Origin: a virus | Lineage: Duplodnaviria > Heunggongvirae > Uroviricota > Caudoviricetes | DNA: 64,000 bases | Virus record (IMG/VR): IMGVR_UViG_3300033273_000374 | Span: 1 to 64,000 of that record | Direction: 5' to 3' (one strand) | Shown here: one piece after another, positions 1-64,000 of the stretch | Layout: each line of letters begins with the position of its first letter | Position numbering within the stretch: the first letter of the stretch is position 1 | Notes under the pieces: generated by a model | Databases searched by the model: none | Seen by the model: the letters and a program-made list of their open reading frames with translations, nothing else | What the model was told of the DNA's origin: nothing | Position numbers and translations under genes: made by a program

Positions 1-49
1 GATTGACAGTATCTCTGTAGGCTCATATCAAGCCGTTAAAGTTTAATAT

Positions 50-141
50 GGACAGGTGGGTGAGTGGCTGAAACCAGTGGATTGCTAATCCGCCGTACCT
101 TTAATTGGGTACCGAGGGTTCGAATCCCTCCCTGTCCGCCA
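50..141 (+). tRNA. tRNA-Ser(GCU), type II with long variable arm and encoded CCA
   Basis: Manual cloverleaf fold. Acceptor stem GGACAGG/CCTGTCC, 3-bp D stem, anticodon stem GTGGA/TCCGC with loop TTGCTAA (anticodon GCT), 5-bp variable-arm stem GTACC/GGTAC, T stem GAGGG/CCCTC with loop TTCGAAT, discriminator G then CCA. Confidence 0.88.
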
Positions 142-204
142 TTTTATCTATAAAAATATAATAAAAATAACTCCTTACATATTTTTTGAAATATACGTCC
201 CTAT

Positions 205-513
205 ATGTGTCCACATATTGGGCATTCTATACCTGTGGTTGGGGCGCTCATTGCCTTCTCGGGTAAATCTAAAAGTCATGGTAACAAAGCAGAGAAGTAC
301 TTCCGTGACGCAATCACTGTACCAAACACTGTTCCAGCGAAAGGTGACGCTGTAGAACAACGACTGATACGACTTGGGAATGCTATCTTCCATTTATCTG
401 CTGGTTTGATTGAATCAAGAAAGCAGATCGGTGCAGGGATTGCTATTGATCTAACGGGTCATCTACTGACATATAAATCACTTAACTCAATGGGTGATAA
501 AAGGCGGTGGTAA
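205..513 (+). CDS. hypothetical protein (102 aa); weak start context
   Basis: ORF track only. No recognisable motif and a poor RBS. Confidence 0.25.
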   Translation: MCPHIGHSIPVVGALIAFSGKSKSHGNKAEKYFRDAITVPNTVPAKGDAVEQRLIRLGNAIFHLSAGLIESRKQIGAGIAIDLTGHLLTYKSLNSMGDKRRW

Positions 514-560
514 GTCGTCATCTCTCATTTTTATATAGAAATGAGCACCCGTTGCTAAGA

Positions 561-590
561 TTGCTTCTAAGGCTCAATAACGACTACAAT
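561..590 (+). promoter_or_regulatory. sigma70-like promoter TTGCTT-N17-TACAAT upstream of the SPFH gene
   Basis: -35 at 561-566 and -10 TACAAT at 585-590 with a 17-nt spacer. An SD-like GGAG lies at 614-618, before the ATG at 628. Confidence 0.45.
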
Positions 591-627
591 CTCCATTATT
601 AATTTGAGAATAACTGGAGCCAATTAG

Positions 628-1551
628 ATGGAAGCATTAATTGGGGCGTCGGCAGTGATTACACTTCTTTTAGTGGCGTTCGGAATTTTACTTGTTTTCA
701 AAGGCATAAAAATCGTGCCTCAGTCTGATGTTTTCGTAATTGAGCGTTTTGGAAAATACACACGAACTCTTCAGGCAGGACTGAATTTTCTAATCCCGCT
801 TCTGGATAACGTGGCTCACAGAATATCAATACTTGAGAGACAACTTCCCGAGTTCACCATATCGGTGATCACAAAAGATAACGTTGAAGTAAAGTTAGAT
901 GCGACTGTCTTTTATCGGGTCGTTGATGCAGCAGCTTCTGTATATCGTATTCGTGACATTGATCAGGCTATCTACACAGCTTCAACATCGATTGTACGAT
1001 CTGCTGCAGGCAAACTTGAACTAGATGAGCTGCAGTCGTCGAGGGAGTCGATGAATGAAGAAATTGCAGCAAATCTCCAGAGTGCTGCATCAGTCTGGGG
1101 AATTGAAATTACTAGAACAGAGATCACCGATGTAATCGTCGATGAGGAAACTAAATCCGCCCAACGACAACAACTGAATGCAGAACGCCAAAGACGAGCG
1201 ATTATTGCAACGTCGGAAGGTGAAAAGCGGTCTGTAGAACTCGCAGCTGAGGCTGAGCTTTTTAAAGCTTCGAAAGAAGCAGAAGCGATCAGAGTAAAAG
1301 CAGATGCAACTGCCTATTCAATCGAGGTTGAAGCAAAAGCGAATGCTGAACAGACCCGTCTCATAGCCTCTGCTATTGCAGAGAACGGTCAGCCTGCAAT
1401 TAATTTTGAAATCATGAAACGACAAATAGAGGCGCTGGGCGATGTTGCTTCAGGAAGCAACACTAAAACAGTAATTGTTCCCACCGACATAACAAAATCT
1501 ATGGGAGTACTTGAAACGTTGTTAGAGCAATTTAGAACCAAAAGCCCCTAA
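628..1551 (+). CDS. SPFH/band-7 (stomatin-prohibitin-HflKC family) membrane protein
   Basis: N-terminal TM segment, then a typical band-7 core (VPQSDVFVIERFGKY...VITKDNVEVKLDATVFYRV...) and a coiled-coil Ala/Glu-rich C-terminus. Confidence 0.85.
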   Translation: MEALIGASAVITLLLVAFGILLVFKGIKIVPQSDVFVIERFGKYTRTLQAGLNFLIPLLDNVAHRISILERQLPEFTISVITKDNVEVKLDATVFYRVVDAAASVYRIRDIDQAIYTASTSIVRSAAGKLELDELQSSRESMNEEIAANLQSAASVWGIEITRTEITDVIVDEETKSAQRQQLNAERQRRAIIATSEGEKRSVELAAEAELFKASKEAEAIRVKADATAYSIEVEAKANAEQTRLIASAIAENGQPAINFEIMKRQIEALGDVASGSNTKTVIVPTDITKSMGVLETLLEQFRTKSP

Positions 1552-1564
1552 CGGAGTAAAGCTT

Positions 1565-1858
1565 TTGACTTTGAATTTTTTAGCGTTTTCAGCTGACTTC
1601 TGGATCATACTTGGTCTTGCTTTAATCATCGTTGATATTTTCCTATCGTCTTTTTTTCTTCTCCCGATAGGAATATCAGCGTTGTTTATTTCTGGTTTAC
1701 TTTACTTCTTTATAGAAGAAGTGCAGGCAAGCGGCTTGATGACGTCTTGGCGGGACATTTTGCTTTGGTTCGCAGCACTTTCAGTCATATCAATTTTTTT
1801 GATGCAACTCTTCGTTCGCATCAGAAAAAAAGATCGGAAAGATATAAATCAGTATTGA
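1565..1858 (+). CDS. NfeD-like small membrane protein (partner of the SPFH protein)
   Basis: 97-aa polytopic membrane protein 14 nt downstream of the SPFH gene. SPFH-NfeD operon architecture is well established. Confidence 0.5.
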   Translation: MTLNFLAFSADFWIILGLALIIVDIFLSSFFLLPIGISALFISGLLYFFIEEVQASGLMTSWRDILLWFAALSVISIFLMQLFVRIRKKDRKDINQY

Positions 1859-2096
1859 TACAATATCGAATAAATCACTCAGTTCGATGGGTGACAAAAG
1901 ACGACGATAACTTGCGTTCTTTCATTTCTACTTAAAAATTACAAACTTATCAGACGTTCTTCAGAACTCGATAAATACTTGTTCTTTCAATGCCCAGTTC
2001 TCTTGCGAGTGCTGTTACTCCCACTCAATAGTTGCGGTGATGTAAAGCATTGATTTATATAGCATTTAATATCACTTTCTAACAAGTTTCTAACTA

Positions 2097-2124
2097 TTCC
2101 CTTCGTTTGTGCGTACGAAGGGAA
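2097..2124. other. perfect 10-bp stem hairpin (TTCCCTTCGT/ACGAAGGGAA, 8-nt loop) in a convergent intergenic region, followed by a second 6-bp palindrome
   Basis: Read directly from the sequence. It lies between the plus-strand SPFH/NfeD pair and the minus-strand R-M genes. No adjacent U-tract. Confidence 0.4.
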
Positions 2125-2244
2125 CTATTGAAACTCAATAGTATCAATGCGTTAGTGAAAAGGCGATTGAAAGGTTTCTTTCTTAATTTTCCCTACCAAT
2201 CACGCAGTTAAGCAGATACAGTCTATAAAGAATACCAAAAATCA

Positions 2245-3351
2245 TTAAATGTCTAAAAGTTGGCGTAGATAATTTTCGGCATTATCTAAATCAAAACTTA
2301 GCGATTTTTTCTTATCAACTAGTGAGTTTATATTGCCGCTCATTTGCGTTACGCCACGTGAATTACGACCAGCCCAATGATGCTGGACTCTAAGCATACA
2401 TATAAACTCATTAGCAAGTATAGGTATAAGTCGACTTTCTATACTTTGCCGCTCAACATCAATAACGAGAATCAAAAAGCAAAATATTTCACTTTTATTT
2501 GAGAGAATCTTAAGAACCTTATCGATGTTGAATGCTTTTGGGTTGGAACTTAAGTGTTTTAACTTAGTTTTTATATCAATTAAGATGCGAACTTGATTTG
2601 ATGCTTCAAATACGATGTCTTCGGTCTTGTGTTCGTTAATGCCTTTTGTAATAATTTGCTCTATCGAAATTCCTCTTGTATTGATATTTTGATCCTCAGA
2701 TGCTTGTAATATTTTATATTTTTGGAGTTCAATTTTTTTATACAAAATAATTTCTAAATTTTTGTATTCATCTGAATTAAAAAAATTTTTGTAACGATTT
2801 GGTGCCGATAAAATTGATGCTATTTCATCTTTATTTGGTTCGTATCGGTTGTTTTTAGCAACAATAGAATTTGTTGAATCAACTAATCTTTGAATATTTT
2901 CAGATAGTGAAATTGATTGATGTATTTCAAAAAGGTTCTTAAAATTGGATACTGTGTTGATCATTCCATTATATTCTTCGCTAATGTCTTGCCCCAAAAA
3001 ACTGCCTTTGATGTTAGTTTCTGACAGCGTATGAGAACTATGGCTTATCTTTTTCAAAAAGGTTGTATTGCTTAATAAAAACTGAAGTGAGTTGTCTCTT
3101 ACTACTATTACAACAAAAGGCTTATCGTCATATTTGAGCAATGCCGATAAACTTAAAACTACGTTCGAAAATCCTTTTTTTCCGCCCCTAACTTCAGAAA
3201 CGCGAAATGAATGGCTTTTGGATGTGAAGACTGAGCGTTGTTTGTCTAAATTAAGTGAATCTGTAATAAAATCCTCTAAATTCTTTTTGCCAAAGGCTTG
3301 GATTGATTGTTGTTTTAAGATTGCGTCTATGTCGCTGAGTAAATGTTCCAT
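2245..3351 (-). CDS. putative Type II restriction endonuclease (368 aa) by context
   Basis: Its start overlaps the methyltransferase stop (3351/3354). It shares the markedly AT-rich composition of the methyltransferase gene. A possible PD-(D/E)xK-like stretch (VIDVERQ). No confident motif. Confidence 0.35.
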   Translation of the reverse strand: MEHLLSDIDAILKQQSIQAFGKKNLEDFITDSLNLDKQRSVFTSKSHSFRVSEVRGGKKGFSNVVLSLSALLKYDDKPFVVIVVRDNSLQFLLSNTTFLKKISHSSHTLSETNIKGSFLGQDISEEYNGMINTVSNFKNLFEIHQSISLSENIQRLVDSTNSIVAKNNRYEPNKDEIASILSAPNRYKNFFNSDEYKNLEIILYKKIELQKYKILQASEDQNINTRGISIEQIITKGINEHKTEDIVFEASNQVRILIDIKTKLKHLSSNPKAFNIDKVLKILSNKSEIFCFLILVIDVERQSIESRLIPILANEFICMLRVQHHWAGRNSRGVTQMSGNINSLVDKKKSLSFDLDNAENYLRQLLDI

Positions 3352-3353
3352 TT

Positions 3354-4349
3354 TTAGACATTTAATGATTTTTGGTATTCTTTAGTGACTTCTTTTGTTT
3401 TTTCACGCTTTTGCTGAAGTGATAATGTATTTCTTTCCCAAAAAACATTATCACTATATCCTTGTATTGTCATATCCTCATCGGCTTGGTTAAGTCTCTT
3501 TTGGGCCCACAAACAATATTCATTTTCTTGCTCAAATGCTAAAAAGTTGCGTTTCAATTTCTTAGAAACGACTGCTGTGGTGCCACTACCTAAAAATGGA
3601 TCACACACTAAATCGCCTTCATTCGAACTTGCTAAAATTAATTTGGCAATCAATTTTTCACTTTTTTGTGTGGGGTGATCGGTATTTTCTGGCATAGACC
3701 AAAAAGGTATTGTTATGTCAGACATTAAGTTTGAAGGTGCTGTGTCTCTGAACTTTCCATTATCAGAATCCATCCAATCTTTTGGTTTTCCATCTTCTTT
3801 ATATGGTGCGATAACGGAACGTCTTAGTTTTACAGAGTCCACATTGAAAATGTATTCATCACCTACGGTACAAAACCAAATGTCTTCGCTACAATTTTTC
3901 CAATTAGTTTTTGCCCCTCTACCTTTTTCGCGTTCCCACGTAATTCGATTTCTGATTTTGAAAAATTTTGAAGCCGCCTCATAAATTGATATGGAACTGT
4001 ACCAATCGCCGCAAATGTAAACAGATGCGTCCACTTTGAGTTTAGGAAGAAATGTAGAGAGAATATCCTCTAAATAAGACGTGTATTGGCCTATAGAAGT
4101 TCTAGAAAAACTTAACGCATTGAACTTTTTATTCAAATTATATGGTGGGTCTAAGATAAGAAGATTGATGCTATTGTCCGTAATTTTGGATATTGCGTCT
4201 TTGTAATTACAATTCACAATTTTATTTTGAAAGTTATCAATAGAACTTAACTGATCTTTTGAGACAATTCGTTTGACCAAATTATCTTTTTCTGAATCTA
4301 AAATCGTTAATGTTCGATTGCGAGGTGCTCGCGTTTTTTGTTTTGTCAT
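3354..4349 (-). CDS. DNA amino-methyltransferase (N6-adenine or N4-cytosine), beta class
   Basis: Motif IV DPPY (LLILDPPYNL) precedes motif I (CDPFLGSGTTA). This order is characteristic of beta-group amino-MTases. Confidence 0.85.
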   Translation of the reverse strand: MTKQKTRAPRNRTLTILDSEKDNLVKRIVSKDQLSSIDNFQNKIVNCNYKDAISKITDNSINLLILDPPYNLNKKFNALSFSRTSIGQYTSYLEDILSTFLPKLKVDASVYICGDWYSSISIYEAASKFFKIRNRITWEREKGRGAKTNWKNCSEDIWFCTVGDEYIFNVDSVKLRRSVIAPYKEDGKPKDWMDSDNGKFRDTAPSNLMSDITIPFWSMPENTDHPTQKSEKLIAKLILASSNEGDLVCDPFLGSGTTAVVSKKLKRNFLAFEQENEYCLWAQKRLNQADEDMTIQGYSDNVFWERNTLSLQQKREKTKEVTKEYQKSLNV

Positions 4350-4363
4350 TTTTCATTCCCAAA

Positions 4364-4432
4364 TCATTTACTAAATGGATTTTGTGTGCGATTTTTAAGA
4401 CCAGCACGTTCGGTCATTTGTATAACAGACAT
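4364..4432 (-). CDS. 22-codon leader ORF (MSVIQMTERAGLKNRTQNPFSK) with a perfect SD AAGGAGG 6 nt upstream
   Basis: ATG at 4432. SD AAGGAGG on the minus strand. TGA stop 15 nt before the methyltransferase ATG (4349). Confidence 0.25.
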   Translation of the reverse strand: MSVIQMTERAGLKNRTQNPFSK

Positions 4433-4472
4433 TTAAGTCCTCCTTTTTTACAAGATTTAACTTGCTACAATT

Positions 4473-4494
4473 AATGTAAGAATTAACTTACATT
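4473..4494. promoter_or_regulatory. inverted repeat AATGTAAG-N6-CTTACATT upstream of the R-M operon (candidate operator)
   Basis: 8-bp perfect arms read directly. It overlaps the -10 region of the putative promoter. Confidence 0.4.
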
Positions 4495-4496
4495 TG

Positions 4497-4525
4497 TATA
4501 ATAACATCTTTACGGTAGATGTCAA
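4497..4525 (-). promoter_or_regulatory. putative promoter TTGACA-N17-ATTATA reading into the leader ORF/MTase/REase
   Basis: Minus-strand -35 TTGACA (4520-4525). The -10 is weak. Confidence 0.3.
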
Positions 4526-4531
4526 CTGTTT

Positions 4532-4783
4532 TTACGCAACTTTTTTGTACTGTTGATACCAGTACAGTGAAGAGTCTCTGAGAGTTTCGTTTGCCTTTCG
4601 TATGTACTCAAGAGTTTCAAGCAGTGTGGCTTTACGAAGCTCATCAACTGAATCATCATACTTGAAATGATCTTCAATGATCTCTTGAACAAAGTTGATG
4701 TAAGGACATGTGTTAGGTGGAACCTTAGGTGCTTTTGCTTTAAGTTCCAAAATGCGCTTGTCTTTTGCAGATGATCTAGGCAT
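4532..4783 (-). CDS. hypothetical protein (83 aa)
   Basis: ORF track; co-oriented with neighbours. Confidence 0.45.
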   Translation of the reverse strand: MPRSSAKDKRILELKAKAPKVPPNTCPYINFVQEIIEDHFKYDDSVDELRKATLLETLEYIRKANETLRDSSLYWYQQYKKVA

Positions 4784-5172
4784 AATAAATCCTTTCTTAG
4801 GTCCAGGCTTGTATTAACATTACAGAATTGTAAACAACAGGTTGCTCAACAATGACGTTCTGCAACCCCATGCCAAAAAACACTATTGTTTCTAACAAGT
4901 TTGCTGACATGTGCATTATCCTCTAGAGACAAAAACTTTCTAAGTCTTGGAGTCTAAACATAAACAAGCTATCTTTAGGATAGCCTGCTATAGTGCAATC
5001 CAAAACTAACTCTCCAGCAATATCCTTGCGGATATTTTTAATTGCAACATACTTCTCGAGCAATGGGCTATAAGCAGTTTTGTACAAATGCATTTTGCTA
5101 AGTGTCAGTTCGGATATCATTGCTTGGTCCCTGTTGTTAACTATACGTACAATAGCACAAAAGAAGCAGGTG

Positions 5173-5436
5173 TCAACCTTTTTTTGTTATATTTTCTGTA
5201 TCAGCAAACTTTACAACAAACGTGCTTTTGGATTTATGATCCTGCACTTCAAACAATTTGGTATTCAAATCACGAGCAACAATATCGCCTGTGCTTGTAT
5301 AATCACCATACCTTCGAATTGGAAGGTCTGCTGTGCTATACATACCACCTGGACGCCCAAAACTATCCAGCGGAATGTTTACGGTAAATGTGCAACTGTA
5401 ACTGTTGCCTGCTTGAATGTCAGTTGGTGTAATCAT
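5173..5436 (-). CDS. hypothetical protein (87 aa)
   Basis: ORF track; minus-strand gene series. Confidence 0.45.
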   Translation of the reverse strand: MITPTDIQAGNSYSCTFTVNIPLDSFGRPGGMYSTADLPIRRYGDYTSTGDIVARDLNTKLFEVQDHKSKSTFVVKFADTENITKKG

Positions 5437-5449
5437 TGATTTCTCCTTG

Positions 5450-5734
5450 TTATTTTGGCATCTCTACAATAGGAAATTCTGCATATTTTTTGCGTCGTGT
5501 GCCGCTTGCTCCTTTGCGATGTACCATACCTACAGCAAAACCATTCTCCAGTTCTACCCAATATTCAACATCACGCTCTGGACCAGGCCAGTTTTTATAA
5601 CTGGCGTTACGTCTAACAATACGCACATCACTGAACTTCTTTGCTTCAATGTCAGTGTTACGGTACTTGGGCAAGTCCCACCAAGCACCAAAATCATCTT
5701 CGAGTGTCATATTTTTGTTGAGGATATTGTACAT
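5450..5734 (-). CDS. hypothetical protein (94 aa), coupled to the upstream AAA+ gene
   Basis: Start is 2 nt after the CobS-like stop. Confidence 0.5.
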   Translation of the reverse strand: MYNILNKNMTLEDDFGAWWDLPKYRNTDIEAKKFSDVRIVRRNASYKNWPGPERDVEYWVELENGFAVGMVHRKGASGTRRKKYAEFPIVEMPK

Positions 5735-5735
5735 C

Positions 5736-6860
5736 TTAGTTCTCCATTGCCTTGACTACATACTTGCCATAACGCTCAAAGAACTCGTTAAAGTGCTTGA
5801 GCTTTTGAGGATTGAACGGTAAGTCGTAGTTTACAACTGCAGTCCTAGCACCCATCACAGTCATCTCTGTAGGGAACTGATCCATCATAAAGCGGAAGAA
5901 GTTGTCTGCTTCGGTGTGCCACTTGTCCTCATCCTTTTTGCCATAGTCATCATATGACTTTTTGAGTTCGTAGCACATGCCAATTGTAAGAGCATACTGA
6001 GCACTGATCTCTTTGATCTTGAGCTCTTTAACTTTGCCGCTGAGGATGTCTGCAGGGTAAGGCATGTCTTTGGCAATCTTGCGATGTGCCATAAACTTGA
6101 GTGCAATACCCTCGCCGACAGTGCCAGCAATGATATCTGTGTCCTCTTGCTCATCGCCGGATGATGTCCAAATAACCTCACTCACAAACGTCCATGTGCG
6201 AGGAGTAGCAAAACTACGCCCGCTTGAGCGTGGATCAAAGTCACTCAAGTCTTGCTTGGCAAAACTGATGTAACCAATTACATCTGGGTGGATATTGTTG
6301 GTAACTGCCCAGTCTAACCAGCTATCAAAGTCTACACGTACCTCAAAGTGTACAAAACGGTTGGCAAGTGGAGTGGGCATACGATATGTAACGCCTTTGT
6401 CGCTTTCTCTGTTACCAGCAGCAACAATAACCACATTGTCAGGCAACACATATTCGCCAATGCGACGATTGAGTGTTAGCTGGTAGGTTGCAGCCTGCGT
6501 TGCCATAGCAGCACTGTTGAGTTCATCTAAGAACAGTATAACACTGTCATATTCTGCACACTCTTCTGCAGTAGGCAGTTCGATGGGAGGAGCCCATTCC
6601 ATCAAGCCACTGTTGCTGTTGAAGTAAGGCATGCCCTTGATGTCTGTGGGCTCGTTGAGTGCAATACGCACATCTTTCAACAGTGTTTTGCCAAGTTCAC
6701 CGCTGTCTGCAATACCTTGCATTAGATCACTTTTGCCAACCCCTGGTTGTCCCCAAAGGAACACAGGACGCTTTAGTTTCATCATACGAATCAAACGTGG
6801 CTTTGCCTCTGCAAGTGTAATGGTACGATTTTCTGTAGACATCAAATTCTCCCGTTTCAA
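5736..6860 (-). CDS. cobS: CobS/MoxR-like AAA+ ATPase (phage cobaltochelatase-subunit-like); probable true start is the ATG at 6842
   Basis: Walker A GQPGVGKS, Walker B ILFLDELN, MoxR/CbbQ-like architecture. The track start is TTG; an in-frame ATG (MSTENR...) with a GGGAGA SD lies 18 nt downstream. Confidence 0.85.
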   Translation of the reverse strand: MKRENLMSTENRTITLAEAKPRLIRMMKLKRPVFLWGQPGVGKSDLMQGIADSGELGKTLLKDVRIALNEPTDIKGMPYFNSNSGLMEWAPPIELPTAEECAEYDSVILFLDELNSAAMATQAATYQLTLNRRIGEYVLPDNVVIVAAGNRESDKGVTYRMPTPLANRFVHFEVRVDFDSWLDWAVTNNIHPDVIGYISFAKQDLSDFDPRSSGRSFATPRTWTFVSEVIWTSSGDEQEDTDIIAGTVGEGIALKFMAHRKIAKDMPYPADILSGKVKELKIKEISAQYALTIGMCYELKKSYDDYGKKDEDKWHTEADNFFRFMMDQFPTEMTVMGARTAVVNYDLPFNPQKLKHFNEFFERYGKYVVKAMEN

Positions 6861-6871
6861 ACTGTACTACT

Positions 6872-6900
6872 GTTATACACTGGTATGTGGTATGTGTCAA
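6872..6900 (-). promoter_or_regulatory. sigma70-like promoter GGTTGACA-N17-TATAAC for the CobS-like gene
   Basis: Minus-strand -35 at 6895-6900 and -10 at 6872-6877. Confidence 0.55.
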
Positions 6901-6911
6901 CCACTAAGTGT

Positions 6912-6941
6912 AAAAAAAATCCCCCGTGTTAACGAGGGATT
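6912..6941 (-). terminator. rho-independent terminator (hairpin AATCCC..GGGATT followed by U8 on the minus strand)
   Basis: Stem 6919-6923/6936-6940 plus 2 inner pairs. A8 run at 6912-6919 on the plus strand equals a U-tract on the minus transcript. Sits between the upstream gene stop (6955) and the next promoter. Confidence 0.55.
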
Positions 6942-6954
6942 GTAATTTTTAGAT

Positions 6955-7236
6955 TTATAAATAGGCAGTAGGTGTATTAGCACAGTTAACTAATTGATGT
7001 GGATTATTACGAAAATTACGAAGCGCGGCTGCTTGCATATACTTTTGGTGACGAGTTTGTTTTGTAGTCATTTTATAATATGCATAAAGCACACGATGCA
7101 AATACATTGATTGGTTGGCTTGATTAAATGCTGGGGTAAGCTTTGGATGATTGGGTATATGCTTACGGATAAGTTTTGCAAGCAAACGAGCAAACTGTGT
7201 AGAGTGGTTATTTGCGAACTGTTGTACGTTTGACAT
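6955..7236 (-). CDS. hypothetical protein (93 aa)
   Basis: ATG at 7236 with AGGAG SD. Bounded by promoter and terminator. Confidence 0.55.
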   Translation of the reverse strand: MSNVQQFANNHSTQFARLLAKLIRKHIPNHPKLTPAFNQANQSMYLHRVLYAYYKMTTKQTRHQKYMQAAALRNFRNNPHQLVNCANTPTAYL

Positions 7237-7267
7237 GTGTAACTCCTCTGTGTTGTTTAACTATGTC

Positions 7268-7295
7268 ATAATAGCACATCACGGGCACATGTCAA
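7268..7295 (-). promoter_or_regulatory. sigma70-like promoter GGTTGACA-N16-TATTAT
   Basis: -35 at 7290-7295, -10 at 7268-7273, 32 nt upstream of the ATG at 7236. Confidence 0.5.
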
Positions 7296-7298
7296 CCG

Positions 7299-7580
7299 TT
7301 ATTTGGTGAAAAACATACCAAAACCTGCTGCATCAGCATCTGTTCTAAAGCGAACATCTGCGCCATAATCAGTCCAACGTATACTCCATCTAGTACCTTC
7401 AGTACCATATTGTTCTGTCATTTCTGAGAAAAACTTACGGCGTTCCTGCTTCATAGCACCAGCAATTGTAGTGTATTCACTTTCATCGTACAGTTCAGCG
7501 ATACAAAAATCCACAGTCACCACATGCTTCCATTCGCCATGTGTCTGTTTGGCATACCAAAATTTATGCTTTGTTAGCAC
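7299..7580 (-). CDS. hypothetical protein (93 aa)
   Basis: ORF track. Confidence 0.45.
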   Translation of the reverse strand: MLTKHKFWYAKQTHGEWKHVVTVDFCIAELYDESEYTTIAGAMKQERRKFFSEMTEQYGTEGTRWSIRWTDYGADVRFRTDADAAGFGMFFTK

Positions 7581-7848
7581 GGAGAAATCTGTCCCATTCT
7601 TTGTTGTTCATAACAAGCCAAAAGTATGTTTTCTCACTGTACAAGTATATCTTGGGCCATCTGCCAGTGAGTATATAATAAGGGCAATCTAGATATTTGT
7701 CAAGCTCTAATAAAAACTTGTGATTTATCCTTTGATCACGTATGTCTATCTCAAAGTTTTCTATGTCCAAGTTTTTACTCAAATAGTGGTGACCACCTTC
7801 AGTGAGCCTCAGACCACCTGATTCTCTTATGTTGTACCAAAAGAACAC
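7564..7848 (-). CDS. hypothetical protein (94 aa)
   Basis: ORF track. Confidence 0.45.
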   Translation of the reverse strand: MFFWYNIRESGGLRLTEGGHHYLSKNLDIENFEIDIRDQRINHKFLLELDKYLDCPYYILTGRWPKIYLYSEKTYFWLVMNNKEWDRFLRANKA

Positions 7849-7919
7849 ATAGATATCGCGTTCAGAACCTTCTATTCTGCCCGCTTTTATGAATGCATCT
7901 GTGTACTGTTTTTTAGTTT

Positions 7920-8207
7920 TTATGGAAATATCTTTTTGCCCTTGTCTAAGAGCACAACACTAAAGTCCTCACAGTTGAACTTGGTGTTTAGTTTCTTAGC
8001 AAGGTTAATGGCATGCCCTGGATTTGAGAAGGATACTTTTTTATACTTTGGACCAGGATAGCTGATCAACATGTTTGAACTTTTTAAATTGATAGGTTGA
8101 TTTTGGTAGTAAACAGCCCAAATACCTTCGCTGGCCAACACTTGTTCGCTTTTATAGGTTTCTCTGTCTACTTTTTCTAATAGCACTGTGGGCTTGGGTC
8201 TACTCAT
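7920..8207 (-). CDS. hypothetical protein (95 aa)
   Basis: ORF track. Confidence 0.45.
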   Translation of the reverse strand: MSRPKPTVLLEKVDRETYKSEQVLASEGIWAVYYQNQPINLKSSNMLISYPGPKYKKVSFSNPGHAINLAKKLNTKFNCEDFSVVLLDKGKKIFP

Positions 8208-8262
8208 ATCATTCTCATAGTATATAACTATTTATGAGTAATATGAGTAGTTTATTAATTTT

Positions 8263-8475
8263 TTACCAATTGGGTGCTACAATTTCAATAGATTCTGCTT
8301 GTCTAGTTTTTTCAGCAATTATCTGATCTTGCAGTTGCACACAATACTCCAGCAGATCTTGATATTCACGTGCAATTTGTTGTGCTTCTGTGCGATTTAC
8401 AGTTAGCACATCAGTTTTTACAGTGGTACATCGCTGCGCAAATCTGCTCAGTGCTGGAGTATTGGGCAATCTCAT
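8263..8475 (-). CDS. hypothetical protein (70 aa)
   Basis: ORF track; 4-nt overlap with the downstream gene. Confidence 0.4.
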   Translation of the reverse strand: MRLPNTPALSRFAQRCTTVKTDVLTVNRTEAQQIAREYQDLLEYCVQLQDQIIAEKTRQAESIEIVAPNW

Positions 8476-8990
8476 CGTGCTAATCTAAGTGCTTCCTGCA
8501 TCTCAAGCCTTGTTTTAAATGGCCCTTTATACTCATTGCGTGTTAGTGATATCAGCTTTGGACTGTATGCAGGACGCCATCCACCATTGTCAAAGTTAAC
8601 AATGTAGTAGCCTGCACAGAAAAAGCAGGTGCTTTTTTCTTGCTTGGTGTATATTGGCAGTTTGCGTTTGAGATCATATATGTCGTTGAATGGTTGTGTT
8701 TTAGCAGGATACCCATGCACTTCGTATTCTTTTTTCTCAACAGCACTGTCAACTTGTGCTTCAGCAAAGCTGATGTTTGTGAGATCACCTTTGTTCTTTA
8801 CACGAATATTCTTGTTTTTTACAGTGAGAATATACTCATCATCATAGCGTAATGTGCCAACTTTTTCGCCATTCTTTTCTACAATCCAAAACTTGTCTTG
8901 TACAATTGGCTTAGCCTCATACTGCATCATACCCTTTACCCAACCATTCTGCGTATTTTGTTGCATCATCTGCGATGCGTTTAAGTTCAT
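8472..8990 (-). CDS. hypothetical protein (172 aa)
   Basis: ORF track. Confidence 0.5.
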   Translation of the reverse strand: MNLNASQMMQQNTQNGWVKGMMQYEAKPIVQDKFWIVEKNGEKVGTLRYDDEYILTVKNKNIRVKNKGDLTNISFAEAQVDSAVEKKEYEVHGYPAKTQPFNDIYDLKRKLPIYTKQEKSTCFFCAGYYIVNFDNGGWRPAYSPKLISLTRNEYKGPFKTRLEMQEALRLAR

Positions 8991-9912
8991 ATTTTCCGCA
9001 GTACTTTAAAAACTTTGCACCTACCATAGGATGCTGTTTGCGTACTGCTTGTTCTGTGATACGTTCGTCAATGTACTGTTTAATTTCTGCAGGCTGTGCT
9101 GTAAGATCTACCAGTGTAACATTGCGATTGTAGTCATCTAACACACGATGTTCTTCACCGTTGTGATCTACCCAACGTTGCAACATCATGTTGTTCCAAT
9201 TGTACCCTTTACTTTCTCTGTCTTCATATGCTTGCAAGAGTCCAATTTTGTTTTTCGTGCCCTTCGTTCTAACACCTGGATAGGCACTAAAGACATTGTC
9301 AGTAGGATCTCCGCGCATGCACTTCTCAAACAACAACCATTTAGGGTCCGGAGCAGGCTTTGGTTCCTTTGTTTTCTTGTCCATGACGGGCCTGTTTTGA
9401 TCATCAAATATTCCTTCAATAGTAATCATGTGGTTAGCAACACCGTTGTACTGTTGCACATTCTCACTGAGTAACTGCACAAAGTCTGTGTCACTGCTGA
9501 CTATAGTATGTTTATCATCGGGGTGTCTATCAATCCAACGTGCAATCAAGTCATCTGCTTCAGCAATATCACACTGTAATACTGTGCAGTTTGTTTGCTC
9601 TGCAAGAAACACCTTAAGCTCGTCAAATGCTTCCCAAAACAGTTTGTCTTCTTCTTGTTCACGTTCAGTAAGAGCTGCACGAGCAACAGCACGATTCTTT
9701 TTGTAAGGCTCGTAGAAGTCTTTGCGCCAACTACGACCTTCTAAACAAAACACCACATGATCTGCGTTTACTTTGCGATAGGCACTGTTTACTGCACTCA
9801 TTGTCACATGAATAGCAAATCCAAGTTTAGTCCACATGTCCATGCCACGTGATGCCACATGCCTTGCTCTAAAAAATGTGTTTGCTGTATCTACTAGTAG
9901 ATAACTTGTCAT
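8917..9912 (-). CDS. rnh: T4-type RNase H / 5'-3' flap endonuclease (FEN/PIN)
   Basis: N-terminal LLVDTANTFFRA and SSDTDFVQL acidic clusters, typical of T4 RNase H and bacterial Pol I 5'-nuclease domains. Confidence 0.85.
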   Translation of the reverse strand: MTSYLLVDTANTFFRARHVASRGMDMWTKLGFAIHVTMSAVNSAYRKVNADHVVFCLEGRSWRKDFYEPYKKNRAVARAALTEREQEEDKLFWEAFDELKVFLAEQTNCTVLQCDIAEADDLIARWIDRHPDDKHTIVSSDTDFVQLLSENVQQYNGVANHMITIEGIFDDQNRPVMDKKTKEPKPAPDPKWLLFEKCMRGDPTDNVFSAYPGVRTKGTKNKIGLLQAYEDRESKGYNWNNMMLQRWVDHNGEEHRVLDDYNRNVTLVDLTAQPAEIKQYIDERITEQAVRKQHPMVGAKFLKYCGKYELKRIADDATKYAEWLGKGYDAV

Positions 9913-10667
9913 TTTATCACTCTTGGTTGTACTACACTTCGAATAGTTTTTATAGTAACATCATTTGTAGTATCTGTCAACCTTGGAAGTAGATGTTTGT
10001 ACCAGCCTATGTGTGCGTCTCTTCCATAATGATAACTGCCGTATCTCACAGGCTTGTAATTGTTTTGTGAACACCATGAATTGTAAGTGCTTGCTTCATT
10101 GTAAGGATCTATGTAACAGTTGTGCCAATCTAGTTTGTCTTGTACATGTGGTCTAAACCAACTGTATGTGTTAAAGAATAAATGGCGTATTCCTGCGCTT
10201 TGTAGCGTTGTGTGTAGGTCATATATCTTTGTGTGCCATTCCAGTTGCTTACGATCCAGTTCCTGCATTGTTTGATTTTGCACCCAGCTCTTGTACTGTT
10301 CTACTAAGTGTTGTGGCACAGAATCTGTACCACCTGCAGTTACTTGATAGTATGTTTCTCCGTCTTGCCACTCTTCTCTGTCCCAACTGGTCCAACCTAT
10401 GAGCACAAACACATCCTGTTTGCGATTGTCTTGCAGAAATTGTTGTGTTGTGCGTAGTATTCTTGCATTGCTACTACCACTTTCAGCATCCAGATAAAAC
10501 CCTGCATTTAAACTTTGTGCAAGTTTATATCCAAATGTGTGAGGTATGCAATCAGGATGTGGGCGACGTCCAAGGTGTTTGTATGTAGGATCGTCATCAG
10601 CAAATGCAAAATTTTGCTCTAGTTCAGCACCAGCAGTATGACTGTCGCCATTGACATACAATATCAT
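9909..10667 (-). CDS. SGNH/GDSL-type hydrolase-like protein
   Basis: N-terminal VNGDSHTAG block, matching the GDS(L/H) catalytic-serine motif. Confidence 0.55.
   Translation of the reverse strand: MILYVNGDSHTAGAELEQNFAFADDDPTYKHLGRRPHPDCIPHTFGYKLAQSLNAGFYLDAESGSSNARILRTTQQFLQDNRKQDVFVLIGWTSWDREEWQDGETYYQVTAGGTDSVPQHLVEQYKSWVQNQTMQELDRKQLEWHTKIYDLHTTLQSAGIRHLFFNTYSWFRPHVQDKLDWHNCYIDPYNEASTYNSWCSQNNYKPVRYGSYHYGRDAHIGWYKHLLPRLTDTTNDVTIKTIRSVVQPRVIK
9952..9980 (-). promoter_or_regulatory. sigma70-like promoter GGTTGACA-N17-TACTAT upstream of rnh
   Basis: -35 at 9975-9980. Lies inside the 3' end of the preceding ORF. Confidence 0.45.
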
Positions 10668-11041
10668 CGATATTCGCTACGCCCGTTGCCTAAATCATTG
10701 CGCTCTACCCTAGCATTAGGATCAGCCATTTCTTTTTCGTATGTTTCCATAACAACATTGCGGCATACATCTTGGAACCAACGATCTACCATGTCCTCTT
10801 CGTTTTCATCTCTGTAGCCTGCTTTGTACAGTTTTTTAATAAAGATTTCATTCCAGTCTAGTTCAAATGCACCGCTGCCCGGATTGTCAGGATCAACTTC
10901 AACACTCAGCACTGCCACATAAGCTTCACCCTTTTCTGTGGCAATTTCTTTGTCTGTTTTCTTTTTGCGTGGCTTAGATTGCGATACTTTTTTAGCAGCA
11001 CCAAGTCCAATTGCTTTTTTAGCATCATCTAGTATGCCCAT
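10664..11041 (-). CDS. hypothetical protein (125 aa)
   Basis: ORF track; overlapping stop/start with neighbour. Confidence 0.5.
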   Translation of the reverse strand: MGILDDAKKAIGLGAAKKVSQSKPRKKKTDKEIATEKGEAYVAVLSVEVDPDNPGSGAFELDWNEIFIKKLYKAGYRDENEEDMVDRWFQDVCRNVVMETYEKEMADPNARVERNDLGNGRSEYR

Positions 11042-11119
11042 TACATACCTGCCTTTCTCATTTTATCAATGTCTATTGGTTCTTTCATGGCCTTCTTGTG
11101 TGCTTCGTTAGCATAGTTT

Positions 11120-12013
11120 TTAGGTTCCCCAGGCATTTCCAAATAGGCTAATGTGGAGTCTTGGAGTAAATCTCCATCCTCTTTCCATACAGGCTTCTGC
11201 CACGTCTTTAACGTTGAGGGAATATTCTTCACTGCGTCCGCCCATTGGCATAAGGTAGACCGGACACTGGACTCCGGCGTCCCTATAAGCGTCCACAGCT
11301 CTTGCAACTTCGTTGAAATCATCCTCACTAGCGACAACAAACTTGAGATACATGTCACTACCGTCAACAAGGCTATACTCACGAGCAACAGCAGGCAAGA
11401 TAGCAGTTTCCCAAGGTTCTCCGCTAACACTAAGTTTTGGGGAACAACTCCAAGTGACTGTAAATCTGTCTTGGTCGTTGAGATAATTGAAGAAATCGTC
11501 GTGTAACTCTTGTGTAGTGTTTGTTTCAAATGTGACATTTTTCAAATCCTTCATACGTGGATGCTCAAATAAATCTATGTAGAGCTTTTGCCAAGCTAAC
11601 AAAGGCTCTCCGCCGGTTAATATTAAATGAATATCTTGACCATTGTCTTGTGTCCATTTACCATTGGGAGCAAGTGATAGCAAATGTTCAACCACTTCAT
11701 CTACTTCTGCAAGTTTATTAAAGTGTTTAAACTCTGGGTAGATACTTGCATATGTATCACACCCTGTGTGAATAATAGGCAAGTCGTTAAATTCTTTTGT
11801 AGTTTCATGTACGCCTGCATCAATAAGTGCTTTTACTTCTGCATTGTATCGCTGACCTTCTTTGTGTTGTTCCCAGCGATCTTTTTTTGTATCAACTCCA
11901 AAGTTCATACAACGGAAGTTACAACCAAATGTGCGTAAAAATACACTAGGTACTCCTACAAACTTGCCTTCGCCTTGTACACTGTAAAATGCTTCGCTGT
12001 ATCTAAGTTTCAT
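11120..12013 (-). CDS. queE: radical SAM 7-carboxy-7-deazaguanine synthase QueE
   Basis: N-terminal YSVQGEG motif and the C-x14-C-x-C cluster (FGCNFRC....) typical of QueE. Confidence 0.85.
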   Translation of the reverse strand: MKLRYSEAFYSVQGEGKFVGVPSVFLRTFGCNFRCMNFGVDTKKDRWEQHKEGQRYNAEVKALIDAGVHETTKEFNDLPIIHTGCDTYASIYPEFKHFNKLAEVDEVVEHLLSLAPNGKWTQDNGQDIHLILTGGEPLLAWQKLYIDLFEHPRMKDLKNVTFETNTTQELHDDFFNYLNDQDRFTVTWSCSPKLSVSGEPWETAILPAVAREYSLVDGSDMYLKFVVASEDDFNEVARAVDAYRDAGVQCPVYLMPMGGRSEEYSLNVKDVAEACMERGWRFTPRLHISLFGNAWGT

Positions 12014-12071
12014 TTGTGGCTTCCTATTAACTGCTTCATACGATGGATAACCTTTTTCATATACTGGTCAT

Positions 12072-12914
12072 TCAAACGTCTGTTTCATAGATTAATTCTC
12101 TTAATTGTGTTGTTGTTTTGGGCCATTCATTTAGTCCATAACATTTTATTTCATAACCTTCAATTCTAAGTCTGCGTTGCATGTCTGCTTCATCTAATAA
12201 AGATAAGTCTTTCATTTCTATGTTAATATTGTTTATTGTAGCATAAACAAGTTCTTTAATCAATCTATCTTTGTACAAATAAGGTTCGTTGGCTAACCAG
12301 TCTTTACCTAATACTTCTATCTCTTCTGTAGATCGAACAACATCTAGATCTAAAAATTTAGCCATAGATCGAAATGAGGTTACAAAATTATCTCTTATCC
12401 AATTGATAGGAAATTTAAAAACACGGTCGTTGTTGTAGTTTACAATTTGTTCATAACCGCCTTCTGAGTTGTGTTGATTGTACCACCACAGACTTAACCA
12501 TTCCCTTTGCTCCCAAATATCGTCACCTTCCCATTGAGACAGAGCATTTTCACGATCTTGTGCAACACCTTGATTTTTAGTGTAAAACCCAATTTTGTAA
12601 AATTTATTACTAGCATTCCATAGGTAATCATTTGGTTCTGGATATAGTAGAACAATTTTATCATATACACCTAGTACTTTTTTTATTTGAACTATTATGT
12701 CATCACTTTGTGTACGCACAGGGTGTACATGTGAATTTGAGATAGGTTGAATTAAAGCCTCATCTACAGTTTCAAATTGAATTAAATCATTGTTGTGACT
12801 AGTATGTCTAGCAGTAAATGGTCTTTGTTCAACTGGATATCTGCCTGTCATCCAATCAATGCACCATCCAGTAAACGATCCGTAACTACCAGCGTTATAT
12901 ACAATTATATGCAT
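12072..12914 (-). CDS. paralog A of a tandem pair; P-loop/sulfotransferase-like N-terminal motif (NAGSYGSFTGW)
   Basis: 280 aa. The last ~25 residues (...GYEIKCYGLNEWPKTTTQLRELIYE..) are nearly identical to paralog B at the nucleotide level. Confidence 0.6.
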   Translation of the reverse strand: MHIIVYNAGSYGSFTGWCIDWMTGRYPVEQRPFTARHTSHNNDLIQFETVDEALIQPISNSHVHPVRTQSDDIIVQIKKVLGVYDKIVLLYPEPNDYLWNASNKFYKIGFYTKNQGVAQDRENALSQWEGDDIWEQREWLSLWWYNQHNSEGGYEQIVNYNNDRVFKFPINWIRDNFVTSFRSMAKFLDLDVVRSTEEIEVLGKDWLANEPYLYKDRLIKELVYATINNINIEMKDLSLLDEADMQRRLRIEGYEIKCYGLNEWPKTTTQLRELIYETDV

Positions 12915-12931
12915 TATTCGTTGCTGAATCT

Positions 12932-13116
12932 TTCTTTGTGTTGTTCCCAGCGATCTTTTTTTGTATCAACTCCAAAGTTCATACAACTGCTTCATACGAT
13001 GGATAACCTTTTTCATATACTTGCCATTCAAATGTTTGCTTCATAAATTAACTCTCTCAGTTGTGTTGTTGTTTTGGGCCATTCATTTAGTCCATAACAT
13101 TTTATTTCATAACCTT
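12932..13116. repeat. 185-bp duplicate of 11858-11913 (queE codons ~35-52) joined to 12032-12160 (paralog 3' end and flank)
   Basis: Direct comparison of the two regions. A 118-bp stretch (queE 5' end and start codon) present at the first locus is absent from this copy. Confidence 0.8.
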
Positions 13117-13882
13117 TGTTCCGTAATTGGCGTTGTATTTGACTTTCGTCAATCAACGATAATCCATCCATAAACAAATTTTTATTATTGATTATAGCAT
13201 CAACTAGATCAGAAATCAATTTATCTTTGTTAACAAATATTTCTCGTTGTAACCAGTCTCTGTAAAGACTGTTGATTTCATCGCTGTTGCGTACTACTTC
13301 TAGTTCTAACCAATTTGCTATGTCGCACACTGTAAATTGAAAATTATCTCTTATGTTACTTATTGGCACAGTTTTAACATATTGTTTGTTAAGATTGTTT
13401 ACCTCATTAATACCTGACCCAACTACAAATATATCATGTAACAAAAAACTAAGTTGTTCTCTTAACTCCCATAAATTGGTGCCTTCCCATTTGTCCTCGT
13501 TTACTTTAAGCATATCTTTTATGTATTGCTTGTTGAACAAACCATTTTTGCTTGCTTTTGAATTACAGTTATTCATAATCCAAATAAAATTATCTAACTT
13601 GGGATACAAATAGAGGACTTTATCGTATACAGTGTGTAAAAGTTCAATTTGTGACTGTAATGATTGTACACCTTCATACATTGGATGCACCAATATTCCG
13701 TTGTGAGCTAATTCACATGCTTTTTCAACAGTTTTAGGATGTATCCTAGTCCATCCATGACTATTGAATACAGTGTTACCTACAAATGGTCTATAATCAA
13801 CAGGATATTTTCCTTGTAACCATTCAAGGGTCCATCCAATAAAATTTCCGTATGCACCAGCTGGGAATGCCACAACGTACAT
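13028..13882 (-). CDS. paralog B of the tandem pair (PAGAYGNFIGW N-terminal motif)
   Basis: 284 aa. Moderate similarity to paralog A through the body; identical C-terminus. Confidence 0.6.
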   Translation of the reverse strand: MYVVAFPAGAYGNFIGWTLEWLQGKYPVDYRPFVGNTVFNSHGWTRIHPKTVEKACELAHNGILVHPMYEGVQSLQSQIELLHTVYDKVLYLYPKLDNFIWIMNNCNSKASKNGLFNKQYIKDMLKVNEDKWEGTNLWELREQLSFLLHDIFVVGSGINEVNNLNKQYVKTVPISNIRDNFQFTVCDIANWLELEVVRNSDEINSLYRDWLQREIFVNKDKLISDLVDAIINNKNLFMDGLSLIDESQIQRQLRNKGYEIKCYGLNEWPKTTTQLRELIYEANI

Positions 13883-14361
13883 TATAATTCAGTAAGTGTT
13901 TCTTTGCGTGTGAACCATGGTGTAAAGATTGCACTGTTTGCACCATGTTCGCTACATTCGCAACTTTCGCAACTTACACGGCCATCTGTTTGTTCACGCA
14001 CCAATTGATCTGCAAATCGCCATGCATGCTCTGCAAACTTCTCCGCACCAACACCATCTAGTATGGTAAGTTGAGCAAGTCCTTTTGCTTCTAGTTCTTT
14101 GAGATCATCTAGTTTAGGATCTGCACTGTCCAGTACAACCTTGTGATCAAATGTATCTTCAAGCCATTGTTTAAGTGGCTTGAGTCCTCCAAAGTCTTGT
14201 ACCCAGTTGCGATGATCAAGATCACTTGCAGCAAATACAAATTTAAATGCTAGACTGTAGCCATGTAAGAACCTGCAGTGTGAATGATCTGCATGTGGTT
14301 GACGAAACACTGCACTGAGTCCAATGTTGTGTCCATATGTTTTTGTTGAATAATGCGGCAT
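13882..14361 (-). CDS. queD: 6-carboxy-5,6,7,8-tetrahydropterin synthase QueD (PTPS family)
   Basis: CxxxHGH-type motif (HSHCRFLHGYS). T-fold size 159 aa. Confidence 0.8.
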   Translation of the reverse strand: MPHYSTKTYGHNIGLSAVFRQPHADHSHCRFLHGYSLAFKFVFAASDLDHRNWVQDFGGLKPLKQWLEDTFDHKVVLDSADPKLDDLKELEAKGLAQLTILDGVGAEKFAEHAWRFADQLVREQTDGRVSCESCECSEHGANSAIFTPWFTRKETLTEL

Positions 14362-14428
14362 AGCGGCCTACTCCTTTTGATGTAGGTCGGAATGTTTAAA
14401 GACGGACGATCCTATGACGTCTATGAGT

Positions 14429-14457
14429 ATTGTACACTTATTTAGACGGTTTTGCAA
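14429..14457 (-). promoter_or_regulatory. sigma70-like promoter TTGCAA-N17-TACAAT upstream of queD
   Basis: -35 at 14452-14457, -10 at 14429-14434. An AAAAGGAG SD precedes the ATG at 14361. Confidence 0.5.
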
Positions 14458-15007
14458 GTTTTTTCTCAAGAATATCTGTTTTTACTGCTTGGAATGCCAT
14501 AACACTACGCATTTCTTTGCATCTACGCTGTGGACCTTTTCCAATGTGTGGAATGCTGCTATCAAACACTACCAACTTGCGAGGAACATACACACTGGCT
14601 CTTACTAAATCGTCAAAGTAGAAAACAGTTTCTCCGCCCCAATTGAGTTCCCAAGTTTTGTCTGTGTACAGCACACCAGTTATGCTTTCTCCTGCACTTG
14701 GCCAATCTGTGTGGATATCACCATCTAACCCAAATGTGTTTGCACTGGCCATGTTACGCACCATGGTGTAACTGTCATCGCAAAACTGCTCCATAAAACG
14801 ATTGCCAAGAGTCTGTACAATGTCAGGGGCACTCTCATGGTAGTCACGTTCTTTAAGATAATAAAAGCCTTGGAACCACTGTGGGTAATTGGGTTCAATT
14901 TTGTTGTCACTGACTTGACCAAACTGCCAGCGGTTTGCATACACTACATGAAAAAACAGTTCTTTTTGTTCTTCTTCTGTTATCCAGTCCATGTGTTCTT
15001 CAAGCAT
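14438..15007 (-). CDS. Fe(II)/2-oxoglutarate-dependent oxygenase-like protein
   Basis: HxD...H arrangement (DIHTDW ... GGETVFY ... IPHIGKG). Confidence 0.5.
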   Translation of the reverse strand: MLEEHMDWITEEEQKELFFHVVYANRWQFGQVSDNKIEPNYPQWFQGFYYLKERDYHESAPDIVQTLGNRFMEQFCDDSYTMVRNMASANTFGLDGDIHTDWPSAGESITGVLYTDKTWELNWGGETVFYFDDLVRASVYVPRKLVVFDSSIPHIGKGPQRRCKEMRSVMAFQAVKTDILEKKLAKPSK

Positions 15008-15752
15008 CTGTTCTTACCCTTTTGTTGTATTCTACTGCTTCTTTGAGTATGCTCAATAGATTGGGATCATACTGTTTGGCTGTATACAATATTGCACTGG
15101 TATCTTTTGGTAAACAGTGTCCACCCCATCCACGCTCTTTGGTAACATAACTGTGGTCATCTAAAATGCGTTTATCAACACACAAGTGGTGCCTTACTTG
15201 ATCAAAATCTACACCTAATGTTTCACACAAGTCGTACATTTGGTTAAAGAAACTGACCTTTAGAGCAAGGAAACTATTTTCCATATACTTGATAACTATT
15301 GCTTCTCGCATGGTTGATTCATACGTTGCTAGAGCAGGCCATTTCTCTTTAAACATGTTGATCCAAAACTTTGTGTCGCCACCTCCCATTATAGCATACT
15401 CTTGATTTTCAAAATCCTCTATTGCTGTTGCGCCACGTAAGAACTCCGGCGAGAACGTTATTTTGTCACGATGCTTGAATTTTTCATAACATTCTAAACT
15501 AAAGGTGCTTTTAATTAGCACCGGAACATCCTCATCAACAGCTTCAAGTACTTCTATCACATTGTCGTAATTACACGATCCGTCTTCGCGTTCAGGTGTG
15601 CTTACTGCAATCACAACTGCGTCATATGCACTTTTGGTTGATGATAACGTGTGTCCTTGATCAGGATCAATTATGTCAAAATGATGCAGATCTTTGAATG
15701 CATGGAAAAATGCTTTACCTACGTACCCATAACCGTATAATCTTATCTTCAA
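15000..15752 (-). CDS. short (250 aa) UDP-glucose/GDP-mannose dehydrogenase-family protein
   Basis: N-terminal Rossmann GYGYVGKAF and catalytic-Cys motif GWGGHCLPKDT. Lacks the C-terminal UDP-binding domain length. Confidence 0.55.
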   Translation of the reverse strand: MKIRLYGYGYVGKAFFHAFKDLHHFDIIDPDQGHTLSSTKSAYDAVVIAVSTPEREDGSCNYDNVIEVLEAVDEDVPVLIKSTFSLECYEKFKHRDKITFSPEFLRGATAIEDFENQEYAIMGGGDTKFWINMFKEKWPALATYESTMREAIVIKYMENSFLALKVSFFNQMYDLCETLGVDFDQVRHHLCVDKRILDDHSYVTKERGWGGHCLPKDTSAILYTAKQYDPNLLSILKEAVEYNKRVRTDA

Positions 15753-15949
15753 GATCGGGCACCTTTCTTAGCACGTTCAAATTGTCTTTCACGCAACATT
15801 TCAATACCATCTAATTGTTCGTCTTCACTTAGATGTCTCCATCCTCGTATCTCTTCAGGTGTTCTACCACAACCTAAACAGTATCCGTCATCGCCTTGTG
15901 TGCATACTTGTATACACGGTGAATATTTTGCTTTGGGCATTACCACCAC
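15749..15949 (-). CDS. DUF1289-like small Cys-rich (putative Fe-S) protein
   Basis: SPCIQVC...GYCLGCGRTPEEIRGW pattern. Confidence 0.5.
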   Translation of the reverse strand: MVVMPKAKYSPCIQVCTQGDDGYCLGCGRTPEEIRGWRHLSEDEQLDGIEMLRERQFERAKKGARS

Positions 15950-16524
15950 TCCTCATATGGAAATACAACCCATGTGTCGTCTTCAGCTTTGTTAATTTCA
16001 ATGCTGGTATAATCTACATCAAATGGGCTTGCAATGTTATTTACTATACTTGCAAACCTTACACTATGATGCCAAACTTTTTTCCATTGTGGATCACTGG
16101 GCAAACAGTGTGCCTGCCAATCATCTTTTATCCACTGGAATGTTGCTCCGGTGTCATTGATATCGTCTAGTAATAAAATGTTTGGAGGGTCCTTTTTAAA
16201 ATGACCCATTGCTGGATCATAGTAATCATTTTGTTCATACCCAAATGCATCTGCTGCCATCCAAAGTGCATGTTCTGGGCTGTTTTCAGAGTCTCGCAAA
16301 CGTACATCAATTGTTTCCATGCGTATGCCTGTGTAATGACTCATCAGCACTGCTGGCACAAGCCCGCCACGTGTGATGCCTACAATGTAGTTGGGCGTCC
16401 AGTTATCCTTATACATTTGGCGCACAATATCATGCACACCTTTTTTGATTTGTTCATCTGTTAGATACAGTTTGTTAGTCATTGATTGTCTTCCCATGTG
16501 GTGCTGGTTTTCCATCTGGACCAA
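15940..16524 (-). CDS. type I purine phosphoribosyltransferase (HGPRT/XGPRT-like); likely start at MTNKLYL (16482)
   Basis: PRPP-binding motif ILLLDDINDTGATF. The upstream thioesterase stop at 16475 favours the internal ATG at 16480-16482. Confidence 0.7.
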   Translation of the reverse strand: MVQMENQHHMGRQSMTNKLYLTDEQIKKGVHDIVRQMYKDNWTPNYIVGITRGGLVPAVLMSHYTGIRMETIDVRLRDSENSPEHALWMAADAFGYEQNDYYDPAMGHFKKDPPNILLLDDINDTGATFQWIKDDWQAHCLPSDPQWKKVWHHSVRFASIVNNIASPFDVDYTSIEINKAEDDTWVVFPYEEWW

Positions 16525-16840
16525 GATTTACAAACGTTATTCTATCAACACTTGTAATGGTTTTTTCTGTGCGTTTGTTTCTTACATCACAACTGATAGT
16601 GATGCTTGTGTTACCAAACTCTACTACTTCCATGCCTATTTCAATAATATCGCCTCTGATAGCACTGTGTGCAAAGTCAATATTACTCATACTGCGTGTT
16701 ACCACCCTGTCATTGTCTAGTTGGCAACTACAATATATGTATGCTTCTTCGTCTATCCAGTCAAGCACACGACCACCAAACAGTGTTCCGTTACTGTTCA
16801 AGTCCTTGTGTGCTATCATTTTTCTTGTAAAGTATTTCAA
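16475..16840 (-). CDS. hotdog-fold acyl-CoA thioesterase (YbgC/YciA-like)
   Basis: HKDLNSNGTLFGGRVLDWIDEEA consensus of 4HBT-type thioesterases. Confidence 0.7.
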   Translation of the reverse strand: MKYFTRKMIAHKDLNSNGTLFGGRVLDWIDEEAYIYCSCQLDNDRVVTRSMSNIDFAHSAIRGDIIEIGMEVVEFGNTSITISCDVRNKRTEKTITSVDRITFVNLGPDGKPAPHGKTIND

Positions 16841-17024
16841 GTTCTTCCCTCAGTTGTTTCACTCTGTGTTCCATCCAATGAATAGAGGTGTGTATGTAAC
16901 CTGTGTCATGTGGACGCAAACAGGTCTTTGCATACTCTATCTCTTCTTGCAATGCAATAATTTTTGCTGGCTTACTAATCACTTTGATTTCTCTATGCTT
17001 ACCATTGGATTCATTTTCATCCAC
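16791..17024 (-). CDS. hypothetical protein (77 aa); its C-terminal half is repeated at 18282-18422
   Basis: ORF track plus the repeat comparison. Confidence 0.4.
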   Translation of the reverse strand: MDENESNGKHREIKVISKPAKIIALQEEIEYAKTCLRPHDTGYIHTSIHWMEHRVKQLREELEILYKKNDSTQGLEQ

Positions 17025-17110
17025 TCTTCATAATCCTCGTGTGGCATATAGTATGCAAGTACGACATGCCAAGCCTTCATGATTTCCTGCTCAAGATCAA
17101 GGCGTTTCAT
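16942..17110. repeat. repeat block copy 1 (R1 16942-17001, R2 17001-17059, R3 17066-17110), matching 18382-18441, 17864-17922 and 18241-18285
   Basis: Near-identical 45-60-bp segments read directly from the sequence. Confidence 0.8.
16979..17110 (-). CDS. 43-aa ORF, a chimera of the N-terminus of the 18043-18285 product and the C-terminus of the 17838-18068 product
   Basis: Hand translation: MKRLDLEQEIMKAWHVVLAYYMPHEDYEEWMKMNPMVSIEKSK. Not in the ORF track (below 60 aa). Confidence 0.3.
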   Translation of the reverse strand: MKRLDLEQEIMKAWHVVLAYYMPHEDYEEWMKMNPMVSIEKSK

Positions 17111-17522
17111 TTTTTTTCTTCACCATTTCTCCATCACGAACAACGTACCTATGAACTGGATGCATTCCAGATTTGATATATGCACGACCGCCGTCAATCA
17201 TATTACCGTTCTCAAACTGTTTATAATCGTGGCGATGAGCACTGTACTGTAGGTTGCCATCGTCATCTTCTACAAGACCAAACTCTGGTTGCTCGATACG
17301 ATCAGCATTAGTAATCATAAGATTGCCAGTAAACGGATTGTTATAGAGTCCAAAATAACGATTACCAAATCTTGGATGCGGAGTCTCTCTGTAAAAGATA
17401 TCCATTGCCTGTGCTTCGTCTCCTAATGCACTGGTACAGACATAGTTAATAGGAACACCATCTTTATTGCTGTAGTGTTCGCAAATCTTATCAGTATCAA
17501 ATTGTGGTTCGTGTTTAATCAT
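17097..17522 (-). CDS. hypothetical protein (141 aa)
   Basis: ORF track. Confidence 0.5.
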   Translation of the reverse strand: MIKHEPQFDTDKICEHYSNKDGVPINYVCTSALGDEAQAMDIFYRETPHPRFGNRYFGLYNNPFTGNLMITNADRIEQPEFGLVEDDDGNLQYSAHRHDYKQFENGNMIDGGRAYIKSGMHPVHRYVVRDGEMVKKKNETP

Positions 17523-17845
17523 TTAATAATCCAATCCATAGACATCCAGTCTGTTTCTTCCGGCATCATTTCAACTAGGTCTCCGTGCTGTTTCTTGAAC
17601 TGATTCCAGACATAAGCATTGTTATTGCGTAGAGTATAACTTTCTTTATGGCAACTGTAACAACTTCCGCTTGATCCATAGAAATTAAAACGGTCACCAG
17701 CATCCTCTACACGAGTAATCCCGCTGTTCATACGCCAACTGTCGCCAGTAGTGTATCCACCACTCCAACCAGCAAGAACACGGTAATGCGGATCATCACT
17801 TTTAATTTTAATAACTACCCAATTATCTGGGTTATAATCAGTCAT
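17519..17845 (-). CDS. hypothetical protein (108 aa)
   Basis: ORF track. Confidence 0.5.
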   Translation of the reverse strand: MTDYNPDNWVVIKIKSDDPHYRVLAGWSGGYTTGDSWRMNSGITRVEDAGDRFNFYGSSGSCYSCHKESYTLRNNNAYVWNQFKKQHGDLVEMMPEETDWMSMDWIIK

Positions 17846-18068
17846 CTTCTTTCACCATTGGATTCATTTTCATCCACTCTTCATAATCCTCATGCGGCAT
17901 ATAGTATGCAAGCACAGTTTGAATTGCCTTGAGCAACTCAAAGTCTGGCTCAAGAACATCATTTGAACAGTTAATCCTATCAAACTGATTATTCATATGA
18001 TAAGCATCTTTCAGCTCATCAATGACAACTTCATCGCAATCTTCAACTCTTAGTGAAATCGTTTTCAT
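17838..18068 (-). CDS. hypothetical acidic protein (76 aa)
   Basis: ORF track. Confidence 0.45.
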   Translation of the reverse strand: MKTISLRVEDCDEVVIDELKDAYHMNNQFDRINCSNDVLEPDFELLKAIQTVLAYYMPHEDYEEWMKMNPMVKEDD

Positions 18069-18285
18069 TTTGTTTCCTCATTGCATGGTATTCCTTGCAT
18101 AAATCTTCAAATATATTAAAGACCTTTTGGAATCTCATATTGTATATACTCTCCAGTCCAAGAAGGGCATTTGCAATATCATCGGTGGACATATCTGTTT
18201 CCATGACATTCTCATTGAGAATTTGAATGTCATCTATAACATGCCAAGCCTTCATAATCTCTTCTCCAAGATCAAGGTGTTTCAT
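18043..18285 (-). CDS. hypothetical protein (80 aa)
   Basis: ORF track. Confidence 0.45.
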   Translation of the reverse strand: MKHLDLGEEIMKAWHVIDDIQILNENVMETDMSTDDIANALLGLESIYNMRFQKVFNIFEDLCKEYHAMRKQNENDFTKS

Positions 18286-18422
18286 TCTTCCACTCCGTTT
18301 TCAATCTCATCCATCCAACTGATAGCAGTATGAATGTGTCCAGTATCGTGCGGTTGCAAACACGAACGAGCGTGTTCAATTTCTTCTTGCAATGCAATAA
18401 TTTTTGCTGGCTTACTAATCAC
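18282..18422 (-). CDS. 46-aa GTG-start ORF, paralogous to the C-terminal half of the 16791-17024 product
   Basis: Hand translation: VISKPAKIIALQEEIEHARSCLQPHDTGHIHTAISWMDEIENGVEE. Its stop overlaps the next ATG. Confidence 0.25.
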   Translation of the reverse strand: MISKPAKIIALQEEIEHARSCLQPHDTGHIHTAISWMDEIENGVEE

Positions 18423-18832
18423 TTTGATTTCTCTATGCTTAAATTGCCCCAAACCCAACATTCGGTGTCATAGTGTTCCCAACCATCTTCTTCCCAACCA
18501 TCGTAGTATTCTTCATCCCACAGGTCATCAAGTCGTTCTTGTTCTTCTTCACTCATGTCGTCTGGGTAGATAACATCATCGTATACGCCATCGTCTAGTG
18601 AATCTATTTCTACGCTTTCTACATTGTCGGGCCATTCATCGTAGATGTTACAAGCATCAGCACCTGGACCACTGTCAAATGAAAACTCTGGAGGCTCATC
18701 GTCTGTAGTGGTTACAGTCCATGCACCCCAACGCCAGCCGGTGATGCGACGGATAACCATGTCATCCTTTTGCCACATTTCGTGTTCTTCAACACTCTTT
18801 TTATTTTCTGTTTCAACAAACCATACAGCCAT
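18419..18832 (-). CDS. hypothetical highly acidic protein (137 aa)
   Basis: ORF track. Asp/Glu/Trp-rich. Confidence 0.5.
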   Translation of the reverse strand: MAVWFVETENKKSVEEHEMWQKDDMVIRRITGWRWGAWTVTTTDDEPPEFSFDSGPGADACNIYDEWPDNVESVEIDSLDDGVYDDVIYPDDMSEEEQERLDDLWDEEYYDGWEEDGWEHYDTECWVWGNLSIEKSK

Positions 18833-18845
18833 TGTCTTCTCCTAA

Positions 18846-21800
18846 CTAGAAGTTTAATTTTACACTAATACCAGCACGTTTTTCAATTTCTTTTTTCACA
18901 CCTGTTATGGTATCTCGTAGTTCTATAAATGCACCTACCTTGCCTTGCAGTCCTAACTTTGTAGCGAACTCGTCTACTTGTTTGATACCTGTTTTTGTAA
19001 TATCAAAATTGTAGTATGTGCCAAAATCAATTTCTCTGTTGCTGTTGCGGAAGTCTACTGTGCGCAATTCTGTGTTTACATTTCCGTCTAGTGTTCTGCC
19101 TGTTGGCACACGATATGTAAATTTTGCACTTTCAACTGTAACAGGTTGCGATATTGCAAAACCCAATGTGTGTCCGTCTGCAGGACCAAGTTCATAGCCA
19201 ACAGTAGCAGTTGAACTGATTACATCTTCTGCGTCAACTAACATGCTGTTGCTTTTATCAAAGTTTACACTGGTATATCCTAATCCAGCCTGTGCATAAA
19301 ACCCACCATAGCGATAGTTGTAGTTTGCATAAACTGTGGTGCTGTCTTTTGTTGTACCTAGTGTGCCTGAAAGACTGTTGCCTAAATAGTGTCCATCGCT
19401 CTTACCAAATCCAATTTCAATGTTGTTGTTTTCGTTGATGGACCACGGAAACGCACCATGCTGATCATGATTCATATAGCCTGCAAAGTAGTTTACTGCA
19501 CCCATTTGCTCTGCAACACTTGCAGTTCGTGTGTCAATGTCAGCACTAACCATGCTGCTCAAGTCAATGTAGAAGTCACGTTCAAAACTGTCAAGCACCA
19601 TTACATTTGTAAGTGCTGTAAGTTGTTGTGCTGCAACCCCAATGACATTAGCACCTCCAGATACAGTGCTTACTCCACCATCAGTACGTCCACTTGTTGG
19701 AATGCCTGTGGCGCCCACTGGGCGTGTAGCAGCATCCATGTCTAGTATGCCATGCCCATGCAAGTTCTCGTCGTACACATTGTCGCCGTAACTGTTAAGC
19801 ACTTCTTCTTTGGCAGTGACCAGCACCAACTGTACCAAGTGCTTGCCTTTCATGTGTGGCCACATTTGATGCAATATTGCAATAGCACCACTCACAACAG
19901 GTGCTGCCATACTGGTGCCTGTCATGTTGGTGTAGCCGCCACCTGACTTTGTGCTGTCTACCATGTAGCCATCTGCTAGTATGAAAAAGTCTTTTATCTG
20001 AGCAGCATCTTTACACACACCATCTACATAGGTTGCACACACTGTGCCTGCTTTGTTGCCATACTGGTTTCCTCTGTCATATGATCCAACAATGATCATT
20101 TGTCCATCAAGTATGAGATTACCGTTAGCATCGGTAGCAGTGGCCATTTGATTCATGCCTGCACTATAACTTGTGCCTGCATTGCCTGCAGCCTTTACCA
20201 ATACCATTTCGTTGCCTAGTGCTGCTTTCCAGTTAACTGCTTCGTTGACTGCACCATTGTAGCCATTGACACCATAGTACCAATGGTCACTGTGCCATAC
20301 ACCGTCACCATCTTGTACAAGACTGTTTTTAAAGTTGGTGTCAAGTCTAGTCTCTGCACTGACATTGATAGCAACTGCACCTAAATTTTTACCCCACTCT
20401 GCTGCTCTTTGTGCATTGAAGAAACTGAATGCATAACCATCAGCAACTTTTGCAATAGCAAGTTTAGCATCAAACGCTGCACCATGCATGCCTATGTCAT
20501 TCTTTTCTGCAGCAACGATACCTGCAACATGAGTGCCGTGATCACTTGCATTGCTAATACCACTACCAGTGTAGTCTATAGTGTGTGCAATGTTGTCATC
20601 TAAATCTATGTGTGATGTATCTGCACCTGTGTCAGCAACTACAACTAGACTGCCTTTACCCGTCCAGCCTCTACTGTAAGCAACATCAAAGTTACTTTGT
20701 AGCAAATGGTTGTTTCCAAGTCCTGTGGTTTTAAATACACTGTATTCATCTGTGCGATAGTGGTTACGATCTTCAACATAACCTGGTGTGCGTGTGCCCA
20801 TGTCAGGATGATCGTTGCCAATTACTTCTGTATCAGTTTCGTTCTCCGCATCAGTGCCAGCACTGAGTTCCTCACGCATTAGTTCAAGTTCTTCGTTGCG
20901 TTGGCTAGCAACTGGATACTTTGTTACAGGCTCTCTGTAACGCAATGATTGGTTTGTCAGTTCTGTTTCGGTAGTGCCGTCGCTGTAGGTTGTTATTGTG
21001 TAAGTATCTGTGGCATACACATGAGTGTGTATTTCGGGTGTAACAAATGTTATAATACGATATGTAACAAGCCAATTGCCTTCTACACGTTCCTCAACTG
21101 CAGAGCTTTGTATCTCTTCTGGCAAGTATTCTTTATCCAAGCGCAACCAATATTCCGCTTCTGTGCGTGTTTCTTGGTTTACAATTGTAATAGCTTCTTC
21201 TGTAGTTTCTTCCGCAACAGGTTCAGAATCAACAACTTCTTCTACTGGTTGGTCAACAACTTCTTCTACTTCTTCTACAACTGGCTCAGTTGTTTCTTCC
21301 TCTTCAACTGGTTCTACATTTTCATCAATTGTTTCATCTACCGGTTGTGGTTCAACTTCTTCAACAATAGGGTCACTTATTTCTACATCAGGATCAGTAG
21401 TTTCTTCTACAACTTCTACTTCAGTATCAGGCAATTCCTCTACAATAGGATCCGTTAATTCTTCTACAACTGGATCAGTTTCTTCTACAACTTCTTCTGG
21501 TTGTTCCTCTACCTCAAGATCTACTGTTTCTGCTGTTGGATCTGTTTCCTCTACTTCGGTTTGGTATAGTTGTACTTGTGTATTCTCATGGAAGTCATCT
21601 ATAGAAAAATTTTCATCTGCGCCAATGTCGGCATGATCAATATACCCATTACTTTCCATAAGAACATATTCTTTTATATAATGATATTCTTCGGATGCAT
21701 CATCGTACTGTCCAGTTTCAACTACTCTAGACCACCATTCTTCTTTGTTATCATAATATAGTTTTTTGTAGCCTTTGAGAATATTGTAAGCACTATCAAG

Positions 21801-22136
21801 GCTCATAGTAGAACCGTTTACTTCAACTGTGTATTGAGATAGTTCAGAAGAATCTATATTATGATTTGCATTCATCCATTCAAAAACATTCACTATTTCT
21901 TGGGCAGTAACCTTTCCGTCTTCACTAACCTGTTGTACCACAGCAGTAAATTCATTTTGGCTCAAATTTGATATATCAAAACCACCAATAGATGTTGGAG
22001 TATTGTCTACCACAGGACTTACATTAATTGGAGTAAAAGTATTAGAGCCGTTGTTATTGCCGCCGCCTCCGCCGCCTTGACAGGCTGCAAGAGCAGTTGT
22101 ACTTGCTAACAAAAATGCTTTGAATGCCCAATTCAT
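18846..22136 (-). CDS. S8 subtilisin-like serine protease (1096 aa): lipoprotein-type signal peptide, acidic PEEV/TDP repeat region, and an autotransporter-like C-terminal beta-domain ending in F
   Basis: Catalytic triad blocks VVADTGAD, HGTHVAGIVAA and GTSMAAPVVSGAIA. N-terminus MNWAFKAFLLASTTALAAC (lipobox). C-terminus ...GISVKLNF. Confidence 0.8.
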   Translation of the reverse strand: MNWAFKAFLLASTTALAACQGGGGGGNNNGSNTFTPINVSPVVDNTPTSIGGFDISNLSQNEFTAVVQQVSEDGKVTAQEIVNVFEWMNANHNIDSSELSQYTVEVNGSTMSLDSAYNILKGYKKLYYDNKEEWWSRVVETGQYDDASEEYHYIKEYVLMESNGYIDHADIGADENFSIDDFHENTQVQLYQTEVEETDPTAETVDLEVEEQPEEVVEETDPVVEELTDPIVEELPDTEVEVVEETTDPDVEISDPIVEEVEPQPVDETIDENVEPVEEEETTEPVVEEVEEVVDQPVEEVVDSEPVAEETTEEAITIVNQETRTEAEYWLRLDKEYLPEEIQSSAVEERVEGNWLVTYRIITFVTPEIHTHVYATDTYTITTYSDGTTETELTNQSLRYREPVTKYPVASQRNEELELMREELSAGTDAENETDTEVIGNDHPDMGTRTPGYVEDRNHYRTDEYSVFKTTGLGNNHLLQSNFDVAYSRGWTGKGSLVVVADTGADTSHIDLDDNIAHTIDYTGSGISNASDHGTHVAGIVAAEKNDIGMHGAAFDAKLAIAKVADGYAFSFFNAQRAAEWGKNLGAVAINVSAETRLDTNFKNSLVQDGDGVWHSDHWYYGVNGYNGAVNEAVNWKAALGNEMVLVKAAGNAGTSYSAGMNQMATATDANGNLILDGQMIIVGSYDRGNQYGNKAGTVCATYVDGVCKDAAQIKDFFILADGYMVDSTKSGGGYTNMTGTSMAAPVVSGAIAILHQMWPHMKGKHLVQLVLVTAKEEVLNSYGDNVYDENLHGHGILDMDAATRPVGATGIPTSGRTDGGVSTVSGGANVIGVAAQQLTALTNVMVLDSFERDFYIDLSSMVSADIDTRTASVAEQMGAVNYFAGYMNHDQHGAFPWSINENNNIEIGFGKSDGHYLGNSLSGTLGTTKDSTTVYANYNYRYGGFYAQAGLGYTSVNFDKSNSMLVDAEDVISSTATVGYELGPADGHTLGFAISQPVTVESAKFTYRVPTGRTLDGNVNTELRTVDFRNSNREIDFGTYYNFDITKTGIKQVDEFATKLGLQGKVGAFIELRDTITGVKKEIEKRAGISVKLNF

Positions 22137-22166
22137 ATGACTCTCCGTAGTCTTACCTACATTACT

Positions 22167-22194
22167 AATGTAGCACGGATATACATGTTGTCAA
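22167..22194 (-). promoter_or_regulatory. sigma70-like promoter GGTTGACA-N16-TACATT upstream of the subtilase gene
   Basis: -35 at 22189-22194, 50 nt upstream of the start at 22136. Confidence 0.4.
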
Positions 22195-22212
22195 CCAATT
22201 TTATTTAGATTG

Positions 22213-22491
22213 TTATGTATTTGTAACTTTATCCCACATACGGTACCTTTCTAACAGTTTTTGATAGTGTTCCCAAGCAGCGAAAAGTTCTGGATATTTG
22301 TCTCTCAACAGTTCGTTTTCAAATTCTTCAACCAAGTCGCTGTTGTATGTTATTTCGTAACTGGCTCTTTGTGATAACGTTATAGGGTCAGACAAAGGAT
22401 CTAACTTGTTATTATACTTGCTTGTGTACTGATAGTCGTCGTCCTCTGTAAAGATGTTTTGTTGCATGGTCCATTTTTTATCGTTGTCCAA
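22213..22491 (-). CDS. hypothetical protein (92 aa)
   Basis: ORF track. Confidence 0.45.
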   Translation of the reverse strand: MDNDKKWTMQQNIFTEDDDYQYTSKYNNKLDPLSDPITLSQRASYEITYNSDLVEEFENELLRDKYPELFAAWEHYQKLLERYRMWDKVTNT

Positions 22492-22795
22492 CTACTTTCT
22501 CCCATGCTTGATATTTTACTTGCAACTCTAAAAATTCCCTATACTTTTCTTGTAGTTCAGGATGCTTGTGCATTAGTGTATAATCTGGATTAACATCTTG
22601 TACATTTGGCCAATTGTCTGGCCTAGGCATTGATGTGTTAGGGTAAAAACTTTCTGGAGCACCACCAACAATCCAGCGTGGTAAAGAATTGTGAGGAGGA
22701 TCTCTGTAACGAGCATAAATTATACCATTCATACCTCGTTCATATATGAGAGCCTCCCCAGGAACCAGTGTCTCTTTGTTTTGAGTCACTGCCAA
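22478..22795 (-). CDS. hypothetical protein (105 aa)
   Basis: ORF track. Confidence 0.45.
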   Translation of the reverse strand: MAVTQNKETLVPGEALIYERGMNGIIYARYRDPPHNSLPRWIVGGAPESFYPNTSMPRPDNWPNVQDVNPDYTLMHKHPELQEKYREFLELQVKYQAWEKVVGQR

Positions 22796-22800
22796 TTCGT

Positions 22801-23586
22801 CTACTCTTTCTTAGCACGTGGCTTGCGTGGTGCACGTGGCTTAGCCGGTGCTTTCTTAGCAGGTGCTTTTTTAGCAGGTTTTTCTGGTTCAGCCTTTGGC
22901 TTAACTTTCTGATTACCTGTTAGATATTGTGGTACTGGTTCAGCAGGAACCTTACTTTGGAGCCATTTGAGCAACACCCCATATGCAGGAAGGAACACTA
23001 CCAATCCTACTACGACCTTAGTAAGGGTATTGTTCTGTGCTACAATGTGCCAGTTTTCACCAATCCATGTTAACTTACCATCTGGTCCTGTTGCACCTGC
23101 AAATGCAACAAAGAAGAATGAATAAGTGTCAATGATATTAGCAGCAATAGTACTAATAGCAGGTGCTGCCCACCATGCTTTTGAATACTTTTCACGAATG
23201 TGTTGGAACACATACACGTCAAGCATTGTGCCAATAGCATAAGCAGTACCACTTGCAAAACCTACGCGATACGCATGTGAATCGCCAAGTGCAAGCAACA
23301 CAAGCACTGAAGCAACAATAGCAGGAATAACTGCCATTGCAACAACTGCTCTACCTGCTTCTTTACCAACCATACGCACTGTAAGGTCTGTGGCAACAAC
23401 TACAATTGGAAATGTAAATGCTGCTGCCGCTAGTGGAAATGATCCAAACAAAGGTAACTCTGCACCTGGGAATAAATCAAATCTAATTGTAACCAAGTAG
23501 TTTGACACAGCAATAACTAGCGTGTGTAAAATAACTAGATTACGAACAAGTGTTTTATCAACACCTTCTAGAAGTTTATTGAACAT
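22801..23586 (-). CDS. yhhQ: YhhQ/DUF165-family queuosine-precursor transporter with a Lys/Ala/Pro-rich basic C-terminal tail
   Basis: Polytopic membrane protein with an FPIVVVATDLTVRMVGKEAGRAVVA block resembling YhhQ. Tail KKAPAKKAPAKPRAPRKPRAKKE. Confidence 0.6.
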   Translation of the reverse strand: MFNKLLEGVDKTLVRNLVILHTLVIAVSNYLVTIRFDLFPGAELPLFGSFPLAAAAFTFPIVVVATDLTVRMVGKEAGRAVVAMAVIPAIVASVLVLLALGDSHAYRVGFASGTAYAIGTMLDVYVFQHIREKYSKAWWAAPAISTIAANIIDTYSFFFVAFAGATGPDGKLTWIGENWHIVAQNNTLTKVVVGLVVFLPAYGVLLKWLQSKVPAEPVPQYLTGNQKVKPKAEPEKPAKKAPAKKAPAKPRAPRKPRAKKE

Positions 23587-23598
23587 AATGTTCTCCTT

Positions 23599-24474
23599 TT
23601 ATTCTCTACTTAAATCAAGTGTACAACAGTGGTGTCCTCCACCAAGTGTACGGCTATGAGCAAATGGCAAAACATAATTGTCAATGCCATTTGCATCAAG
23701 TGCCTCTTTTAATCGAGGCACATCATCTATGACCGCCAGGTTAGGACGAATCATAAAGAAGTTAAGCAGGATATAGTTGCTCGCAAAAGCCTCACCTGCA
23801 TATTGTCTTTGTGGTAAATCTTCGTTACCAAGCCAAATAATCTCCCAATCTTTGAAACAATCTGGTAAATTTATTTTGCTTACTCTATCCTTGTTTACTA
23901 CAACAAGCCCTTCATTTACTGGGACGAAAGTACTGTCAATGTGTACTCCGCCATAGGTTTTAGTTATTTCTACAGTGTGATTTGGGAACTGTTCCTGCAA
24001 CCAGGTAGCACCTGCACGGGTTCCACTGACACTTTGTAGATATAAAAGTGTTTGGCCTAGTCTACAAACGTTGGCTGCATCAAAACGCAGCCTCGGGTTG
24101 CGAGGAACAGTTATTACATTTTTTGCATTTTCAAGTACATAATTGATATATTTTGTTTCTTGAAGTCTGCAATCATATTGCATGTGGCAGTCTACAACAG
24201 TATCGCCTACTATGAGCAATCTATCTCGTGGGCAATAGTTGTACATACCCTGCGTTTGTGCAAAGTTGTTATACTTTGGTCTGTGTACTTCTACACCTTC
24301 TTGTTCTAGTATGCTTACAAATCTATCTAAGTCTGCATCTGCTTGAGTAATAACTTCATTGGGATATTCGCCTGGAACGTCAAAATGACAATCATCAGGC
24401 TTGTTGGCACCAGCAGCACTGCCTACCACTACACTGTGCAATGGCGACCATTCGTTATGAGTACTAATTTGCAT
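23599..24474 (-). CDS. amidinotransferase-superfamily enzyme (glycine amidinotransferase/arginine deiminase fold)
   Basis: C-terminal catalytic-Cys motif GGGHHCCTLD and family-typical length (291 aa). Confidence 0.6.
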   Translation of the reverse strand: MQISTHNEWSPLHSVVVGSAAGANKPDDCHFDVPGEYPNEVITQADADLDRFVSILEQEGVEVHRPKYNNFAQTQGMYNYCPRDRLLIVGDTVVDCHMQYDCRLQETKYINYVLENAKNVITVPRNPRLRFDAANVCRLGQTLLYLQSVSGTRAGATWLQEQFPNHTVEITKTYGGVHIDSTFVPVNEGLVVVNKDRVSKINLPDCFKDWEIIWLGNEDLPQRQYAGEAFASNYILLNFFMIRPNLAVIDDVPRLKEALDANGIDNYVLPFAHSRTLGGGHHCCTLDLSRE

Positions 24475-24504
24475 CTAGCAAGCAAACTCTTTTTTAGAAA
24501 ATAA

Positions 24505-25185
24505 TCATCTTTTACAAGCATTTACAATGTTCATAAACTCGTTGCGAACTGCCGGATCTTCTTTGAAACAACCGCCTAGTTTGCTGGTAACAGTTGATGA
24601 TCCCACATCTTCAACACCGCGACTCTTAACGCAATAGTGTTGTGCGTCAACAACAACTGCAATGTCGTCTGTGCCTAGAATGTATTGTAGTGCGTGATAA
24701 ACTTGTTCTGTTAGGCGCTCTTGGATTTGAGGACGTTTAGAAAAGTATTCTACTACACGGTTTAGTTTAGATAGACCTAGTACTTTGTCTTTAGGAATGT
24801 ATGCGACTGTAGCAATACCATCAATGACAACGAAGTGATGTTCACAGTTTGATTGGACATTGACATTACGCTCAATAACCATCTCATCGTATTTCATCTT
24901 GTTGTCTACGGCTGTACACTTTGGAAATGCTTCGTAATCGAGTCCCCAGAAGATTTCGTTAACATACATCTTTGCAACACGCTTGGGTGTTTCGATCAAA
25001 CTATCGTCAGTTAGATCCAATCCCATAATCTTCATAATCTCGGTAAAATGACTTTCAATTTTCTCAATCTTGTCTTTGCGATTAATACCGTTATCAATAA
25101 CTGGAGTTTCTACACCGCACTTTACTAGGTGTTTGTGAACTTCGAGACCCAAAACAGGGTCAGTCTTTGTTTTATTATATGCCAT
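24505..25185 (-). CDS. folE: GTP cyclohydrolase I FolE
   Basis: CEHHFVVIDG ... KLNRVVEYFSKRPQIQERLT ... VVVDAQHYCVKSRGV conserved blocks. Confidence 0.85.
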   Translation of the reverse strand: MAYNKTKTDPVLGLEVHKHLVKCGVETPVIDNGINRKDKIEKIESHFTEIMKIMGLDLTDDSLIETPKRVAKMYVNEIFWGLDYEAFPKCTAVDNKMKYDEMVIERNVNVQSNCEHHFVVIDGIATVAYIPKDKVLGLSKLNRVVEYFSKRPQIQERLTEQVYHALQYILGTDDIAVVVDAQHYCVKSRGVEDVGSSTVTSKLGGCFKEDPAVRNEFMNIVNACKR

Positions 25186-25269
25186 ATTATTCTCCTTCCT
25201 TACACGGATATGTTATTTGTCAAAGTTTGCTACCTTTGTGTAGCATCTATATTTAACCTTATTGTTTTA

Positions 25270-25298
25270 ATTGTAGACGTATTTAGACCAAATGTCAA
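25270..25298 (-). promoter_or_regulatory. sigma70-like promoter TTGACA-N17-TACAAT upstream of folE
   Basis: -35 at 25293-25298, -10 at 25270-25275. An AGGAG SD precedes the ATG at 25185. Confidence 0.55.
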
Positions 25299-26173
25299 AT
25301 TCTTTTATCCCACAGTCGTGAAAAACACAGCCTGTTGGTAAGTGCACCTCTGTTGTATTCTGACCATTTATCTTGAACGTCAATACCAAAGATAACACAA
25401 TCACTGGCCACTACATCTGTTTGTGCGCACATTTTATCTTGTGCAAATTTGTAACGATAATACAGCCAAAGATTGTTGTATTGTTTAATCAATTGATGTC
25501 CTAGGTGTACACTGGTGCTGTTTACATATGGAACGCTGTTGTTTGTGTATGCACTCAGTGTATCGTCAACACTGTGTCTGTTCATGCGTATGCCAATCCT
25601 GTGAGTTTCTACAGGAAATACTTTGCTCATACTGGTTGTAACAGTTTGAATGCATTTGTAACTGAGATCAATTGTAAAATTTTTTGTAAGGTTGAGATAT
25701 GCCATGTCAATCAACACAGGCACACCGAGATTCTCACACTGTGCTAACACACTATCATATTTGTAAGGCACATTTCCTGTGTCGCTGAAAGGTGCGCTTA
25801 CAACCACAACATCCATGGGACCTACGGGTTCGTCGTCAATCCAGGAAAAGTTGTTGCTGTATATTTCTCTTGCTTGTATTTGATGATAAAAATATTCTCC
25901 ACGCCACAGTCTTAGACGTCTGTCTCTGTGTTTGTGGTAAAACTTGTCAAATGCTTCTGTGGTTCCGTTGCAGTAACTTAGGTCATTGTAGTCATCTATG
26001 CCGCGGAGGTTGTGTCCTGTTGTTGCCCACTGTGCGTAATCATCTAAAAACAATTTTAAGTTTACATCTGGATAGCTTATAGTGTTATTTTTAACAAATT
26101 CAACAGTCTCTGGATCATGAACACTCCATGCACCACCAAAAGGTTTGTCTTTTAGGTTAGGCAATGTTTTCAT
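25295..26173 (-). CDS. PLP-dependent aminotransferase-like protein (short, 292 aa)
   Basis: VVVSAPFSDTGNVPYKYDSV..LIDMAY and a candidate Schiff-base lysine in TTSMSKVFP. Low confidence. Confidence 0.35.
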   Translation of the reverse strand: MKTLPNLKDKPFGGAWSVHDPETVEFVKNNTISYPDVNLKLFLDDYAQWATTGHNLRGIDDYNDLSYCNGTTEAFDKFYHKHRDRRLRLWRGEYFYHQIQAREIYSNNFSWIDDEPVGPMDVVVVSAPFSDTGNVPYKYDSVLAQCENLGVPVLIDMAYLNLTKNFTIDLSYKCIQTVTTSMSKVFPVETHRIGIRMNRHSVDDTLSAYTNNSVPYVNSTSVHLGHQLIKQYNNLWLYYRYKFAQDKMCAQTDVVASDCVIFGIDVQDKWSEYNRGALTNRLCFSRLWDKRI

Positions 26174-26633
26174 TTAGTATTCCTGTTATTTGGCAAGTGT
26201 ACTTGGGTTGTCTACCTGCATTGACACTTCCGTGCAGCATGGTATGGTCAAAAATCAAATAGTCACCTGCAACCCAATTTGTTACAGGAGTATCTTCTAC
26301 ATCCATAAAATGCCCTGGCTTCCAATCCTCTAAAAAAAAATTGTAACGTCGTATTTTACTTATGTCTGTAATGTTGTACTGATCCATAAAGTAAGTGTAA
26401 GTGTCGTAGTGTAGTGGAATAAAGTTTCCAGGCTGTTGTTCAATACAACTGCAACTGTAAATATCAAAATTTGCATCAGCAAATGAACGTATGTAATTTG
26501 GTGCATAGCCAAATATTTGTTTGTGACGTGTATTTGTTTCTGTATAAAAATTATCTAGCGGCGTTCCTACCATGTCTTTCCAGTTTAAGTCCATGATTGG
26601 AATAAATTTTTTTGCTGGTAAATGATAGATCAT
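26157..26633 (-). CDS. cupin/Fe-oxygenase-like protein, paralog 1 (158 aa)
   Basis: HxD...H spacing (PLHYDT ... MLHGS). Tandem with a homolog. Confidence 0.35.
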   Translation of the reverse strand: MIYHLPAKKFIPIMDLNWKDMVGTPLDNFYTETNTRHKQIFGYAPNYIRSFADANFDIYSCSCIEQQPGNFIPLHYDTYTYFMDQYNITDISKIRRYNFFLEDWKPGHFMDVEDTPVTNWVAGDYLIFDHTMLHGSVNAGRQPKYTCQITGILNENIA

Positions 26634-27151
26634 TCGTGTCCTGTTACCTGTAGAGTGTATCTTGGTTCAAGTCCAATGTTAGCAGCCATGTGTTCAACAT
26701 CTCCTCTCCACCAAATGTAATCGCCGCGCTTCCAACTAACAATCGGATTGCCTGCTATTTCAAAATAATGTCCTGATTTCCAATTTTCTAAGAACACTAT
26801 AATACGTTGAATTTGATTTACTTCTACATCAAATAGTTGTCTGTATTTTTTATAAGTGTCTCTGTGTGTGGGTAAAACTACGCCTGTAGGCATTCTATAA
26901 AAACTAGTGCCTGTATTTTTAAGTCCGTATATGTTTTTCAACATTTGCACTAGATCGTTTGTATAACCTGTTTGTGGTTTACGCATATCACATAGATCAC
27001 CTACAAAAGGCGGAGTGTAGCCTTGTACTGTCCACGTATCTATATCTTGGGAATTATTAAAGGGCTCAGACTGATAATCAAGGTCTATGTGACTATCGTC
27101 CCAAAAAGGATCTATATAGCCTATGTGCCAGTTACTATCGTGTGTTGCCAT
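26630..27151 (-). CDS. cupin/Fe-oxygenase-like protein, paralog 2 (173 aa)
   Basis: PTHRDT ... VEHMAANIG. Shares the WK(P/S)GH(F/Y)..(D/E) block with paralog 1. Confidence 0.35.
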   Translation of the reverse strand: MATHDSNWHIGYIDPFWDDSHIDLDYQSEPFNNSQDIDTWTVQGYTPPFVGDLCDMRKPQTGYTNDLVQMLKNIYGLKNTGTSFYRMPTGVVLPTHRDTYKKYRQLFDVEVNQIQRIIVFLENWKSGHYFEIAGNPIVSWKRGDYIWWRGDVEHMAANIGLEPRYTLQVTGHE

Positions 27152-28418
27152 AATGTATTACCTTACTTGCTTCGCTGTTAAATTTACGCCATGGATCTAC
27201 CACAATGCTATCCATTGGTATTGTACAATACAAACTGTCTGTGTTACTGTCTTGGTGCATGTATTTGTAGGTTGTGCTTGCACTATGTGCTAATAACATT
27301 ACACAAGATTGTTTAGGTTCATTATTGTCTCCAGTCAATGGATCAATGTATGTTACACTTTTGCCCATTTCCTCAACATAATGACCGATCAATAAACTAT
27401 AACTTCCATCAATGTATTCTACACCAGGCTTGTATGCTTTGCCATGTATATAAATTTCCATTGCATTTTCGTCTGCAAGTTTTACTAACAGTTTAGCAAG
27501 GTTGTGTGCTTGCTTTTCTCTTGCATTCATTATAGCGTCAAATAAATCATATCCTAAATCTAATTCTTGTGCCATGTAGCGCAAGGCAATATTGTCACGC
27601 GGATGGCAAGCACCACCATCACCCATCCCTGCAGTCATATACTGCGGGCCCATGATCCGTTTGGTTGACTCTGCTAGTGCCTGGGTAACCACATCAACAT
27701 TGATATTGCCCTGCTTTACTGCCACATCCTGTATCATGTTTGCCAGTCCAATTTTGGTACTGATAAATGTGTTGTAAAACACTTTGATACATTCGCATTC
27801 GTCCCAAGTACCAACAACATACCTGGGATCATTTTCAATTACTGTTTTATAAAAGTCTACTAATAGTTGTGCATCACCTGTGGTAGTGCCATCTTCAGTA
27901 CCAACCATTACCATTTCAGGATTTAAAAAGTCCCATGCAACACTGCCCATAGCAATCAAGTATGGGTTGTATGCAAAACGTGTGTTTGTTATCAGTGGAA
28001 CAAATTCTCTGCGAACTGTGCCCGGAAGCACTGTAGAGATAAGCACAATCATTTGTGCATTGTGCATGTGTTCGTTACACTCACGCAATACTTGTTTTAC
28101 AATGTCGTAGTTAAAATCTTTAGGTTCAAGATGTGCAGTAGGCACACGACCATCATAACTTGCTTCATGCGGAGTTGGCACTGCTACAAAAACAATCTTA
28201 GAAAACTCAACTGCTTGTTTGATAGTGTCTACGATGTTTACATATTCACTTGAAACTGGTGCAACATCGTAACCTTTGACACTGTGTCCTTTTTTTGCCA
28301 TTTCCTCTGCACATGGCATTCCAAGTTTTCCGCAACCTATAAAAGCAATATTCATTGTGATGTGTACCATTTGTATGCAGTACGGATTATACTGTCTAAA
28401 TCGTGATTTGCTTTCCAT
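27135..28418 (-). CDS. ugd: UDP-glucose 6-dehydrogenase-family nucleotide-sugar dehydrogenase; probable start at MNIAFIG (28355)
   Basis: Rossmann IAFIGCGKLG and catalytic Cys motif GGACHPRD. Full three-domain length. Confidence 0.8.
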   Translation of the reverse strand: MESKSRFRQYNPYCIQMVHITMNIAFIGCGKLGMPCAEEMAKKGHSVKGYDVAPVSSEYVNIVDTIKQAVEFSKIVFVAVPTPHEASYDGRVPTAHLEPKDFNYDIVKQVLRECNEHMHNAQMIVLISTVLPGTVRREFVPLITNTRFAYNPYLIAMGSVAWDFLNPEMVMVGTEDGTTTGDAQLLVDFYKTVIENDPRYVVGTWDECECIKVFYNTFISTKIGLANMIQDVAVKQGNINVDVVTQALAESTKRIMGPQYMTAGMGDGGACHPRDNIALRYMAQELDLGYDLFDAIMNAREKQAHNLAKLLVKLADENAMEIYIHGKAYKPGVEYIDGSYSLLIGHYVEEMGKSVTYIDPLTGDNNEPKQSCVMLLAHSASTTYKYMHQDSNTDSLYCTIPMDSIVVDPWRKFNSEASKVIHYGNTR

Positions 28419-29299
28419 TTTAGGATGGTGTTGGCTGCAACAGTATCTGCTACAAGTGTACCAGGATCTCCTGGTCTAGGATCACCAAATTTTAGATCTA
28501 CTGAGAGAGGAGTAACACGGTTAATACTGTCAATAATCTCGAGATTGCTGTAGCCTCTTTCGCCACCTAAATTGAAAGTGTGTGCACCATTAGTCGTTTC
28601 TAACAGTTCAATACTATTTAGCACACCACGTGCCACATCCTCAACATGCACATAATCACGCACACAAGTTCCATCTGGCGTATCAAAGTTGTTACCAAAC
28701 AGTGTAAAATCTTTGCCAGCCATGGTGCGCTCTATGGCTTTTGCAATGATGTGAGTTGCATTGGGTTCTTGACCAAACTCGCCCTCAGGATCTGCACCTG
28801 CAACATTAAAGAAACGCAAACTTACACTGTTGAAATTGTATGCATGTGCGTAATCATTGAGTATGATTTCCATCATGCGTTTACTCCAACCATATGGGTT
28901 GCAAGGAGTATGAGGCATGTTTTCTGCACAAACATCTTCTTCTGGTTCACCGTAACAGGCTGCACTACTAGCAAACACAAATTTATCAATGCCTTTGTTG
29001 CGCACACTATCCAAGAGGTCAAGTGTTTGTGCAATGTTGTTTTGATAGTAAGGTGCAGGATCTATCACACTTGGTCCAACAAGACTGGTAGCACCTATGT
29101 GTACAACTGCATCTACACCATTAAACATATCATCACTGATATCACCATATGAGGTAAGTTGTACTTTGTCAAGGTAATTGTGTTTAATGTGTCTACGGTC
29201 AATTGCCACAACTTCGTACAGCAGACTTTTTAACATTTTGCAGACAGCAGAGCCAATGTATCCACCGGCTCCTGTTACCATTACTCTCTGTGCTGTCAT
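28352..29299 (-). CDS. galE: NAD-dependent nucleotide-sugar 4-epimerase (GalE-like SDR)
   Basis: VTGAGGYIGS Rossmann motif, the S...YxxxK triad (YGWSKRMME) and extended-SDR length. Confidence 0.8.
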   Translation of the reverse strand: MTAQRVMVTGAGGYIGSAVCKMLKSLLYEVVAIDRRHIKHNYLDKVQLTSYGDISDDMFNGVDAVVHIGATSLVGPSVIDPAPYYQNNIAQTLDLLDSVRNKGIDKFVFASSAACYGEPEEDVCAENMPHTPCNPYGWSKRMMEIILNDYAHAYNFNSVSLRFFNVAGADPEGEFGQEPNATHIIAKAIERTMAGKDFTLFGNNFDTPDGTCVRDYVHVEDVARGVLNSIELLETTNGAHTFNLGGERGYSNLEIIDSINRVTPLSVDLKFGDPRPGDPGTLVADTVAANTILKWKANHDLDSIIRTAYKWYTSQ

Positions 29300-30489
29300 G
29301 CTGTTGGATCCTTGTTGTATTTTGATTCTGCTACATGGTCTCTGTAACGATTACCACTGCGCTTCCATTTTTCACCTTTGCCTTCCATGATATCAAGCAT
29401 ACGATCAATGGTACCATCAGTCCAGTCACTGATCTTGCCCATGTTGTGACTGGGTGCTTCAAGTGCATTTAACACTTTGTCCATAGCATCACTCTTGTTC
29501 CATGGCACATACAATCTAGTGTAATCGTTTGCAAATGTTTCTGGAAAACTGCGATATGCAGGATATACAACATTACATCCAAGTGCATCTGCTTCGCTAA
29601 CAGTGTTGCTGACCCAGTCTTGTAACGCACAGTTAAACATAACCTTACTGTCGTTTACAATGTTGTAGTAGTCATTTTTCTGCAGATCTTTGTAGATTGT
29701 TAGCAGTCCGTGCTTTTCCATTTCTAAAGCACGATCCAAATAACGTTGATTGTTACTGCGTAATGGACCGCCACTGAGTACTGCACACTCAATGTTTGGA
29801 TTTACATTGCGTATCATCTGGATCAAGTCCATGTAGAAGTCTGGCTGTTTCTCTTGATCAAAACGTGCTGCAAATACAATTCTGTCTGCACGTTCACTCC
29901 AAGGCTTGATGTTGTTTCCAACACGCCCTTGCACTTCTGCCTTGCCAAAACTCAATCCACTGATGTTGTAGATAGGTGCAGTCCAATTTGCAATACGCAT
30001 GTGTGCTACCATTTCTTCGTTAGTAGCAAGAATATTTACATTAGGAATCTCGTTACACATCTGCTCATACAAGCTCATCCACTTGCTCATACCCCATACA
30101 TGCACAAAGTCATCTGGATCAACTGCTTGTGCTAAACAGCGCAAGTAGATTGTAGGACGTTGTGTGTATGGAATCTGACACATGATGTAAGGCAAACTTT
30201 CAATGCCAGGTTGGAACATGTCTTCAAAGAAAACAACATCCTGTCCAGAACATTCACCGTTGCGCATCATTTGTACAAGATTCATAAGTTGACTCATGCC
30301 AAAGTATGAACGTCCATGTGCGTCAAGTACTTGTCCTACGCTGATGCTTTTGGTGTTGTCAATGGTTTCACCAGGCACTACAACATAGTCTATGCCGCGA
30401 CGTTTAAAGACTTCTTCACTCCACTGTTGTAATTGTAGTGTGTAGCGTCCTTCGTACGGCTCAAGCCCCATGTAAAATAGTTTACGCAT
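29296..30489 (-). CDS. GT-B fold glycosyltransferase (GT4-like)
   Basis: 397 aa. C-terminal E-x7-E-like region and FAARFDQEKQP resemble the GT4 donor-binding region. No unique motif. Confidence 0.5.
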   Translation of the reverse strand: MRKLFYMGLEPYEGRYTLQLQQWSEEVFKRRGIDYVVVPGETIDNTKSISVGQVLDAHGRSYFGMSQLMNLVQMMRNGECSGQDVVFFEDMFQPGIESLPYIMCQIPYTQRPTIYLRCLAQAVDPDDFVHVWGMSKWMSLYEQMCNEIPNVNILATNEEMVAHMRIANWTAPIYNISGLSFGKAEVQGRVGNNIKPWSERADRIVFAARFDQEKQPDFYMDLIQMIRNVNPNIECAVLSGGPLRSNNQRYLDRALEMEKHGLLTIYKDLQKNDYYNIVNDSKVMFNCALQDWVSNTVSEADALGCNVVYPAYRSFPETFANDYTRLYVPWNKSDAMDKVLNALEAPSHNMGKISDWTDGTIDRMLDIMEGKGEKWKRSGNRYRDHVAESKYNKDPTA

Positions 30490-30497
30490 ATTGTCTC

Positions 30498-30722
30498 CTA
30501 ACGTACAAAGATGTTGCGTCCGCTACGCTTTGCATCGCGCATCCAATTGTTGCTGATGCGTGTACCGCTTTTAAACGCAACGTAGGTAGCATAGTTTGGA
30601 TCATCTTTGTTGTACAATGCTGCTTCATCGTAAGCATGACCAAACACTTTACAAAAGCGTAGGTAATCGTCAAGATCATCAAACACTTTGCGATAAGCGT
30701 CGCGGTTAAATTTTGTACTCAT
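30498..30722 (-). CDS. hypothetical protein (74 aa)
   Basis: ORF track. Confidence 0.4.
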   Translation of the reverse strand: MSTKFNRDAYRKVFDDLDDYLRFCKVFGHAYDEAALYNKDDPNYATYVAFKSGTRISNNWMRDAKRSGRNIFVR

Positions 30723-30732
30723 TTTCTTTCCT

Positions 30733-31254
30733 TTAGTTTTTTACGTTATAGCGAACAATGCAGCCGTTTTCATTGTCTTCGCTAACTTCAATGTGAATTT
30801 CACGGCTAGGATATTTGTTGTTGATGTGTTCAAACATTTCGTCTGCAATCATTTCACAACTCTTATAGTCCAGTGTCATTACATCTTCACTGAACAATCT
30901 CTGTAACCAACGTGAGAACTGAATAAATTCAATTTCTCTATCGTTGTGGAACACTTCAATTGATACCTTGAAGTGAAACATGTGTCTGTGTGGATAACCG
31001 AGAAAACTTACGTCATCCCAATCACCAGTTGCTAACTTTGGATCATCCAAGGCAGCAGGATACTTGTGTATACCTTCTTTCTGGAATGTGACCCAAATCA
31101 TACGTTTGCTTGTTGACTGTGTGTGCTGTTGTACAGCCGCTTGTCTCATCATGTCTAGTGTTGCATTATCAATATCTTCAGACATATCACCAATCCCATA
31201 TCTGTGCGTAGTAACCTTTACCATTGGTGTCGCCGCCATCGTTATAGACTTCAC
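30733..31254 (-). CDS. hypothetical protein, possibly a second T-fold/PTPS-like protein
   Basis: GYPHRHMFHFKVSIEV resembles the QueD/PTPS H-x-H..F.V motif. Weak. Confidence 0.3.
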   Translation of the reverse strand: MKSITMAATPMVKVTTHRYGIGDMSEDIDNATLDMMRQAAVQQHTQSTSKRMIWVTFQKEGIHKYPAALDDPKLATGDWDDVSFLGYPHRHMFHFKVSIEVFHNDREIEFIQFSRWLQRLFSEDVMTLDYKSCEMIADEMFEHINNKYPSREIHIEVSEDNENGCIVRYNVKN

Positions 31255-31891
31255 CGTCTTTGTAGCCTACTAACTCAAGTACATTGTCACTGTTTGGTAT
31301 TTGTGTAGTATAAAACTCTAATGCAGTGATGTCAAGTTCTTCTCCATCAGTTTCAATTGGGTATACACCAAACGCACCTTTTTCACTGCTACAACCAAAG
31401 AAAACATAAGGAGTTGGAATCTCGCCGTTGTCCATAGGCTTTGGTTCGCCTTCCTCACCTTCGGTGTCATCCTCATCATAGAAACCATTTGGATATAGTA
31501 CTTCGTCAAGATCAAGTACATGTTCGGTAAGTTTTGGATTGTACTTTTGTTTGAACTCATTCCACTCCATGGCGCTTACTAGATCGTTAAGAATTTCTGC
31601 ACCATAATCATAACCAGATACTTCTTCAATGCTGATGTATGCACTGTCTGAATTTGCTCCATACACATGTTCGATATCATCTAATTCGTTCCAATGTCCT
31701 AACCAGCGTGGGTCTTCGTCATCGTAGATAGGATTATCATCATTTTCTTCGTATGGATCCCACATAGCATGTGCAATAATCTGTTCTTCTTCAAAAGGCA
31801 TCCAGAAGTCGTATTGCTCTTCTGTGAGACGTCCTAACACAATTTCACTGCCATAGCCGTGAATTGTTACTTTAAAGAATCTTTTAGACAT
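31187..31891 (-). CDS. hypothetical acidic protein (234 aa)
   Basis: ORF track. Confidence 0.5.
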   Translation of the reverse strand: MSKRFFKVTIHGYGSEIVLGRLTEEQYDFWMPFEEEQIIAHAMWDPYEENDDNPIYDDEDPRWLGHWNELDDIEHVYGANSDSAYISIEEVSGYDYGAEILNDLVSAMEWNEFKQKYNPKLTEHVLDLDEVLYPNGFYDEDDTEGEEGEPKPMDNGEIPTPYVFFGCSSEKGAFGVYPIETDGEELDITALEFYTTQIPNSDNVLELVGYKDGEVYNDGGDTNGKGYYAQIWDW

Positions 31892-32471
31892 TGCTATCTC
31901 TTTTCTGTTTTTCTAGCATATAGTCACTGTAACCTAGTTTTTTGATGCGTTTCTCAAACTGGATATCGCTTTCGATTACCTTGTCTTGTGTGTATTTAGA
32001 CCACGGCGTAAACACCTTAGTATTTTGTAAGTCGTGTAAACGATGTGTCCACACACCTGCATTTGTTGCACTAAAGTCTTTGTCATCTACTTTGATACAG
32101 GCATTGTAGTTGAACAATTTGATGTATGGCACTTTTACACTGATCATGCTGATAAAATTATCATGTTCATCATAACAACCTTCAAGCACCCATTCACTGT
32201 GAATCACATCAAAGTCCAATGTTACCATGAAGCTTCTGTATAACTTGTTATTTAGAACAGCACGAATAAGAATATCCCAGTCATCGCTGGGTTCAAAACT
32301 TTGATTCGCGCCTAAGTAGATATGATCGCATTTGTGTTTTTGTGCAGTGCGCACAATCTCATCTGCGTCTTGTATGCCCACAACAAACAGTGTGCGCATG
32401 CCATATGCAGGAGTATGCTCAATTTCGTTGCCTACAAAGAAAGCAACACCGTCGTGCCCATCACGTTGCAT
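31884..32471 (-). CDS. hypothetical protein (195 aa)
   Basis: ORF track. Confidence 0.5.
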   Translation of the reverse strand: MQRDGHDGVAFFVGNEIEHTPAYGMRTLFVVGIQDADEIVRTAQKHKCDHIYLGANQSFEPSDDWDILIRAVLNNKLYRSFMVTLDFDVIHSEWVLEGCYDEHDNFISMISVKVPYIKLFNYNACIKVDDKDFSATNAGVWTHRLHDLQNTKVFTPWSKYTQDKVIESDIQFEKRIKKLGYSDYMLEKQKRDSNV

Positions 32472-32713
32472 CAGTGAGTCTGCCTGATGTCGTAAATGTT
32501 TTCTTCTTCTGGGCTAGATTCAAATGCTTTGTATGCATTTCTTAAATCTTCTAATTCGTCACGAATGCTAAGTTTAAGTTTTTTTAGTTCTTTGAGCTTT
32601 TGATCTTTTTCTGCATTGTATTGATTTTTGAGTTCGCCCTCAATTTTGTCTGTGCTTTTGCTCAATCGTTTGTGTCTGTCTTCTAGATACAGGATACGAT
32701 CTTCTAAATCCAT
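32471..32713 (-). CDS. hypothetical coiled-coil protein (80 aa)
   Basis: ORF track. Heptad-like charged sequence. Confidence 0.4.
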   Translation of the reverse strand: MDLEDRILYLEDRHKRLSKSTDKIEGELKNQYNAEKDQKLKELKKLKLSIRDELEDLRNAYKAFESSPEEENIYDIRQTH

Positions 32714-32714
32714 T

Positions 32715-34190
32715 TCACACCTCTGTGAATAAGTTGTTAAACTGTGTAGTGGCGTTCTGGGTTTTCTTGCCCTTAAAGCCTCTGGTTCCTATTATGTCCA
32801 TAAAGTATATACTATTACCAGCAATTATGTCAAGTGATTTTTCCTTGGTTGGAGCACTAAAAATATCATTTACAATGTCACGGAAACGTTGTGTGTTTGA
32901 CCATAACATAGCGGGCATAACACCAGCATCATACTGTCTGTTTGCTTCTTGCACTGCGTTGATGTGCGTCCAAACATTATGACCCATTAACAGTGCATAA
33001 CTGAAACTGTCCCATGAAGTTTTACCTTCCTTGCCAATCTTGTTCAGCATGCCTGGACCATAATGACAGATGTCCATCATGCGCATGTGTTCACTGATTG
33101 GACTGTCCTCCCATATGGTGTGTATGCCATCTGCTGTTACACCATCTTTGTACAGTCTTGTATCGTTAAAATACTTTTTGTCATCAGCAGTTGGGTTCAT
33201 GCGATATACCCACTTCTGATCATGTGGTGTAACCACATTGGTGTACACTTGCCCATTTGCCGTAGCAAGGAAAGGACTAGCACAATCAAAACTGATTGTT
33301 AGTGTAGGATTGTAGTTTGCTCTTACTGCACGTTGTACATCTGTGAGCAGTGTTGCCCACTCTAGTTTACTGGTGCCTAAGAAGTGCATCCAGTCATGCT
33401 TGCCGCTTTGTAGCAGTCCATCGTAGTGCAAGTGTACAATGCGTTCCAGTATGAGATGAATGTCACACATGTTCTGACCACCCATGCCCCATCCATCAAA
33501 GTGGTTGGTTGGATACTGTGTATCATCACAGTAGTGTTTTACGTGATCATACCATTCGTGTGCATTTTGATGATTGTCACCTTGTAACACATTGAGGAAT
33601 CGTGTTCCACCATTTTCTTTGCCTTTGCGATTGGCAATAAAATATTCGTTGTTGAACTTGGTTGCTTCTACTGCTTCGTGCACCTGTGTTATGCAACTGT
33701 TGCGACTTGCTTTCTCATCATGCACAACCCAACTTGGTATATCAAGTGCCATGCTGTAATTAAAGTAACTGTCCAGCCAAGTCAACACTTGTTTACGTTT
33801 TTTATTAGCATTAGGACAGCCACTGCCTGCACGCCAGTCACCTTCCCAAACACCCTTAGCAATTTGGAATCCTCCACTGTCACCAACCAAGATGTTGTCT
33901 GGTCTGTTCATGCCTTTGGTGTCACGCACCATGTCTTCTTTTGGACTGTGTCGTGTTGTGTCTAAGTCAGCATGCCCTGCACTGTACAACGACCATTTGT
34001 ATTGAAACACACCTTTGTCACTGAGCCAGTTCATTGCTTCAAGTGCGGTGCCTTGCAAGTGCTTTGGAATACGATTTTGATCTACATACTGATCAAAACG
34101 TTGCTTGCCAACATAGGTGCTGTAAAAACTGCTCAATGCTGGCAGGAATACTGCATAATCAGATTGTGATTTTGTTAGATTCTTGTTCAT
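32715..34190 (-). CDS. tRNA-guanine transglycosylase (TGT)-family protein, DpdA-like candidate DNA 7-deazaguanine transglycosylase
   Basis: NILVGDSGGFQIAKG matches the TGT substrate-binding DSGGFQ motif. 491 aa, so longer than canonical TGT/DpdA. Confidence 0.6.
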   Translation of the reverse strand: MNKNLTKSQSDYAVFLPALSSFYSTYVGKQRFDQYVDQNRIPKHLQGTALEAMNWLSDKGVFQYKWSLYSAGHADLDTTRHSPKEDMVRDTKGMNRPDNILVGDSGGFQIAKGVWEGDWRAGSGCPNANKKRKQVLTWLDSYFNYSMALDIPSWVVHDEKASRNSCITQVHEAVEATKFNNEYFIANRKGKENGGTRFLNVLQGDNHQNAHEWYDHVKHYCDDTQYPTNHFDGWGMGGQNMCDIHLILERIVHLHYDGLLQSGKHDWMHFLGTSKLEWATLLTDVQRAVRANYNPTLTISFDCASPFLATANGQVYTNVVTPHDQKWVYRMNPTADDKKYFNDTRLYKDGVTADGIHTIWEDSPISEHMRMMDICHYGPGMLNKIGKEGKTSWDSFSYALLMGHNVWTHINAVQEANRQYDAGVMPAMLWSNTQRFRDIVNDIFSAPTKEKSLDIIAGNSIYFMDIIGTRGFKGKKTQNATTQFNNLFTEV

Positions 34191-34815
34191 TTATTTGTTG
34201 TAATAACCAATAGGTTTGGTGGTCATAACTTTCATAGTAGTATTTTACATTGTGTAGATCAACATTGTCAATAATCCAGTCTTGCCACTGTTTTCTTATG
34301 TTGTTTACAGGATCTTTGGTGTAGTTGATTGGATCATGTAACCATTTTTCTGTTGGCATGGTTGTGTCTGTCCATCTACATATCTTCTCCCATACACTGT
34401 GTGTATCATCATGTTTGAAGAAAGTAATGCTGTTGTGATCAAACGGGGTATAAAAATACTGTTGTACCTCTGTGTGATCGTCAAATACAACTCTGTCTTG
34501 TATCAGTTTCAGAACTGGTTCACATTTCATATCTTCGTCATGAGTATGATATGTGTTAAAGTATTCACTGATACCTGCTATCCAGCGTTTTATTGGATCT
34601 CGCAGTAAACATATTACATGTACATTCTTTTTAATGTGTTCGTTGTGTATTACAGTCCAACCTCTTTCACCTTCAAGCCAGGAACGCCAGTAACTGCTAC
34701 TACATTTTGGAATACATAGAATTGCAAGCTGACCACAAGGACTTAATATGTGTTGTCCTCGTGGATGCCCTTTGTGTTCCCACCAATTCCAATTCTGGAT
34801 ATCTTCAAAGTTCAT
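34159..34815 (-). CDS. sulfotransferase-fold protein (tentative)
   Basis: 5'-PSB-like IPKCSSSYW and 3'-PB-like LLRDPIKRWIAGIS motifs. Confidence 0.4.
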   Translation of the reverse strand: MNFEDIQNWNWWEHKGHPRGQHILSPCGQLAILCIPKCSSSYWRSWLEGERGWTVIHNEHIKKNVHVICLLRDPIKRWIAGISEYFNTYHTHDEDMKCEPVLKLIQDRVVFDDHTEVQQYFYTPFDHNSITFFKHDDTHSVWEKICRWTDTTMPTEKWLHDPINYTKDPVNNIRKQWQDWIIDNVDLHNVKYYYESYDHQTYWLLQQINEQESNKITI

Positions 34816-35543
34816 TTGCTTTGTGCAGGAAGCAAGTAACGATAAACAGCAAGTCCACTGTCTACAGTGATTTCGCCTACACCGTCATCGCTGAACTTAA
34901 TGCGTGTTTCACCCGATAAGCCAAGGATTTTTGATACTTGTTCAACAGGCCATGCCCAAGCACGTTGTAGTTGTCCACCTACATCATGTTGGAACACAAA
35001 GTTACCAGCGTGTGTGCTTTGATCACCAAAGTAAAACTTGAGATCTGCACCATCTGTTTTAGCGATGAATGTTGTTTCGTCGCTGTTGGCACTGATCATA
35101 AACTTGAAACGTTGTACACTGGCAACACTTGGTTCAAAGTCAACACCCCATGGTACGCTTTTCATTGTAACACTTTTGAGTTTGTCATTGACAATTTCGC
35201 TAGCCATAAAGCGATAGTCGTTTACAAAGTCTCCGTTTGCATTTTCAAAGTGAATACCAACTGGCACAGTTGCACCATTGCGTTCTTGTGTGTTGATAGT
35301 TATGTTTGCATTTTCTTGGTACTCAGGTATCTTGAGGATGATGCTCAATTTGTCTAAGTTGGGCATACCAAACGTACCAATAAAGTCTGCTACAGGAGCA
35401 TGTGTTTCTGCTTGTAGAATAACACTACGATCTTCTGCAAGTCCTTCAATTTTTGTTGATTTGTCGTCACCTGTAACTTTAACTAGGTCAATAAAGCCAA
35501 GGTTGTGCGTGTGCTGAACAATGTCAAGTAAGTAATCTTTCAT
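34812..35543 (-). CDS. hypothetical protein (243 aa); sliding-clamp size and position but no recognisable similarity
   Basis: ORF track; adjacent to the polymerase region. Confidence 0.45.
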   Translation of the reverse strand: MKDYLLDIVQHTHNLGFIDLVKVTGDDKSTKIEGLAEDRSVILQAETHAPVADFIGTFGMPNLDKLSIILKIPEYQENANITINTQERNGATVPVGIHFENANGDFVNDYRFMASEIVNDKLKSVTMKSVPWGVDFEPSVASVQRFKFMISANSDETTFIAKTDGADLKFYFGDQSTHAGNFVFQHDVGGQLQRAWAWPVEQVSKILGLSGETRIKFSDDGVGEITVDSGLAVYRYLLPAQSK

Positions 35544-35605
35544 TGATGAGTCCTTTTATTGAGTTATGTATATTGTATTTAGAAAATGTGTAGAAGTCAA
35601 TAAAA

Positions 35606-36523
35606 TTATTTTACATTCTCTACCATTGGTGCACTGGTTTTGTTGCTGGTCAGTTCACCTTCTTTCTGCAGTATTGCATATTGCCATAGTCCGTTTATTG
35701 TTTCTGTGGTTACAACATTCCAGCCTATGCTGTATGCTTTCCCAACTAACAGTTCTTTGGTACTATAAAATCGCAAACCTTCTAGTGTGTGTTCTAAACT
35801 TGATCTTTGGTCGCAGTCGTTGTATGTTACAAGCATCTTTCCACCTGGCAGTGTTAGTTTGTAAAATTTTTGTAAAATGTCGCCTTGTTCATCAAGTGGA
35901 ATATATTCAAATTGGTTAATACAGACCGTCAATCCTAATGATGGAGGCAATCCTTTAACATTTTTATATAATCTCAATCTATTATTAAAATAAAAATTAT
36001 CTATGTTTGCTTTAATTCTACTAACACTTGTATCGTTATTGGTAATAACGTACAAAGGTTCGCAAGCAATCATAGTTTGTACATACAAGTTGTCTATTGG
36101 ATTTAACACACAACCTGCAAATCTCCAATCACTGTTTCTCTGTATAGCAGATTTTATAAGTTCAATAAATTCTGGATTTATATTGTTGTTTCTTGAGTCA
36201 AGTAAATCTTGATCAACAGTTTGGGCTGAATACCTAATATAATCATGCTGTAGTATATTGCGTTCCTTATTGTATACTACTTTGTTAATCTGTTGTTTTA
36301 CATTGGTAACTGTATCGTAATATTCTACAAGTAAATTTTCAATTTGATTATTGATGTCAACAAGTTTGTCAAAATTGCCACGATTTTTAAACAGTTTTCT
36401 ATAATGATCAACAACTTCTTTTTCATATTGCAATGTTTTGATTACATCTAGTGAATGATCTCCAAGATCTGCAAACTTGGTTTTGATTAGACTGAGTTGA
36501 TTTAGTTTGTCTGCCAAGCTCAT
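35606..36523 (-). CDS. hypothetical protein (305 aa), possibly a SAM-dependent methyltransferase
   Basis: LTLPGGKMLV resembles MTase motif II. Weak. Confidence 0.4.
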   Translation of the reverse strand: MSLADKLNQLSLIKTKFADLGDHSLDVIKTLQYEKEVVDHYRKLFKNRGNFDKLVDINNQIENLLVEYYDTVTNVKQQINKVVYNKERNILQHDYIRYSAQTVDQDLLDSRNNNINPEFIELIKSAIQRNSDWRFAGCVLNPIDNLYVQTMIACEPLYVITNNDTSVSRIKANIDNFYFNNRLRLYKNVKGLPPSLGLTVCINQFEYIPLDEQGDILQKFYKLTLPGGKMLVTYNDCDQRSSLEHTLEGLRFYSTKELLVGKAYSIGWNVVTTETINGLWQYAILQKEGELTSNKTSAPMVENVK

Positions 36524-36552
36524 ATTACTGCTCCTACAGTATTTATGTGCCC

Positions 36553-36581
36553 ATATTACTCAAAACTAAAAAGTGTATCAA
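36553..36581 (-). promoter_or_regulatory. sigma70-like promoter TTGATA-N17-TAATAT inside the 3' end of the polymerase gene
   Basis: -35 at 36576-36581, -10 at 36553-36558, upstream of the ATG at 36523. Confidence 0.45.
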
Positions 36582-39216
36582 ATGTGTTTGTGGTGTTTGT
36601 GTTTGCTTTAAGATCCCATTCTAGCACACCCAACAAGTTGCTGATCTTTTGATCAACAATTGTTTCCTCCATTAGTGCATCATCAAATGGCAGTTCTTTA
36701 AACCAATCTGGCAAGTGTGTAGCATCTGTTGGATATCCAATTGAGGTCCATCCTAGAGGGTTTGACTTGAGTTTACACACAATGGTTTTCATGCCATCAA
36801 TGATAGGTTCGCTGTATTTGTCGCTGTTCATGCGCTTGAGTGTGTTCCAGTTCATACCTGCTCTCACATGTCCTGGCATGTTTGCTTTGCCTTCGCGTTC
36901 TTCACGCTTGGTATACATGGTTAGGTTGTTTACACGTTTGGGCGTGCCTTTTTCCCAACCTGGACGTTCATGAAATTCTATCTTAAACTCTTTGATGCGT
37001 TCAATCACATGTTCAGGACCTGATCCTGTTAGTACATCTAACAACAATGAACTCATAAAGTCTTGCATCACTTTTGGTGTGTCACTGCGCTTTAAGTCCA
37101 AACCCATTGCTTTTACTTTTCCGGGTTTGCCATCTGTGTCTGTGCGGAATCCTTCTGTGTCAATCACTAGACACGCATAGCGTTTCTTTGTGATGTACAG
37201 TCCTTTGGTAGCAACAATCTCTCTAGCACTGGCAATGATCTCACCTAAGTGCCTTGGACAGTGATGCGCACGTTCCATGAATGCAGGATAAGTTTCGTTG
37301 ACTGCTTCGCCCAGTTGATCATACAGTGCAATGCATTCATCCTTGCCCCATTTCATTTTGCCGCTTTCAACTTGATCTTTGATCACAGGCCATGCACTAA
37401 AATACACACTGTCTGTATCACCATAGATTACACACTTGCCCACATGATCATATTCTTCTGTGAGAAGTTCGTTGCACTTGGCACTCATGTGCTTGGCAAT
37501 GCTTCGTCCTGTTAGTGTGGTTGATTGCCCAATACGTTTGTCAAAGAATCTACAACCAGGATTAAGAATAGCACCATACAAACTGTTCAAGTTAATCTTC
37601 TTAACCAGCTGTCGTTTATCCCAGTATACAAATGCATCGTTGTCTACACCTTGTGCTTCTCTGGCATTCTTTTGTAGCACTTTGCGTTCTGCATACCATT
37701 GTTCTAGAAGTCCTGGTATGATACCTTTTTTCTCATATGTAAAGATTGTACCGTTTGCACTCAGTGTCCATGGCTGGTTACTGTCAAACACCAGTCGCCA
37801 AACATCATATGCACTGCACACATCCTCGCCACCGCTTTCCCAATCGATTGTGATCTCTGTGCCGCGTTCCATGTTCATAACAGCAAGGTATTCTTTTGAA
37901 CCAAACTGTCCCTCCCATGCATCAGCAAATGATTTCTTTTGATCCATTAGTTGACGTATGCTGTTCTCAGTCATTGTAGGTCGTAGTTGTCCTACAACAG
38001 TTTCTGGACCCATGTTCAGCGCACGAATCACACTAGGATACAGACTGTTCAAGTCCATTGAACCAATCCAGTCGTGCAGTCCTTTTTTAGGATACGCAAC
38101 ATACGCACCTGCAGCCGCAGTGTCACCTTCGTGCTGTTTTCTGTTTGGAACAATCATGCCTTGTTCATGTGCAAAGTTTATGATTGCTTGTTCGGTGAGT
38201 GCAACTGCGCCCATGGTTGTAGGCAGTAGCACAGTGTTTTCATGTGCTAACACATTAGCCAAGTCAATAAACTTTAGTTTCTCATCTAACTTGTGTAGCA
38301 GTAGTGTGTCTTGTCTGTTGTAGTCTATAAACTTTTCAAAGTCTTGATTGTACAGTTGATCCAGTGTGCCTTCGTATGCTACTTTACGTTCACCAAGTTC
38401 ATGCTCGCCTATGGCATCCAAACTGTAACTGTGACGCTCTTCATATGTGTACTTGCGATACAGTTGCATATAATCTAAATGCTGACGTCCACACAAATCA
38501 AACGTGATGTTTTCTGCACCAAAACGTTCAAATGTGCGTTTGCGTGGAGTCTGTCCAAACAAACAAAATTTACGTGTATCGTCTTTGCTGAGAACTCTTG
38601 TTACACGATTAACAGTGTAAGGAATATCATATCCTTCACTGTTCCAACCACTGAGTATGTCTGCATCCTCAATGATGTCCAAGAACACTTTGAGCATTTC
38701 TGCTTCACTGTCAAACAGGTATGTGTTGTCAAATTTTGAACACAGTTCTTTGGCAGTTTCCATAGTCATACCACTGGGAGGTATTGCAAGTGTTACCAGT
38801 TGATCTACCCAGTCCATGTACAAACTGATTGCTGTGATTGCATTAAATGGATCGTCTGTTGGCGAATATCCTCTGATCTTGTCAAAGTCAACTTCAATAT
38901 CAAAGAACACTGTTTGCAGCACAGGTGCTTCTGCACCCATGTAGTTTTCAGCAAGACAACGGAATACAGGATTGATATCACTTTCCCAGAGTCCGCTTTT
39001 GCCTTGTAACTTTAGTTCTTTTTGAAACTCTTTGCCGTTACGTGTGCTGAATCTACTTACAGGATTTCCATATATGGTTTTGAACTTGCCACGTGGATCG
39101 TCATAGTAGAACACATAGTTTGCAGGATATTCACGATACTCGCGCCGACCTTTTACACGTTCTACAACATGTATTCTGTCGTTGTCTCTGTCAAACCATG
39201 CATCTACATAACTCAT
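36556..39216 (-). CDS. family B DNA polymerase, T4 gp43-like
   Basis: Exo I FDIEV, Pol motif A DxxSLYPS, motif C YGDTDS. 886 aa. Confidence 0.92.
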   Translation of the reverse strand: MSYVDAWFDRDNDRIHVVERVKGRREYREYPANYVFYYDDPRGKFKTIYGNPVSRFSTRNGKEFQKELKLQGKSGLWESDINPVFRCLAENYMGAEAPVLQTVFFDIEVDFDKIRGYSPTDDPFNAITAISLYMDWVDQLVTLAIPPSGMTMETAKELCSKFDNTYLFDSEAEMLKVFLDIIEDADILSGWNSEGYDIPYTVNRVTRVLSKDDTRKFCLFGQTPRKRTFERFGAENITFDLCGRQHLDYMQLYRKYTYEERHSYSLDAIGEHELGERKVAYEGTLDQLYNQDFEKFIDYNRQDTLLLHKLDEKLKFIDLANVLAHENTVLLPTTMGAVALTEQAIINFAHEQGMIVPNRKQHEGDTAAAGAYVAYPKKGLHDWIGSMDLNSLYPSVIRALNMGPETVVGQLRPTMTENSIRQLMDQKKSFADAWEGQFGSKEYLAVMNMERGTEITIDWESGGEDVCSAYDVWRLVFDSNQPWTLSANGTIFTYEKKGIIPGLLEQWYAERKVLQKNAREAQGVDNDAFVYWDKRQLVKKINLNSLYGAILNPGCRFFDKRIGQSTTLTGRSIAKHMSAKCNELLTEEYDHVGKCVIYGDTDSVYFSAWPVIKDQVESGKMKWGKDECIALYDQLGEAVNETYPAFMERAHHCPRHLGEIIASAREIVATKGLYITKKRYACLVIDTEGFRTDTDGKPGKVKAMGLDLKRSDTPKVMQDFMSSLLLDVLTGSGPEHVIERIKEFKIEFHERPGWEKGTPKRVNNLTMYTKREEREGKANMPGHVRAGMNWNTLKRMNSDKYSEPIIDGMKTIVCKLKSNPLGWTSIGYPTDATHLPDWFKELPFDDALMEETIVDQKISNLLGVLEWDLKANTNTTNTFDTLFSFE

Positions 39217-39506
39217 TGAAATAGTCCTATTATGTATATTAATGTTAACAGAATGTTAGTCCAAAGTAAACTACTTTCTCGCCATAGAAATGCAACACTT
39301 ATCCATAGACCATTTGCAACTATAAATGCCCAATGATGCCAATGCCATTCTGGTACAAAACTTGCTAGGCAGGCAGCACCAACAAGTGCTACTGTTGCTA
39401 ACCAAGCAAACCATTGATAGGGTTTTTTGACTACCACCACTGTGCTGCTACTCCATAACCAAATACATTTATGCAAGCAAAGTATGACGTGAGAAGCATG
39501 ATCCAT
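39213..39506 (-). CDS. hypothetical Trp-rich membrane protein (97 aa); overlaps the next ORF by 76 nt
   Basis: ORF track. Possibly the 3' part of a frameshifted membrane-protein gene. Confidence 0.3.
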   Translation of the reverse strand: MDHASHVILCLHKCIWLWSSSTVVVVKKPYQWFAWLATVALVGAACLASFVPEWHWHHWAFIVANGLWISVAFLWRESSLLWTNILLTLIYIIGLFQ

Positions 39507-39712
39507 GCAGCTCCTCTACGCCAACTTGCATACATTTGGGTTATACTTCCGATAAAAAACCCTGGATAAACAATCAACATGTTAGGATTGTCTGCATTTA
39601 TGGCCAATGTGAGACTAGCACCTACAGTGAACACAAAACTAACAAGTTCAAATACAAACGCTATTCTATCACTGGTATAACTGTTTATCCAGAATTGTTT
39701 TACTGAAGACAT
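39431..39712 (-). CDS. hypothetical membrane protein (93 aa)
   Basis: ORF track. Confidence 0.35.
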   Translation of the reverse strand: MSSVKQFWINSYTSDRIAFVFELVSFVFTVGASLTLAINADNPNMLIVYPGFFIGSITQMYASWRRGAAWIMLLTSYFACINVFGYGVAAQWW

Positions 39713-39967
39713 TTAGATTTTGCCAACTGTGCTCAGAATGTTTTCCAATACAGCATAGTCATCTGATGTGCGTTCAAAGTCTGCTTTGTATGCTGTGCGC
39801 ACTGCTTTCTTAAGCACTGCAGGTTTGATTTGCATTTCTTCCGCAATGGCTTTGATTGTGTCGTTGAGTCCTTCGTTTAAGTCATCCACTTCTTGCATCA
39901 CTGTAAGGCCTTCATTGACCAATTGAGTGAGTTTCGCTTTTTCCTCACTGTTGAATACACGATCCAT
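39713..39967 (-). CDS. hypothetical small acidic protein (84 aa)
   Basis: ATG at 39967 with AAAGGAG SD and its own promoter. Confidence 0.5.
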   Translation of the reverse strand: MDRVFNSEEKAKLTQLVNEGLTVMQEVDDLNEGLNDTIKAIAEEMQIKPAVLKKAVRTAYKADFERTSDDYAVLENILSTVGKI

Positions 39968-39993
39968 GTGTGTCTCCTTTTTAATATAGTGCT

Positions 39994-40022
39994 ATTGTAT
40001 ATGGGTTGTAGATTTTTGTCAA
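39994..40022 (-). promoter_or_regulatory. sigma70-like promoter TTGACA-N17-TACAAT
   Basis: -35 at 40017-40022, -10 at 39994-39999. Confidence 0.55.
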
Positions 40023-40024
40023 GC

Positions 40025-40300
40025 CTAAAGATGTTGTATAATTTCAACTTTTAGATCACTGCTACCTTTTATTAGTCTGTGATAAACATGTTTAGGAATA
40101 AAGTATTCTTTGCCTGGTACCAGTGACATAGGCAAACGATTGTCTAATTGTAGACGCCAGCCTGCACCTTCAAGCACTTGTACTGTACGATCTTCAGCAT
40201 CACGATGCCAGCAAAGTTCACTTTCGTCTGCGTCTTTGTTAAATGTTCTATGCTTGATATTAGGTGCGACAGATGTTTCTTGGTAGGGTCTTACCACCAT
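40025..40300 (-). CDS. hypothetical protein (91 aa)
   Basis: ORF track. Confidence 0.45.
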   Translation of the reverse strand: MVVRPYQETSVAPNIKHRTFNKDADESELCWHRDAEDRTVQVLEGAGWRLQLDNRLPMSLVPGKEYFIPKHVYHRLIKGSSDLKVEIIQHL

Positions 40301-41181
40301 TGTCCGCCTTTAACTCCTAGACTTTTGTAACGTGGTGTACGACACGCCCAATAGCCTGCTTTGGTTTTGTCTTTTTTGTTTTTGCAATCATGACGTGCTA
40401 CAAAACTTTTAACTGCACCAGGGTTGTTTGCTTTGGTTTTAAGACCAGTTGTGTCACCCCAAGACACTTTGATTACATTGCCTTTTTTGTTTTTGGTGTA
40501 CACATAATACTTTTTAGGTCCACCGCGCTTGGGTGAGTTTAGTTTTACCTTTTTGCCCTGATACTCTGCTTCGTCAACAACTTGTTCGCCAAGTCCACGT
40601 TTTCTCTTATTGACATAGTAGTTACTACCTTTGCCATATCCATGACGCCATGCTATGGAACGTAATTCATCATCTGGAATGTCCTTGAACTTTGAAGCAA
40701 ACTCTTCGTCACTCATTTCAGCATTGCGTTGCTTGCTTTTAATAACAATAGATGGCATTCCACCTTCAACCAGTCCCATTTCTTTTGCAATTTTGTAACG
40801 CAATTGGTCAGCATCGCCTGGTGACATTTTAGCACTGCCTCTGCGACGTGCTTCGTTATCAATTTTACTTGCGTTTGCTCTGCCTAATTTTTCAAGGTCA
40901 CCAAAGCCTAGTCTACCTTCTGTAAGGTCTTCAATAGGAACATCCAATGGCACTATTTCGCCATCTATCTCGACACATTCGCCAATGTCTGTGTCTAGCA
41001 TTTCTCTGTCAAACCAATCCATGTCAATGTCTTCACGCATTTCACGCACTGCTCTATAGAACATTGTAAATGCTTCACTGCCTGGACGAAACATACATTC
41101 TGTGAAAGGAACACCACGTTTGATGTGTTCTGCAATTGCGTTGTCTACTACTTCACTGATGTTAAATTCACTAAGTCTCAT
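40291..41181 (-). CDS. hypothetical protein (296 aa), Lys/Gly-rich C-terminal half
   Basis: ORF track. Confidence 0.5.
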   Translation of the reverse strand: MRLSEFNISEVVDNAIAEHIKRGVPFTECMFRPGSEAFTMFYRAVREMREDIDMDWFDREMLDTDIGECVEIDGEIVPLDVPIEDLTEGRLGFGDLEKLGRANASKIDNEARRRGSAKMSPGDADQLRYKIAKEMGLVEGGMPSIVIKSKQRNAEMSDEEFASKFKDIPDDELRSIAWRHGYGKGSNYYVNKRKRGLGEQVVDEAEYQGKKVKLNSPKRGGPKKYYVYTKNKKGNVIKVSWGDTTGLKTKANNPGAVKSFVARHDCKNKKDKTKAGYWACRTPRYKSLGVKGGQWW

Positions 41182-41858
41182 TGGTTTGCTCCTATAGTGT
41201 ATTTATTTGTATTATCACTCTCTTCGTCCTTTGTTTTATATGCCCATTCATCAGTGTGTCCTACACTCCATTTAGGAGTATTTTCAACTGTGTAGTTTTG
41301 AGTGCATACTTTAAAGTCAGGTAGTTTACGTTCGGGATGAACAAGGCTTTGGTCTGTAAATATTACTCTATTATTAGGTTGTGCTGCAAATTGACCGTTT
41401 TCTAATTTAATAAAGTTAAATGATTTATGTTCTGGATCGTGTTCTGAGAAGTTTGTATTTAATGTACTGTTATCTCTATGACAAGTATCTAGCGTGAACA
41501 TGTATTCGCCTTTGTGCATATTTTTATCTTTGCCAAAGAATTCACAATCACTTAATATTGGCTTTTTAATTATGGTAATATCATAATCAAAGCAATCCCA
41601 TATTTGTAAATGATCTAATGGTAATTGATTATCCTTATCATAATCTTCTTTCCATACAAATGCACTTAATGGTAATTTATCATACAATGCACCATATTCA
41701 GTTAACAGTGTTTCGATGTATAATGCTTTTGATTGTATGCTTCTAATTGAGATCCAAATACCAGGAGTAAGTTCCCCGTGACCTTTTTGATGGTCATAAA
41801 GATATTCTTTCTTTACATAAACTTCAACGGGTGGTAGATTATGAACTAGAAATGCCAT
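41178..41858 (-). CDS. hypothetical protein (226 aa); its 5' 234 bp are duplicated at 43222-43455
   Basis: ORF track plus the repeat comparison. Confidence 0.55.
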   Translation of the reverse strand: MAFLVHNLPPVEVYVKKEYLYDHQKGHGELTPGIWISIRSIQSKALYIETLLTEYGALYDKLPLSAFVWKEDYDKDNQLPLDHLQIWDCFDYDITIIKKPILSDCEFFGKDKNMHKGEYMFTLDTCHRDNSTLNTNFSEHDPEHKSFNFIKLENGQFAAQPNNRVIFTDQSLVHPERKLPDFKVCTQNYTVENTPKWSVGHTDEWAYKTKDEESDNTNKYTIGANQ

Positions 41859-41881
41859 ACTGCTCCTTGTTAATTATAGTA

Positions 41882-41915
41882 GTATTTATTAAAACCTAGT
41901 AGATATTGTAGGTTT
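41882..41915 (-). terminator. rho-independent terminator after the LamG-like gene (stem AAACCTA/TAGGTTT, 10-nt loop, then UUUUAAUAAAU on the minus transcript)
   Basis: Read directly from the sequence. Confidence 0.45.
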
Positions 41916-42029
41916 CGTTTTCAACGAGTAGGATGTCAAAGTTAGCACCGAACTTGTGTACAAAGGTATGATCGCTGATGTATCCGCCAGCAACCATCAT
42001 AGGTAAGTGTTAGTGTTTTCTATTAGCCA

Positions 42030-43211
42030 TTATACTTGTGTCAATCCATATCTTGCGGCAAAACTATTGTGTAGGCTTGCCATTTCGTCTGCTGTAAGTG
42101 CTCTACGGAATATCAACACCACGCCCATAGCGCCTGTTGAATCACCATCAGATGCCCAGTTTGATTTACCAATGTAGTTTGAGTTTCTGCTCACATTGGT
42201 AGGAACTTCTGTGTAGCCTGTTTCAGTACCTTCTAACTCGCCATTCACATACAATCTACCATCTGTGCCGTTGATGCTAACACCATAACTGGCAAAAGTT
42301 GAGTTTTGAATAGCACTGGCAACTTCAACAAATGTGCCTGGTGTTGATCCATTGTATAGTTGATAAAAGAAAGTATCAGTTGAACTTTTGCGTCCTACAA
42401 TAATATTGTCGTCTGCTTGTCCTTGCCCCAAGTCAATAATGCGTTCGTAATGTGATGCTGTGCCAAAGTTCCAAATAGCAAATAAGCCAAAGCCACTGGC
42501 AAAACTATTAGAGAAGCCTGTGGGCAGTGTTGCGTGGTCGCCACCGGCAAGTGTGAAGTTGGCATCTGCTCCACTATTCCAAGTAGGTGATCCAACCAGT
42601 GTGGCATCAAAGTTGTTGCCGCTCAAGTCACTCCAAGTCGAACCTGTGCCTGGATAACTCGCAGTTGATCCTGCGTCAAGATACACAAACGCATCATCCA
42701 ATATGCTGTCAGCAATGCTAACACTGGCACCCAAGAAAGGACGCCCTGGAACAAGACTGCCTGTGTTTTCATCGTCATCTGCGTTATAGTCATTACCTTC
42801 GTATGGATTTGCCAATAGTGTCTTGTCGTAGGTATTGCCTTGTCTGTAATAGTTGGCTGTAGTATCCCCTGCGGCTAAACCTGATCGCTTGGCTTCTGCG
42901 ATTGCCATCTTTTGATCTGCTCTTACTTCTTTGGTATTAGTAGCAGGATTGCGTCTTGGACGGCATATGATTTTATCACCTGTTGTGATACCGTTGGCGG
43001 CAAAGGTAGTGGTATCTCCTCCGCCACTGTTCTTGCTTGGATCTCTTTCAAGTGTGAGTTGTCCATACATTGATGTAGTAAGATCGCCGCCGCTGTTTAG
43101 TTCCAGTGCGTGAATGTCTGTGCGAAGATTACTCCAAGTCTCACTGTCATCAATTACGATATCGTGTAGTGTGCCTGTGAGTCCTTTAACTGTTAGAGTA
43201 ATGTTAGCCAT
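42030..43211 (-). CDS. concanavalin A-like lectin/LamG-domain protein (393 aa), candidate virion or host-binding accessory protein
   Basis: Gly/Ser/Thr/Asn-rich beta-sandwich-like sequence with a laminin-G-like C-terminal half (..YVNGELEG..). Own RBS AAGGAA. Confidence 0.45.
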   Translation of the reverse strand: MANITLTVKGLTGTLHDIVIDDSETWSNLRTDIHALELNSGGDLTTSMYGQLTLERDPSKNSGGGDTTTFAANGITTGDKIICRPRRNPATNTKEVRADQKMAIAEAKRSGLAAGDTTANYYRQGNTYDKTLLANPYEGNDYNADDDENTGSLVPGRPFLGASVSIADSILDDAFVYLDAGSTASYPGTGSTWSDLSGNNFDATLVGSPTWNSGADANFTLAGGDHATLPTGFSNSFASGFGLFAIWNFGTASHYERIIDLGQGQADDNIIVGRKSSTDTFFYQLYNGSTPGTFVEVASAIQNSTFASYGVSINGTDGRLYVNGELEGTETGYTEVPTNVSRNSNYIGKSNWASDGDSTGAMGVVLIFRRALTADEMASLHNSFAARYGLTQV

Positions 43212-43221
43212 TGTTTATTCC

Positions 43222-43455
43222 TTAACTATCTTTGTCGTAATCTTCTTTCCATACAAATGCACTTATGGGCAGTTTGTCGTAAAGAGCACCATATTCAGTA
43301 AGAAGTGTTTCTATGTATAATGCTTTAGCTTGTATGCTTCTAATTGAGATCCAAATACCAGGAGTGAGTTCGCCATGGCCTTTCTGATGATCATAAAGAT
43401 ATTCCTTCTTTACATAAACTTCAATTGGTGGTAAATTGTGAACTAAAAAGGCCAT
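43222..43455 (-). pseudogene. truncated 77-codon duplicate of the 5' end of the 41178-41858 gene
   Basis: Roughly 85-90% nt identity to 41625-41858. The reading frame ends exactly where the LamG-like gene RBS begins. Confidence 0.5.
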
Positions 43456-44303
43456 TATTTTGTTTCAACCTTATCCCAATGTGTATAAAAGGGTTGATCT
43501 TCAAATGTAGGGCACATTCTGCATATACTGTGTGGCTTTGCATAGTTGTCTATCCAAGCCTGTATGTCACTGTCGCTGTCTTCTATGCCAACGCCATTGT
43601 AATCCAAGTATGGTTTCCAATCTGGATCATTTATCAGAAAGTGATCACCTAACACCTGTTCTAACAGTGCAACACTGCTACACTTGTATAACCTACCTTT
43701 ATACAACAATGGACAGTAGGTTTGTGAACATTGCTTGTGTGCTTCAACAGGATCATTATCATAGGGCTTCATATCATAATAACTAGTGCCACGCCAAGAA
43801 CGTGTGAATCTATTGCAGCGATCTATTGTAAACACCAATTGATAATCATTGTTGCGATACTGTTCAAAGTCATCTTCTATTTGCACAGGTTCCCATGCAA
43901 CATTATCCATTACATCTTTTATAGCATTGTGTATGTATTCTTCATTGGGCTGATGCACACTAAACTTTAAATGAACACTGCCCATGTCTTTGATAAAATC
44001 TATAAAGTTAGGCCAGCGATGCCACTGTGTTGCGTTGGTTACTAGCATCACACTCTTTTGTAGTTTGACTTGTGTTTCACGCATGAATGTTTTTAGTTCA
44101 GGATTGATCATGGGTTCGCCACCAATGAAACCCATACAGTCTATTTCTATGCGTTCATTCCAAGCATCAAATACAGGTGCAAAGTCTGCATAGCGCAAAC
44201 TGCCCTTCATGTGATAGTCACTGTAGTTGGTACAGTTTTGGCACGCCAATGTGCATGCATTAGAGATCATGGTCTCTAAGTAAGGTAGAAATGGTTTTGT
44301 CAT
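43455..44303 (-). CDS. radical SAM protein of unknown specificity
   Basis: CTLACQNC matches the CxxxCxxC motif near the N-terminus. Additional C-terminal Cys pairs (CPLLYKGRLYKC, CRMCP). Confidence 0.7.
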   Translation of the reverse strand: MTKPFLPYLETMISNACTLACQNCTNYSDYHMKGSLRYADFAPVFDAWNERIEIDCMGFIGGEPMINPELKTFMRETQVKLQKSVMLVTNATQWHRWPNFIDFIKDMGSVHLKFSVHQPNEEYIHNAIKDVMDNVAWEPVQIEDDFEQYRNNDYQLVFTIDRCNRFTRSWRGTSYYDMKPYDNDPVEAHKQCSQTYCPLLYKGRLYKCSSVALLEQVLGDHFLINDPDWKPYLDYNGVGIEDSDSDIQAWIDNYAKPHSICRMCPTFEDQPFYTHWDKVETK

Positions 44304-44305
44304 AC

Positions 44306-44935
44306 TTACTTGTATTTACGAGTTGTGTTTGATACGTTTTTTGCTTTGCCCTTACGATCTTTGTTAGGGTCTTCTCTACGCTTTTTGTTAACTGCAGCCG
44401 CTATAGCCTTCTTGCCACCTTTGGCACGAAGTGCTGCTGCTCTTGCTTTTGATAAACATTTGGGTTTACCCTCGCCGGGCTTTGAATCTCCGCATTTACC
44501 AATGCGTTCGCCTTTGGTGTTGTAACGATCCCAGCCGCCACCTCCGGCTCCGCCTTTTTTGCCTTTGCCGAACCATGCACGGAGATCTTCATTTAGATCT
44601 GTATCGTAGTAGTCTGTTAGTCCTTCGAGCCTATTTGTAACAATGTCGTCAATCATGCTTTGACTTACGTCATTCTCTAGGTCAATACCAACACCATGTT
44701 GTTTTGCTAGTTGTTGTATTTTTGCAGGCGCATTTTTATCATCTTCATCTTTGATAATTGCTGCCATACTGTTATGAACATCAAAGTCTTGCTTGTATAC
44801 AATAATACCAGGTACACTCTTTAATGCATCAAAAAGTGCATCTTGATTCTTTTGTTCGGTTGCATCACAAAAATTAGGATTAACACATACAAATTCTATT
44901 TCATATGCTTCACATATGAGGTCTTTGATACGCAT
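44306..44935 (-). CDS. hypothetical protein with Gly/Lys-rich basic C-terminus (209 aa)
   Basis: ORF track. Confidence 0.5.
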   Translation of the reverse strand: MRIKDLICEAYEIEFVCVNPNFCDATEQKNQDALFDALKSVPGIIVYKQDFDVHNSMAAIIKDEDDKNAPAKIQQLAKQHGVGIDLENDVSQSMIDDIVTNRLEGLTDYYDTDLNEDLRAWFGKGKKGGAGGGGWDRYNTKGERIGKCGDSKPGEGKPKCLSKARAAALRAKGGKKAIAAAVNKKRREDPNKDRKGKAKNVSNTTRKYK

Positions 44936-45126
44936 TATTTTTTACTCTTGTTGCCCCAGTTTTTAGCACCAACTTTGCGACACTGCACTAGTGCGCCACT
45001 GGCATACGCACTGGGCCATACTTTGTAACGGCTTTTTACTTTGTGATAGCAGGCATCTTTCTCACCTGCTGCTTCGTCAAATTCTGCTTCAGTGATTGCC
45101 TTGGTTGTAATTTCCTTGGCTTTCAT
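44935..45126 (-). CDS. hypothetical protein (63 aa)
   Basis: ORF track. Confidence 0.4.
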   Translation of the reverse strand: MKAKEITTKAITEAEFDEAAGEKDACYHKVKSRYKVWPSAYASGALVQCRKVGAKNWGNKSKK

Positions 45127-45129
45127 TGA

Positions 45130-45711
45130 TCAGTCCTCAGTTTGTTCTACTGCAATACCTAGTGCATCACTGTGCGCACGGGTTAATGCTTCACGAGCAA
45201 CATCCAGTGCTTGCTTCATTTCTTCTAGTGCTGTAGCATCGCCACCTGCTTCGTTGATTTTGCGTCCTAACATTCCACCGTCTGCAACCATTGTTTGCAT
45301 GGTTTCAATCAGTTCGCCCATTTTAGTAAATGCACGGTCAGCATACTCATATTCTGCAGTGCCTTCGTCAATCATTGACTTCATTGCATCAATGTCTGAT
45401 CCTGCAGCACGTTCTGCTTTCATAAACTTTGCAAAGCGATTTTGCATTGTTTCTTCAACGTCTATTTCTTCTGATTTTTTACCTTCAAAAATGTTGTCTG
45501 TTTTTACTTCACCAACTGACTTTGGGGTGACTTCAATTGCATCAAGCTCACGTAGTATGTTTGCTGTAGCAACAACATCCGCAGGACGACCATCAACAGC
45601 AGGATCTGCCTGCTCAGATAGGTGTTTGCGTTCTACATGTTCTTCATCACGTGAAATTTCGTGAAGTCTTTGTACCATGCTAAAAAAGTCTGACATTATT
45701 TTCTTCCCCAA
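45130..45711 (-). CDS. hypothetical acidic protein (193 aa)
   Basis: ORF track. Confidence 0.5.
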   Translation of the reverse strand: MGKKIMSDFFSMVQRLHEISRDEEHVERKHLSEQADPAVDGRPADVVATANILRELDAIEVTPKSVGEVKTDNIFEGKKSEEIDVEETMQNRFAKFMKAERAAGSDIDAMKSMIDEGTAEYEYADRAFTKMGELIETMQTMVADGGMLGRKINEAGGDATALEEMKQALDVAREALTRAHSDALGIAVEQTED

Positions 45712-46118
45712 AAGTCAAATGATGTTTGTACTACTGATTCTTTTACTTGTTCTTGGTCTACTTGTTCTACGCTTTCTTCAGGCATATCCATCTGCAAAGG
45801 TTGTGGATCTGCAGGTGCATTTGTTACTGCAAGGGCAAGTTCAGCATTTTTCATTGCTTCACCTTCCATGTAGTGTTTAACACTGCCTAGGTAATCTGCT
45901 GCTTTGGTAATCTTTGCTGCTATCCAACCGTCAATGCCTTCCATTTCACTTACATCTTTTAGCATCTTGTGGATAGCAATTGCGTATGATGCACTTTTGA
46001 AGCAATCTGAACGTGCCATTTGCACTTCATGATCCTTCTCAGCTTCATGCGCCATGTCTCCTAGATGTCCTTCTGAGATTTGGTCCAGTTTTTTAATTGT
46101 ATCGTGAATGTTACTCAT
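45696..46118 (-). CDS. hypothetical protein (140 aa)
   Basis: ORF track. Confidence 0.5.
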   Translation of the reverse strand: MSNIHDTIKKLDQISEGHLGDMAHEAEKDHEVQMARSDCFKSASYAIAIHKMLKDVSEMEGIDGWIAAKITKAADYLGSVKHYMEGEAMKNAELALAVTNAPADPQPLQMDMPEESVEQVDQEQVKESVVQTSFDFWGRK

Positions 46119-46152
46119 GTAAAAGATTCCTCAGCATATAATGTATGTTTAT

Positions 46153-46740
46153 TTATCGTTTTATAGCTGGTCCGCCAAAGATGCTAGTACCCTTCATATC
46201 AAGAGCATTGTCTGTTGGCTTTTGTTTCTTTGGTTTTTTCTTTGCACTGCTATATGCATAAGGATTGGTTGTATGTGGATTGGCAACTGTTGCAATATTA
46301 CCACTTGATGTTGCACCTGCACTTGCTGATTCTGCTACACCAAATGCTTTGCCTTGCCATTCTGCACTTTCACTTTCTTTTTCTATTGGACCACCTTTGG
46401 CCCAAGTGTGACAACTACGAGCACTGTGACACTTGAAGTGATGCATCCAACAATAACCTAATTCACCGTCTTCGTCAAATGTGTCGCCTGGCATGCAGTC
46501 TTTCATTCGCTTGCTGATGTCAAATGCTACACAATTTCCACAGTTACTGGCTTTGGCTGCTTCTTCTGTGGTATTCCAATATTCAGCAATGTCTTTCCAG
46601 TAATTACCAGGTACATCAACATTCAATGGTCCGTAGTTGAACTGTTTGATGGTTCTATCTCTATTTTCTGTGTTGATTTCTAGGTCTTGTGTAGCAACAG
46701 GACAAGCTAACTTTTGTTCTCGTATTTCACGCCATCTCAT
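46153..46740 (-). CDS. hypothetical Cys/His-rich protein (195 aa)
   Basis: ORF track. Confidence 0.5.
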   Translation of the reverse strand: MRWREIREQKLACPVATQDLEINTENRDRTIKQFNYGPLNVDVPGNYWKDIAEYWNTTEEAAKASNCGNCVAFDISKRMKDCMPGDTFDEDGELGYCWMHHFKCHSARSCHTWAKGGPIEKESESAEWQGKAFGVAESASAGATSSGNIATVANPHTTNPYAYSSAKKKPKKQKPTDNALDMKGTSIFGGPAIKR

Positions 46741-47006
46741 AATTCAAAATACCCTTTTGTGTGTTGTATTTCTTTATCGTCTATATTTATTTTACCTAAC
46801 TCTAAGTTACCGTTGAGGTTTTGTAACTGAACAGCATTACCACCTTTATCTAGATTACAGGTGAGATGTACAACTTGATATTGGGATCCTTGCGGCAAAT
46901 TCCATGGACGTTCCAACATCAATTCATCATTGAGAAAAAGTCTATAATCATTTTCTTTATGATTACTCACTTGATGCAATTCTACGTCTATTTTATATTC
47001 TTTCAT
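46737..47006 (-). CDS. hypothetical protein (89 aa)
   Basis: ORF track. Confidence 0.45.
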   Translation of the reverse strand: MKEYKIDVELHQVSNHKENDYRLFLNDELMLERPWNLPQGSQYQVVHLTCNLDKGGNAVQLQNLNGNLELGKINIDDKEIQHTKGYFEL

Positions 47007-47007
47007 A

Positions 47008-47325
47008 TCACTTGTTCATATTAAATGCAAAACTTACCTGTCTTGCAAGTTGTATGCCTCTGTCACGTTCTGCTTTTTTACTGCTCTTTTTCATTTTGTT
47101 TGCTTTGGCTCGCAAACGTTTGAGATCTGTTTGACTTAATTTTTCGCCTGCACCTTTGCCAAGATACTGTGCTGCTTTGCGTTTTAAACTGCCGGGCCTA
47201 CTACCAGGTTTAGGTGCTTGCGTAAAGTCTTCAACGATGTGTTCCAACTCTTGTAGTTTACTTTGCAATAGTTCATCATAGTTCTCCTCAGTTATTACGC
47301 TTTCTGTTATCCTTTGGCTGTTCAT
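47008..47325 (-). CDS. hypothetical basic protein (105 aa)
   Basis: ORF track. Confidence 0.45.
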   Translation of the reverse strand: MNSQRITESVITEENYDELLQSKLQELEHIVEDFTQAPKPGSRPGSLKRKAAQYLGKGAGEKLSQTDLKRLRAKANKMKKSSKKAERDRGIQLARQVSFAFNMNK

Positions 47326-50300
47326 AACTCAACCTCCCTGGTGTGGGTTTTTTTACTTTTAGGGCACGATGCGGTACAATGCTTGCAAAGTTTCCACTTG
47401 CAAATGGCACTACTATACCGCCTCTCTCCACAGCAAATTCTCTCTCGCTGGTATTTAAATCTTCTTTTGCAAGTTCAGCAACTTCGTCTGGAACTTCAAA
47501 CTGCCATACAGTTGCTTTACCGTCTTTTGCCATCATAGCAGTAAGTCTTGTGTTATCGCCAATAAGTTCTTTATATCCATCGCTGTATACAGCAACGATA
47601 GGCATTTCAACATCGCCTTTTTCTAGTTGTGCTAGAGCACGTTTTTGCTTGTTAGGATCTAGTGATTTGAAACTATCTGGATCAGCAGCATCTGTGTTTT
47701 CAATATCACTTGCATCTGTGATCTCTACTGCCTTGCCTTTTTTAGCAAGTTTGATCCATTCTTCTTTACCAATTTTTTCAAATTCTGGATAGCGTTCTGC
47801 TTCTTCCCATTCTACATCAAATTGTGGCTCTACAAATTCTTCATTAAATGCTTTTTTAGCATGTGCTTTAGCACTTGGACCTTGTGGATGAGTAGGGTTA
47901 ATGGTAACTGGTTCACCATTCATTAGATCACTTATGCTGGCTGCTTTGCCAACTTTGTCTAGCAATTGATGCAGTTTGTCTTCAGCATCATATCCATCAC
48001 CTTCGTAGTCTTTCTTGCCACGCACTTCTGTGCGCTTGCCTGTTCTTGTGTCTGTGATGTGCAATACATCCATATCATCATCACGCTCTAATCGTAGCTG
48101 CCATGCTTCTTTAATCTTGTCTGCAATTTTAATACCAGCACGATCTGCAAACTTCTTGACAGCGTATGCACCCTTTGCAGTTTTCCACATTGCTTTGATT
48201 GCTAGTGGTGTCATTTTTGCTGCGGCTGCAATGGCTACTATGGTTTGCCAGTCTGGCATGCTGATGTCTTCGTTAAAGACATGATCATCTTTTCTTTTTA
48301 AAACAAATCTTACATTACCAATTCGGTCTAATACTTCTAGATCAAATCCAATTTGATCCGCAAACTGTTTAGCAAACCTTGTGTATAGAACATGTCTGCG
48401 AGCACTATCCTCGGGATTTTTACTGGCACTGAAATATATTTGAGTTACTGAGTCCTGGTCAACTTTGTTCCACCACTGTTTAATTGCTTCTATAACTGTA
48501 GCAAAGATTCTAAACTCATCTCCTTTACCTGTTGCTTTGGTTCTTTCGTTTCTTGTAAAGCCAATTTCAAAAATACCGGTGCCCATTCCATCAAATTGTA
48601 CATCTAAGTAATCAACATCGTCATTTGGTAAAGGGATTTCAGCAATAGCAGAGGATTGGTCATTTGGGTCACCTTCCCATTTTAGTGGATAAGGATTATC
48701 AAGTGCTTCGTTTATGTCTTGTTGTGGATAACGAACCAATGTTTCTCTAAAGTCAAAAGTCTTGTTGCGTCCTTTATTAGGCACAAAACCAAAACGCTTA
48801 TAAAAATCAATCAGTCTACCTTTGCTACCGCCAAATGCAGTATCGGGCGTTAGTGCAATACGTTTACCTTCCTGATCAGCCATGTCAACAATTCGTTGCA
48901 TTACTTCGGTGCCAATACCAGCGTTCTGTTGTTCTTTGGGTAATGCTATTTTGCTGAGTATGTAACCTGATTTTGTATCATACAGGTCTAAATCTAAACC
49001 AGGAAACTCTGCTTCTAGTTTTTGAGCAAATGATTCATTTATGTTATCAAATTCTGGAAGACTGTTTCCGCCTTCCATAATAGCAATTGCTAGTGGAGTG
49101 TATATTTCACTAAGGCCTAAATTAAACAATTTGTTTGGTGTGCTGTTACTTGCTGCAGACTTGTGTAAAGGTTTAGGTTTACCATCACCTCCAAAGAATT
49201 TTTTGGCTTGGCGTTCTGTTTCTCCAGGCTTGACATCTTGTGTGGTGTTTTGTTTGTCAATGATACCAACACCTGCTTCGTCTATGCTTTCAGCTTTGGT
49301 CTTTTCCAGTTTGTCAACGCGAGCATCTGTATTATCTATTTCAACATCCTGCTCGTCGTTTTCTCTGTCCAAACGCTTTAGTTCTTTTTCTTGTTTGCGA
49401 TTGCGTTCATGTTCCTGTTTGAGCATTTGCACAACTGCAGCCAATTCACTGTCAGCCATTGGATATTTCATAAGTGCAGTTCGCACCATGGGTCTTAGAC
49501 TAGGGTGCAAATGGCTAAGTGTCATATCTTGTTTTGACTGTGCTTCTTCAATGCTTTCTTTTTTCTTACGTCCTTGACAGTGCGCACGTTGTGAGAAACC
49601 TTTTGGATTGCTGCAGTCTATGCTGCGCTTGTATTTTGCACTCCATGCTTCGTGCATGTGCATCACACTGTCAAACACATCCTTTGGAATATTGTTGCTT
49701 TCTCCGCCGCCTGTGCGTCTAATGTTTTCTATGTCATCAAATGCATTAACCAGTGCATCCATCATAACACCAATGATGTTTGAATCCATTCTGTATTTGA
49801 TGTTGCGGAATGCTGTAGGTTCATTTGTGTCAGCCATCATACTCAGTTCTTTCATTTTGGCTGCGATGTTTTCCATCAATCCACGCACACTCATTGTGCC
49901 TACGCCTGGTATGATGACTATGCTGTCCATGGGATCATCTGGATCCAAGTAGTCTAGTGTTTCTACCACTGGTATGCTGTTGATGCGATCAATAATCTTG
50001 TTTGCATATTCTAACACTCGTGCAGTGTCAAACTGCTTGTGTTCATATAGTGTGTTCAAATCAGCAAACACGCTTTCTGCAGCAACAATGTATTGTGCAT
50101 ATTTATCAACATGTTCTTTGATTTTGTTGCGCATTATGTTGTGTATGTTTTCGTCGTATGCGCCATATAGGTCAGTGATCATTTGTTTTTGTGTTTCGTC
50201 ATCTGCATTGGCAAAATTTTGACGTAGTTCTGTTGCACTGCGCATGGGTTTGTCCAACACAGTAAAGTCTAGTGTAGGCACAGTTGCGATGTAACCGTGT

Positions 50301-50716
50301 GTGCTAAATCCTTGCATTGCTGCCGCATCTTTGGGCATGGGTTGGAAATAACTTGGTGAACCATCTTTCTTTGGCTTGAAACTGAACCTTGGATCCTCTT
50401 CCATGTCTTTGCCACTGACTGCAAAAACCACTGAAGTTGTAGCAGGATCAAAGTTGCGCAGTATTTCTTCTGCTCTGTAAGGTTGTGCGCTTTGCACAAT
50501 TGCCCCTGCAGGAATACCAGCAAACACCATCATTGCACGTTTTTCTGCAAAACTAAAAGGGCTTTTGGGTGGATCTATTTTGTTGCTGGTAGCAATATAA
50601 ACTGTGTCGTATTTGTTGTTAAGATAGTTATACACACTGGCATGCCCTTTGTGGAAGGGATGAAACCTGCCAGGATAAATTACAACAGTCTTTTTAATGG
50701 CTTCAAAAATACGCAT
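47288..50716 (-). CDS. 1142-aa multidomain protein: N-terminal NMNAT-type nucleotidyltransferase (HxGH), central GNAT-like acetyltransferase fold, long uncharacterised regions
   Basis: VVIYPGRFHPFHKGH matches the cytidylyltransferase/NMNAT signature. QNAGIGTEVMQRIVDMADQEGKRIAL...LIDFYKRFGF is GNAT-like. Confidence 0.6.
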   Translation of the reverse strand: MRIFEAIKKTVVIYPGRFHPFHKGHASVYNYLNNKYDTVYIATSNKIDPPKSPFSFAEKRAMMVFAGIPAGAIVQSAQPYRAEEILRNFDPATTSVVFAVSGKDMEEDPRFSFKPKKDGSPSYFQPMPKDAAAMQGFSTHGYIATVPTLDFTVLDKPMRSATELRQNFANADDETQKQMITDLYGAYDENIHNIMRNKIKEHVDKYAQYIVAAESVFADLNTLYEHKQFDTARVLEYANKIIDRINSIPVVETLDYLDPDDPMDSIVIIPGVGTMSVRGLMENIAAKMKELSMMADTNEPTAFRNIKYRMDSNIIGVMMDALVNAFDDIENIRRTGGGESNNIPKDVFDSVMHMHEAWSAKYKRSIDCSNPKGFSQRAHCQGRKKKESIEEAQSKQDMTLSHLHPSLRPMVRTALMKYPMADSELAAVVQMLKQEHERNRKQEKELKRLDRENDEQDVEIDNTDARVDKLEKTKAESIDEAGVGIIDKQNTTQDVKPGETERQAKKFFGGDGKPKPLHKSAASNSTPNKLFNLGLSEIYTPLAIAIMEGGNSLPEFDNINESFAQKLEAEFPGLDLDLYDTKSGYILSKIALPKEQQNAGIGTEVMQRIVDMADQEGKRIALTPDTAFGGSKGRLIDFYKRFGFVPNKGRNKTFDFRETLVRYPQQDINEALDNPYPLKWEGDPNDQSSAIAEIPLPNDDVDYLDVQFDGMGTGIFEIGFTRNERTKATGKGDEFRIFATVIEAIKQWWNKVDQDSVTQIYFSASKNPEDSARRHVLYTRFAKQFADQIGFDLEVLDRIGNVRFVLKRKDDHVFNEDISMPDWQTIVAIAAAAKMTPLAIKAMWKTAKGAYAVKKFADRAGIKIADKIKEAWQLRLERDDDMDVLHITDTRTGKRTEVRGKKDYEGDGYDAEDKLHQLLDKVGKAASISDLMNGEPVTINPTHPQGPSAKAHAKKAFNEEFVEPQFDVEWEEAERYPEFEKIGKEEWIKLAKKGKAVEITDASDIENTDAADPDSFKSLDPNKQKRALAQLEKGDVEMPIVAVYSDGYKELIGDNTRLTAMMAKDGKATVWQFEVPDEVAELAKEDLNTSEREFAVERGGIVVPFASGNFASIVPHRALKVKKPTPGRLSYEQPKDNRKRNN

Positions 50717-50753
50717 AAACTATTTATGCTAACCTAAATTCTAAACATAAGTG

Positions 50754-51227
50754 TTAGAAATTTTCAAGCAACCACATGTAAACTGGACTTTTAAATTCTA
50801 ATGTATATTTTCCTTCTGCACCTAAAAAAGTATTACGATTAAACTCCAATGGGTATTGTTCCGGATATTGTTTGTGCAACTGAACATAATCAGGATCTGT
50901 GTAACTTGTAGTTCCTAAGCTGAATACAATATTGTGTTGTTCTAGTTCAATGTCATCAATTGATATACTGTCAATGTTGATGCCTTTGCTTTGTGTGATA
51001 TTTCCGTCACTGTCTCTCTTAACATCACGATGGCTGTCACGGTTTATGTAATGCACACTCAAAGAGTGTTGTTTGTCCTCATCTAGTTCAACATCAAATT
51101 CAAAACAAGTGTTAGGTTTAACTGCTCCGTGGGCAAACCGTATATCATCTACATAAACAGCACAGTTAGGATATTCGTCATCCCATCCTATACCTGTTAA
51201 ATTAATTTTGAAGTTTACTATTTCCAT
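50754..51227 (-). CDS. hypothetical protein (157 aa)
   Basis: ORF track. Confidence 0.5.
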   Translation of the reverse strand: MEIVNFKINLTGIGWDDEYPNCAVYVDDIRFAHGAVKPNTCFEFDVELDEDKQHSLSVHYINRDSHRDVKRDSDGNITQSKGINIDSISIDDIELEQHNIVFSLGTTSYTDPDYVQLHKQYPEQYPLEFNRNTFLGAEGKYTLEFKSPVYMWLLENF

Positions 51228-51918
51228 TTATCTGCTCCAGATCTGGCTGAAATCTATAATATCCAACATGTACCAATGGTATGGTTGTGTCTGCCCATAT
51301 TGTTCCACCTAGTTCACGCCACTTGCGACAAAAACTCCAATCTTCTGTGAGATAACGTCCTTGACTGTCTATTGTACAGTTAAAAAAGTCATACTGGTAA
51401 TTGTTTGCAGACTCTTCTAAACCAATTGCATCTGTGTATTTTTGTGTACCTGCAGCAATCATACGTTCAAATACACCACGTTTGATCAGCATAAAGCCTG
51501 TGCCAAGTGTGCCAACTTCTACTAGATCGCCTTCACGTTTTCCATTTTCAAGTGTGTTTACAACCATTTTAGAAGGCAGTGTTTTCTGTGGATATATACC
51601 TCCCACAATGTCTTTGTCGTGTGCTACAAGTTTAACAATGTCTTCTGGTCTAAACTGTATGTCTGCATCCACAAACATGAGATGTGTTGCATCACCTGCC
51701 AAGAATTTAGCAGCACAACTGTTACGAGCTCTGTTGACATTGCTTTCATTGCTGAGTGTGTCTACCATAAAGTCTAGGTTGTTTTGCAGTGCCAGTATTG
51801 TCCATTGCAAGTAACTGCTGAAACACACTTCTGTGATCTGTCCGCCGTAGCACGGAGTGCAAAAATGTACTTTCATATGTGTACAACTCCAAAATGATTG
51901 TAGCACTTTTGTACACAC
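51202..51918 (-). CDS. GT-A fold glycosyltransferase (GT2-like); likely internal start at MKVHFCTPCYGG
   Basis: CTPCYGG N-terminal block and DxD motif FVDADIQF. Confidence 0.5.
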   Translation of the reverse strand: MCTKVLQSFWSCTHMKVHFCTPCYGGQITEVCFSSYLQWTILALQNNLDFMVDTLSNESNVNRARNSCAAKFLAGDATHLMFVDADIQFRPEDIVKLVAHDKDIVGGIYPQKTLPSKMVVNTLENGKREGDLVEVGTLGTGFMLIKRGVFERMIAAGTQKYTDAIGLEESANNYQYDFFNCTIDSQGRYLTEDWSFCRKWRELGGTIWADTTIPLVHVGYYRFQPDLEQINGNSKLQN

Positions 51919-52415
51919 TTGGCTTGAAAGTAACTGTCTGCTAGTGCGTTATGTAACTGTGTTTGAACTTCTTTTCTTGGATCCGTGGGCATGAGACTAA
52001 ACAGTGTTCTGCTGTCACGTATTTGCCAATATGCCCACGGACTTGGCTGCCCAACCATTCTGTAAAAGTCTTCTAGTATAACAAAATCAAATGTAGGACC
52101 TTGACACCAAAGCACATCCAGTCCCACACACCAGCGATTGAGTTGCTGCACAAAGGCATCTACACTGGTGCGATCATGATCACCAAATGCTTCGTCTTGT
52201 ATTTCTTGCGGCTGACTTGCCCACCATGCTAGAGTGTCGTCGTTGATTGAGCGTGAATATGACTCTGTTTGTTCTTCAACATCCAATCGTAGGTACAGTT
52301 CACTGTGTGGTTCTGCATCACTGTAGGGATCAAACTTGACTGCACCCAGTGTCATAACCACTGTGTCTGGAAGCACACCCAGTGTTTCCAAATCAATCAT
52401 GCCGTGAATTGCCAT
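51873..52415 (-). CDS. DEDDh 3'-5' exonuclease (DnaQ-like)
   Basis: Exo I MIDLETLG, Exo III HNALADSY. Confidence 0.7.
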   Translation of the reverse strand: MAIHGMIDLETLGVLPDTVVMTLGAVKFDPYSDAEPHSELYLRLDVEEQTESYSRSINDDTLAWWASQPQEIQDEAFGDHDRTSVDAFVQQLNRWCVGLDVLWCQGPTFDFVILEDFYRMVGQPSPWAYWQIRDSRTLFSLMPTDPRKEVQTQLHNALADSYFQAKCVQKCYNHFGVVHI

Positions 52416-52418
52416 TGG

Positions 52419-52745
52419 TTACCTTTTGGACTTGCCATCAAACACACACATGAAATAGCACCCTGTTGGGCCAGCATGTACACGATGAAATACACCATCT
52501 TCAATCAGTACAACATCACCAGGACCCACTGGAAAACTATTGTCATCCAGTTCCATTGTGCCCCATCCTTTAATAAAGTAGTAGACTTCTTCTTGTCCAC
52601 TGTGACTGTGTCCGCGTGTGCTCTTGTTTGATTTGAGATCAGTTGTGCTAACCACAAGGTTATTCAAATGGGTGTTGTCTCTTAGGAGATAGGTGTCGTT
52701 GTCTTTTACAACTTCGCCACCAATATCTTCAACCCTCAGTTTCAT
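52419..52745 (-). CDS. small cupin-domain protein
   Basis: GHSHSGQEEVYYFIKG...PGDVVLIEDGVFHRV, a two-motif cupin signature. Confidence 0.6.
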   Translation of the reverse strand: MKLRVEDIGGEVVKDNDTYLLRDNTHLNNLVVSTTDLKSNKSTRGHSHSGQEEVYYFIKGWGTMELDDNSFPVGPGDVVLIEDGVFHRVHAGPTGCYFMCVFDGKSKR

Positions 52746-52760
52746 TCTGTGTTACTCCAT

Positions 52761-52958
52761 CTATATCCTATCGTTGTATTGCACAACTTCTTCTTCGCCG
52801 TTGGGCAGTGTTTTCAACTTTACTACCTTCATGGCTATGAGTGCTTCCAAGCACATAACTATGCCGCGGCGTTCTCCAGAACTGCGACCCATAAAGTATC
52901 CTACAAGGGTAAAAATCAATGCAGTTCCTAGTAGCCATAATTCAGGAAAATAAAACAT
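52761..52958 (-). CDS. small membrane protein (65 aa)
   Basis: ORF track; one hydrophobic helix. Confidence 0.35.
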   Translation of the reverse strand: MFYFPELWLLGTALIFTLVGYFMGRSSGERRGIVMCLEALIAMKVVKLKTLPNGEEEVVQYNDRI

Positions 52959-53247
52959 TTATGTATCCTTACAGGTAAGGCTGAGATATCACAGCAACCA
53001 CAAAACCAGCAGCCGCTAAACCGCACAATGTTTGCACAACAACAGTTAGGGCTAATTTAATCTTTTCCATTAGTCTAACTCCACTTCTTCAACAGTGTAA
53101 CAAACAATGCTAGGATCACGGAGTAGTTCTCTGCAGGCGTCATCCATGCCCTTTACAGTACCACGTGAAGTTACAGAATATGGACCTTGCTTGTTGTAGG
53201 CTGTAATTACAAACTTTTTCATTTCTCTCTCTCCTTGTTATACATTT

Positions 53248-53275
53248 AATATAGCACAATTTATGGAGATGTCAA
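53248..53275 (-). promoter_or_regulatory. sigma70-like promoter GGTTGACA-N16-TATATT in a 327-bp gene-poor gap
   Basis: -35 at 53270-53275, -10 at 53248-53253. Only a 29-codon ORF lies immediately downstream. Confidence 0.35.
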
Positions 53276-53285
53276 CCTTTTTTAG

Positions 53286-53513
53286 TTAACTTTTATCCCA
53301 TTCCCACAAATTTTCTAATTGATCATATGGAGAATGATAGCCAATTGGCCTAGGGCAGTGTGTGCATCTAAAACATCTAAATTTATTATAGATTCCTTGA
53401 TGTAAACAATTTGAACAGTTTCTATCTGCCTCATCAGGCAAACGTAGTGCGTTCCAAAAAGATTCTCGAGAGTTCTCCATATTATGCCAGTTGTTCAAAA
53501 CCAAACTGGGCAA
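53286..53513 (-). CDS. hypothetical Cys-rich (zinc-ribbon-like) protein (75 aa)
   Basis: CSNCLHQGIYNKFRCFRCTHC. Confidence 0.4.
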   Translation of the reverse strand: MPSLVLNNWHNMENSRESFWNALRLPDEADRNCSNCLHQGIYNKFRCFRCTHCPRPIGYHSPYDQLENLWEWDKS

Positions 53514-53823
53514 CTACATGCTTGACACCGTTGGGATCTTCAACAATGTCACCAACGCTAACACTGTGGTATTGATCGTGTTTCGTGATACGATCTTCAG
53601 GACCAACATTGCCTACTTCAAACACATGTTCCAAATCATCTGCGATAATGTCTGCAACATGTGTGTAACATCCATGCATAACACCTATACTGGCGTCGCC
53701 ATTGTGTCTAGCTTCGATGTGGGCAAGAGCCTTAACATGGCACTTCCAACCTTCTTTGTTGATAAGATCACAAAGATCTTTGTCTAGCACAATTTGGTGG
53801 ACTTTGTAAATGCCTGTCATCAT
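53482..53823 (-). CDS. hypothetical protein (113 aa)
   Basis: ORF track; own promoter. Confidence 0.45.
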   Translation of the reverse strand: MMTGIYKVHQIVLDKDLCDLINKEGWKCHVKALAHIEARHNGDASIGVMHGCYTHVADIIADDLEHVFEVGNVGPEDRITKHDQYHSVSVGDIVEDPNGVKHVVAQFGFEQLA

Positions 53824-53847
53824 CTGCTCCTCAATGTCTATATATAC

Positions 53848-53875
53848 ATATTACTACATATATACATGCTGTCAA
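53848..53875 (-). promoter_or_regulatory. sigma70-like promoter GGTTGACA-N16-TAATAT
   Basis: -35 at 53870-53875, -10 at 53848-53853, upstream of the ATG at 53823. Confidence 0.45.
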
Positions 53876-53890
53876 CCAGAAAAATGCCTT

Positions 53891-54154
53891 TTATGCCTCT
53901 GATATTACAAATATGTTATCTTGCCATGCACCTATACCATCGCATGCTAGGTAAAACCTACATTTTATAATGTTCCCGCCTGCCTCTTCGCGATATTCTT
54001 CTTCGAGATCCTCTTCTGTATATGACGGCACATTTATTTTAACGTATGGTGCACGTTTTTCGAGAACTGTGTCATTCTCAATAATTTGCCATCTTTCTTC
54101 CTTAGGACTAGGTTGCCTACTTACCCTTATTCTATAATGATTCATCTTTTGCAA
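53891..54154 (-). CDS. hypothetical protein (87 aa)
   Basis: ORF track. Confidence 0.4.
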   Translation of the reverse strand: MQKMNHYRIRVSRQPSPKEERWQIIENDTVLEKRAPYVKINVPSYTEEDLEEEYREEAGGNIIKCRFYLACDGIGAWQDNIFVISEA

Positions 54155-55244
54155 AATCCTTGATATATATCTGCTTACCTAGCACAGTAGGAAATCCTGC
54201 ACCCGGGGACCAAACATCTTTGTAAGTTTGGTTTATGTACTGTAACCCATTTTTCCATATCTTAAAAATATCTTCGTTATCTTTGTAAGCATAATCTTTC
54301 AACCAATAAGACTCGTGTGTTTCGGATGATGAGTTAAAATACTTTTTAATATACGCTACTTTTTCAAACCTGCTCTGAGACATTTTCCTTCCAAATCCAA
54401 GATTCCAAGATTGATATGTTAAATCGTCGTATTGGTGAGATTGAATCTTATGTACAAACTCGTGACTACACTGAGGGTGTTTTTCAAACCATTTAATGGC
54501 TAACCACACTTGTTTGATATAAATTTTAGTTGCTTCTGGTGAGACATAAAACAATTCCCTATCAACATCCATGTGCCAATTGAAACTTCTATCATTGACT
54601 GCTGCATACCATTTGCCATCTCTTAGGTCAACATAAGGTTTATCAGACCCTTCTATGTCGCGCCGTCCAATGATTTCTGTTAGGCTTTTGAAGTTATCTT
54701 GAAATCTATCCATAGTTTGTCTGCTGGTTTTACTAAACCACGGATAATGTCCTACATCATGGTATATCCAATCAGTACCATGTTTTTTATAGAATTTTAA
54801 CGCTGTATCTGCTTCCATGTTTATTATAGTAATTTTAAGCCATGGCTGAAAGTTTTTCTTTACAAACAGAGCATAGTTCTTTGGATCTTCTTGCTCTATG
54901 TTTATTCCATTTACAGGTTTAATCCATGGTCTGCCAAATATTAAAATCTCATCTAGTCTTGTACCTGTTCTTACAAAACTGTCTAGTATGGTTTGACTAT
55001 CGTAACCACCGCTATACCATAAACACAAGTAACCATGGCTGTCTCGTAATTCTCTTACACGCTGATCTACTAATTCATCAAATGTTTCAGTGGGCTCTTT
55101 TGTCCAATCGTATTTTTGATGTTCGTTATCTGCCCAATAAAAATGTATTTTATCACGATCACCCTTAGCCCATTCCCATGCCTGTAGTGTGTTAGACGTT
55201 TTTTGTCCATTGACTTCATAGTACATGTATTCGCTAGATCTCAT
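54132..55244 (-). CDS. PP-loop ATP pyrophosphatase-superfamily protein (SGGxDS)
   Basis: LWYSGGYDSQTILD matches the PP-loop motif shared by QueC, NAD synthetase, TilS and CysD. Motif position and length (370 aa) do not fit canonical QueC. Confidence 0.5.
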   Translation of the reverse strand: MRSSEYMYYEVNGQKTSNTLQAWEWAKGDRDKIHFYWADNEHQKYDWTKEPTETFDELVDQRVRELRDSHGYLCLWYSGGYDSQTILDSFVRTGTRLDEILIFGRPWIKPVNGINIEQEDPKNYALFVKKNFQPWLKITIINMEADTALKFYKKHGTDWIYHDVGHYPWFSKTSRQTMDRFQDNFKSLTEIIGRRDIEGSDKPYVDLRDGKWYAAVNDRSFNWHMDVDRELFYVSPEATKIYIKQVWLAIKWFEKHPQCSHEFVHKIQSHQYDDLTYQSWNLGFGRKMSQSRFEKVAYIKKYFNSSSETHESYWLKDYAYKDNEDIFKIWKNGLQYINQTYKDVWSPGAGFPTVLGKQIYIKDFAKDESL

Positions 55245-55254
55245 GTTTCAACCT

Positions 55255-56460
55255 CTAATACTCTAATTGTGATAAAAAGTTCTTTATGCGTCCTGCTTTT
55301 GGAGCAAGAAAATGTCTTTGGTTGTATTCCAGTATGCTTTTGAGTTGCTTTTGTATGTTGATATGTTTGTTGTGAGTGTTACTGTGTAGAGTATAACAAG
55401 CCTTTAACACTGCTTCCATACGTTCCTGAGGGTCTTTAATTTCATCATAGTCTTCACTTATAACACTATCAAACGTTTTGTACCCAAGGTATTTAAGCAA
55501 TTTTAAACTGCCAGGATTCCCTACTATAATAAAAGGCTGTAGATTTAATATAGGTTTGAATGTTTTTTCTGTTAAAAATGTGGTGTACTGATCAAAGTGT
55601 GTTTCTACCACAATGTTCCAGTAGGCATTGTTGTGATGTTCGGTTACAATTATGCCATGATTGTTATGGTCGGCGTCACTTGCATCATCACATTTGTAAG
55701 GTAACTGCAATTGAAAAGCTGCTAATTTTTCCTCTAGCCCTTTTATTTTATCTGTCCACGGTTTAACTTCGTCTTGATCAATGGCATACATTTCATATTG
55801 ATAATTGTTGTAACTGTAGTAACTGTGTTCATGCATGCCTAAACTTGTAAACACACTACCAAACACACGCCGCCAAGTTTTATCAGCTCTTGACAAACAA
55901 GTGCTTATTTTGTCTCTGCGTTCTAGATTTACTTCTTGCACCCACTTTGGAGATTGCATCAGGTGCAAGTATCTATAGTACAATTCATCGTCTGCAATGT
56001 AAACAAAAGGTGGCTTTCCGTCTGTGTTAAAATTTTGTGTAGCAACACGAATGTTGTTGATGCTTATGCCATGTTTTTGTACCATGCTTCGCAAATGTGG
56101 CAGTAGATCAATTGTAGGATCATCGCCCTCGTCGTAATAAAACAATACTTTGAACAACCCTTGTTTGAGTTTGTTCAATGTTTCTTTGGGCATGAATTCA
56201 AAGTAGTCTAGTTCTGGTGCCCAAAAATTGAGCTTTACTGGATAATATGCAGGTCCACTCCAAATTTCGTCATTGATAAGTTTTGCCTGCCAACGTACTC
56301 CCTCCATACCACAATAGCGTAAAAAACGAAATTCGTAACTGAAAGGGGGTACTAGTGCTAGATCCCACCACTCTTGTGAGCCCGGTTTTATGTCTGTGCG
56401 TTCTACTAAATTAGGAACGTAACCCCAGCGGTTACGCCTATCAAATAACCATGTAATCAT
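55255..56460 (-). CDS. hypothetical protein (401 aa)
   Basis: ORF track. Confidence 0.5.
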   Translation of the reverse strand: MITWLFDRRNRWGYVPNLVERTDIKPGSQEWWDLALVPPFSYEFRFLRYCGMEGVRWQAKLINDEIWSGPAYYPVKLNFWAPELDYFEFMPKETLNKLKQGLFKVLFYYDEGDDPTIDLLPHLRSMVQKHGISINNIRVATQNFNTDGKPPFVYIADDELYYRYLHLMQSPKWVQEVNLERRDKISTCLSRADKTWRRVFGSVFTSLGMHEHSYYSYNNYQYEMYAIDQDEVKPWTDKIKGLEEKLAAFQLQLPYKCDDASDADHNNHGIIVTEHHNNAYWNIVVETHFDQYTTFLTEKTFKPILNLQPFIIVGNPGSLKLLKYLGYKTFDSVISEDYDEIKDPQERMEAVLKACYTLHSNTHNKHINIQKQLKSILEYNQRHFLAPKAGRIKNFLSQLEY

Positions 56461-56472
56461 TGAGTCCTGCTT

Positions 56473-56904
56473 TTATTGAGCAAGTTGTACTGTGTTTATG
56501 GTGCCTGCTGTGAAACTGCTGATATTAGCACGAATCCAAACAAAGTTTCCTTTGAGATTATAGACTCTGCTTTCTGTGGTAGCAGTTGTGTATGCTTGTG
56601 ATGTTGTAGTAACTTCACTTATTAGTCCATCTGCAGTTGCACTGTAGTTGCCATCTGCTTCACGTAGATCAATGTCTACCCAGTCTGTGCTTGCTGGATC
56701 TTGTGCTAGACTGCCTTGTATTTTTACTGTGCCTACAAAACTTGTAACACGCCATTGAATGGTGTGCAGTCCATCACTGAAACCATAGTAGCCATCACCC
56801 TTAACTTTGTCACTGCTAAAACTGGCACTACTTCCATCGTAGTTGCCTGTAGCCGTACCGTATGTTGTGGTTGGTAATAGTGTTACTGTGGTTGTGGTTG
56901 CCAT
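56473..56904 (-). CDS. hypothetical Thr/Ser-rich protein (143 aa), possibly structural
   Basis: ORF track. Confidence 0.5.
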   Translation of the reverse strand: MATTTTVTLLPTTTYGTATGNYDGSSASFSSDKVKGDGYYGFSDGLHTIQWRVTSFVGTVKIQGSLAQDPASTDWVDIDLREADGNYSATADGLISEVTTTSQAYTTATTESRVYNLKGNFVWIRANISSFTAGTINTVQLAQ

Positions 56905-57074
56905 TACTGTGCGTCTCTGATTAATTCTACTAATTTGCCTGCGCCTGCAAGTTCTTGAATCACTGCTTCAAGACTGGCACACATTTCAGCATCTAGTATT
57001 TGACGACTTTCGTCGCTGTCTTTTAAGAGTTCACTGATCTTGATCACAATCATTTCTTCATTGAGCTTTGCCAT
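56904..57074 (-). CDS. 56-aa ORF translationally coupled (TAATG) to the downstream gene
   Basis: Hand translation MAKLNEEMIVIKISELLKD...LIRDAQ. AGGAG SD 7 nt upstream. Below the ORF-track cutoff. Confidence 0.35.
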   Translation of the reverse strand: MAKLNEEMIVIKISELLKDSDESRQILDAEMCASLEAVIQELAGAGKLVELIRDAQ

Positions 57075-57102
57075 AGATGTACTCCTTACAACGTATTTAT
57101 GC

Positions 57103-57948
57103 CTATGCTTGGTTAGTCATAATTATGATACTTAGCTTTGTTTTGATGCCTCTTGCAAGGAAATTGTCTGCACAGTGCAATTGTGTCTGTTCCCAAACCA
57201 CTGCACTTCTTGGTTCCCATTTGTAGATAGTTTCAATTTCTAGTCCTTCTGCACATTCATATGGCATGTGTGACATATAGGTATTCCAAGTTTTTTTGTC
57301 TATGCTATAACCATCAATACAGCCTTCAACGTTCTTATCTTCAATAGGACGCGGCCACTTAGATTGGTCATTATTACCTTTCTTGCCTTGATTGTTGTTT
57401 TGATTATTACGCAAATAACTTCTTTGAGTAAAAGTAAGACTATAAGTATCTTCCCATTCTGTTTTATCACTTATAACATCCAAAGGAATCAATACGACTT
57501 TGTGTGGAATTTTGTCTTCATACCATCTTAGGTCCGCATGAATTTTCCATGGTATAATTGCTTCTTGCCAGGCAAAGAAATCTAGTATGTGATCGCCAAT
57601 TGCATCAGTTAGTTTGTCATGAAATATTTCTTTTATAACTGGCCCATACGGCGGATACTCATATGCACTACCAGCATACTTACTTGTTTTACCGTGTTCT
57701 GGATACTCTACAGTATTGATCAGTTCACGTAGATGTTCTAGCTCTGAGTCACTTATGAAATCTTTTATGATCCACGACCCAGAATCCAATTGCTGCATTT
57801 TAGCAATTTGTTCATCTGTGTAACTATTGTTTAGATAAACATGCTGACCCATTCTTAGGCTTGCGTCCTCTTTTTTTATAAATTTTCGCTGTGCCATCGG
57901 GTTTAATGTTATATGCCTGTGCAAAACGTTCTGGAGACATGCCTTCAA
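57103..57948 (-). CDS. hypothetical protein (up to 281 aa; start uncertain, possibly internal Met)
   Basis: ORF track. 5' part overlaps the next ORF. Confidence 0.4.
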   Translation of the reverse strand: MKACLQNVLHRHITLNPMAQRKFIKKEDASLRMGQHVYLNNSYTDEQIAKMQQLDSGSWIIKDFISDSELEHLRELINTVEYPEHGKTSKYAGSAYEYPPYGPVIKEIFHDKLTDAIGDHILDFFAWQEAIIPWKIHADLRWYEDKIPHKVVLIPLDVISDKTEWEDTYSLTFTQRSYLRNNQNNNQGKKGNNDQSKWPRPIEDKNVEGCIDGYSIDKKTWNTYMSHMPYECAEGLEIETIYKWEPRSAVVWEQTQLHCADNFLARGIKTKLSIIIMTNQA

Positions 57949-58111
57949 TGTCTAGTATAGCACCTGCAGGCATACCCTCATACCAATAAACATCTTTTTT
58001 TACAATAGTTGGATCACCACCTAGACCCATTGTTTTAACATTTGCGTATACCAGTGTGTTGTTAGTAACCAGTCCGCGTTCTACCAATGTGTTCAAAAGT
58101 TCTTGTTTCAT
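57824..58111 (-). CDS. hypothetical basic protein (95 aa)
   Basis: ORF track. Confidence 0.35.
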   Translation of the reverse strand: MKQELLNTLVERGLVTNNTLVYANVKTMGLGGDPTIVKKDVYWYEGMPAGAILDIEGMSPERFAQAYNIKPDGTAKIYKKRGRKPKNGSACLSKQ

Positions 58112-58788
58112 AATTCTATTTCTGCTTCTAGTTTATAGGTTAATACTTTTTGTACCGCTTGACCAAACACAAGATAAACCACCGGTACCAATGATTCATC
58201 TTCTAACCACAGACTGGTGTAGTACCATCTACACACACCATTGTCTGCTTCTAGCTCACGATTCCAGACTTGTCCTTTGTAAGTTGCATAAAACTTTCTC
58301 ACCTCTTCATCTTTTGCAGTGGCCTTTACACCAAAATTCCAGGTGCGTAGCAAAATTTCATTTCTAAACCGTCCGTAAGGAAGTGTTTTGCGTACACGCA
58401 CATTTTTGTCATCAATAGGAGGGCTGCAGTTTAGTTCTGCAACTTCTACTTCCTCGTCATAGATTCCATCAACACTGTCAATGTAACGATCCAACAATTC
58501 AAGATCATTTGCGTAAAGATGTAACATCTTACCTTCACGACGCAATCTGATGTCATGATCAAGTTCTTTGATTGTAGCACGAAGGTCGCTAATTTCTCTG
58601 TTTGTACGATACCAATCATTCATTACTGAAATATCTCGTTCTGCTGTATACAGAGAGTAACTGAACCTTAATAGATCGTTGATAGGCAAAACAATCCTTT
58701 GACTGTATGCATATAGGCCGTAAAACAGTCTGTCGTGATGCCTAACCTGCTGGTTACGCTTCTGCAAAAACTGTTGTAACGTCAGCAT
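58108..58788 (-). CDS. hypothetical protein (226 aa)
   Basis: ORF track. Confidence 0.5.
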   Translation of the reverse strand: MLTLQQFLQKRNQQVRHHDRLFYGLYAYSQRIVLPINDLLRFSYSLYTAERDISVMNDWYRTNREISDLRATIKELDHDIRLRREGKMLHLYANDLELLDRYIDSVDGIYDEEVEVAELNCSPPIDDKNVRVRKTLPYGRFRNEILLRTWNFGVKATAKDEEVRKFYATYKGQVWNRELEADNGVCRWYYTSLWLEDESLVPVVYLVFGQAVQKVLTYKLEAEIEL

Positions 58789-61009
58789 CTTGGCTTCCTT
58801 GAATAAACTTGAGTGCTAGTTTGTTATCTATGATTCTTATTTTTATTTTACAACCTGCTAAGTCTTTGTCAACCAGTAATTTCTTACTGATTGGAATACG
58901 CAACAGTGTATCAATTGTGCGATCCAACGGTCTTGCGCCCATTTTAGCATCATATCCTTTTTTCAGTATGTAATCAACACTTGGCTCATCAATGTGCAAG
59001 CCGATACCCTTTGCTCGTAGCTGATCTGTTAGTTCCTGCATAATTTTAACAACAATCTTACGCTGGCTTAAATTGTCTAGTTTGTTGAACTTGCAAACAG
59101 CATTGATACGGTTTCTAAACTCCGGACGGAAGAATTCTTGCATTGCACGATCATCTTCGCCTTTGCGTTCTGAGCTACCAAAACCAATGGCATTCTTTTC
59201 CATTTCAGTTGCACCCAGATTGGATGTCATAATGATTATGGTGTTTCTTGCATCTGCACGTTTACCATTGCTGCTGGTCACAAAACCTTCATCCAACATC
59301 TGAAGTAGAACATTGGTCACATCAGGATGTGCTTTTTCAATTTCATCAAACAGCACCACACTGTATGGATTGCGTTGTAGATCTTTTATGAGCAATCCTC
59401 CACCTAGGTTGGTGTCTTCATATCCTACATAACCTGGAGGTGCTCCAATGAAACGTGCCACAGTGTGACGTTCTTGATATTCACTCATGTCATAGCGTAA
59501 CAATGGCATGTGCAAATATTCACTGAGCAGTTTGGCAAGTTCTGTTTTACCAACACCCGTTGGTCCTAGGAATACGAAACTGCCCATGGGCTTGTTTGCT
59601 TTACCCAGTCCTGCTTTGCTCATATACACATGTTCAAGCACTTTTTCTACAGCATCATCTTGTCCATACAGTCTGCTCTTGATTTGATCTTCCCAATCAA
59701 GCACATGTTCGTCTTGCTTCTTGTCATCAAATTGATCCACAGGTATGCCTGTGTGTCTGCTAAGTTCCGCTAACACTTCTGGTTTGTTTACATGCGGATT
59801 GGCAACATCTTTGAGGCGTTGTCTTGCACAGGCACTGTCAATCAAATCAAATGCTTTGTCAGGCAATCGCTTGTCTGGTTGATGTCTTACACTGTAATCA
59901 ACTGCTGCTTCAATTGCTTCTGTGCTTATTTTTGCATTGTGGAACTGTTCGTAGTAGCGCACTGTGCCTTTGAGAATCTTTTTAGCAACACTTGGTGTAG
60001 GTTCTGTGATATCCAATCTCAAAAACCTACGCATCAGTGCTCTATCTTTTTCAAAACTTTCTGTGTATTCCTCCCATGTGGTGCTGGCTATAACTTTAAG
60101 TTCGCCCTTTGCTAGGTGAGGTTTCAACATGTTGCTCATGTCAGTGCCACCAGCTGATCCAGAACCTGCACCATTCATTGTGTGTGCTTCGTCAATAAAC
60201 ACTATAGCACGTTCTTGTGCTTTTAATGCTTCAATGATGTCTTTTAAACGTTCTTCAAACTGTCCTCTGTATGAAGTACCAGCAACTATAGCGCCTATTT
60301 CTAAGTTGTACACTGTATGGTCTTTGAGATAACCTGGCACTTCGTCGTTGACAATACGCAGTGCAAGTCCTTCTGCAATAGCGGTTTTACCCACACCTGG
60401 ATCACCTACCATGAGAACATTGTTTTTGTTGCGACGTCCTAACACTTGACAAAGATCTTCTAATTCAACTGAACGTCCTATCACAGGATCAATTTTTCCT
60501 GCTTCCGCAAGTGCATTTAGGTTGGTTGTAAATTCTTCAAGTGTTTGTTGGTGACGTTCACCATTTTCTTTGTCCATCATGCGCTTGTAATGATAACGCT
60601 TAACATAGTCTTGGAATTCGTCTTTGTTGATTCCATACTTCAAACACAAGTAACTAACAAACGTTTTTGTTTCACTCATCATGCTTATAAAAATGTCTAC
60701 ATTGGTGATACGTTCTCTGCCGTTAAACAAAACCATTGTCAATGTTCTGTTGAACACACGCTCTACACTTTGTGTTTTTACCATTGGTCGTGGACTTTTG
60801 GTTAGAGCAGGTATTTTTTCTTGCAAATAGTCTTTAGCGTCAGTTCGCATTTCGTCAACGTCAACGCTGTATTCAATTAGTATGCTTACAAATTCTTCGC
60901 TTTTCAACATTGCTAAAAACACATGTTCAGTCAACAGGTATTGATGTTTGTATTCTCTTGCAATGTCTTCTGCAGCTCTTAGCAGTTTGTCTACATTCTT
61001 TTTGCTCAT
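58754..61009 (-). CDS. clpA: ClpA-type Hsp100 AAA+ chaperone ATPase (two nucleotide-binding domains, no middle domain)
   Basis: NBD1 Walker [12 protein letters not shown]2 GPTGVGKTE with LLQMLDEG and a C-terminal sensor. 751 aa. Confidence 0.85.
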
Positions 61010-61801
61010 CTATTGATCCATTATTGTCTTTATAGTATTTAACTGGTCTGTGGTTAGGTTCTGCGGTATTTTAATTAACACTTCTATAAGCAGACGCCCA
61101 TAACTATCGTCTGTTCTGTGTTTTGGTATACCATGACCAGGTATGTTAAGTACTGTACCGTGTTGTGTTCCTGGTGGTACAGTCATTTGTACCATTTTAC
61201 CATTAAGTGTTTGTATTCTCACACTGGTTCCTAGTATTGCCTCCCACACACTGATTGTGATTGACTGTTTGACATCAACACCATCTACAGTAAAATCTGC
61301 ATGAGGCCTAGTAACAATTTTTACTAGCAAGTCACCTGGCGGTAAATCATCAAAACTGTGATCGCCTAGTCCTCTGTATTTTAAACTGCCTGTGATAGTG
61401 CCTTTGGGTATGGTAACTTTAACAAATTTCCTTTTGCCGTTTACATGTTTAATACTAACAGTCTTTGATGTATCTGTCAACGTTTCTTCTAGGTCTATTT
61501 CAACTTCTATGCTTAAATTTTTGTTTCTACGCTGGTGTGCGCTTCTTTGTCTAAAAGTAAATGCACTATTTAAATCATTGAACACGTCTTCAGTACGGAT
61601 GTGTATGCGTGTGGTTCTATTGTTGTATTCTGCCCGCTTGGGAGGATCCTTAAGGACCTCGTAAGCCTCTGCAACTTGTTTGAACTTTTCAGCATCTCCG
61701 CCTGAATCAGGATGATGCTGTATTGCAAGTTTTCTATATGCTGTTTTAATTTCTTGTGGGGTTGCAGTAGGGCTTACCCCCAGTACATCATAGTAGTTCA
61801 T
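61010..61801 (-). CDS. dnaJ: DnaJ-family co-chaperone (J domain plus C-terminal substrate-binding domains, no Zn finger)
   Basis: YYDVLGV ... HPD motif, then a CbpA/DnaJ-type CTD. Confidence 0.85.
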
Positions 61802-61808
61802 ATGTATA

Positions 61809-61837
61809 ATTATACATTATGTGTACTGGGGTGTAAA
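61809..61837 (-). promoter_or_regulatory. candidate promoter TTTACA-N17-TATAAT ending 7 nt before the dnaJ ATG (would give a leaderless or near-leaderless transcript)
   Basis: -35 at 61832-61837, -10 at 61809-61814. Confidence 0.3.
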
Positions 61838-61838
61838 C

Positions 61839-62174
61839 TTATTTCTTTTTATCAGAGTATGCGTTTGCACCAAAGTATGCTGCTACTAAACCAGCAATAG
61901 CAACAAAATAAGTTGGAGCAATGTCTCCAATTATGGTTGCTGCTTTATCGAATCCAAACAAACTGCATGCCAATATAGTAAATGGATACAGCAACATGCC
62001 GCCTAGTGCAAACCAAGTCATTGTACGCATTGCATCTCGGCGTGCATCTGCATCTTCAAGTTCTTTACGCTTGAACTCCATATACATCTTGTGCTCTTCG
62101 TCGCTGACCTTTCCGTCACCGTTGGTATCTGCTGGGTGAAAACCCGCTTCTTTTTTAATCTCCTCCTCAGCCAT
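61839..62174 (-). CDS. hypothetical membrane protein (111 aa)
   Basis: ORF track; two TM helices. Confidence 0.5.
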   Translation of the reverse strand: MAEEEIKKEAGFHPADTNGDGKVSDEEHKMYMEFKRKELEDADARRDAMRTMTWFALGGMLLYPFTILACSLFGFDKAATIIGDIAPTYFVAIAGLVAAYFGANAYSDKKK

Positions 62175-62340
62175 TATTCTCTCCTTGATTAAATTTTACT
62201 TATTTTGTTACATCTTCATTAAGATAACCAAAGTCTGGTACACCATACATTGCTGCATAAACTACAAATGCTACAATAGCGACACCAATAACAATCTTAA
62301 CTGATTTTGGTAAATTTTTCATCTCATAAACTCCTTCTCT

Positions 62341-62721
62341 TTATTTTGTTACGGCTACTGGTTTTTCCTTGGCCGCTTCTAGAAGAAGCAATGCTGCAGC
62401 CTTTTTAGCTGCTTCGGCTTCTGCTGCTTTTCTCTTTTGTTCTTCTTTTTCAGCAATCACTTTGGCGTTTAGTGCTTTGATATCTTCTGCTTCTGTGCTT
62501 GAACCAAGAATTCCAAGACGTGCTAGTACTGCTTGTGGCAATAAACCATTTGCTGCACATGCTCTTGCATCCTCCATTGCACCGTGTGCATATACTTGTC
62601 CACCACTGCGGAACTGTCCTTTATCGTCGTAGCTGCAATCGCTGCTTATCGTTGCATAGCCAACACTGCATGTTGAAACAACTGCTGCGGCTACAAAACC
62701 AATTATTACTTTCTTTTTCAT
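62341..62721 (-). CDS. secreted or lipoprotein-like protein with Ala/Lys/Glu-rich C-terminus (126 aa)
   Basis: Signal peptide MKKKVIIGFVAAAVVSTC. Confidence 0.5.
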   Translation of the reverse strand: MKKKVIIGFVAAAVVSTCSVGYATISSDCSYDDKGQFRSGGQVYAHGAMEDARACAANGLLPQAVLARLGILGSSTEAEDIKALNAKVIAEKEEQKRKAAEAEAAKKAAALLLLEAAKEKPVAVTK

Positions 62722-62737
62722 ATCTTATTCCTTTCTA

Positions 62738-63541
62738 CTAGGATGGTAGTTTACCTGTGCAACATAGACTTGCTGTGACATAGCCAACAAGTCCTGCTAC
62801 AACCAAACTTGCTGTTTGTGGACTTACATACGCCCAAGGTGCTTCACTAATTGCTAGTCCTAAGAGTGTAGCAAGTGCGCCAATAAGTGCGTCCTTTTCT
62901 CCGCCTACACCTTCTCTTACATCTGGAATAGCCCAAAGTATTTCAACAAAGTAAGCACAAACTGCATGACATTCTGTGGCAATAGCTGCTTGATCAACTG
63001 CACCTGCTGCTGCTGCGGCTGCTGTTTCAGCACATAGCGGAGCAAACATTGCTGTTGTTTCTTCTTCTGTTGCTGGGTTGTTAAGTGTGGCAGCAAACGC
63101 ACCTGAGATAGCAGCACTAACAGTAATAGTACAAATGTTAGCTTCCAAATACTCGCCCATTTCTACAAGATCTTTGCCTACAGTTTTGGCACCTGCTTCA
63201 AATGCTAGTCCTGCTGTAACACAACCTGCTGTGAATTCATCACAGCCAATCTGTGCACCTTGTGCTGCTTTGTTCCAACTGTCTACTGTGCTTTGTGTTG
63301 CTGGACGTAACACTTGACTGTTAATTGTGTTAATAGCATCTGTGGTTGCTTGGGCGGTTGCATTGTATGCATCAGTTGCTGTTTTTGCTACTGTGTTAGC
63401 GGCATCAACTGTACCATCTGCTACTGTATTTGCTACATCTGTTGCAGTTTTTCCCACAGTGTTTGTTACTGTTGATGTTCCTTTGGCAATATCGTTGCCT
63501 ACTTTTTTCCAACTCGACTTTTTGAACGGATTCCAACCCAT
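62738..63541 (-). CDS. hypothetical Ala/Thr-rich protein (267 aa)
   Basis: ORF track. Confidence 0.5.
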   Translation of the reverse strand: MGWNPFKKSSWKKVGNDIAKGTSTVTNTVGKTATDVANTVADGTVDAANTVAKTATDAYNATAQATTDAINTINSQVLRPATQSTVDSWNKAAQGAQIGCDEFTAGCVTAGLAFEAGAKTVGKDLVEMGEYLEANICTITVSAAISGAFAATLNNPATEEETTAMFAPLCAETAAAAAAGAVDQAAIATECHAVCAYFVEILWAIPDVREGVGGEKDALIGALATLLGLAISEAPWAYVSPQTASLVVAGLVGYVTASLCCTGKLPS

Positions 63542-63621
63542 TATTTTATTCCTTTAGATTGCAAGTATTTAGTCAGAAAAATAGACAGCGGTTAGACTGC
63601 CTATCAAAGTCTATCTTAGAT

Positions 63622-63924
63622 TTAAGCTGCCTTAAGTTTATTTGCTGGGTCTAGGGATGGGTCTAGTCTATATGCTTGTGCAGTAAGTTTTTCTGCTTGT
63701 TCTAGTAGTTCACGAGCAAGTGTTTTATCATCTTTGTCACCTGCCTCTACACCGTTTTCTTGAGCTTCAATTTTTGCCAGTGTCTTGGTTAGACTTTGAT
63801 GATCTTTGATGTCTTCATCGTCTGCAGTGCCTGCTTGTATACGTTCTTCAATACGCTTTAGTTTTGCTAAAAATACTGTGTAAAATGCGGTGATGTATCT
63901 GGTTTTGACTTTGTCTGAGCTCAT
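63622..63924 (-). CDS. hypothetical protein (100 aa)
   Basis: ORF track. Confidence 0.45.
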   Translation of the reverse strand: MSSDKVKTRYITAFYTVFLAKLKRIEERIQAGTADDEDIKDHQSLTKTLAKIEAQENGVEAGDKDDKTLARELLEQAEKLTAQAYRLDPSLDPANKLKAA

Positions 63925-64000
63925 TGAACGTTTCTCTAAAAAAATAGGGAGGAATATTCCTCCCTATTCTGTATATATCAATGTAACACAAATTTTACAT

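Follow-up and report, generated by a model that had tools for sequence, protein, structure and literature searches.

The locus raises the question whether the enzymes interleaved with que genes in this phage DNA build a new hypermodified base, or whether a described 7-deazaguanine pathway is accompanied here by inserted accessory genes. The window, that is the whole stretch of DNA analysed, covers 64 kb of what is probably a genome of over 300 kb and was compared with 80 DpdA-anchored loci, 79 GT-B-anchored IMG/VR loci, 15 GTDB loci and GenBank phage records. The reading favoured here, with a probability of about 0.68, is that a conserved backbone, with a mosaic of inserted genes for nucleotide-sugar and amino-group tailoring, carries a QueC-less DpdL-type 7-deazaguanine DNA-modification system, the glycosyltransferase GT-B and the protein g31884 being components of the DpdL branch.

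The island genes between 14438 and 35543, the limits set by the first-pass annotation, lie head-to-tail in one orientation on the minus strand. The true extent is about 11.1–34.2 kb, QueE and QueD starting before 14438. The region is best explained as the backbone of the replication module in an uncultured jumbo myovirus, a giant marine phage. Its gene order PolB, clamp, DpdA, g31884, DpdL, GT-B, (PRT), FolE, QueE, g10664 and exonuclease is common to PA5oct, Phosso and 80 IMG/VR loci, and the accessory genes are insertions into this backbone, which is conserved among jumbo phages of the PA5oct, Phosso and IMG/VR types. The genes of the deazaguanine pathway and one further backbone gene are:

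11120–12013, minus strand: QueE, 7-carboxy-7-deazaguanine synthase (PHROG 2076 'QueE-like radical SAM', E=4e-53)
13882–14361, minus strand: QueD/PTPS, CPH4 synthase (Pfam PTPS, E=1.2e-13)
22801–23586, minus strand: YhhQ/Vut_1 transporter of the queuosine-precursor importer family (Pfam Vut_1, 4.3e-20)
24505–25185, minus strand: FolE, GTP cyclohydrolase I (Pfam GTP_cyclohydroI, 3.1e-62)
30733–31254, minus strand: DpdL, a QueD paralog and predicted CDG decarboxylase (signature LxxxHRHxF)
32715–34190, minus strand: DpdA-like DNA-guanine transglycosylase, a divergent TGT superfamily member of 491 aa (motifs, fold, profile)
34812–35543, minus strand: conserved backbone gene between PolB and DpdA (PHROG 12062, function unknown)

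The last of these has a homolog in 79 of the 80 loci compared; its sliding-clamp-like label derives solely from the annotation of the Phosso homolog. QueE gives a weak match to Pfam Radical_SAM, and homologs with 71–89 % identity occupy the equivalent backbone position in IMG/VR loci. FolE and YhhQ are indeed interleaved with the other enzymes, as had been stated. YhhQ adjoins FolE in nine IMG/VR loci and has a homolog in the que cluster of Vibrio phage 2.275.O; none of the 80 DpdA-anchored loci contains it. DpdL, which the first-pass annotation had overlooked, reads L-GYP-HRH-M-F and thereby matches the signature LxxxHRHxF described for this family (PMC10516641). By tblastn it corresponds to the DpdL proteins of ACP17 (54 %) and phiST (29 %, 6e-6) as well as to PA5oct (60 %) and Phosso (64 %), and it occurs in 73 of the 80 DpdA-anchored loci.

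The 491-aa protein possesses the motifs DSGGFQ, HFLGTS and SFDCASP, lacks a CxCxxC zinc motif and has no Pfam or PDB sequence match. Its AF2 model (pLDDT 82, pTM 0.87) finds bacterial TGT 6yry (3.3e-7) and ArcTGT 1iq8 (2.3e-4) as best Foldseek PDB matches, the resemblance being distant (TM 0.38–0.48). Alignment by hhalign to the DpdA proteins of BUDD, ACP17 and BUCT gave a probability of 77 % (E 2e-5). More than 7,395 homologs exist; the 120 listed are all devoid of Pfam domains. After the homolog in Vibrio phage 2.275.O come one hypothetical ORF and then QueF, YhhQ, QueC, Gat and FolE. Fold, motifs and gene context together suggest a DpdA-like base-exchange enzyme.

QueC and QueF were not found within the 64-kb window, and its sole SGGxDS protein (54132–55244) has no Pfam match. 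Since only 64 kb of the genome is visible, the remainder may encode QueC, QueF or a pyrimidine hydroxymethylase. The combination of FolE, QueD, QueE, DpdL and a TGT-fold DpdA-like protein with neither QueC nor QueF points, on gene content, to the DpdL-type (dDG) route. The view that no described pathway accounts for any of these genes does not stand: the set FolE, QueD, QueE, DpdL and DpdA, with QueC absent, corresponds to a dDG-type route already published (PMC10516641).

Four further genes bear on what this route may be extended by:

15940–16524, minus strand: xanthine/guanine-type phosphoribosyltransferase (PRTase) of the conserved module (Pfam Pribosyltran, 5e-10; xanthine PRTase, the best NCBIfam match, 9e-12)
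28352–29299, minus strand: GalE, UDP-hexose 4-epimerase, downstream of GT-B (TIGR01179 equivalog, 298 bits, cutoff 262)
29296–30489, minus strand: GT4-like GT-B glycosyltransferase (Glycos_transf_1, 5.7e-7, 29.7 bits, cutoff 26.4)
31884–32471, minus strand: g31884, conserved 195-aa module protein (recognised by its occurrence)

The type-I purine PRTase, the GalE-type epimerase and the GT-B enzyme had all been recognised before and were confirmed; the GT-A glycosyltransferase listed with them has to be dropped, no ORF within 14438–35543 matching a GT-A family. GT-B retains the donor-domain motif (Q/E-x8-E, R209, K214), and its matches to PDB profiles are confined to GT4 C-terminal domains. The N-terminal domain is distinctive, with invariant E10, R15, Y16, T17, D90, D127 and E142. 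Wherever neighbouring sequence is available, in over 100 loci from several phage lineages, GT-B adjoins DpdL. Searches anchored on GT-B found DpdL beside it in all 16 GenBank phage records and in Phosso, in 14 of 15 GTDB loci (the remaining one is a 2.7-kb contig fragment beginning at GT-B) and in 76 of 79 IMG/VR loci, the other three ending at a contig edge. The adjacency is kept despite differing gene orders in ACP17, BUDD, BUCT-ZZ01, Phosso and L117. Because a single large environmental clade accounts for most of the supporting loci, their number overstates the independent events; the clearly independent lineages number about six. Vibrio phage 2.275.O, by contrast, has the same DpdA family together with QueC and QueF but neither DpdL nor GT-B, which argues that GT-B goes with DpdL rather than with DpdA. 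The DpdL–GT-B link was not found in the literature searched.

An SDR/GalE-type enzyme is found close to GT-B across lineages, and GalE lies downstream of GT-B in 53 of the 80 DpdA-anchored loci. The distribution of g31884 and of the PRTase likewise follows that of DpdL. The PRTase is present in 54 of the 79 GT-B-anchored IMG/VR loci and inside the que operon of BUCT-ZZ01; it matches only eight GenBank phage records, six of them DpdL phages. Occurrence of g31884, a protein unnoticed in the first-pass annotation, is restricted to phages with DpdL and GT-B. Co-variation with dpdA in relatives, proposed as a check on the enzyme set, holds across lineages for GT-B, with an SDR/GalE-type enzyme nearby, for the PRTase and for g31884; the amidinotransferase, cupins, Ugd, PLP-like protein and thioesterase are limited to a sublineage.

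These and the other accessory genes are:

12072–12914 and 13028–13882, minus strand: two tandem paralogs of a small family (mutual similarity)
14438–15007, minus strand: FlmC-like 2OG-Fe(II) oxygenase (NCBIfam FlmC family, 6.7e-16, below cutoff; Pfam 2OG-FeII_Oxy_3, 1.6e-4)
15000–15752, minus strand: truncated nucleotide-sugar dehydrogenase, 250 aa (Pfam UDPG_MGDP_dh central domain, 1e-24)
16475–16840, minus strand: hotdog (4HBT) thioesterase (Pfam 4HBT, 1.7e-14)
18846–22136, minus strand: secreted or lipoprotein S8 subtilase, 1096 aa (Peptidase_S8, 1.2e-30)
23599–24474, minus strand: AGAT/StrB1-family amidinotransferase, sublineage accessory (PDB phmmer, StrB1 1bwd, E=2.8e-46)
25295–26173, minus strand: short aminotransferase-like PLP protein (NCBIfam valine-pyruvate transaminase, 1.7e-6)
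26157–26633 and 26630–27151, minus strand: two cupin/Asp-Arg-hydroxylase-like proteins (Pfam Asp_Arg_Hydrox, 3e-4 and 1e-3)
27135–28418, minus strand: Ugd-family nucleotide-sugar 6-dehydrogenase, sublineage accessory (TIGR03026, 2.9e-48)
34159–34815, minus strand: Sulfotransfer_2-like protein, clade-level accessory (homolog Pfam matches, motifs)

Most of these flagged enzymes are lineage-specific add-ons confined to sublineages: the amidinotransferase, cupins, Ugd proteins, PLP-like protein, thioesterase, a DUF1289 protein, S8 protease and paralog pair are missing from most relatives. The 80 DpdA-anchored loci contain the amidinotransferase and Ugd three times each, and the cupins and the PLP-like protein once each; neither the thioesterase nor the FlmC-like oxygenase has a homolog near DpdA there. 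Among the 79 GT-B-anchored loci the amidinotransferase, PLP-like protein, thioesterase and S8 protease are all absent.

The amidinotransferase may nevertheless be linked to the deazaguanine island, as it directly follows folE in at least five related contigs (after folE, for example, in L086, L088, L106 and L110). The amidinotransferase–cupin pair exists, however, with no que genes nearby, in a glycosyltransferase cluster of cyanophage S-SCSM2R and beside SpeD in IMG/VR contig L089, which for these genes goes some way towards the refutation named in the first-pass annotation, homologs in related phages that lack dpdA/que genes and act on LPS or capsule. In both, a cupin homolog lies immediately upstream of the amidinotransferase, its usual partner. 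The family assignment itself is secure: further PDB phmmer matches are HsvA (5e-26) and SxtG and AGAT (1e-19), and the cysteine of GGGHHCC aligns with that of StrB1 GGGFHC, the catalytic GGGxHC cysteine being conserved.

The two predicted Ugd-family dehydrogenases were both found. The full-length protein has Pfam N and central domains (about 4e-17) and homologs with 61–75 % identity after the GT-B position in L086, L088, L106 and L118; in the truncated one the N domain is partial and the C-terminal domain absent. The hotdog thioesterase was likewise borne out, and weaker matches agree with the suggested PLP enzyme, which carries an SMSK motif and, across the compared loci, has homologs in L088 (54 % identity) and L009 (39 %), and with the Fe/2OG oxygenase-like proteins (the FlmC-like protein and the cupins). 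The position of the FlmC-like gene upstream of QueD is kept in L111, where a homolog of the S8 subtilase is also conserved. The latter has a lipobox-like LAAC at its N-terminus and probably no relation to DNA modification.

Three proteins had been credited with a PAPS loop. One stands: in the family of 34159–34815, 11 of 21 homologs match Pfam Sulfotransfer_2 (best 9.3e-7), and the motifs IPKxxST and RDPxxRW are invariant. It is present in 34 of 80 relatives and has no match among GenBank phages. For the two paralogs this reading finds no support, hhalign against the Sulfotransfer_2-like family giving a probability of 1 %. They are 43 % identical with near-identical C-termini, and their family (38 clusters, none with a Pfam domain) has no PDB or Pfam match. 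A QueE 5' remnant sits between the copies, which indicates tandem duplication.

Under the favoured reading of a QueC-less DpdL-type system, FolE, QueD and QueE would convert GTP to 7-carboxy-7-deazaguanine (CDG) by the established queuosine chemistry. CDG would then be the substrate of DpdL, whose decarboxylation of CDG to 7-deazaguanine is a published prediction, and the TGT-fold DpdA-like enzyme would insert the deazaguanine base into phage DNA in exchange for guanine. Most simply, the XGPRT-like PRTase would return the released guanine via GMP to GTP for FolE, and YhhQ may import deazaguanine precursors. GT-B and g31884 would be extra DpdL-branch components, as their linkage suggests, with GalE supplying GT-B. 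At roughly even odds, GT-B puts a hexose on deazaguanine as free base, as nucleotide or in DNA, so that the end product in GT-B phages may exceed plain dDG. To our knowledge 7-deazaguanine offers no obvious O-nucleophile to a glycosyltransferase, which counts against hexose transfer. As GT-B was never found apart from the DpdL-type gene set, a sugar may be attached to the final base, and a glycosylated deazaguanine species is still a hypothesis worth keeping. The sublineage insertions (amidinotransferase and cupins, PLP-like protein, both Ugd proteins, Sulfotransfer_2-like protein, FlmC-like oxygenase, thioesterase and S8 protease) resemble a sugar or amine tailoring kit, whose products may go to GT-B or into some unrelated glycan or metabolite.

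The phage DNA may contain a new hypermodified base. In PA5oct, which shares the module of this phage, the DNA resists restriction and carries some form of modified G (PMC12191111). ACP17 DpdA and DpdL alone yielded no dDG in E. coli (PMC10516641), and the DpdL–GT-B link offers candidates for the 'unknown enzymes' absent from that failed reconstitution.

In the first-pass annotation the region from 14438 to 35543 was regarded as a deazaguanine island with enzymes of no described pathway. However, FolE, QueD, QueE, DpdL and DpdA without QueC are the components of a published route, the DpdL-type system for 7-deazaguanine in DNA (dDG), in which the genes likewise adjoin the DNA polymerase (PMC10516641). 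The genes relevant to this assignment and to its extension are listed below; QueE and QueD lie just outside the region named.

11120-12013, minus strand: QueE
13882-14361, minus strand: QueD
15940-16524, minus strand: phosphoribosyltransferase (PRTase)
22801-23586, minus strand: YhhQ/Vut_1
24505-25185, minus strand: FolE
29296-30489, minus strand: GT-B glycosyltransferase
30733-31254, minus strand: DpdL
31884-32471, minus strand: g31884, an ORF of 195 aa
32715-34190, minus strand: DpdA-like protein, 491 aa

The DpdL reading frame contains FLGYPHRHMF, that is the LxxxHRHxF signature instead of the QueD motif CxxxHGH, and has no Pfam PTPS match. The signature defines DpdL, a QueD paralog proposed to decarboxylate CDG (PMC10516641). 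In tblastn comparisons the protein is 54 % identical to DpdL of phage ACP17 (3e-36) and 29 % identical to CGPG_00067 of phage phiST (6e-6). Within the 64-kb window it co-occurs with DpdA, FolE, QueD and QueE, and neither QueC nor QueF was detected there, so that the island can be equated with the published QueC-less route. The only PP-loop protein of the window (54132-55244, 370 aa, motif SGGYDS) was considered as QueC and rejected, having no Pfam match, the QueC family included; it may be an ATP-pyrophosphatase-type enzyme. The modification dDG has been measured in the phiST group only. Decarboxylation of CDG by DpdL is a prediction; heterologously expressed DpdA plus DpdL of ACP17 or phiST gave no dDG, and it was proposed that additional enzymes are needed (PMC10516641). 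In the literature searched, DpdL is mentioned only by Hutinet 2023 (PMC10516641), where no glycosyltransferase or PRTase is mentioned.

FolE of the window is only ~31 % identical to the FolE in the same position of its closest relatives (loci L086-L088), whose other genes of the block are mostly 72-93 % identical to the window, and it is 61-65 % identical to FolE of phages BUCT-ZZ01 and ACP17. This pattern of identities suggests that folE of the window was replaced through recombination.

With the DpdA-like protein, Pfam (PF01702 included) gave nothing at E 0.01 or better and the PDB nothing by phmmer or profile, and a Pfam domain is present in none of the 120 homologs listed. With an AF2 model (pLDDT 82, pTM 0.87), the only Foldseek matches in the PDB below E 1e-3 were the bacterial TGT 6yry (3.3e-7, probability 1.0) and the archaeosine TGT 1iq8 (2.3e-4), at TM-scores of just 0.37-0.48. 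As modelled, the protein has a TGT-type (beta/alpha)8 barrel fold. The catalytic aspartate motifs of bacterial TGT, DSGGFQ and FDCxxP, have counterparts in D104-SGGFQ and SF-D302-CASP, which show no variation among 46 homologs. Canonical TGT has a CxCxxC...H zinc site; a CxCxxC motif is absent from this sequence. By hhalign the family profile aligns with the DpdAs of phages BUDD, ACP17 and BUCT-ZZ01 (77 % probability, E 2e-5), the motifs aligning to DSGGLQ and SYDSTT; the BUDD protein is annotated as queuine tRNA-ribosyltransferase. There is no detectable sequence match between this 491-aa family and DpdA3 of phiST (259 aa). The DpdA-like gene neighbours DpdL, FolE, QueD and QueE in 80 IMG/VR loci, and its family comprises >7,395 protein clusters and >593 IMG/VR loci.

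All substantial ORFs from ~9 kb to ~39 kb are encoded on the minus strand in head-to-tail packing. The 21-kb region gave no megablast match among GenBank phages and thus has no close relative there. PolB of the window is 51 % identical to that of Phosso, 48 % to Atu_ph07, 43 % to Vibrio phage 2.275.O and 42 % to Rak2-like phages, which places the phage among jumbo myoviruses. A backbone order is common to 80 IMG/VR loci, PA5oct and Phosso: it starts with PolB, a clamp-like gene, DpdA, g31884, DpdL, g30498 and GT-B, and continues with an SDR/GalE-type gene and/or PRTase (in some loci), FolE, sometimes QueD, QueE, g10664 and a 5'-3' exonuclease. The window retains this backbone from 39 kb to 9 kb with ~15 additional genes inserted. 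Cultured phages which carry the module are PA5oct, ACP17, BUCT-ZZ01, Xanthomonas BUDD and X1, and Phosso. DpdA, DpdL and GT-B are also encoded on a 60-kb contig in the isolate assembly of Methylobacterium sp. EM32 (NZ_JBEXZS010000019.1); it may be a prophage, a plasmid-like phage or a co-cultured phage, and possibly offers a tractable host-phage pair.

PA5oct (Wroclawvirus) shares with the window the backbone order, given there as PolB, the clamp-like gene, DpdA (gp316), GT-B (gp317), DpdL (gp318), QueE, RNaseH and AAA, with identities of 33 % for DpdA, 60 % for DpdL and ~49 % for PolB. However, its GT-B is a divergent subtype (22 % identical to the window), its g31884 homolog is ~26 kb away, and its locus lacks the Ugd, cupin, PLP-like, amidinotransferase, sulfotransferase-like, S8 and YhhQ genes of the window. 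Restriction digests of PA5oct DNA suggest a modified G, and END nucleases target this phage (PMC12191111).

The system is a DpdL-type deazaguanine module to which a GT-B glycosyltransferase and g31884 are linked through DpdL. That the glycosyltransferase follows DpdL and not DpdA is seen in Vibrio phage 2.275.O, where a homolog of the same DpdA family is followed by one hypothetical ORF, QueF, YhhQ, QueC, a Gat-like protein and FolE, and where both DpdL and GT-B are missing. DpdL is present in all 16 GenBank phage records with a GT-B homolog, within ~2 kb in those inspected. Among 79 new loci from a GT-B-anchored IMG/VR scan, 76 have DpdL within 2.6 kb and the other three have GT-B at a contig end. 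The same scan of 185,579 GTDB genomes gave only 15 loci. An isolate assembly accounts for one of them and metagenome-assembled genomes for the other 14, probably as phage contigs. DpdL adjoins GT-B in all but one locus, a 2.7-kb contig fragment that starts at GT-B. The adjacency persists through the differing gene orders of ACP17, BUDD, BUCT-ZZ01, Phosso and the locus L117. In Phosso a divergent GT-B adjoins DpdL although DpdA is ~170 kb away, and in ACP17, which shares both GT-B and a g31884-like ORF with the window, the former (ASD50404) lies between dpdA and dpdL and the latter (ASD50402) just upstream of dpdA. The link is one-way, as phiST, RHph_I1_18 and Ahp1 carry DpdL with no GT-B nearby.

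The glycosyltransferase assignment itself holds, with a GT4-like donor domain. The protein reaches 29.7 bits against a cutoff of 26.4 for Glycos_transf_1, and its profile matches the C-terminal domains of the GT4 enzymes WbaZ-1, WlaC and GlgM in the PDB (E 0.008-0.03). Neither Pfam nor the PDB contains a relative of the distinctive acidic N-terminal domain. The probable donor-binding residues R209, K214 and E299 do not vary. With respect to an EX7E-type donor-binding motif, the PA5oct subtype has E at the upstream acidic position (LQETLGIxxxEA), and the window subtype reads Q-D there (LQDWVSNTVSEA).

The second linked gene, g31884, is found in 76 of the 80 IMG/VR loci. Of the GenBank records, 13 contain it, and every one is a phage with both DpdL and GT-B. 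PDB sequence and profile searches with g31884 gave nothing usable. A g31884-DpdL fusion, which would have been Rosetta-stone evidence, was rejected because of an in-frame stop inside the supposed long ORFs. The PRTase, a type I enzyme as first annotated with xanthine/guanine PRTase as closest family, is present in 54 of the 79 GT-B-anchored IMG/VR loci and is also part of the compact operon of BUCT-ZZ01. GenBank holds few homologs, most of them from dDG phages such as phiST, phi13:1 and phi19:2.

FolE, QueD and QueE make CDG. DpdL would then decarboxylate CDG to 7-deazaguanine, as the published prediction has it, and DpdA would insert the base in DNA; YhhQ may import precursors, and the PRTase may recycle guanine released during base exchange or, alternatively, phosphoribosylate CDG or DG as in tubercidin clusters. 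GT-B and g31884 would add a step to the DpdL branch, most economically a glycosyl transfer to a deazaguanine species, at the stage of free base, nucleotide or DNA. In view of the genomic linkage of GT-B to DpdL, deazaguanine-linked glycosylation is a well-founded hypothesis. The full reading, in which DpdL phages with GT-B and g31884 contain a glycosylated 7-deazaguanine whose sugar is further tailored in the sublineage of the window by Ugd, aminotransferase-like, amidinotransferase and sulfotransferase-like enzymes, is tentative, and we give it a probability of roughly 0.22. The weak point of glycosyl transfer by GT-B is that 7-deazaguanine is without an obvious oxygen nucleophile.

Glycosyl transfer to deazaguanine has precedents in HuiG and in glycosylated queuosine of tRNA. 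HuiG of huimycin biosynthesis is a nucleotide-sugar glycosyltransferase genetically or functionally coupled to a 7-deazaguanine scaffold; its acceptor is a methylated preQ0 base and not DNA. The mammalian enzymes QTMAN and QTGAL glycosylate queuosine in tRNA, not DNA, with a cyclopentenediol as acceptor. The alpha- and beta-glucosyltransferases of T4 are likewise phage GT-B enzymes in a DNA-modification context, with a UDP-hexose donor and 5-hydroxymethylcytosine as acceptor; a hydroxymethylase was not found in the window.

The enzymes around this core differ widely in conservation. GT-B, g31884 and PRTase track DpdL across lineages, whereas the amidinotransferase, Ugd, cupins, PLP-like protein and thioesterase, which were to be checked for co-variation with dpdA, are sublineage-confined. 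GalE, the Sulfotransfer_2-like gene, g30498 and the block S8, PRTase, 2OG, QueD and paralog are conserved within the clade only; Ugd, cupins, the PLP-like protein, amidinotransferase, YhhQ, thioesterase and a DUF1289 protein are specific to the sublineage or to the window. As an inventory the first-pass annotation was largely right, its interpretation partly so. A hotdog thioesterase (16475-16840, by family search), nucleotide-sugar dehydrogenases (27135-28418 and a truncated 15000-15752) and GalE (28352-29299, above the equivalog threshold) were recovered, and the 2OG, cupin and PLP-like calls find weak family support. A GT-A enzyme was not found in the region, the only candidate being a weak Anp1-like match outside it (51202-51918).

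The amidinotransferase (23599-24474) is a true AGAT/StrB1-type enzyme, matching StrB1 in the PDB with E=2.8e-46 in two stretches, residues 3-116 and 130-290, and thus across both halves of the protein. The annotated GGGHHC(C) corresponds to GGGFHC with the catalytic Cys, and conservation extends to FDAANV and HIDST. It differs from StrB1, AGAT and HsvA in length (291 aa against 348-423), in giving no Pfam hit down to E 0.01 and in its usual partner, a cupin/2OG-type protein. An exact-sequence lookup found no identical sequence on record. The gene comes after folE in the loci L086, L088, L106 and L110. An amidinotransferase-cupin pair also exists in cyanophage S-SCSM2R, in a glycosyltransferase, radical SAM and 2OG cluster with no que gene annotated in 19.6 kb around it, and beside SpeD in the IMG/VR contig L089, again with no que genes nearby. 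When all hits for DpdL, for the DpdA family of the window, for GT-B and for PRTase are considered, S-SCSM2R is not among them. In CP220 the amidinotransferase lies among radical SAM genes and two genes with a nucleotide-diphospho-sugar-transferase domain, 11 kb from QueD.

Three proteins had been described as sharing a PAPS-loop-like motif, of which one finds family-level support as sulfotransferase-like. The protein 34159-34815 was placed in a Sulfotransfer_2-like family because 11 of 21 homologs match PF03567 (best 9.3e-7); its own sequence is without Pfam or PDB match, and IPKxxST and RDPxxRW, candidates for the 5'-PSB and 3'-PB motifs of PAPS binding, are invariant in the family. The paralogs 12072-12914 and 13028-13882 show no relation to it (hhalign 1 % probability), so that three homologous sulfotransferases were rejected; with no Pfam, NCBIfam or PDB match for 28 family members, the pair forms a small orphan family. 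Sequence and profile searches of the PDB were unproductive for the Sulfotransfer_2-like family, for the paralogs and for the PLP-like protein. The paralogs are accompanied by a direct repeat of 56 identical nt (11858-11913 and 12932-12987) and a further repeat (12029-12274 and 12985-13230). The copy of the 56-nt repeat between the two genes translates to CMNFGVDTKKDRWEQHKE, a remnant of the QueE N-terminus, which indicates that the paralog pair arose by a tandem duplication of ~1 kb carrying the queE start. The S8 subtilase (18846-22136, 1096 aa) has a lipoprotein-type signal (LAAC), long acidic repeats of the EETxPVVEE type and a long C-terminal region without family match; a homolog lies upstream of PRTase, 2OG and QueD in the locus L111. 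Several small ORFs form a duplicated block (16870-17114, 17854-17915, 18239-18441) whose copies are 80-95 % identical in DNA, the peptide HREIKVISKPAKIIALQEEIE being common to ORFs 16791-17024 and 18282-18461, which suggests a local rearrangement or a small mobile unit.

Alternatively, the substrate of the sugar enzymes, GT-B included, could be a host-surface glycan or virion proteins instead of DNA, and their genes would lie beside que genes only through block inheritance at a site that tolerates insertions. GalE, Ugd, a GT4-like donor domain, a Sulfotransfer_2 protein and an FlmC-like oxygenase are typical glycan-building types, the comparable S-SCSM2R cluster has no visible link to DNA modification, and a secreted S8 protease lies within the same block. 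This is plausible for the accessory genes but not for GT-B. No GT-B apart from DpdL was found, even where small T4-like genomes have condensed their que operons (BUCT-ZZ01, ACP17). GT-B stays beside DpdL in Phosso despite the distant DpdA and is missing where QueC and QueF accompany the same DpdA family, and the 185,579 GTDB genomes yielded no homolog from cellular LPS or capsule synthesis. We therefore consider this explanation unlikely as a whole.

A nucleotide route as in tubercidin biosynthesis is still less probable. The PRTase would join CDG or DG to PRPP, DpdL would decarboxylate the product and PolB would incorporate 7-deaza-(d)GTP, leaving the DpdA-like protein a secondary or repair role. 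In tubercidin clusters CDG is used without QueC, and the other enzymes include a decarboxylase and a PRTase of PF00156 (bioRxiv 10.64898/2026.04.15.718813). In the phage module the PRTase is widely conserved, it also occurs in the dDG phages named above, and guanine is completely replaced in DpdA3 phages, phiST included (PMC10516641). However, the best family match of the PRTase, an ordinary xanthine/guanine enzyme, fits guanine recycling, the ACP17 and BUDD modules show no PRTase, nearly every locus contains a TGT-fold enzyme with intact catalytic motifs, and exchange after replication is the model published for every phage deazaguanine. The Streptomyces tubercidin clusters also differ in having a UbiD-family decarboxylase instead of a QueD paralog, no transglycosylase and no DNA target, their product being a free nucleoside antibiotic.

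The original proposal was that the entire interleaved set (amidinotransferase, cupins, PLP enzyme, Ugd proteins, GalE, GT-B, sulfotransferase-like protein and 2OG oxygenase) builds one new hypermodified deazaguanine in DNA, for example with a sugar bearing uronic, amino, amidino or sulfate groups. GT-B is indeed tied to DpdL. In the window an uninterrupted run in one orientation comprises GT-B, GalE, Ugd, cupin, cupin, PLP-like protein, FolE and amidinotransferase; L086, a close relative, is arranged as GT-B, GalE, Ugd, cupin, FolE, amidinotransferase, and L106 similarly. Homologs of the amidinotransferase are also known from the Campylobacter phages of Firehammervirus, whose modification is dADG. 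Nevertheless, decoration of one base by the amidinotransferase, sulfotransferase-like proteins, oxygenases, thioesterase and other accessory genes together is unsupported by co-variation and quite improbable, as most loci with DpdA, DpdL and GT-B, including PA5oct, ACP17, BUDD and BUCT-ZZ01, lack the tailoring genes, two of the three sulfotransferases are unsupported, and the amidinotransferase occurs with no que genes nearby in S-SCSM2R and L089 and in a radical SAM/sugar-transferase cluster in CP220.

Elsewhere in the window, an N6/N4 DNA methyltransferase (3354-4349) is a second potential DNA-modification activity. An Rv2179c-like 3'-5' exoribonuclease is encoded at 51873-52415; its homolog (L085, 13168-13689; 30 % identical) is the next gene after GT-B in cyanophage BUCT-ZZ01, and four IMG/VR loci also have homologs close to the module. 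A ClpB-like chaperone with two AAA+ domains (751 aa) is immediately followed by DnaJ with J domain and C-terminal domain (58754-61801). Further features are a protein of 1142 aa (47288-50716) that weakly matches cytidylyltransferase-like and GNAT acetyltransferase families, an SPFH/Band-7 protein (628-1551) and a tRNA-Ser(GCT) (50-141).

Deazaguanine modifications shield the DNA of phages against restriction enzymes and, in vitro, against cleavage by Cas9, and are themselves targeted by defence nucleases. The DpdL branch is the least understood of them, the activity of DpdL having never been reconstituted, and GT-B and g31884, both found only in DpdL phages, are two candidates for its missing enzymes. 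The Pfam-less DpdA-like family, with >7,000 protein clusters, is common in environmental, mostly jumbo-phage-like contigs. As the GT-B module is present in cultured phages, a sugar on guanine is directly testable there by nucleoside mass spectrometry. The group with a glycosylated base would take in the phage of the window, PA5oct, ACP17, BUCT-ZZ01 and hundreds of uncultured, mostly jumbo-phage-like contigs and, if the reading is true, would possess the first sugar-bearing purine reported in a viral genome.

Follow-up and report, generated by a model that had tools for sequence, protein, structure and literature searches.

Gene, genomic setting and transcription signals

The 64,000-nt window, that is, the whole stretch of viral DNA analyzed herein, encodes on its minus strand a protein of 1096 amino acids, the ATG-initiated reading frame of which occupies positions 18846-22136 exactly; all features located below lie on the same strand. 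The protein combines a lipoprotein signal, a subtilase (S8) domain and a C-terminal barrel. Inspection of the sequence showed a ribosome-binding site (GGAGAG, 22141..22146) that precedes the ATG by 4 nt. Within the 76-nt upstream gap, a consensus scan located a sigma-70-type promoter, TTGACA-16 nt-(TG)cTACATT, with a TG extended -10 (22167..22194), which has 10 of 12 consensus matches plus the TG and ends ~30 nt before the ATG. A single promoter match alone would be a mere consensus match, but it is backed by positional conservation across related loci: the same sigma-70-type motif preceded the start by 53-83 nt in 14 of 29 independent phage loci carrying a homologue, versus 2.4% of control windows. 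These comparisons lend support to the original prediction, made from the sequence of the window, that the protease gene has its own promoter. Promoters of this class are present in 20 copies on the gene strand, versus ~3 expected, and the gene is probably transcribed by the host RNA polymerase.

The window is co-linear, almost wholly coding on one strand and rich in metabolic and auxiliary genes, and it carries phage hallmark genes, including a DNA polymerase that is 48-51% identical to those of phages Phosso and Atu_ph07. Judged by its gene content and sequence relationships, it is derived from the jumbo-phage-like genome of a large uncultured marine phage. The neighbours of the S8 gene, in this window as well as at four related loci, are replication, nucleotide and DNA-modification genes, and its syntenic slot is conserved in related marine viral contigs of 70-300 kb, being kept down to 29% identity (relatives span 29-84%). 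Specifically, the gene adjoins the phage DNA polymerase and a 5'-3' exonuclease not only on independent contigs of 70-204 kb but also on many contigs of IMG/VR. We identified ~110 close homologues, mostly from marine metagenomes (Tara included), and, on viral contigs of IMG/VR that reach 306 kb, at least 250 relatives. Because the architecture is common to these homologues and relatives, it is not due to chance. The phage setting proposed for the gene was thereby borne out, while the view that a protease of this kind is unusual phage cargo was not: rather than being sporadic, the gene keeps its position throughout a clade of large uncultured marine phages.

Export signal and passenger domains

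The N-terminus (MNWAFKAFLLASTTALAAC-QGGGGGGNNNGSN) has an LAAC lipobox with its lipid-accepting Cys at position 19, followed by a Gly/Asn linker. The lipoprotein signal peptide (residues 1-19, 22080..22136), recognized from sequence and homologue conservation, is laid out as MNWAFK-AFLLASTTA-LAAC, with a positively charged n-region, a hydrophobic h-region and the lipobox, and conforms to the lipoprotein pattern [LVI][ASTVI][GAS]C. C19 was nearly invariant in a 43-sequence alignment, and the lipobox and subsequent poly-Gly were kept in nearly all full-length homologues, with GGG directly after the Cys in 87 of 90 relatives. Residue +2 after the lipid Cys is Q in the query and G in those 87 of 90 relatives; it is Q or G, never D, and sorting to the outer membrane by the absence of Asp at +2 is an E. 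coli rule that may not be that of the host. These features suggest that the protease would be lipidated at Cys19 and located at the outer membrane. The Gly/Asn stretch itself (residues 20-33, QGGGGGGNNNGSNT, 22038..22079) is predicted to be disordered and would form a flexible tether.

Beyond the tether is an N-terminal domain (residues 44-190, 21567..22007) with a helical core at ~78-186, in which AF2 placed helices with pLDDT values mostly of 65-85. No PDB sequence relative of this domain was found, and it is lineage-specific, in that its HMM matched just 9 of 106 distant family representatives. It is followed by an acidic spacer (residues 191-325, 21162..21566), delimited by composition and by pLDDT values below 35. 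The 135 residues of the spacer comprise 41% D/E, 1% K/R and 30% P/V and have a degenerate periodicity of 8 and 11 aa, which is reflected at the DNA level by arrays with periods of 24 and 33 nt, present in 2-3.4 copies with 74-82% matches (Tandem Repeats Finder). Among homologues, spacer length is hypervariable, ranging from 59 to 600 aa, and the composition is Thr/Ser-rich in most relatives. Next is an all-beta middle domain (residues 326-420, 20877..21161) that has a TYSDGT motif and was modeled by AF2 as seven long strands with pLDDT values mostly of 75-88; for this domain as well, no PDB sequence relative was found.

The S8 catalytic domain (residues 446-805, 19722..20801) was delimited using Pfam, PDB matches, invariant residues and pLDDT values of 85-97. 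PF00082 matched residues 493-784 over profile positions 1-286 of 288 (E=1.2e-30; 107.3 bits versus a cutoff of 21.8). The catalytic residues, D502 in ADTG (20631-20633), H533 in HGTH (20538-20540), the oxyanion N652 in AAGNAG (20181-20183) and S742 in GTSMAAP (19911-19913), were all invariant among 43 aligned homologues, and the domain looks active. Apart from the lipid Cys, the protein has a closely spaced and invariant pair, C700 and C708, which is the sole Cys pair of the mature protein, and exactly three Cys (lipid Cys included) were present in 66 of 95 relatives. Such a Cys-poor passenger is in keeping with the known constraint that applies to passengers crossing the outer membrane. In the PDB, the domain matched subtilisins and the passenger of the Ssp autotransporter (8e7f) at E ~1e-16, the similar S8 passenger of this non-lipidated Serratia protein being the second-best match (E=8e-16), while the protease part also matched the non-lipidated EprS of Pseudomonas (NCBIfam NF051851, E=2e-17). 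The anti-phage S8 peptidase IteS/IetS was considered and rejected: the NCBIfam IteS model scored 16 bits versus a cutoff of 900, and the PADLOC match to IetS (20.8 bits) covered ~50 residues of the catalytic Asp/His region only.

Most of what had been proposed for these regions was recovered, namely the complete Asp/His/Ser triad, the lipobox with its poly-Gly/Asn linker and the acidic low-complexity region of about 130 residues that is predicted to be disordered. The tandem repeats attributed to that region were acidic as described, but as repeats they are degenerate, and represent a lineage-specific form of a hypervariable spacer.

The predicted C-terminal barrel and its family

The linker and conserved pre-barrel segment that follow the protease (residues 806-892, 19461..19721), delimited by conservation, include the motif VMVLDSFERDFYIDL...VDTR, in which D849 and R853 are invariant. 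AF2 modeled the pre-barrel with pLDDT values of ~55-75 and just short helices (836-842, 859-862 and 874-877) and short strands, and no long pore-spanning alpha-helix was predicted before the barrel. The pre-barrel segment is a candidate pore-filling or plug segment.

The remainder of the protein (residues 893-1096, 18849..19460) is a predicted outer-membrane beta-barrel, the last ~290 aa of the protein being modeled with ~12 strands, and it has a beta-signal, G-I-S-V-K-L-N-F, at its end (...AGISVKLNF). The terminal residue was F in 94 of 95 full-length relatives and W in the other one, with hydrophobic residues at -2, -4 and -6, giving a family consensus of G-[VIL]-[NS]-[VLI]-[NQ]-[LYW]-[KRN]-F. 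A terminal Phe as in outer-membrane barrels, noted in the original prediction, is thus accompanied by a modeled barrel and a BAM-type beta-signal. The description of this region as autotransporter-like holds for architecture and predicted fold but not for detectable homology. The protein did not match PF03797 at E<=0.1, and the 19 C-terminal domains searched at E<=10 did not match it either, while the positive controls from Pannonibacter (E=5e-27) and Selenomonadaceae (E=1e-24) did. In profile-profile comparison (hhalign), the barrel profile, termed A1, gave probabilities of 0.4% and 0.1% against the S8-autotransporter beta-domains of the same two controls; the templates were single sequences, with which a very remote homology could escape detection. 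A PDB profile search with the barrel domain, in a database that includes the NalP translocator (1uyn/1uyo), found nothing.

We used profile A1, with a match at the extreme C-terminus, to define the barrel family. At E<=1e-3 it matched 1,965 cluster representatives, of which 825 reached E<=1e-10, and the domain was located C-terminally. Among 106 long members, the passenger was S8 in 94 and an FG-GAP propeller in 12, the latter fusion fitting the idea that the barrel may be a carrier or translocator module. Bacterial members recovered by hhalign came from Thermodesulfobacteriota (L087, 96% probability), Bacteroidaceae (L088, 96%) and Aquabacterium (L089, 75-79%). The gene of the first of these is flanked on one side by that of a PATR-repeat exoprotein and on the other by that of a ShlB/FhaC-type TpsB transporter, an arrangement that mirrors the relationship of SphB1 with FHA and FhaC. 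A tblastn search of the C-terminal domain against 50,697 deposited phage genomes returned no match at E<=10. On the basis of these searches, we consider that the barrel is a separate, unannotated family of ~2,000 clusters, without a Pfam model, that is present in phages and bacteria.

A putative envelope protease and its alternatives

A lipobox, an S8 passenger and a C-terminal outer-membrane barrel are likewise combined in one polypeptide in the type Va proteins NalP of Neisseria meningitidis and SphB1 of Bordetella pertussis, both of them lipidated autotransporters of the subtilase type whose substrates are surface proteins (PMC9977779). Unlike these proteins of bacterial pathogens, the protein described here is encoded by a large lytic-type phage, has a barrel for which neither sequence nor profile comparison detected homology to PF03797 or to NalP-type translocators, has no predicted long pore helix, and bears extra lineage-specific N-terminal and beta domains along with the hypervariable disordered spacer. 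To our knowledge, the NalP/SphB1 design has not been described for phages. The layout of N-terminal passenger and C-terminal barrel is also shared with Ssp and EprS, but the matches to both end at the protease, the phage protein being devoid of the PF03797 domain. Moreover, Ssp has a 248-residue beta-helix (PMC9977779), whereas AF2 predicted no beta-helix stalk in the phage protein.

The best overall explanation, which we favor with moderate confidence, is a NalP/SphB1-like envelope protease made by the phage in a Gram-negative host, and such a protease is probably displayed on the envelope of the infected cell. That the protein is an exported, outer-membrane-anchored and active protease appears very likely; by analogy, its passenger is somewhat more likely exposed at the surface than retained within, and a role in destroying receptors or surface proteins is put forward tentatively. 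The lack of detectable homology between the barrel and classical autotransporter beta-domains speaks against the overall explanation, as do the absence of a long pore-spanning helix and of a beta-helix stalk from the AF2 prediction and the moderate confidence of the pre-barrel model. Under the proposed mechanism, the protein would be exported by Sec via its signal peptide, lipidated at Cys19 and freed of the signal by signal peptidase II, and would have the outer membrane as its destination because it has no Asp at +2. BAM would insert the C-terminal ~200 residues as a ~12-stranded barrel through the ...V-x-L-x-F beta-signal, and, by analogy with NalP and SphB1, the barrel would most likely also export the N-terminal passenger (N-domain, spacer, beta-domain and protease). 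The barrel, the lipid or both would then keep the protease at the cell surface on its long flexible tether, where it would clip surface proteins. The most plausible use to the phage would be remodeling of the surface of the infected cell, in which receptors and other surface proteins would be destroyed or shed, such that superinfection would be blocked and progeny would not be trapped on infected cells or debris.

The protease would in this respect be a catalytic counterpart of Llp of phage T5, reportedly an outer-membrane lipoprotein that is made early, inactivates the receptor FhuA and brings about superinfection exclusion and progeny protection. Both are phage-encoded lipoproteins (by prediction in the present case), aimed at the host outer membrane and plausibly early, and the analogy we propose is functional; whereas Llp is small, lacks enzymatic activity and binds a single receptor, the protein described here is a predicted enzyme of 1096 aa with its own barrel, and no sequence or fold relationship is expected. 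More speculatively, the barrel could be the translocator of an unrecognized type V-like branch (~2,000 clusters with S8 and FG-GAP passengers), adopted by a marine phage clade to display a receptor-destroying protease from an early host-type promoter, and providing catalytic superinfection exclusion and progeny protection by a logic like that of influenza neuraminidase or T5 Llp. If the envelope display is correct, large marine phages would routinely employ a self-encoded enzyme to re-engineer the outside of the cells they infect, which would bear on superinfection, adsorption to debris and host-range interactions in the ocean, where the contigs are widespread; the barrel family, with its interchangeable extracellular passengers in phages and bacteria alike, would add a new self-export or anchoring module to the type V repertoire, with potential use in surface display. 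The gene is a directly testable candidate, being a single gene with an evident catalytic-dead control (S742A).

A rival explanation that we regard as a possible but lesser contender is that the protease faces the periplasm, with the barrel as a mere anchor and the lipid in the inner leaflet. Because many proteins combine an N-terminal periplasmic domain with a C-terminal barrel (BamA, LptD, FapF and PgaA), this orientation is possible; an even-stranded barrel also implies that the polypeptide N-terminal to strand 1 begins in the periplasm, lipoproteins delivered by Lol default to the inner leaflet, no pore-spanning helix was confidently predicted, and the barrel sequence is unrelated to proven translocators. 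The targets could be envelope tethers (Lpp, OmpA or Pal-type links), periplasmic defence or uptake proteins, or components related to injection, and the benefit would be takeover, exclusion at the DNA-entry step or final disruption of the outer membrane at lysis. However, the passengers fused to the barrel (S8 and FG-GAP) are typical of extracellular proteins, the passenger here is Cys-poor, disordered Thr/Ser-rich or acidic spacers of up to 600 aa are hard to fit in a periplasm of ~20-25 nm, the TPS-locus context of the Thermodesulfobacteriota member suggests a surface maturation protease, and NalP and SphB1 provide precedent for lipidated, surface-exposed subtilases. As to lysis, a sigma-70-type promoter common to replication-region genes would be unexpected for a late lysis gene. 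Should surface exposure fail, the protein would still be a conserved phage-encoded envelope protease, and its target would help to explain how an uncultured jumbo-phage lineage takes over or lyses its host.

Less probable is a nutritional auxiliary gene, in which a surface-bound or released protease would digest external protein, and the infected cell would take up more of the resulting peptides and amino acids to build virions in nutrient-poor seawater. The mostly marine provenance of the homologues and the many metabolic and auxiliary genes in the window are consistent with such a role, and secreted S8 proteases are commonly nutritional in marine bacteria. Against this, no linked peptide or amino-acid uptake genes were found in the window or the four related loci, strict positional conservation in a deep clade together with the dedicated promoter suggests a role in the infection cycle, tethering by lipid and barrel better suits action on the cell's own surface, as in NalP and SphB1, and a payoff inside one infection cycle seems doubtful.

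Very unlikely, in our estimation, is a virion-associated tail or baseplate protease, a depolymerase-like protein or a prohead-maturation protease, even though S8 proteases of unassigned role are present in other phages (phrog_3677, Bacillus SPO1-like phages, Pseudomonas phage Y5 and Atu_ph07). The conserved Sec/lipoprotein signal and BAM beta-signal remove the protein from the cytoplasm, the site of virion assembly, a soluble virion part could not have a membrane barrel, and in all loci examined the gene is in the replication and nucleotide-metabolism region rather than in a structural module. The original prediction had set its surface protease against a virion protein lacking a barrel; a barrel was modeled, and the gene lies outside any structural module. 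A bacterial origin of the gene, through mis-binning, a chimeric contig or a recent accidental capture without phage function, is similarly improbable despite the bacterial members of the barrel family, given the co-linear, hallmark-bearing window, the same slot on independent contigs, the invariant catalytic residues and a best bacterial genome match of just 28% identity.

Other phage-encoded barrels, specifically lambda Lom, the OMP-like barrels of cyanophages and metagenomic proteins of uncultured Caudovirales with an 'autotransporter beta-domain' in BFVD, indicate that phages do encode BAM-dependent outer-membrane proteins. Unlike the protein described here, these are mostly small or annotated with PF03797, and there is no characterized protease among them. 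BFVD also includes an S8 protein of 689 aa from an uncultured phage, which aligned with the protein over 724 columns (E=2e-41).

Architecture of the phage subtilase

The S8 gene occupied window positions 18846-22136 on the minus strand, exactly where the original prediction had placed it, and encoded a protein of 1096 aa from an ATG start, with a ribosome-binding site (GGAGAG) located 4 nt upstream. Its N-terminus (MNWAFKAFLLASTTALAAC-QGGGGGGNNNGSN) comprised a short charged n-region, a hydrophobic core, a lipobox (LAAC, with Cys19) and then a Gly/Asn linker, in agreement with the lipobox-type signal proposed initially. Peptidase_S8 was the sole Pfam domain (residues 493-784, E=1.2e-30). The catalytic residues Asp502, His533, and Ser742, together with the oxyanion residue Asn652, were in canonical motifs and invariant across an alignment of 43 homologues, such that the complete Asp/His/Ser triad reported earlier was upheld. 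Cysteines of the mature protein were limited to an invariant pair (C700/C708), and exactly three cysteines, including the lipid Cys, were present in 66 of 95 relatives. Membership in the anti-phage IteS/IetS proteins was considered and rejected.

A full-length AF2 model, generated from a 43-sequence alignment (mean pLDDT 70.7), began with a low-confidence signal helix (residues 2-16, pLDDT <50) and a disordered Gly/Asn tether (residues 17-43, pLDDT <50), followed by a helical N-domain (residues about 78-186, pLDDT about 65-85), a disordered acidic spacer (residues 191-315, pLDDT <35) and a seven-stranded beta domain (residues about 318-420, pLDDT mostly 75-88). The subtilase itself (residues about 446-805, pLDDT 85-97) was connected by a disordered linker (residues 807-822, pLDDT <50) to a conserved pre-barrel segment of moderate confidence (residues about 836-892), which carried the motif VMVLDSFERDFYIDL...VDTR with invariant D849 and R853. 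The remainder (residues 893-1095) formed 11-12 long beta-strands, with pLDDT up to 96 in a domain-only model. The N-terminal and middle domains were restricted to the close family and had no sequence relatives in the PDB.

The spacer had been described as acidic tandem repeats. Its acidic, low-complexity character was evident, with Asp/Glu making up 41% and Lys/Arg 1% of residues 191-325; the repeat label was generous, as Tandem Repeats Finder returned only degenerate arrays (period 24 and 33 nt, 2-3.4 copies). Across homologues, spacer length ranged from 59 to 600 aa between flanking modules of constant size, and its composition was acidic and Pro/Val-rich only in the closest relatives of the query, being Thr/Ser-rich in other homologues.

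A C-terminal barrel family with bacterial members

The protein ended in ...RAGISVKLNF, and in 94 of 95 relatives the last eight residues fit G-[VIL]-[NS]-[VLI]-[NQ]-[LYW]-[KRN]-F, a BAM-type beta-signal. Because a barrel of 11-12 strands was predicted and this signal was present, the alternative of a C-terminus without a predicted barrel does not hold, and the proposed beta-barrel ending in Phe was supported at the level of prediction. Amphipathic residues alternated along the predicted strands no differently than in a soluble-domain control, and this measure was given no weight. Comparison of the C-terminal domain with known barrels returned paired values for Hbp (10.7; 172), EspP (10.3; 180), EstA (9.8; 185), AIDA-I (9.8; 177), BrkA (9.6; 168), and NalP (9.5; 169), and scores for KdgM, NanC, OmpG, and CdiB were similar to these. 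Foldseek searches with the same domain gave weak matches only, the top-ranked being generic barrels.

The further suggestion that the C-terminus is autotransporter-like held for layout and predicted fold and failed for the classical beta-domain. PF03797 was not matched in any of 19 members of the C-terminal domain family, even at E<=10, and Pfam searches of these 19 domains recovered no consistent family, with single weak matches to Toluene_X and OMP_b-brl. Alignment to the NCBIfam EprS autotransporter model was confined to the protease part, and the domain profile searched against PDB sequences, including the NalP translocator, retrieved only a spurious match to PrgX (E=1.7). When aligned by hhalign to the PF03797-bearing beta-domains of two single sequences, the S8 autotransporters of Pannonibacter and a member of the Selenomonadaceae, the probability was 0.1-0.4%. 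Judged from these profile comparisons, the C-terminal domain is not a classical autotransporter beta-domain.

When 1.84 billion representatives were searched exhaustively with the domain profile, 1,965 clusters with the domain at the C-terminus were identified at a threshold of E<=1e-3, 825 of them also at E<=1e-10. Of the 106 barrel-family members that were 600 aa or longer, 94 had an S8 domain and the remaining 12 had FG-GAP beta-propellers; a lipobox was present in about 45 of the 106, followed by poly-Gly in 40 of those. In four library matches of about 800 aa (P0217, P0235, P0248, and P0259), the barrel was joined to FG-GAP beta-propeller passengers that replaced S8. The contigs of these four, and that of the distant member P0256, were too short to be classed as viral or bacterial.

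Bacterial members were recognized by hhalign in MAGs of Thermodesulfobacteriota (L087, 96%), Bacteroidaceae (96%), and Aquabacterium (75-79%), and PF03797 was absent from all three. The L087 locus (JAQWMJ010000054.1, 239-7016) encoded a PATR-repeat exoprotein, a TPR protein, an S8 protein with a lipobox and the phage-type barrel, and a TpsB transporter of the ShlB/FhaC type, with the protease gene located between those of the exoprotein and the transporter. This arrangement resembles two-partner secretion in which an SphB1-like protease on a non-PF03797 barrel is dedicated to maturation. In Bordetella, FHA is secreted through FhaC and matured by SphB1, a lipidated subtilase autotransporter (PMC9977779), and the exoprotein, S8-barrel protease, and TpsB of L087 form the same functional trio. 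Since FG-GAP passengers take the place of S8, the barrel would be a modular carrier, and these interchangeable passengers of extracellular type, alongside the L087 context, argue that surface proteins would be carried or translocated by it.

Genomic slot and promoter in an uncultured phage lineage

Nearly all genes in the window were on the minus strand. They included a family-B DNA polymerase (phrog_262, E=2e-194), an exonuclease, a DNA methyltransferase, an ATPase, and QueE-like, GTP cyclohydrolase I, YhhQ-type, and ClpB/ClpA-like AAA+ genes. The polymerase was 51% identical to that of the Sinorhizobium jumbo phage Phosso, 48% to that of Agrobacterium phage Atu_ph07, and about 42% to those of Rak2-like jumbo phages, and the order Clp ATPase, DNA polymerase, 5'-3' exonuclease was common to Atu_ph07 and the window. 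A nucleotide search of window positions 17000-24000 against 50,697 GenBank phages gave no match. Given the polymerase relatives, the shared gene order, and the lack of a close deposited phage, we conclude that the source is an uncultured large (jumbo-type) phage.

Homologues of the S8 protein numbered 110 among 5.8 billion proteins, all of them metagenomic, with several on contigs of 70-204 kb. In four homologue contigs (29-59% identity to the query), one of which was a 167 kb Tara Oceans scaffold, the S8 gene occupied a shared slot (DNA polymerase ... GTP cyclohydrolase I ... two small ORFs - S8 gene - ... PTPS/QueD ... DUF6071 - 5'-3' exonuclease). At least 250 IMG/VR relatives were on viral contigs; for the best 80 of these, 11 contigs exceeded 100 kb and three exceeded 200 kb. 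Among the matches listed for 185,579 bacteria and archaea (one genome per species), the best had 28% identity and most covered the S8 core only. In deposited phages, tblastn found only distant S8 cores (<45% identity), and the C-terminal domain alone had no match in the 50,697 genomes, even at E<=10. The shared slot, the IMG/VR relatives, the distance of bacterial matches, and the absence from deposited phages together establish the S8 gene as vertically conserved in an uncultured marine phage lineage, rather than occasional cargo.

A 1251-aa 'extracellular serine proteinase' of Atu_ph07 was rejected as an orthologue, being outside the DNA-polymerase slot and only weakly aligned in structure, at 13% identity. 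The 'moraphages' have core genes that include ClpA and a 'putative peptidase', and genomes of up to 307 kb (PMC12619734); they share no identifiers with our set, are mostly freshwater, and have Bacteroidota hosts, such that this connection was set aside and remains a lead only. The S8 gene is directly preceded by two small ORFs (22213-22491 and 22478-22795, both minus strand; 92 and 105 aa); neither had a PHROG match, and size-matched counterparts of both were in the same position in three related phage loci (L001, L003, and L005).

TTGACA-16 nt-TG-c-TACATT was found in the gap of 76 nt that precedes the S8 gene. Among 29 homologous phage loci, all non-redundant, 14 had a motif of this type at -53 to -83 relative to the start codon, versus 2.4% of windows drawn at random from these loci. 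It occurred 20 times on the gene strand of the window, with about three expected; copies often preceded a start codon by 25-40 nt and shared an extended -10. Because of this recurrence, both among the loci and within the window, the S8 gene is predicted to be served by a conserved sigma-70-type promoter of its own, such as host RNA polymerase uses, which accords with the dedicated promoter proposed at the outset. From this we infer early expression. No terminator was detected downstream, where the next ORF begins after 14 nt. A class of the form TTGACA-N14-TGTGCTAnnnT (sigma-70-like, extended -10) was located on the minus strand at 53875, 53275, 40022, 35600, 22194, 7295, 5176, and 4525, and this recurrent class probably represents the phage's host-RNA-polymerase promoters.

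Candidate roles and neighboring genes

The best-supported reading of these analyses is that the S8 protein would be an envelope protease that is exported, lipidated, inserted by BAM, and catalytically active, with a design like that of NalP and SphB1, two subtilases that are anchored by lipid, exposed at the surface, and cleave other surface proteins (PMC9977779; PMC13421274). Its main rival, a periplasm-facing protease for which the barrel is an anchor only, stays standing because no pore-spanning helix was confidently predicted. If surface-exposed, a protease tethered on a long flexible stalk would lend itself best to targets on the surface of the infected cell itself, where destruction of the receptor or surface proteins could bring about superinfection exclusion and protect progeny. 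We favor this role, speculatively, and a receptor-destroying S8 protein might then be a catalytic analogue of phage T5 Llp (PMC9586334). A nutritional role is possible and less consistent with the data, as the tethered design fits it less well and uptake genes are not linked. Export signals and genomic position effectively exclude a role in the virion.

Searches of the literature on marine and aquatic jumbo phages and on phage-encoded subtilases or autotransporters recovered no prior description of the S8 gene or the barrel family. BFVD showed that uncultured phages encode outer-membrane barrels, and listed a related 689-aa S8 protein, with nothing characterized. A lipidated subtilase with a C-terminal outer-membrane barrel is already known in bacteria; what is new is that it is encoded by a phage, that it is conserved throughout a clade and has a promoter of its own, and that its barrel belongs to an unrelated family.

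Genes for 7-deazaguanine-type modification or precursors were distributed around the S8 gene (11120-12013, 13882-14361, 22801-23586, 23599-24474, and 24505-25185, all minus strand). These specified a QueE-like radical SAM enzyme (phrog_2076), a QueD/CPH4-synthase-like protein (PDB 7v0f, E=4e-7), a precursor transporter of the YhhQ/Vut_1 type whose tail is rich in Lys, Pro, and Ala, an inosamine-phosphate-type amidinotransferase (PDB 1bwd, E=3e-46), and GTP cyclohydrolase I, a combination that suggests a modified deazaguanine base in the phage DNA. UDP-glucose/GDP-mannose dehydrogenase-like proteins and a GT1 glycosyltransferase (27135-28418, 15000-15752, and 29296-30489, minus strand) may serve DNA hypermodification or alteration of surface glycans. 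The ClpB/ClpA-like double AAA+ chaperone (58754-61009, minus strand; Clp_N, AAA, AAA_2, ClpB_D2-small) was syntenic with the Atu_ph07 Clp ATPase upstream of DNA polymerase. A 1142-aa multidomain protein (47288-50716, minus strand) with weak cytidylyltransferase and GNAT-acetyltransferase pieces matched part of the 3925-position PHROG profile phrog_10691. Finally, tRNA-Ser(GCT) (50-141), a membrane-anchored protein matching phrog_200 ('lipoprotein'; 628-1551), and a small hydrophobic protein (1565-1858) were on the plus strand, the two proteins thus being opposite to the rest of the window, and this region may be a module boundary.
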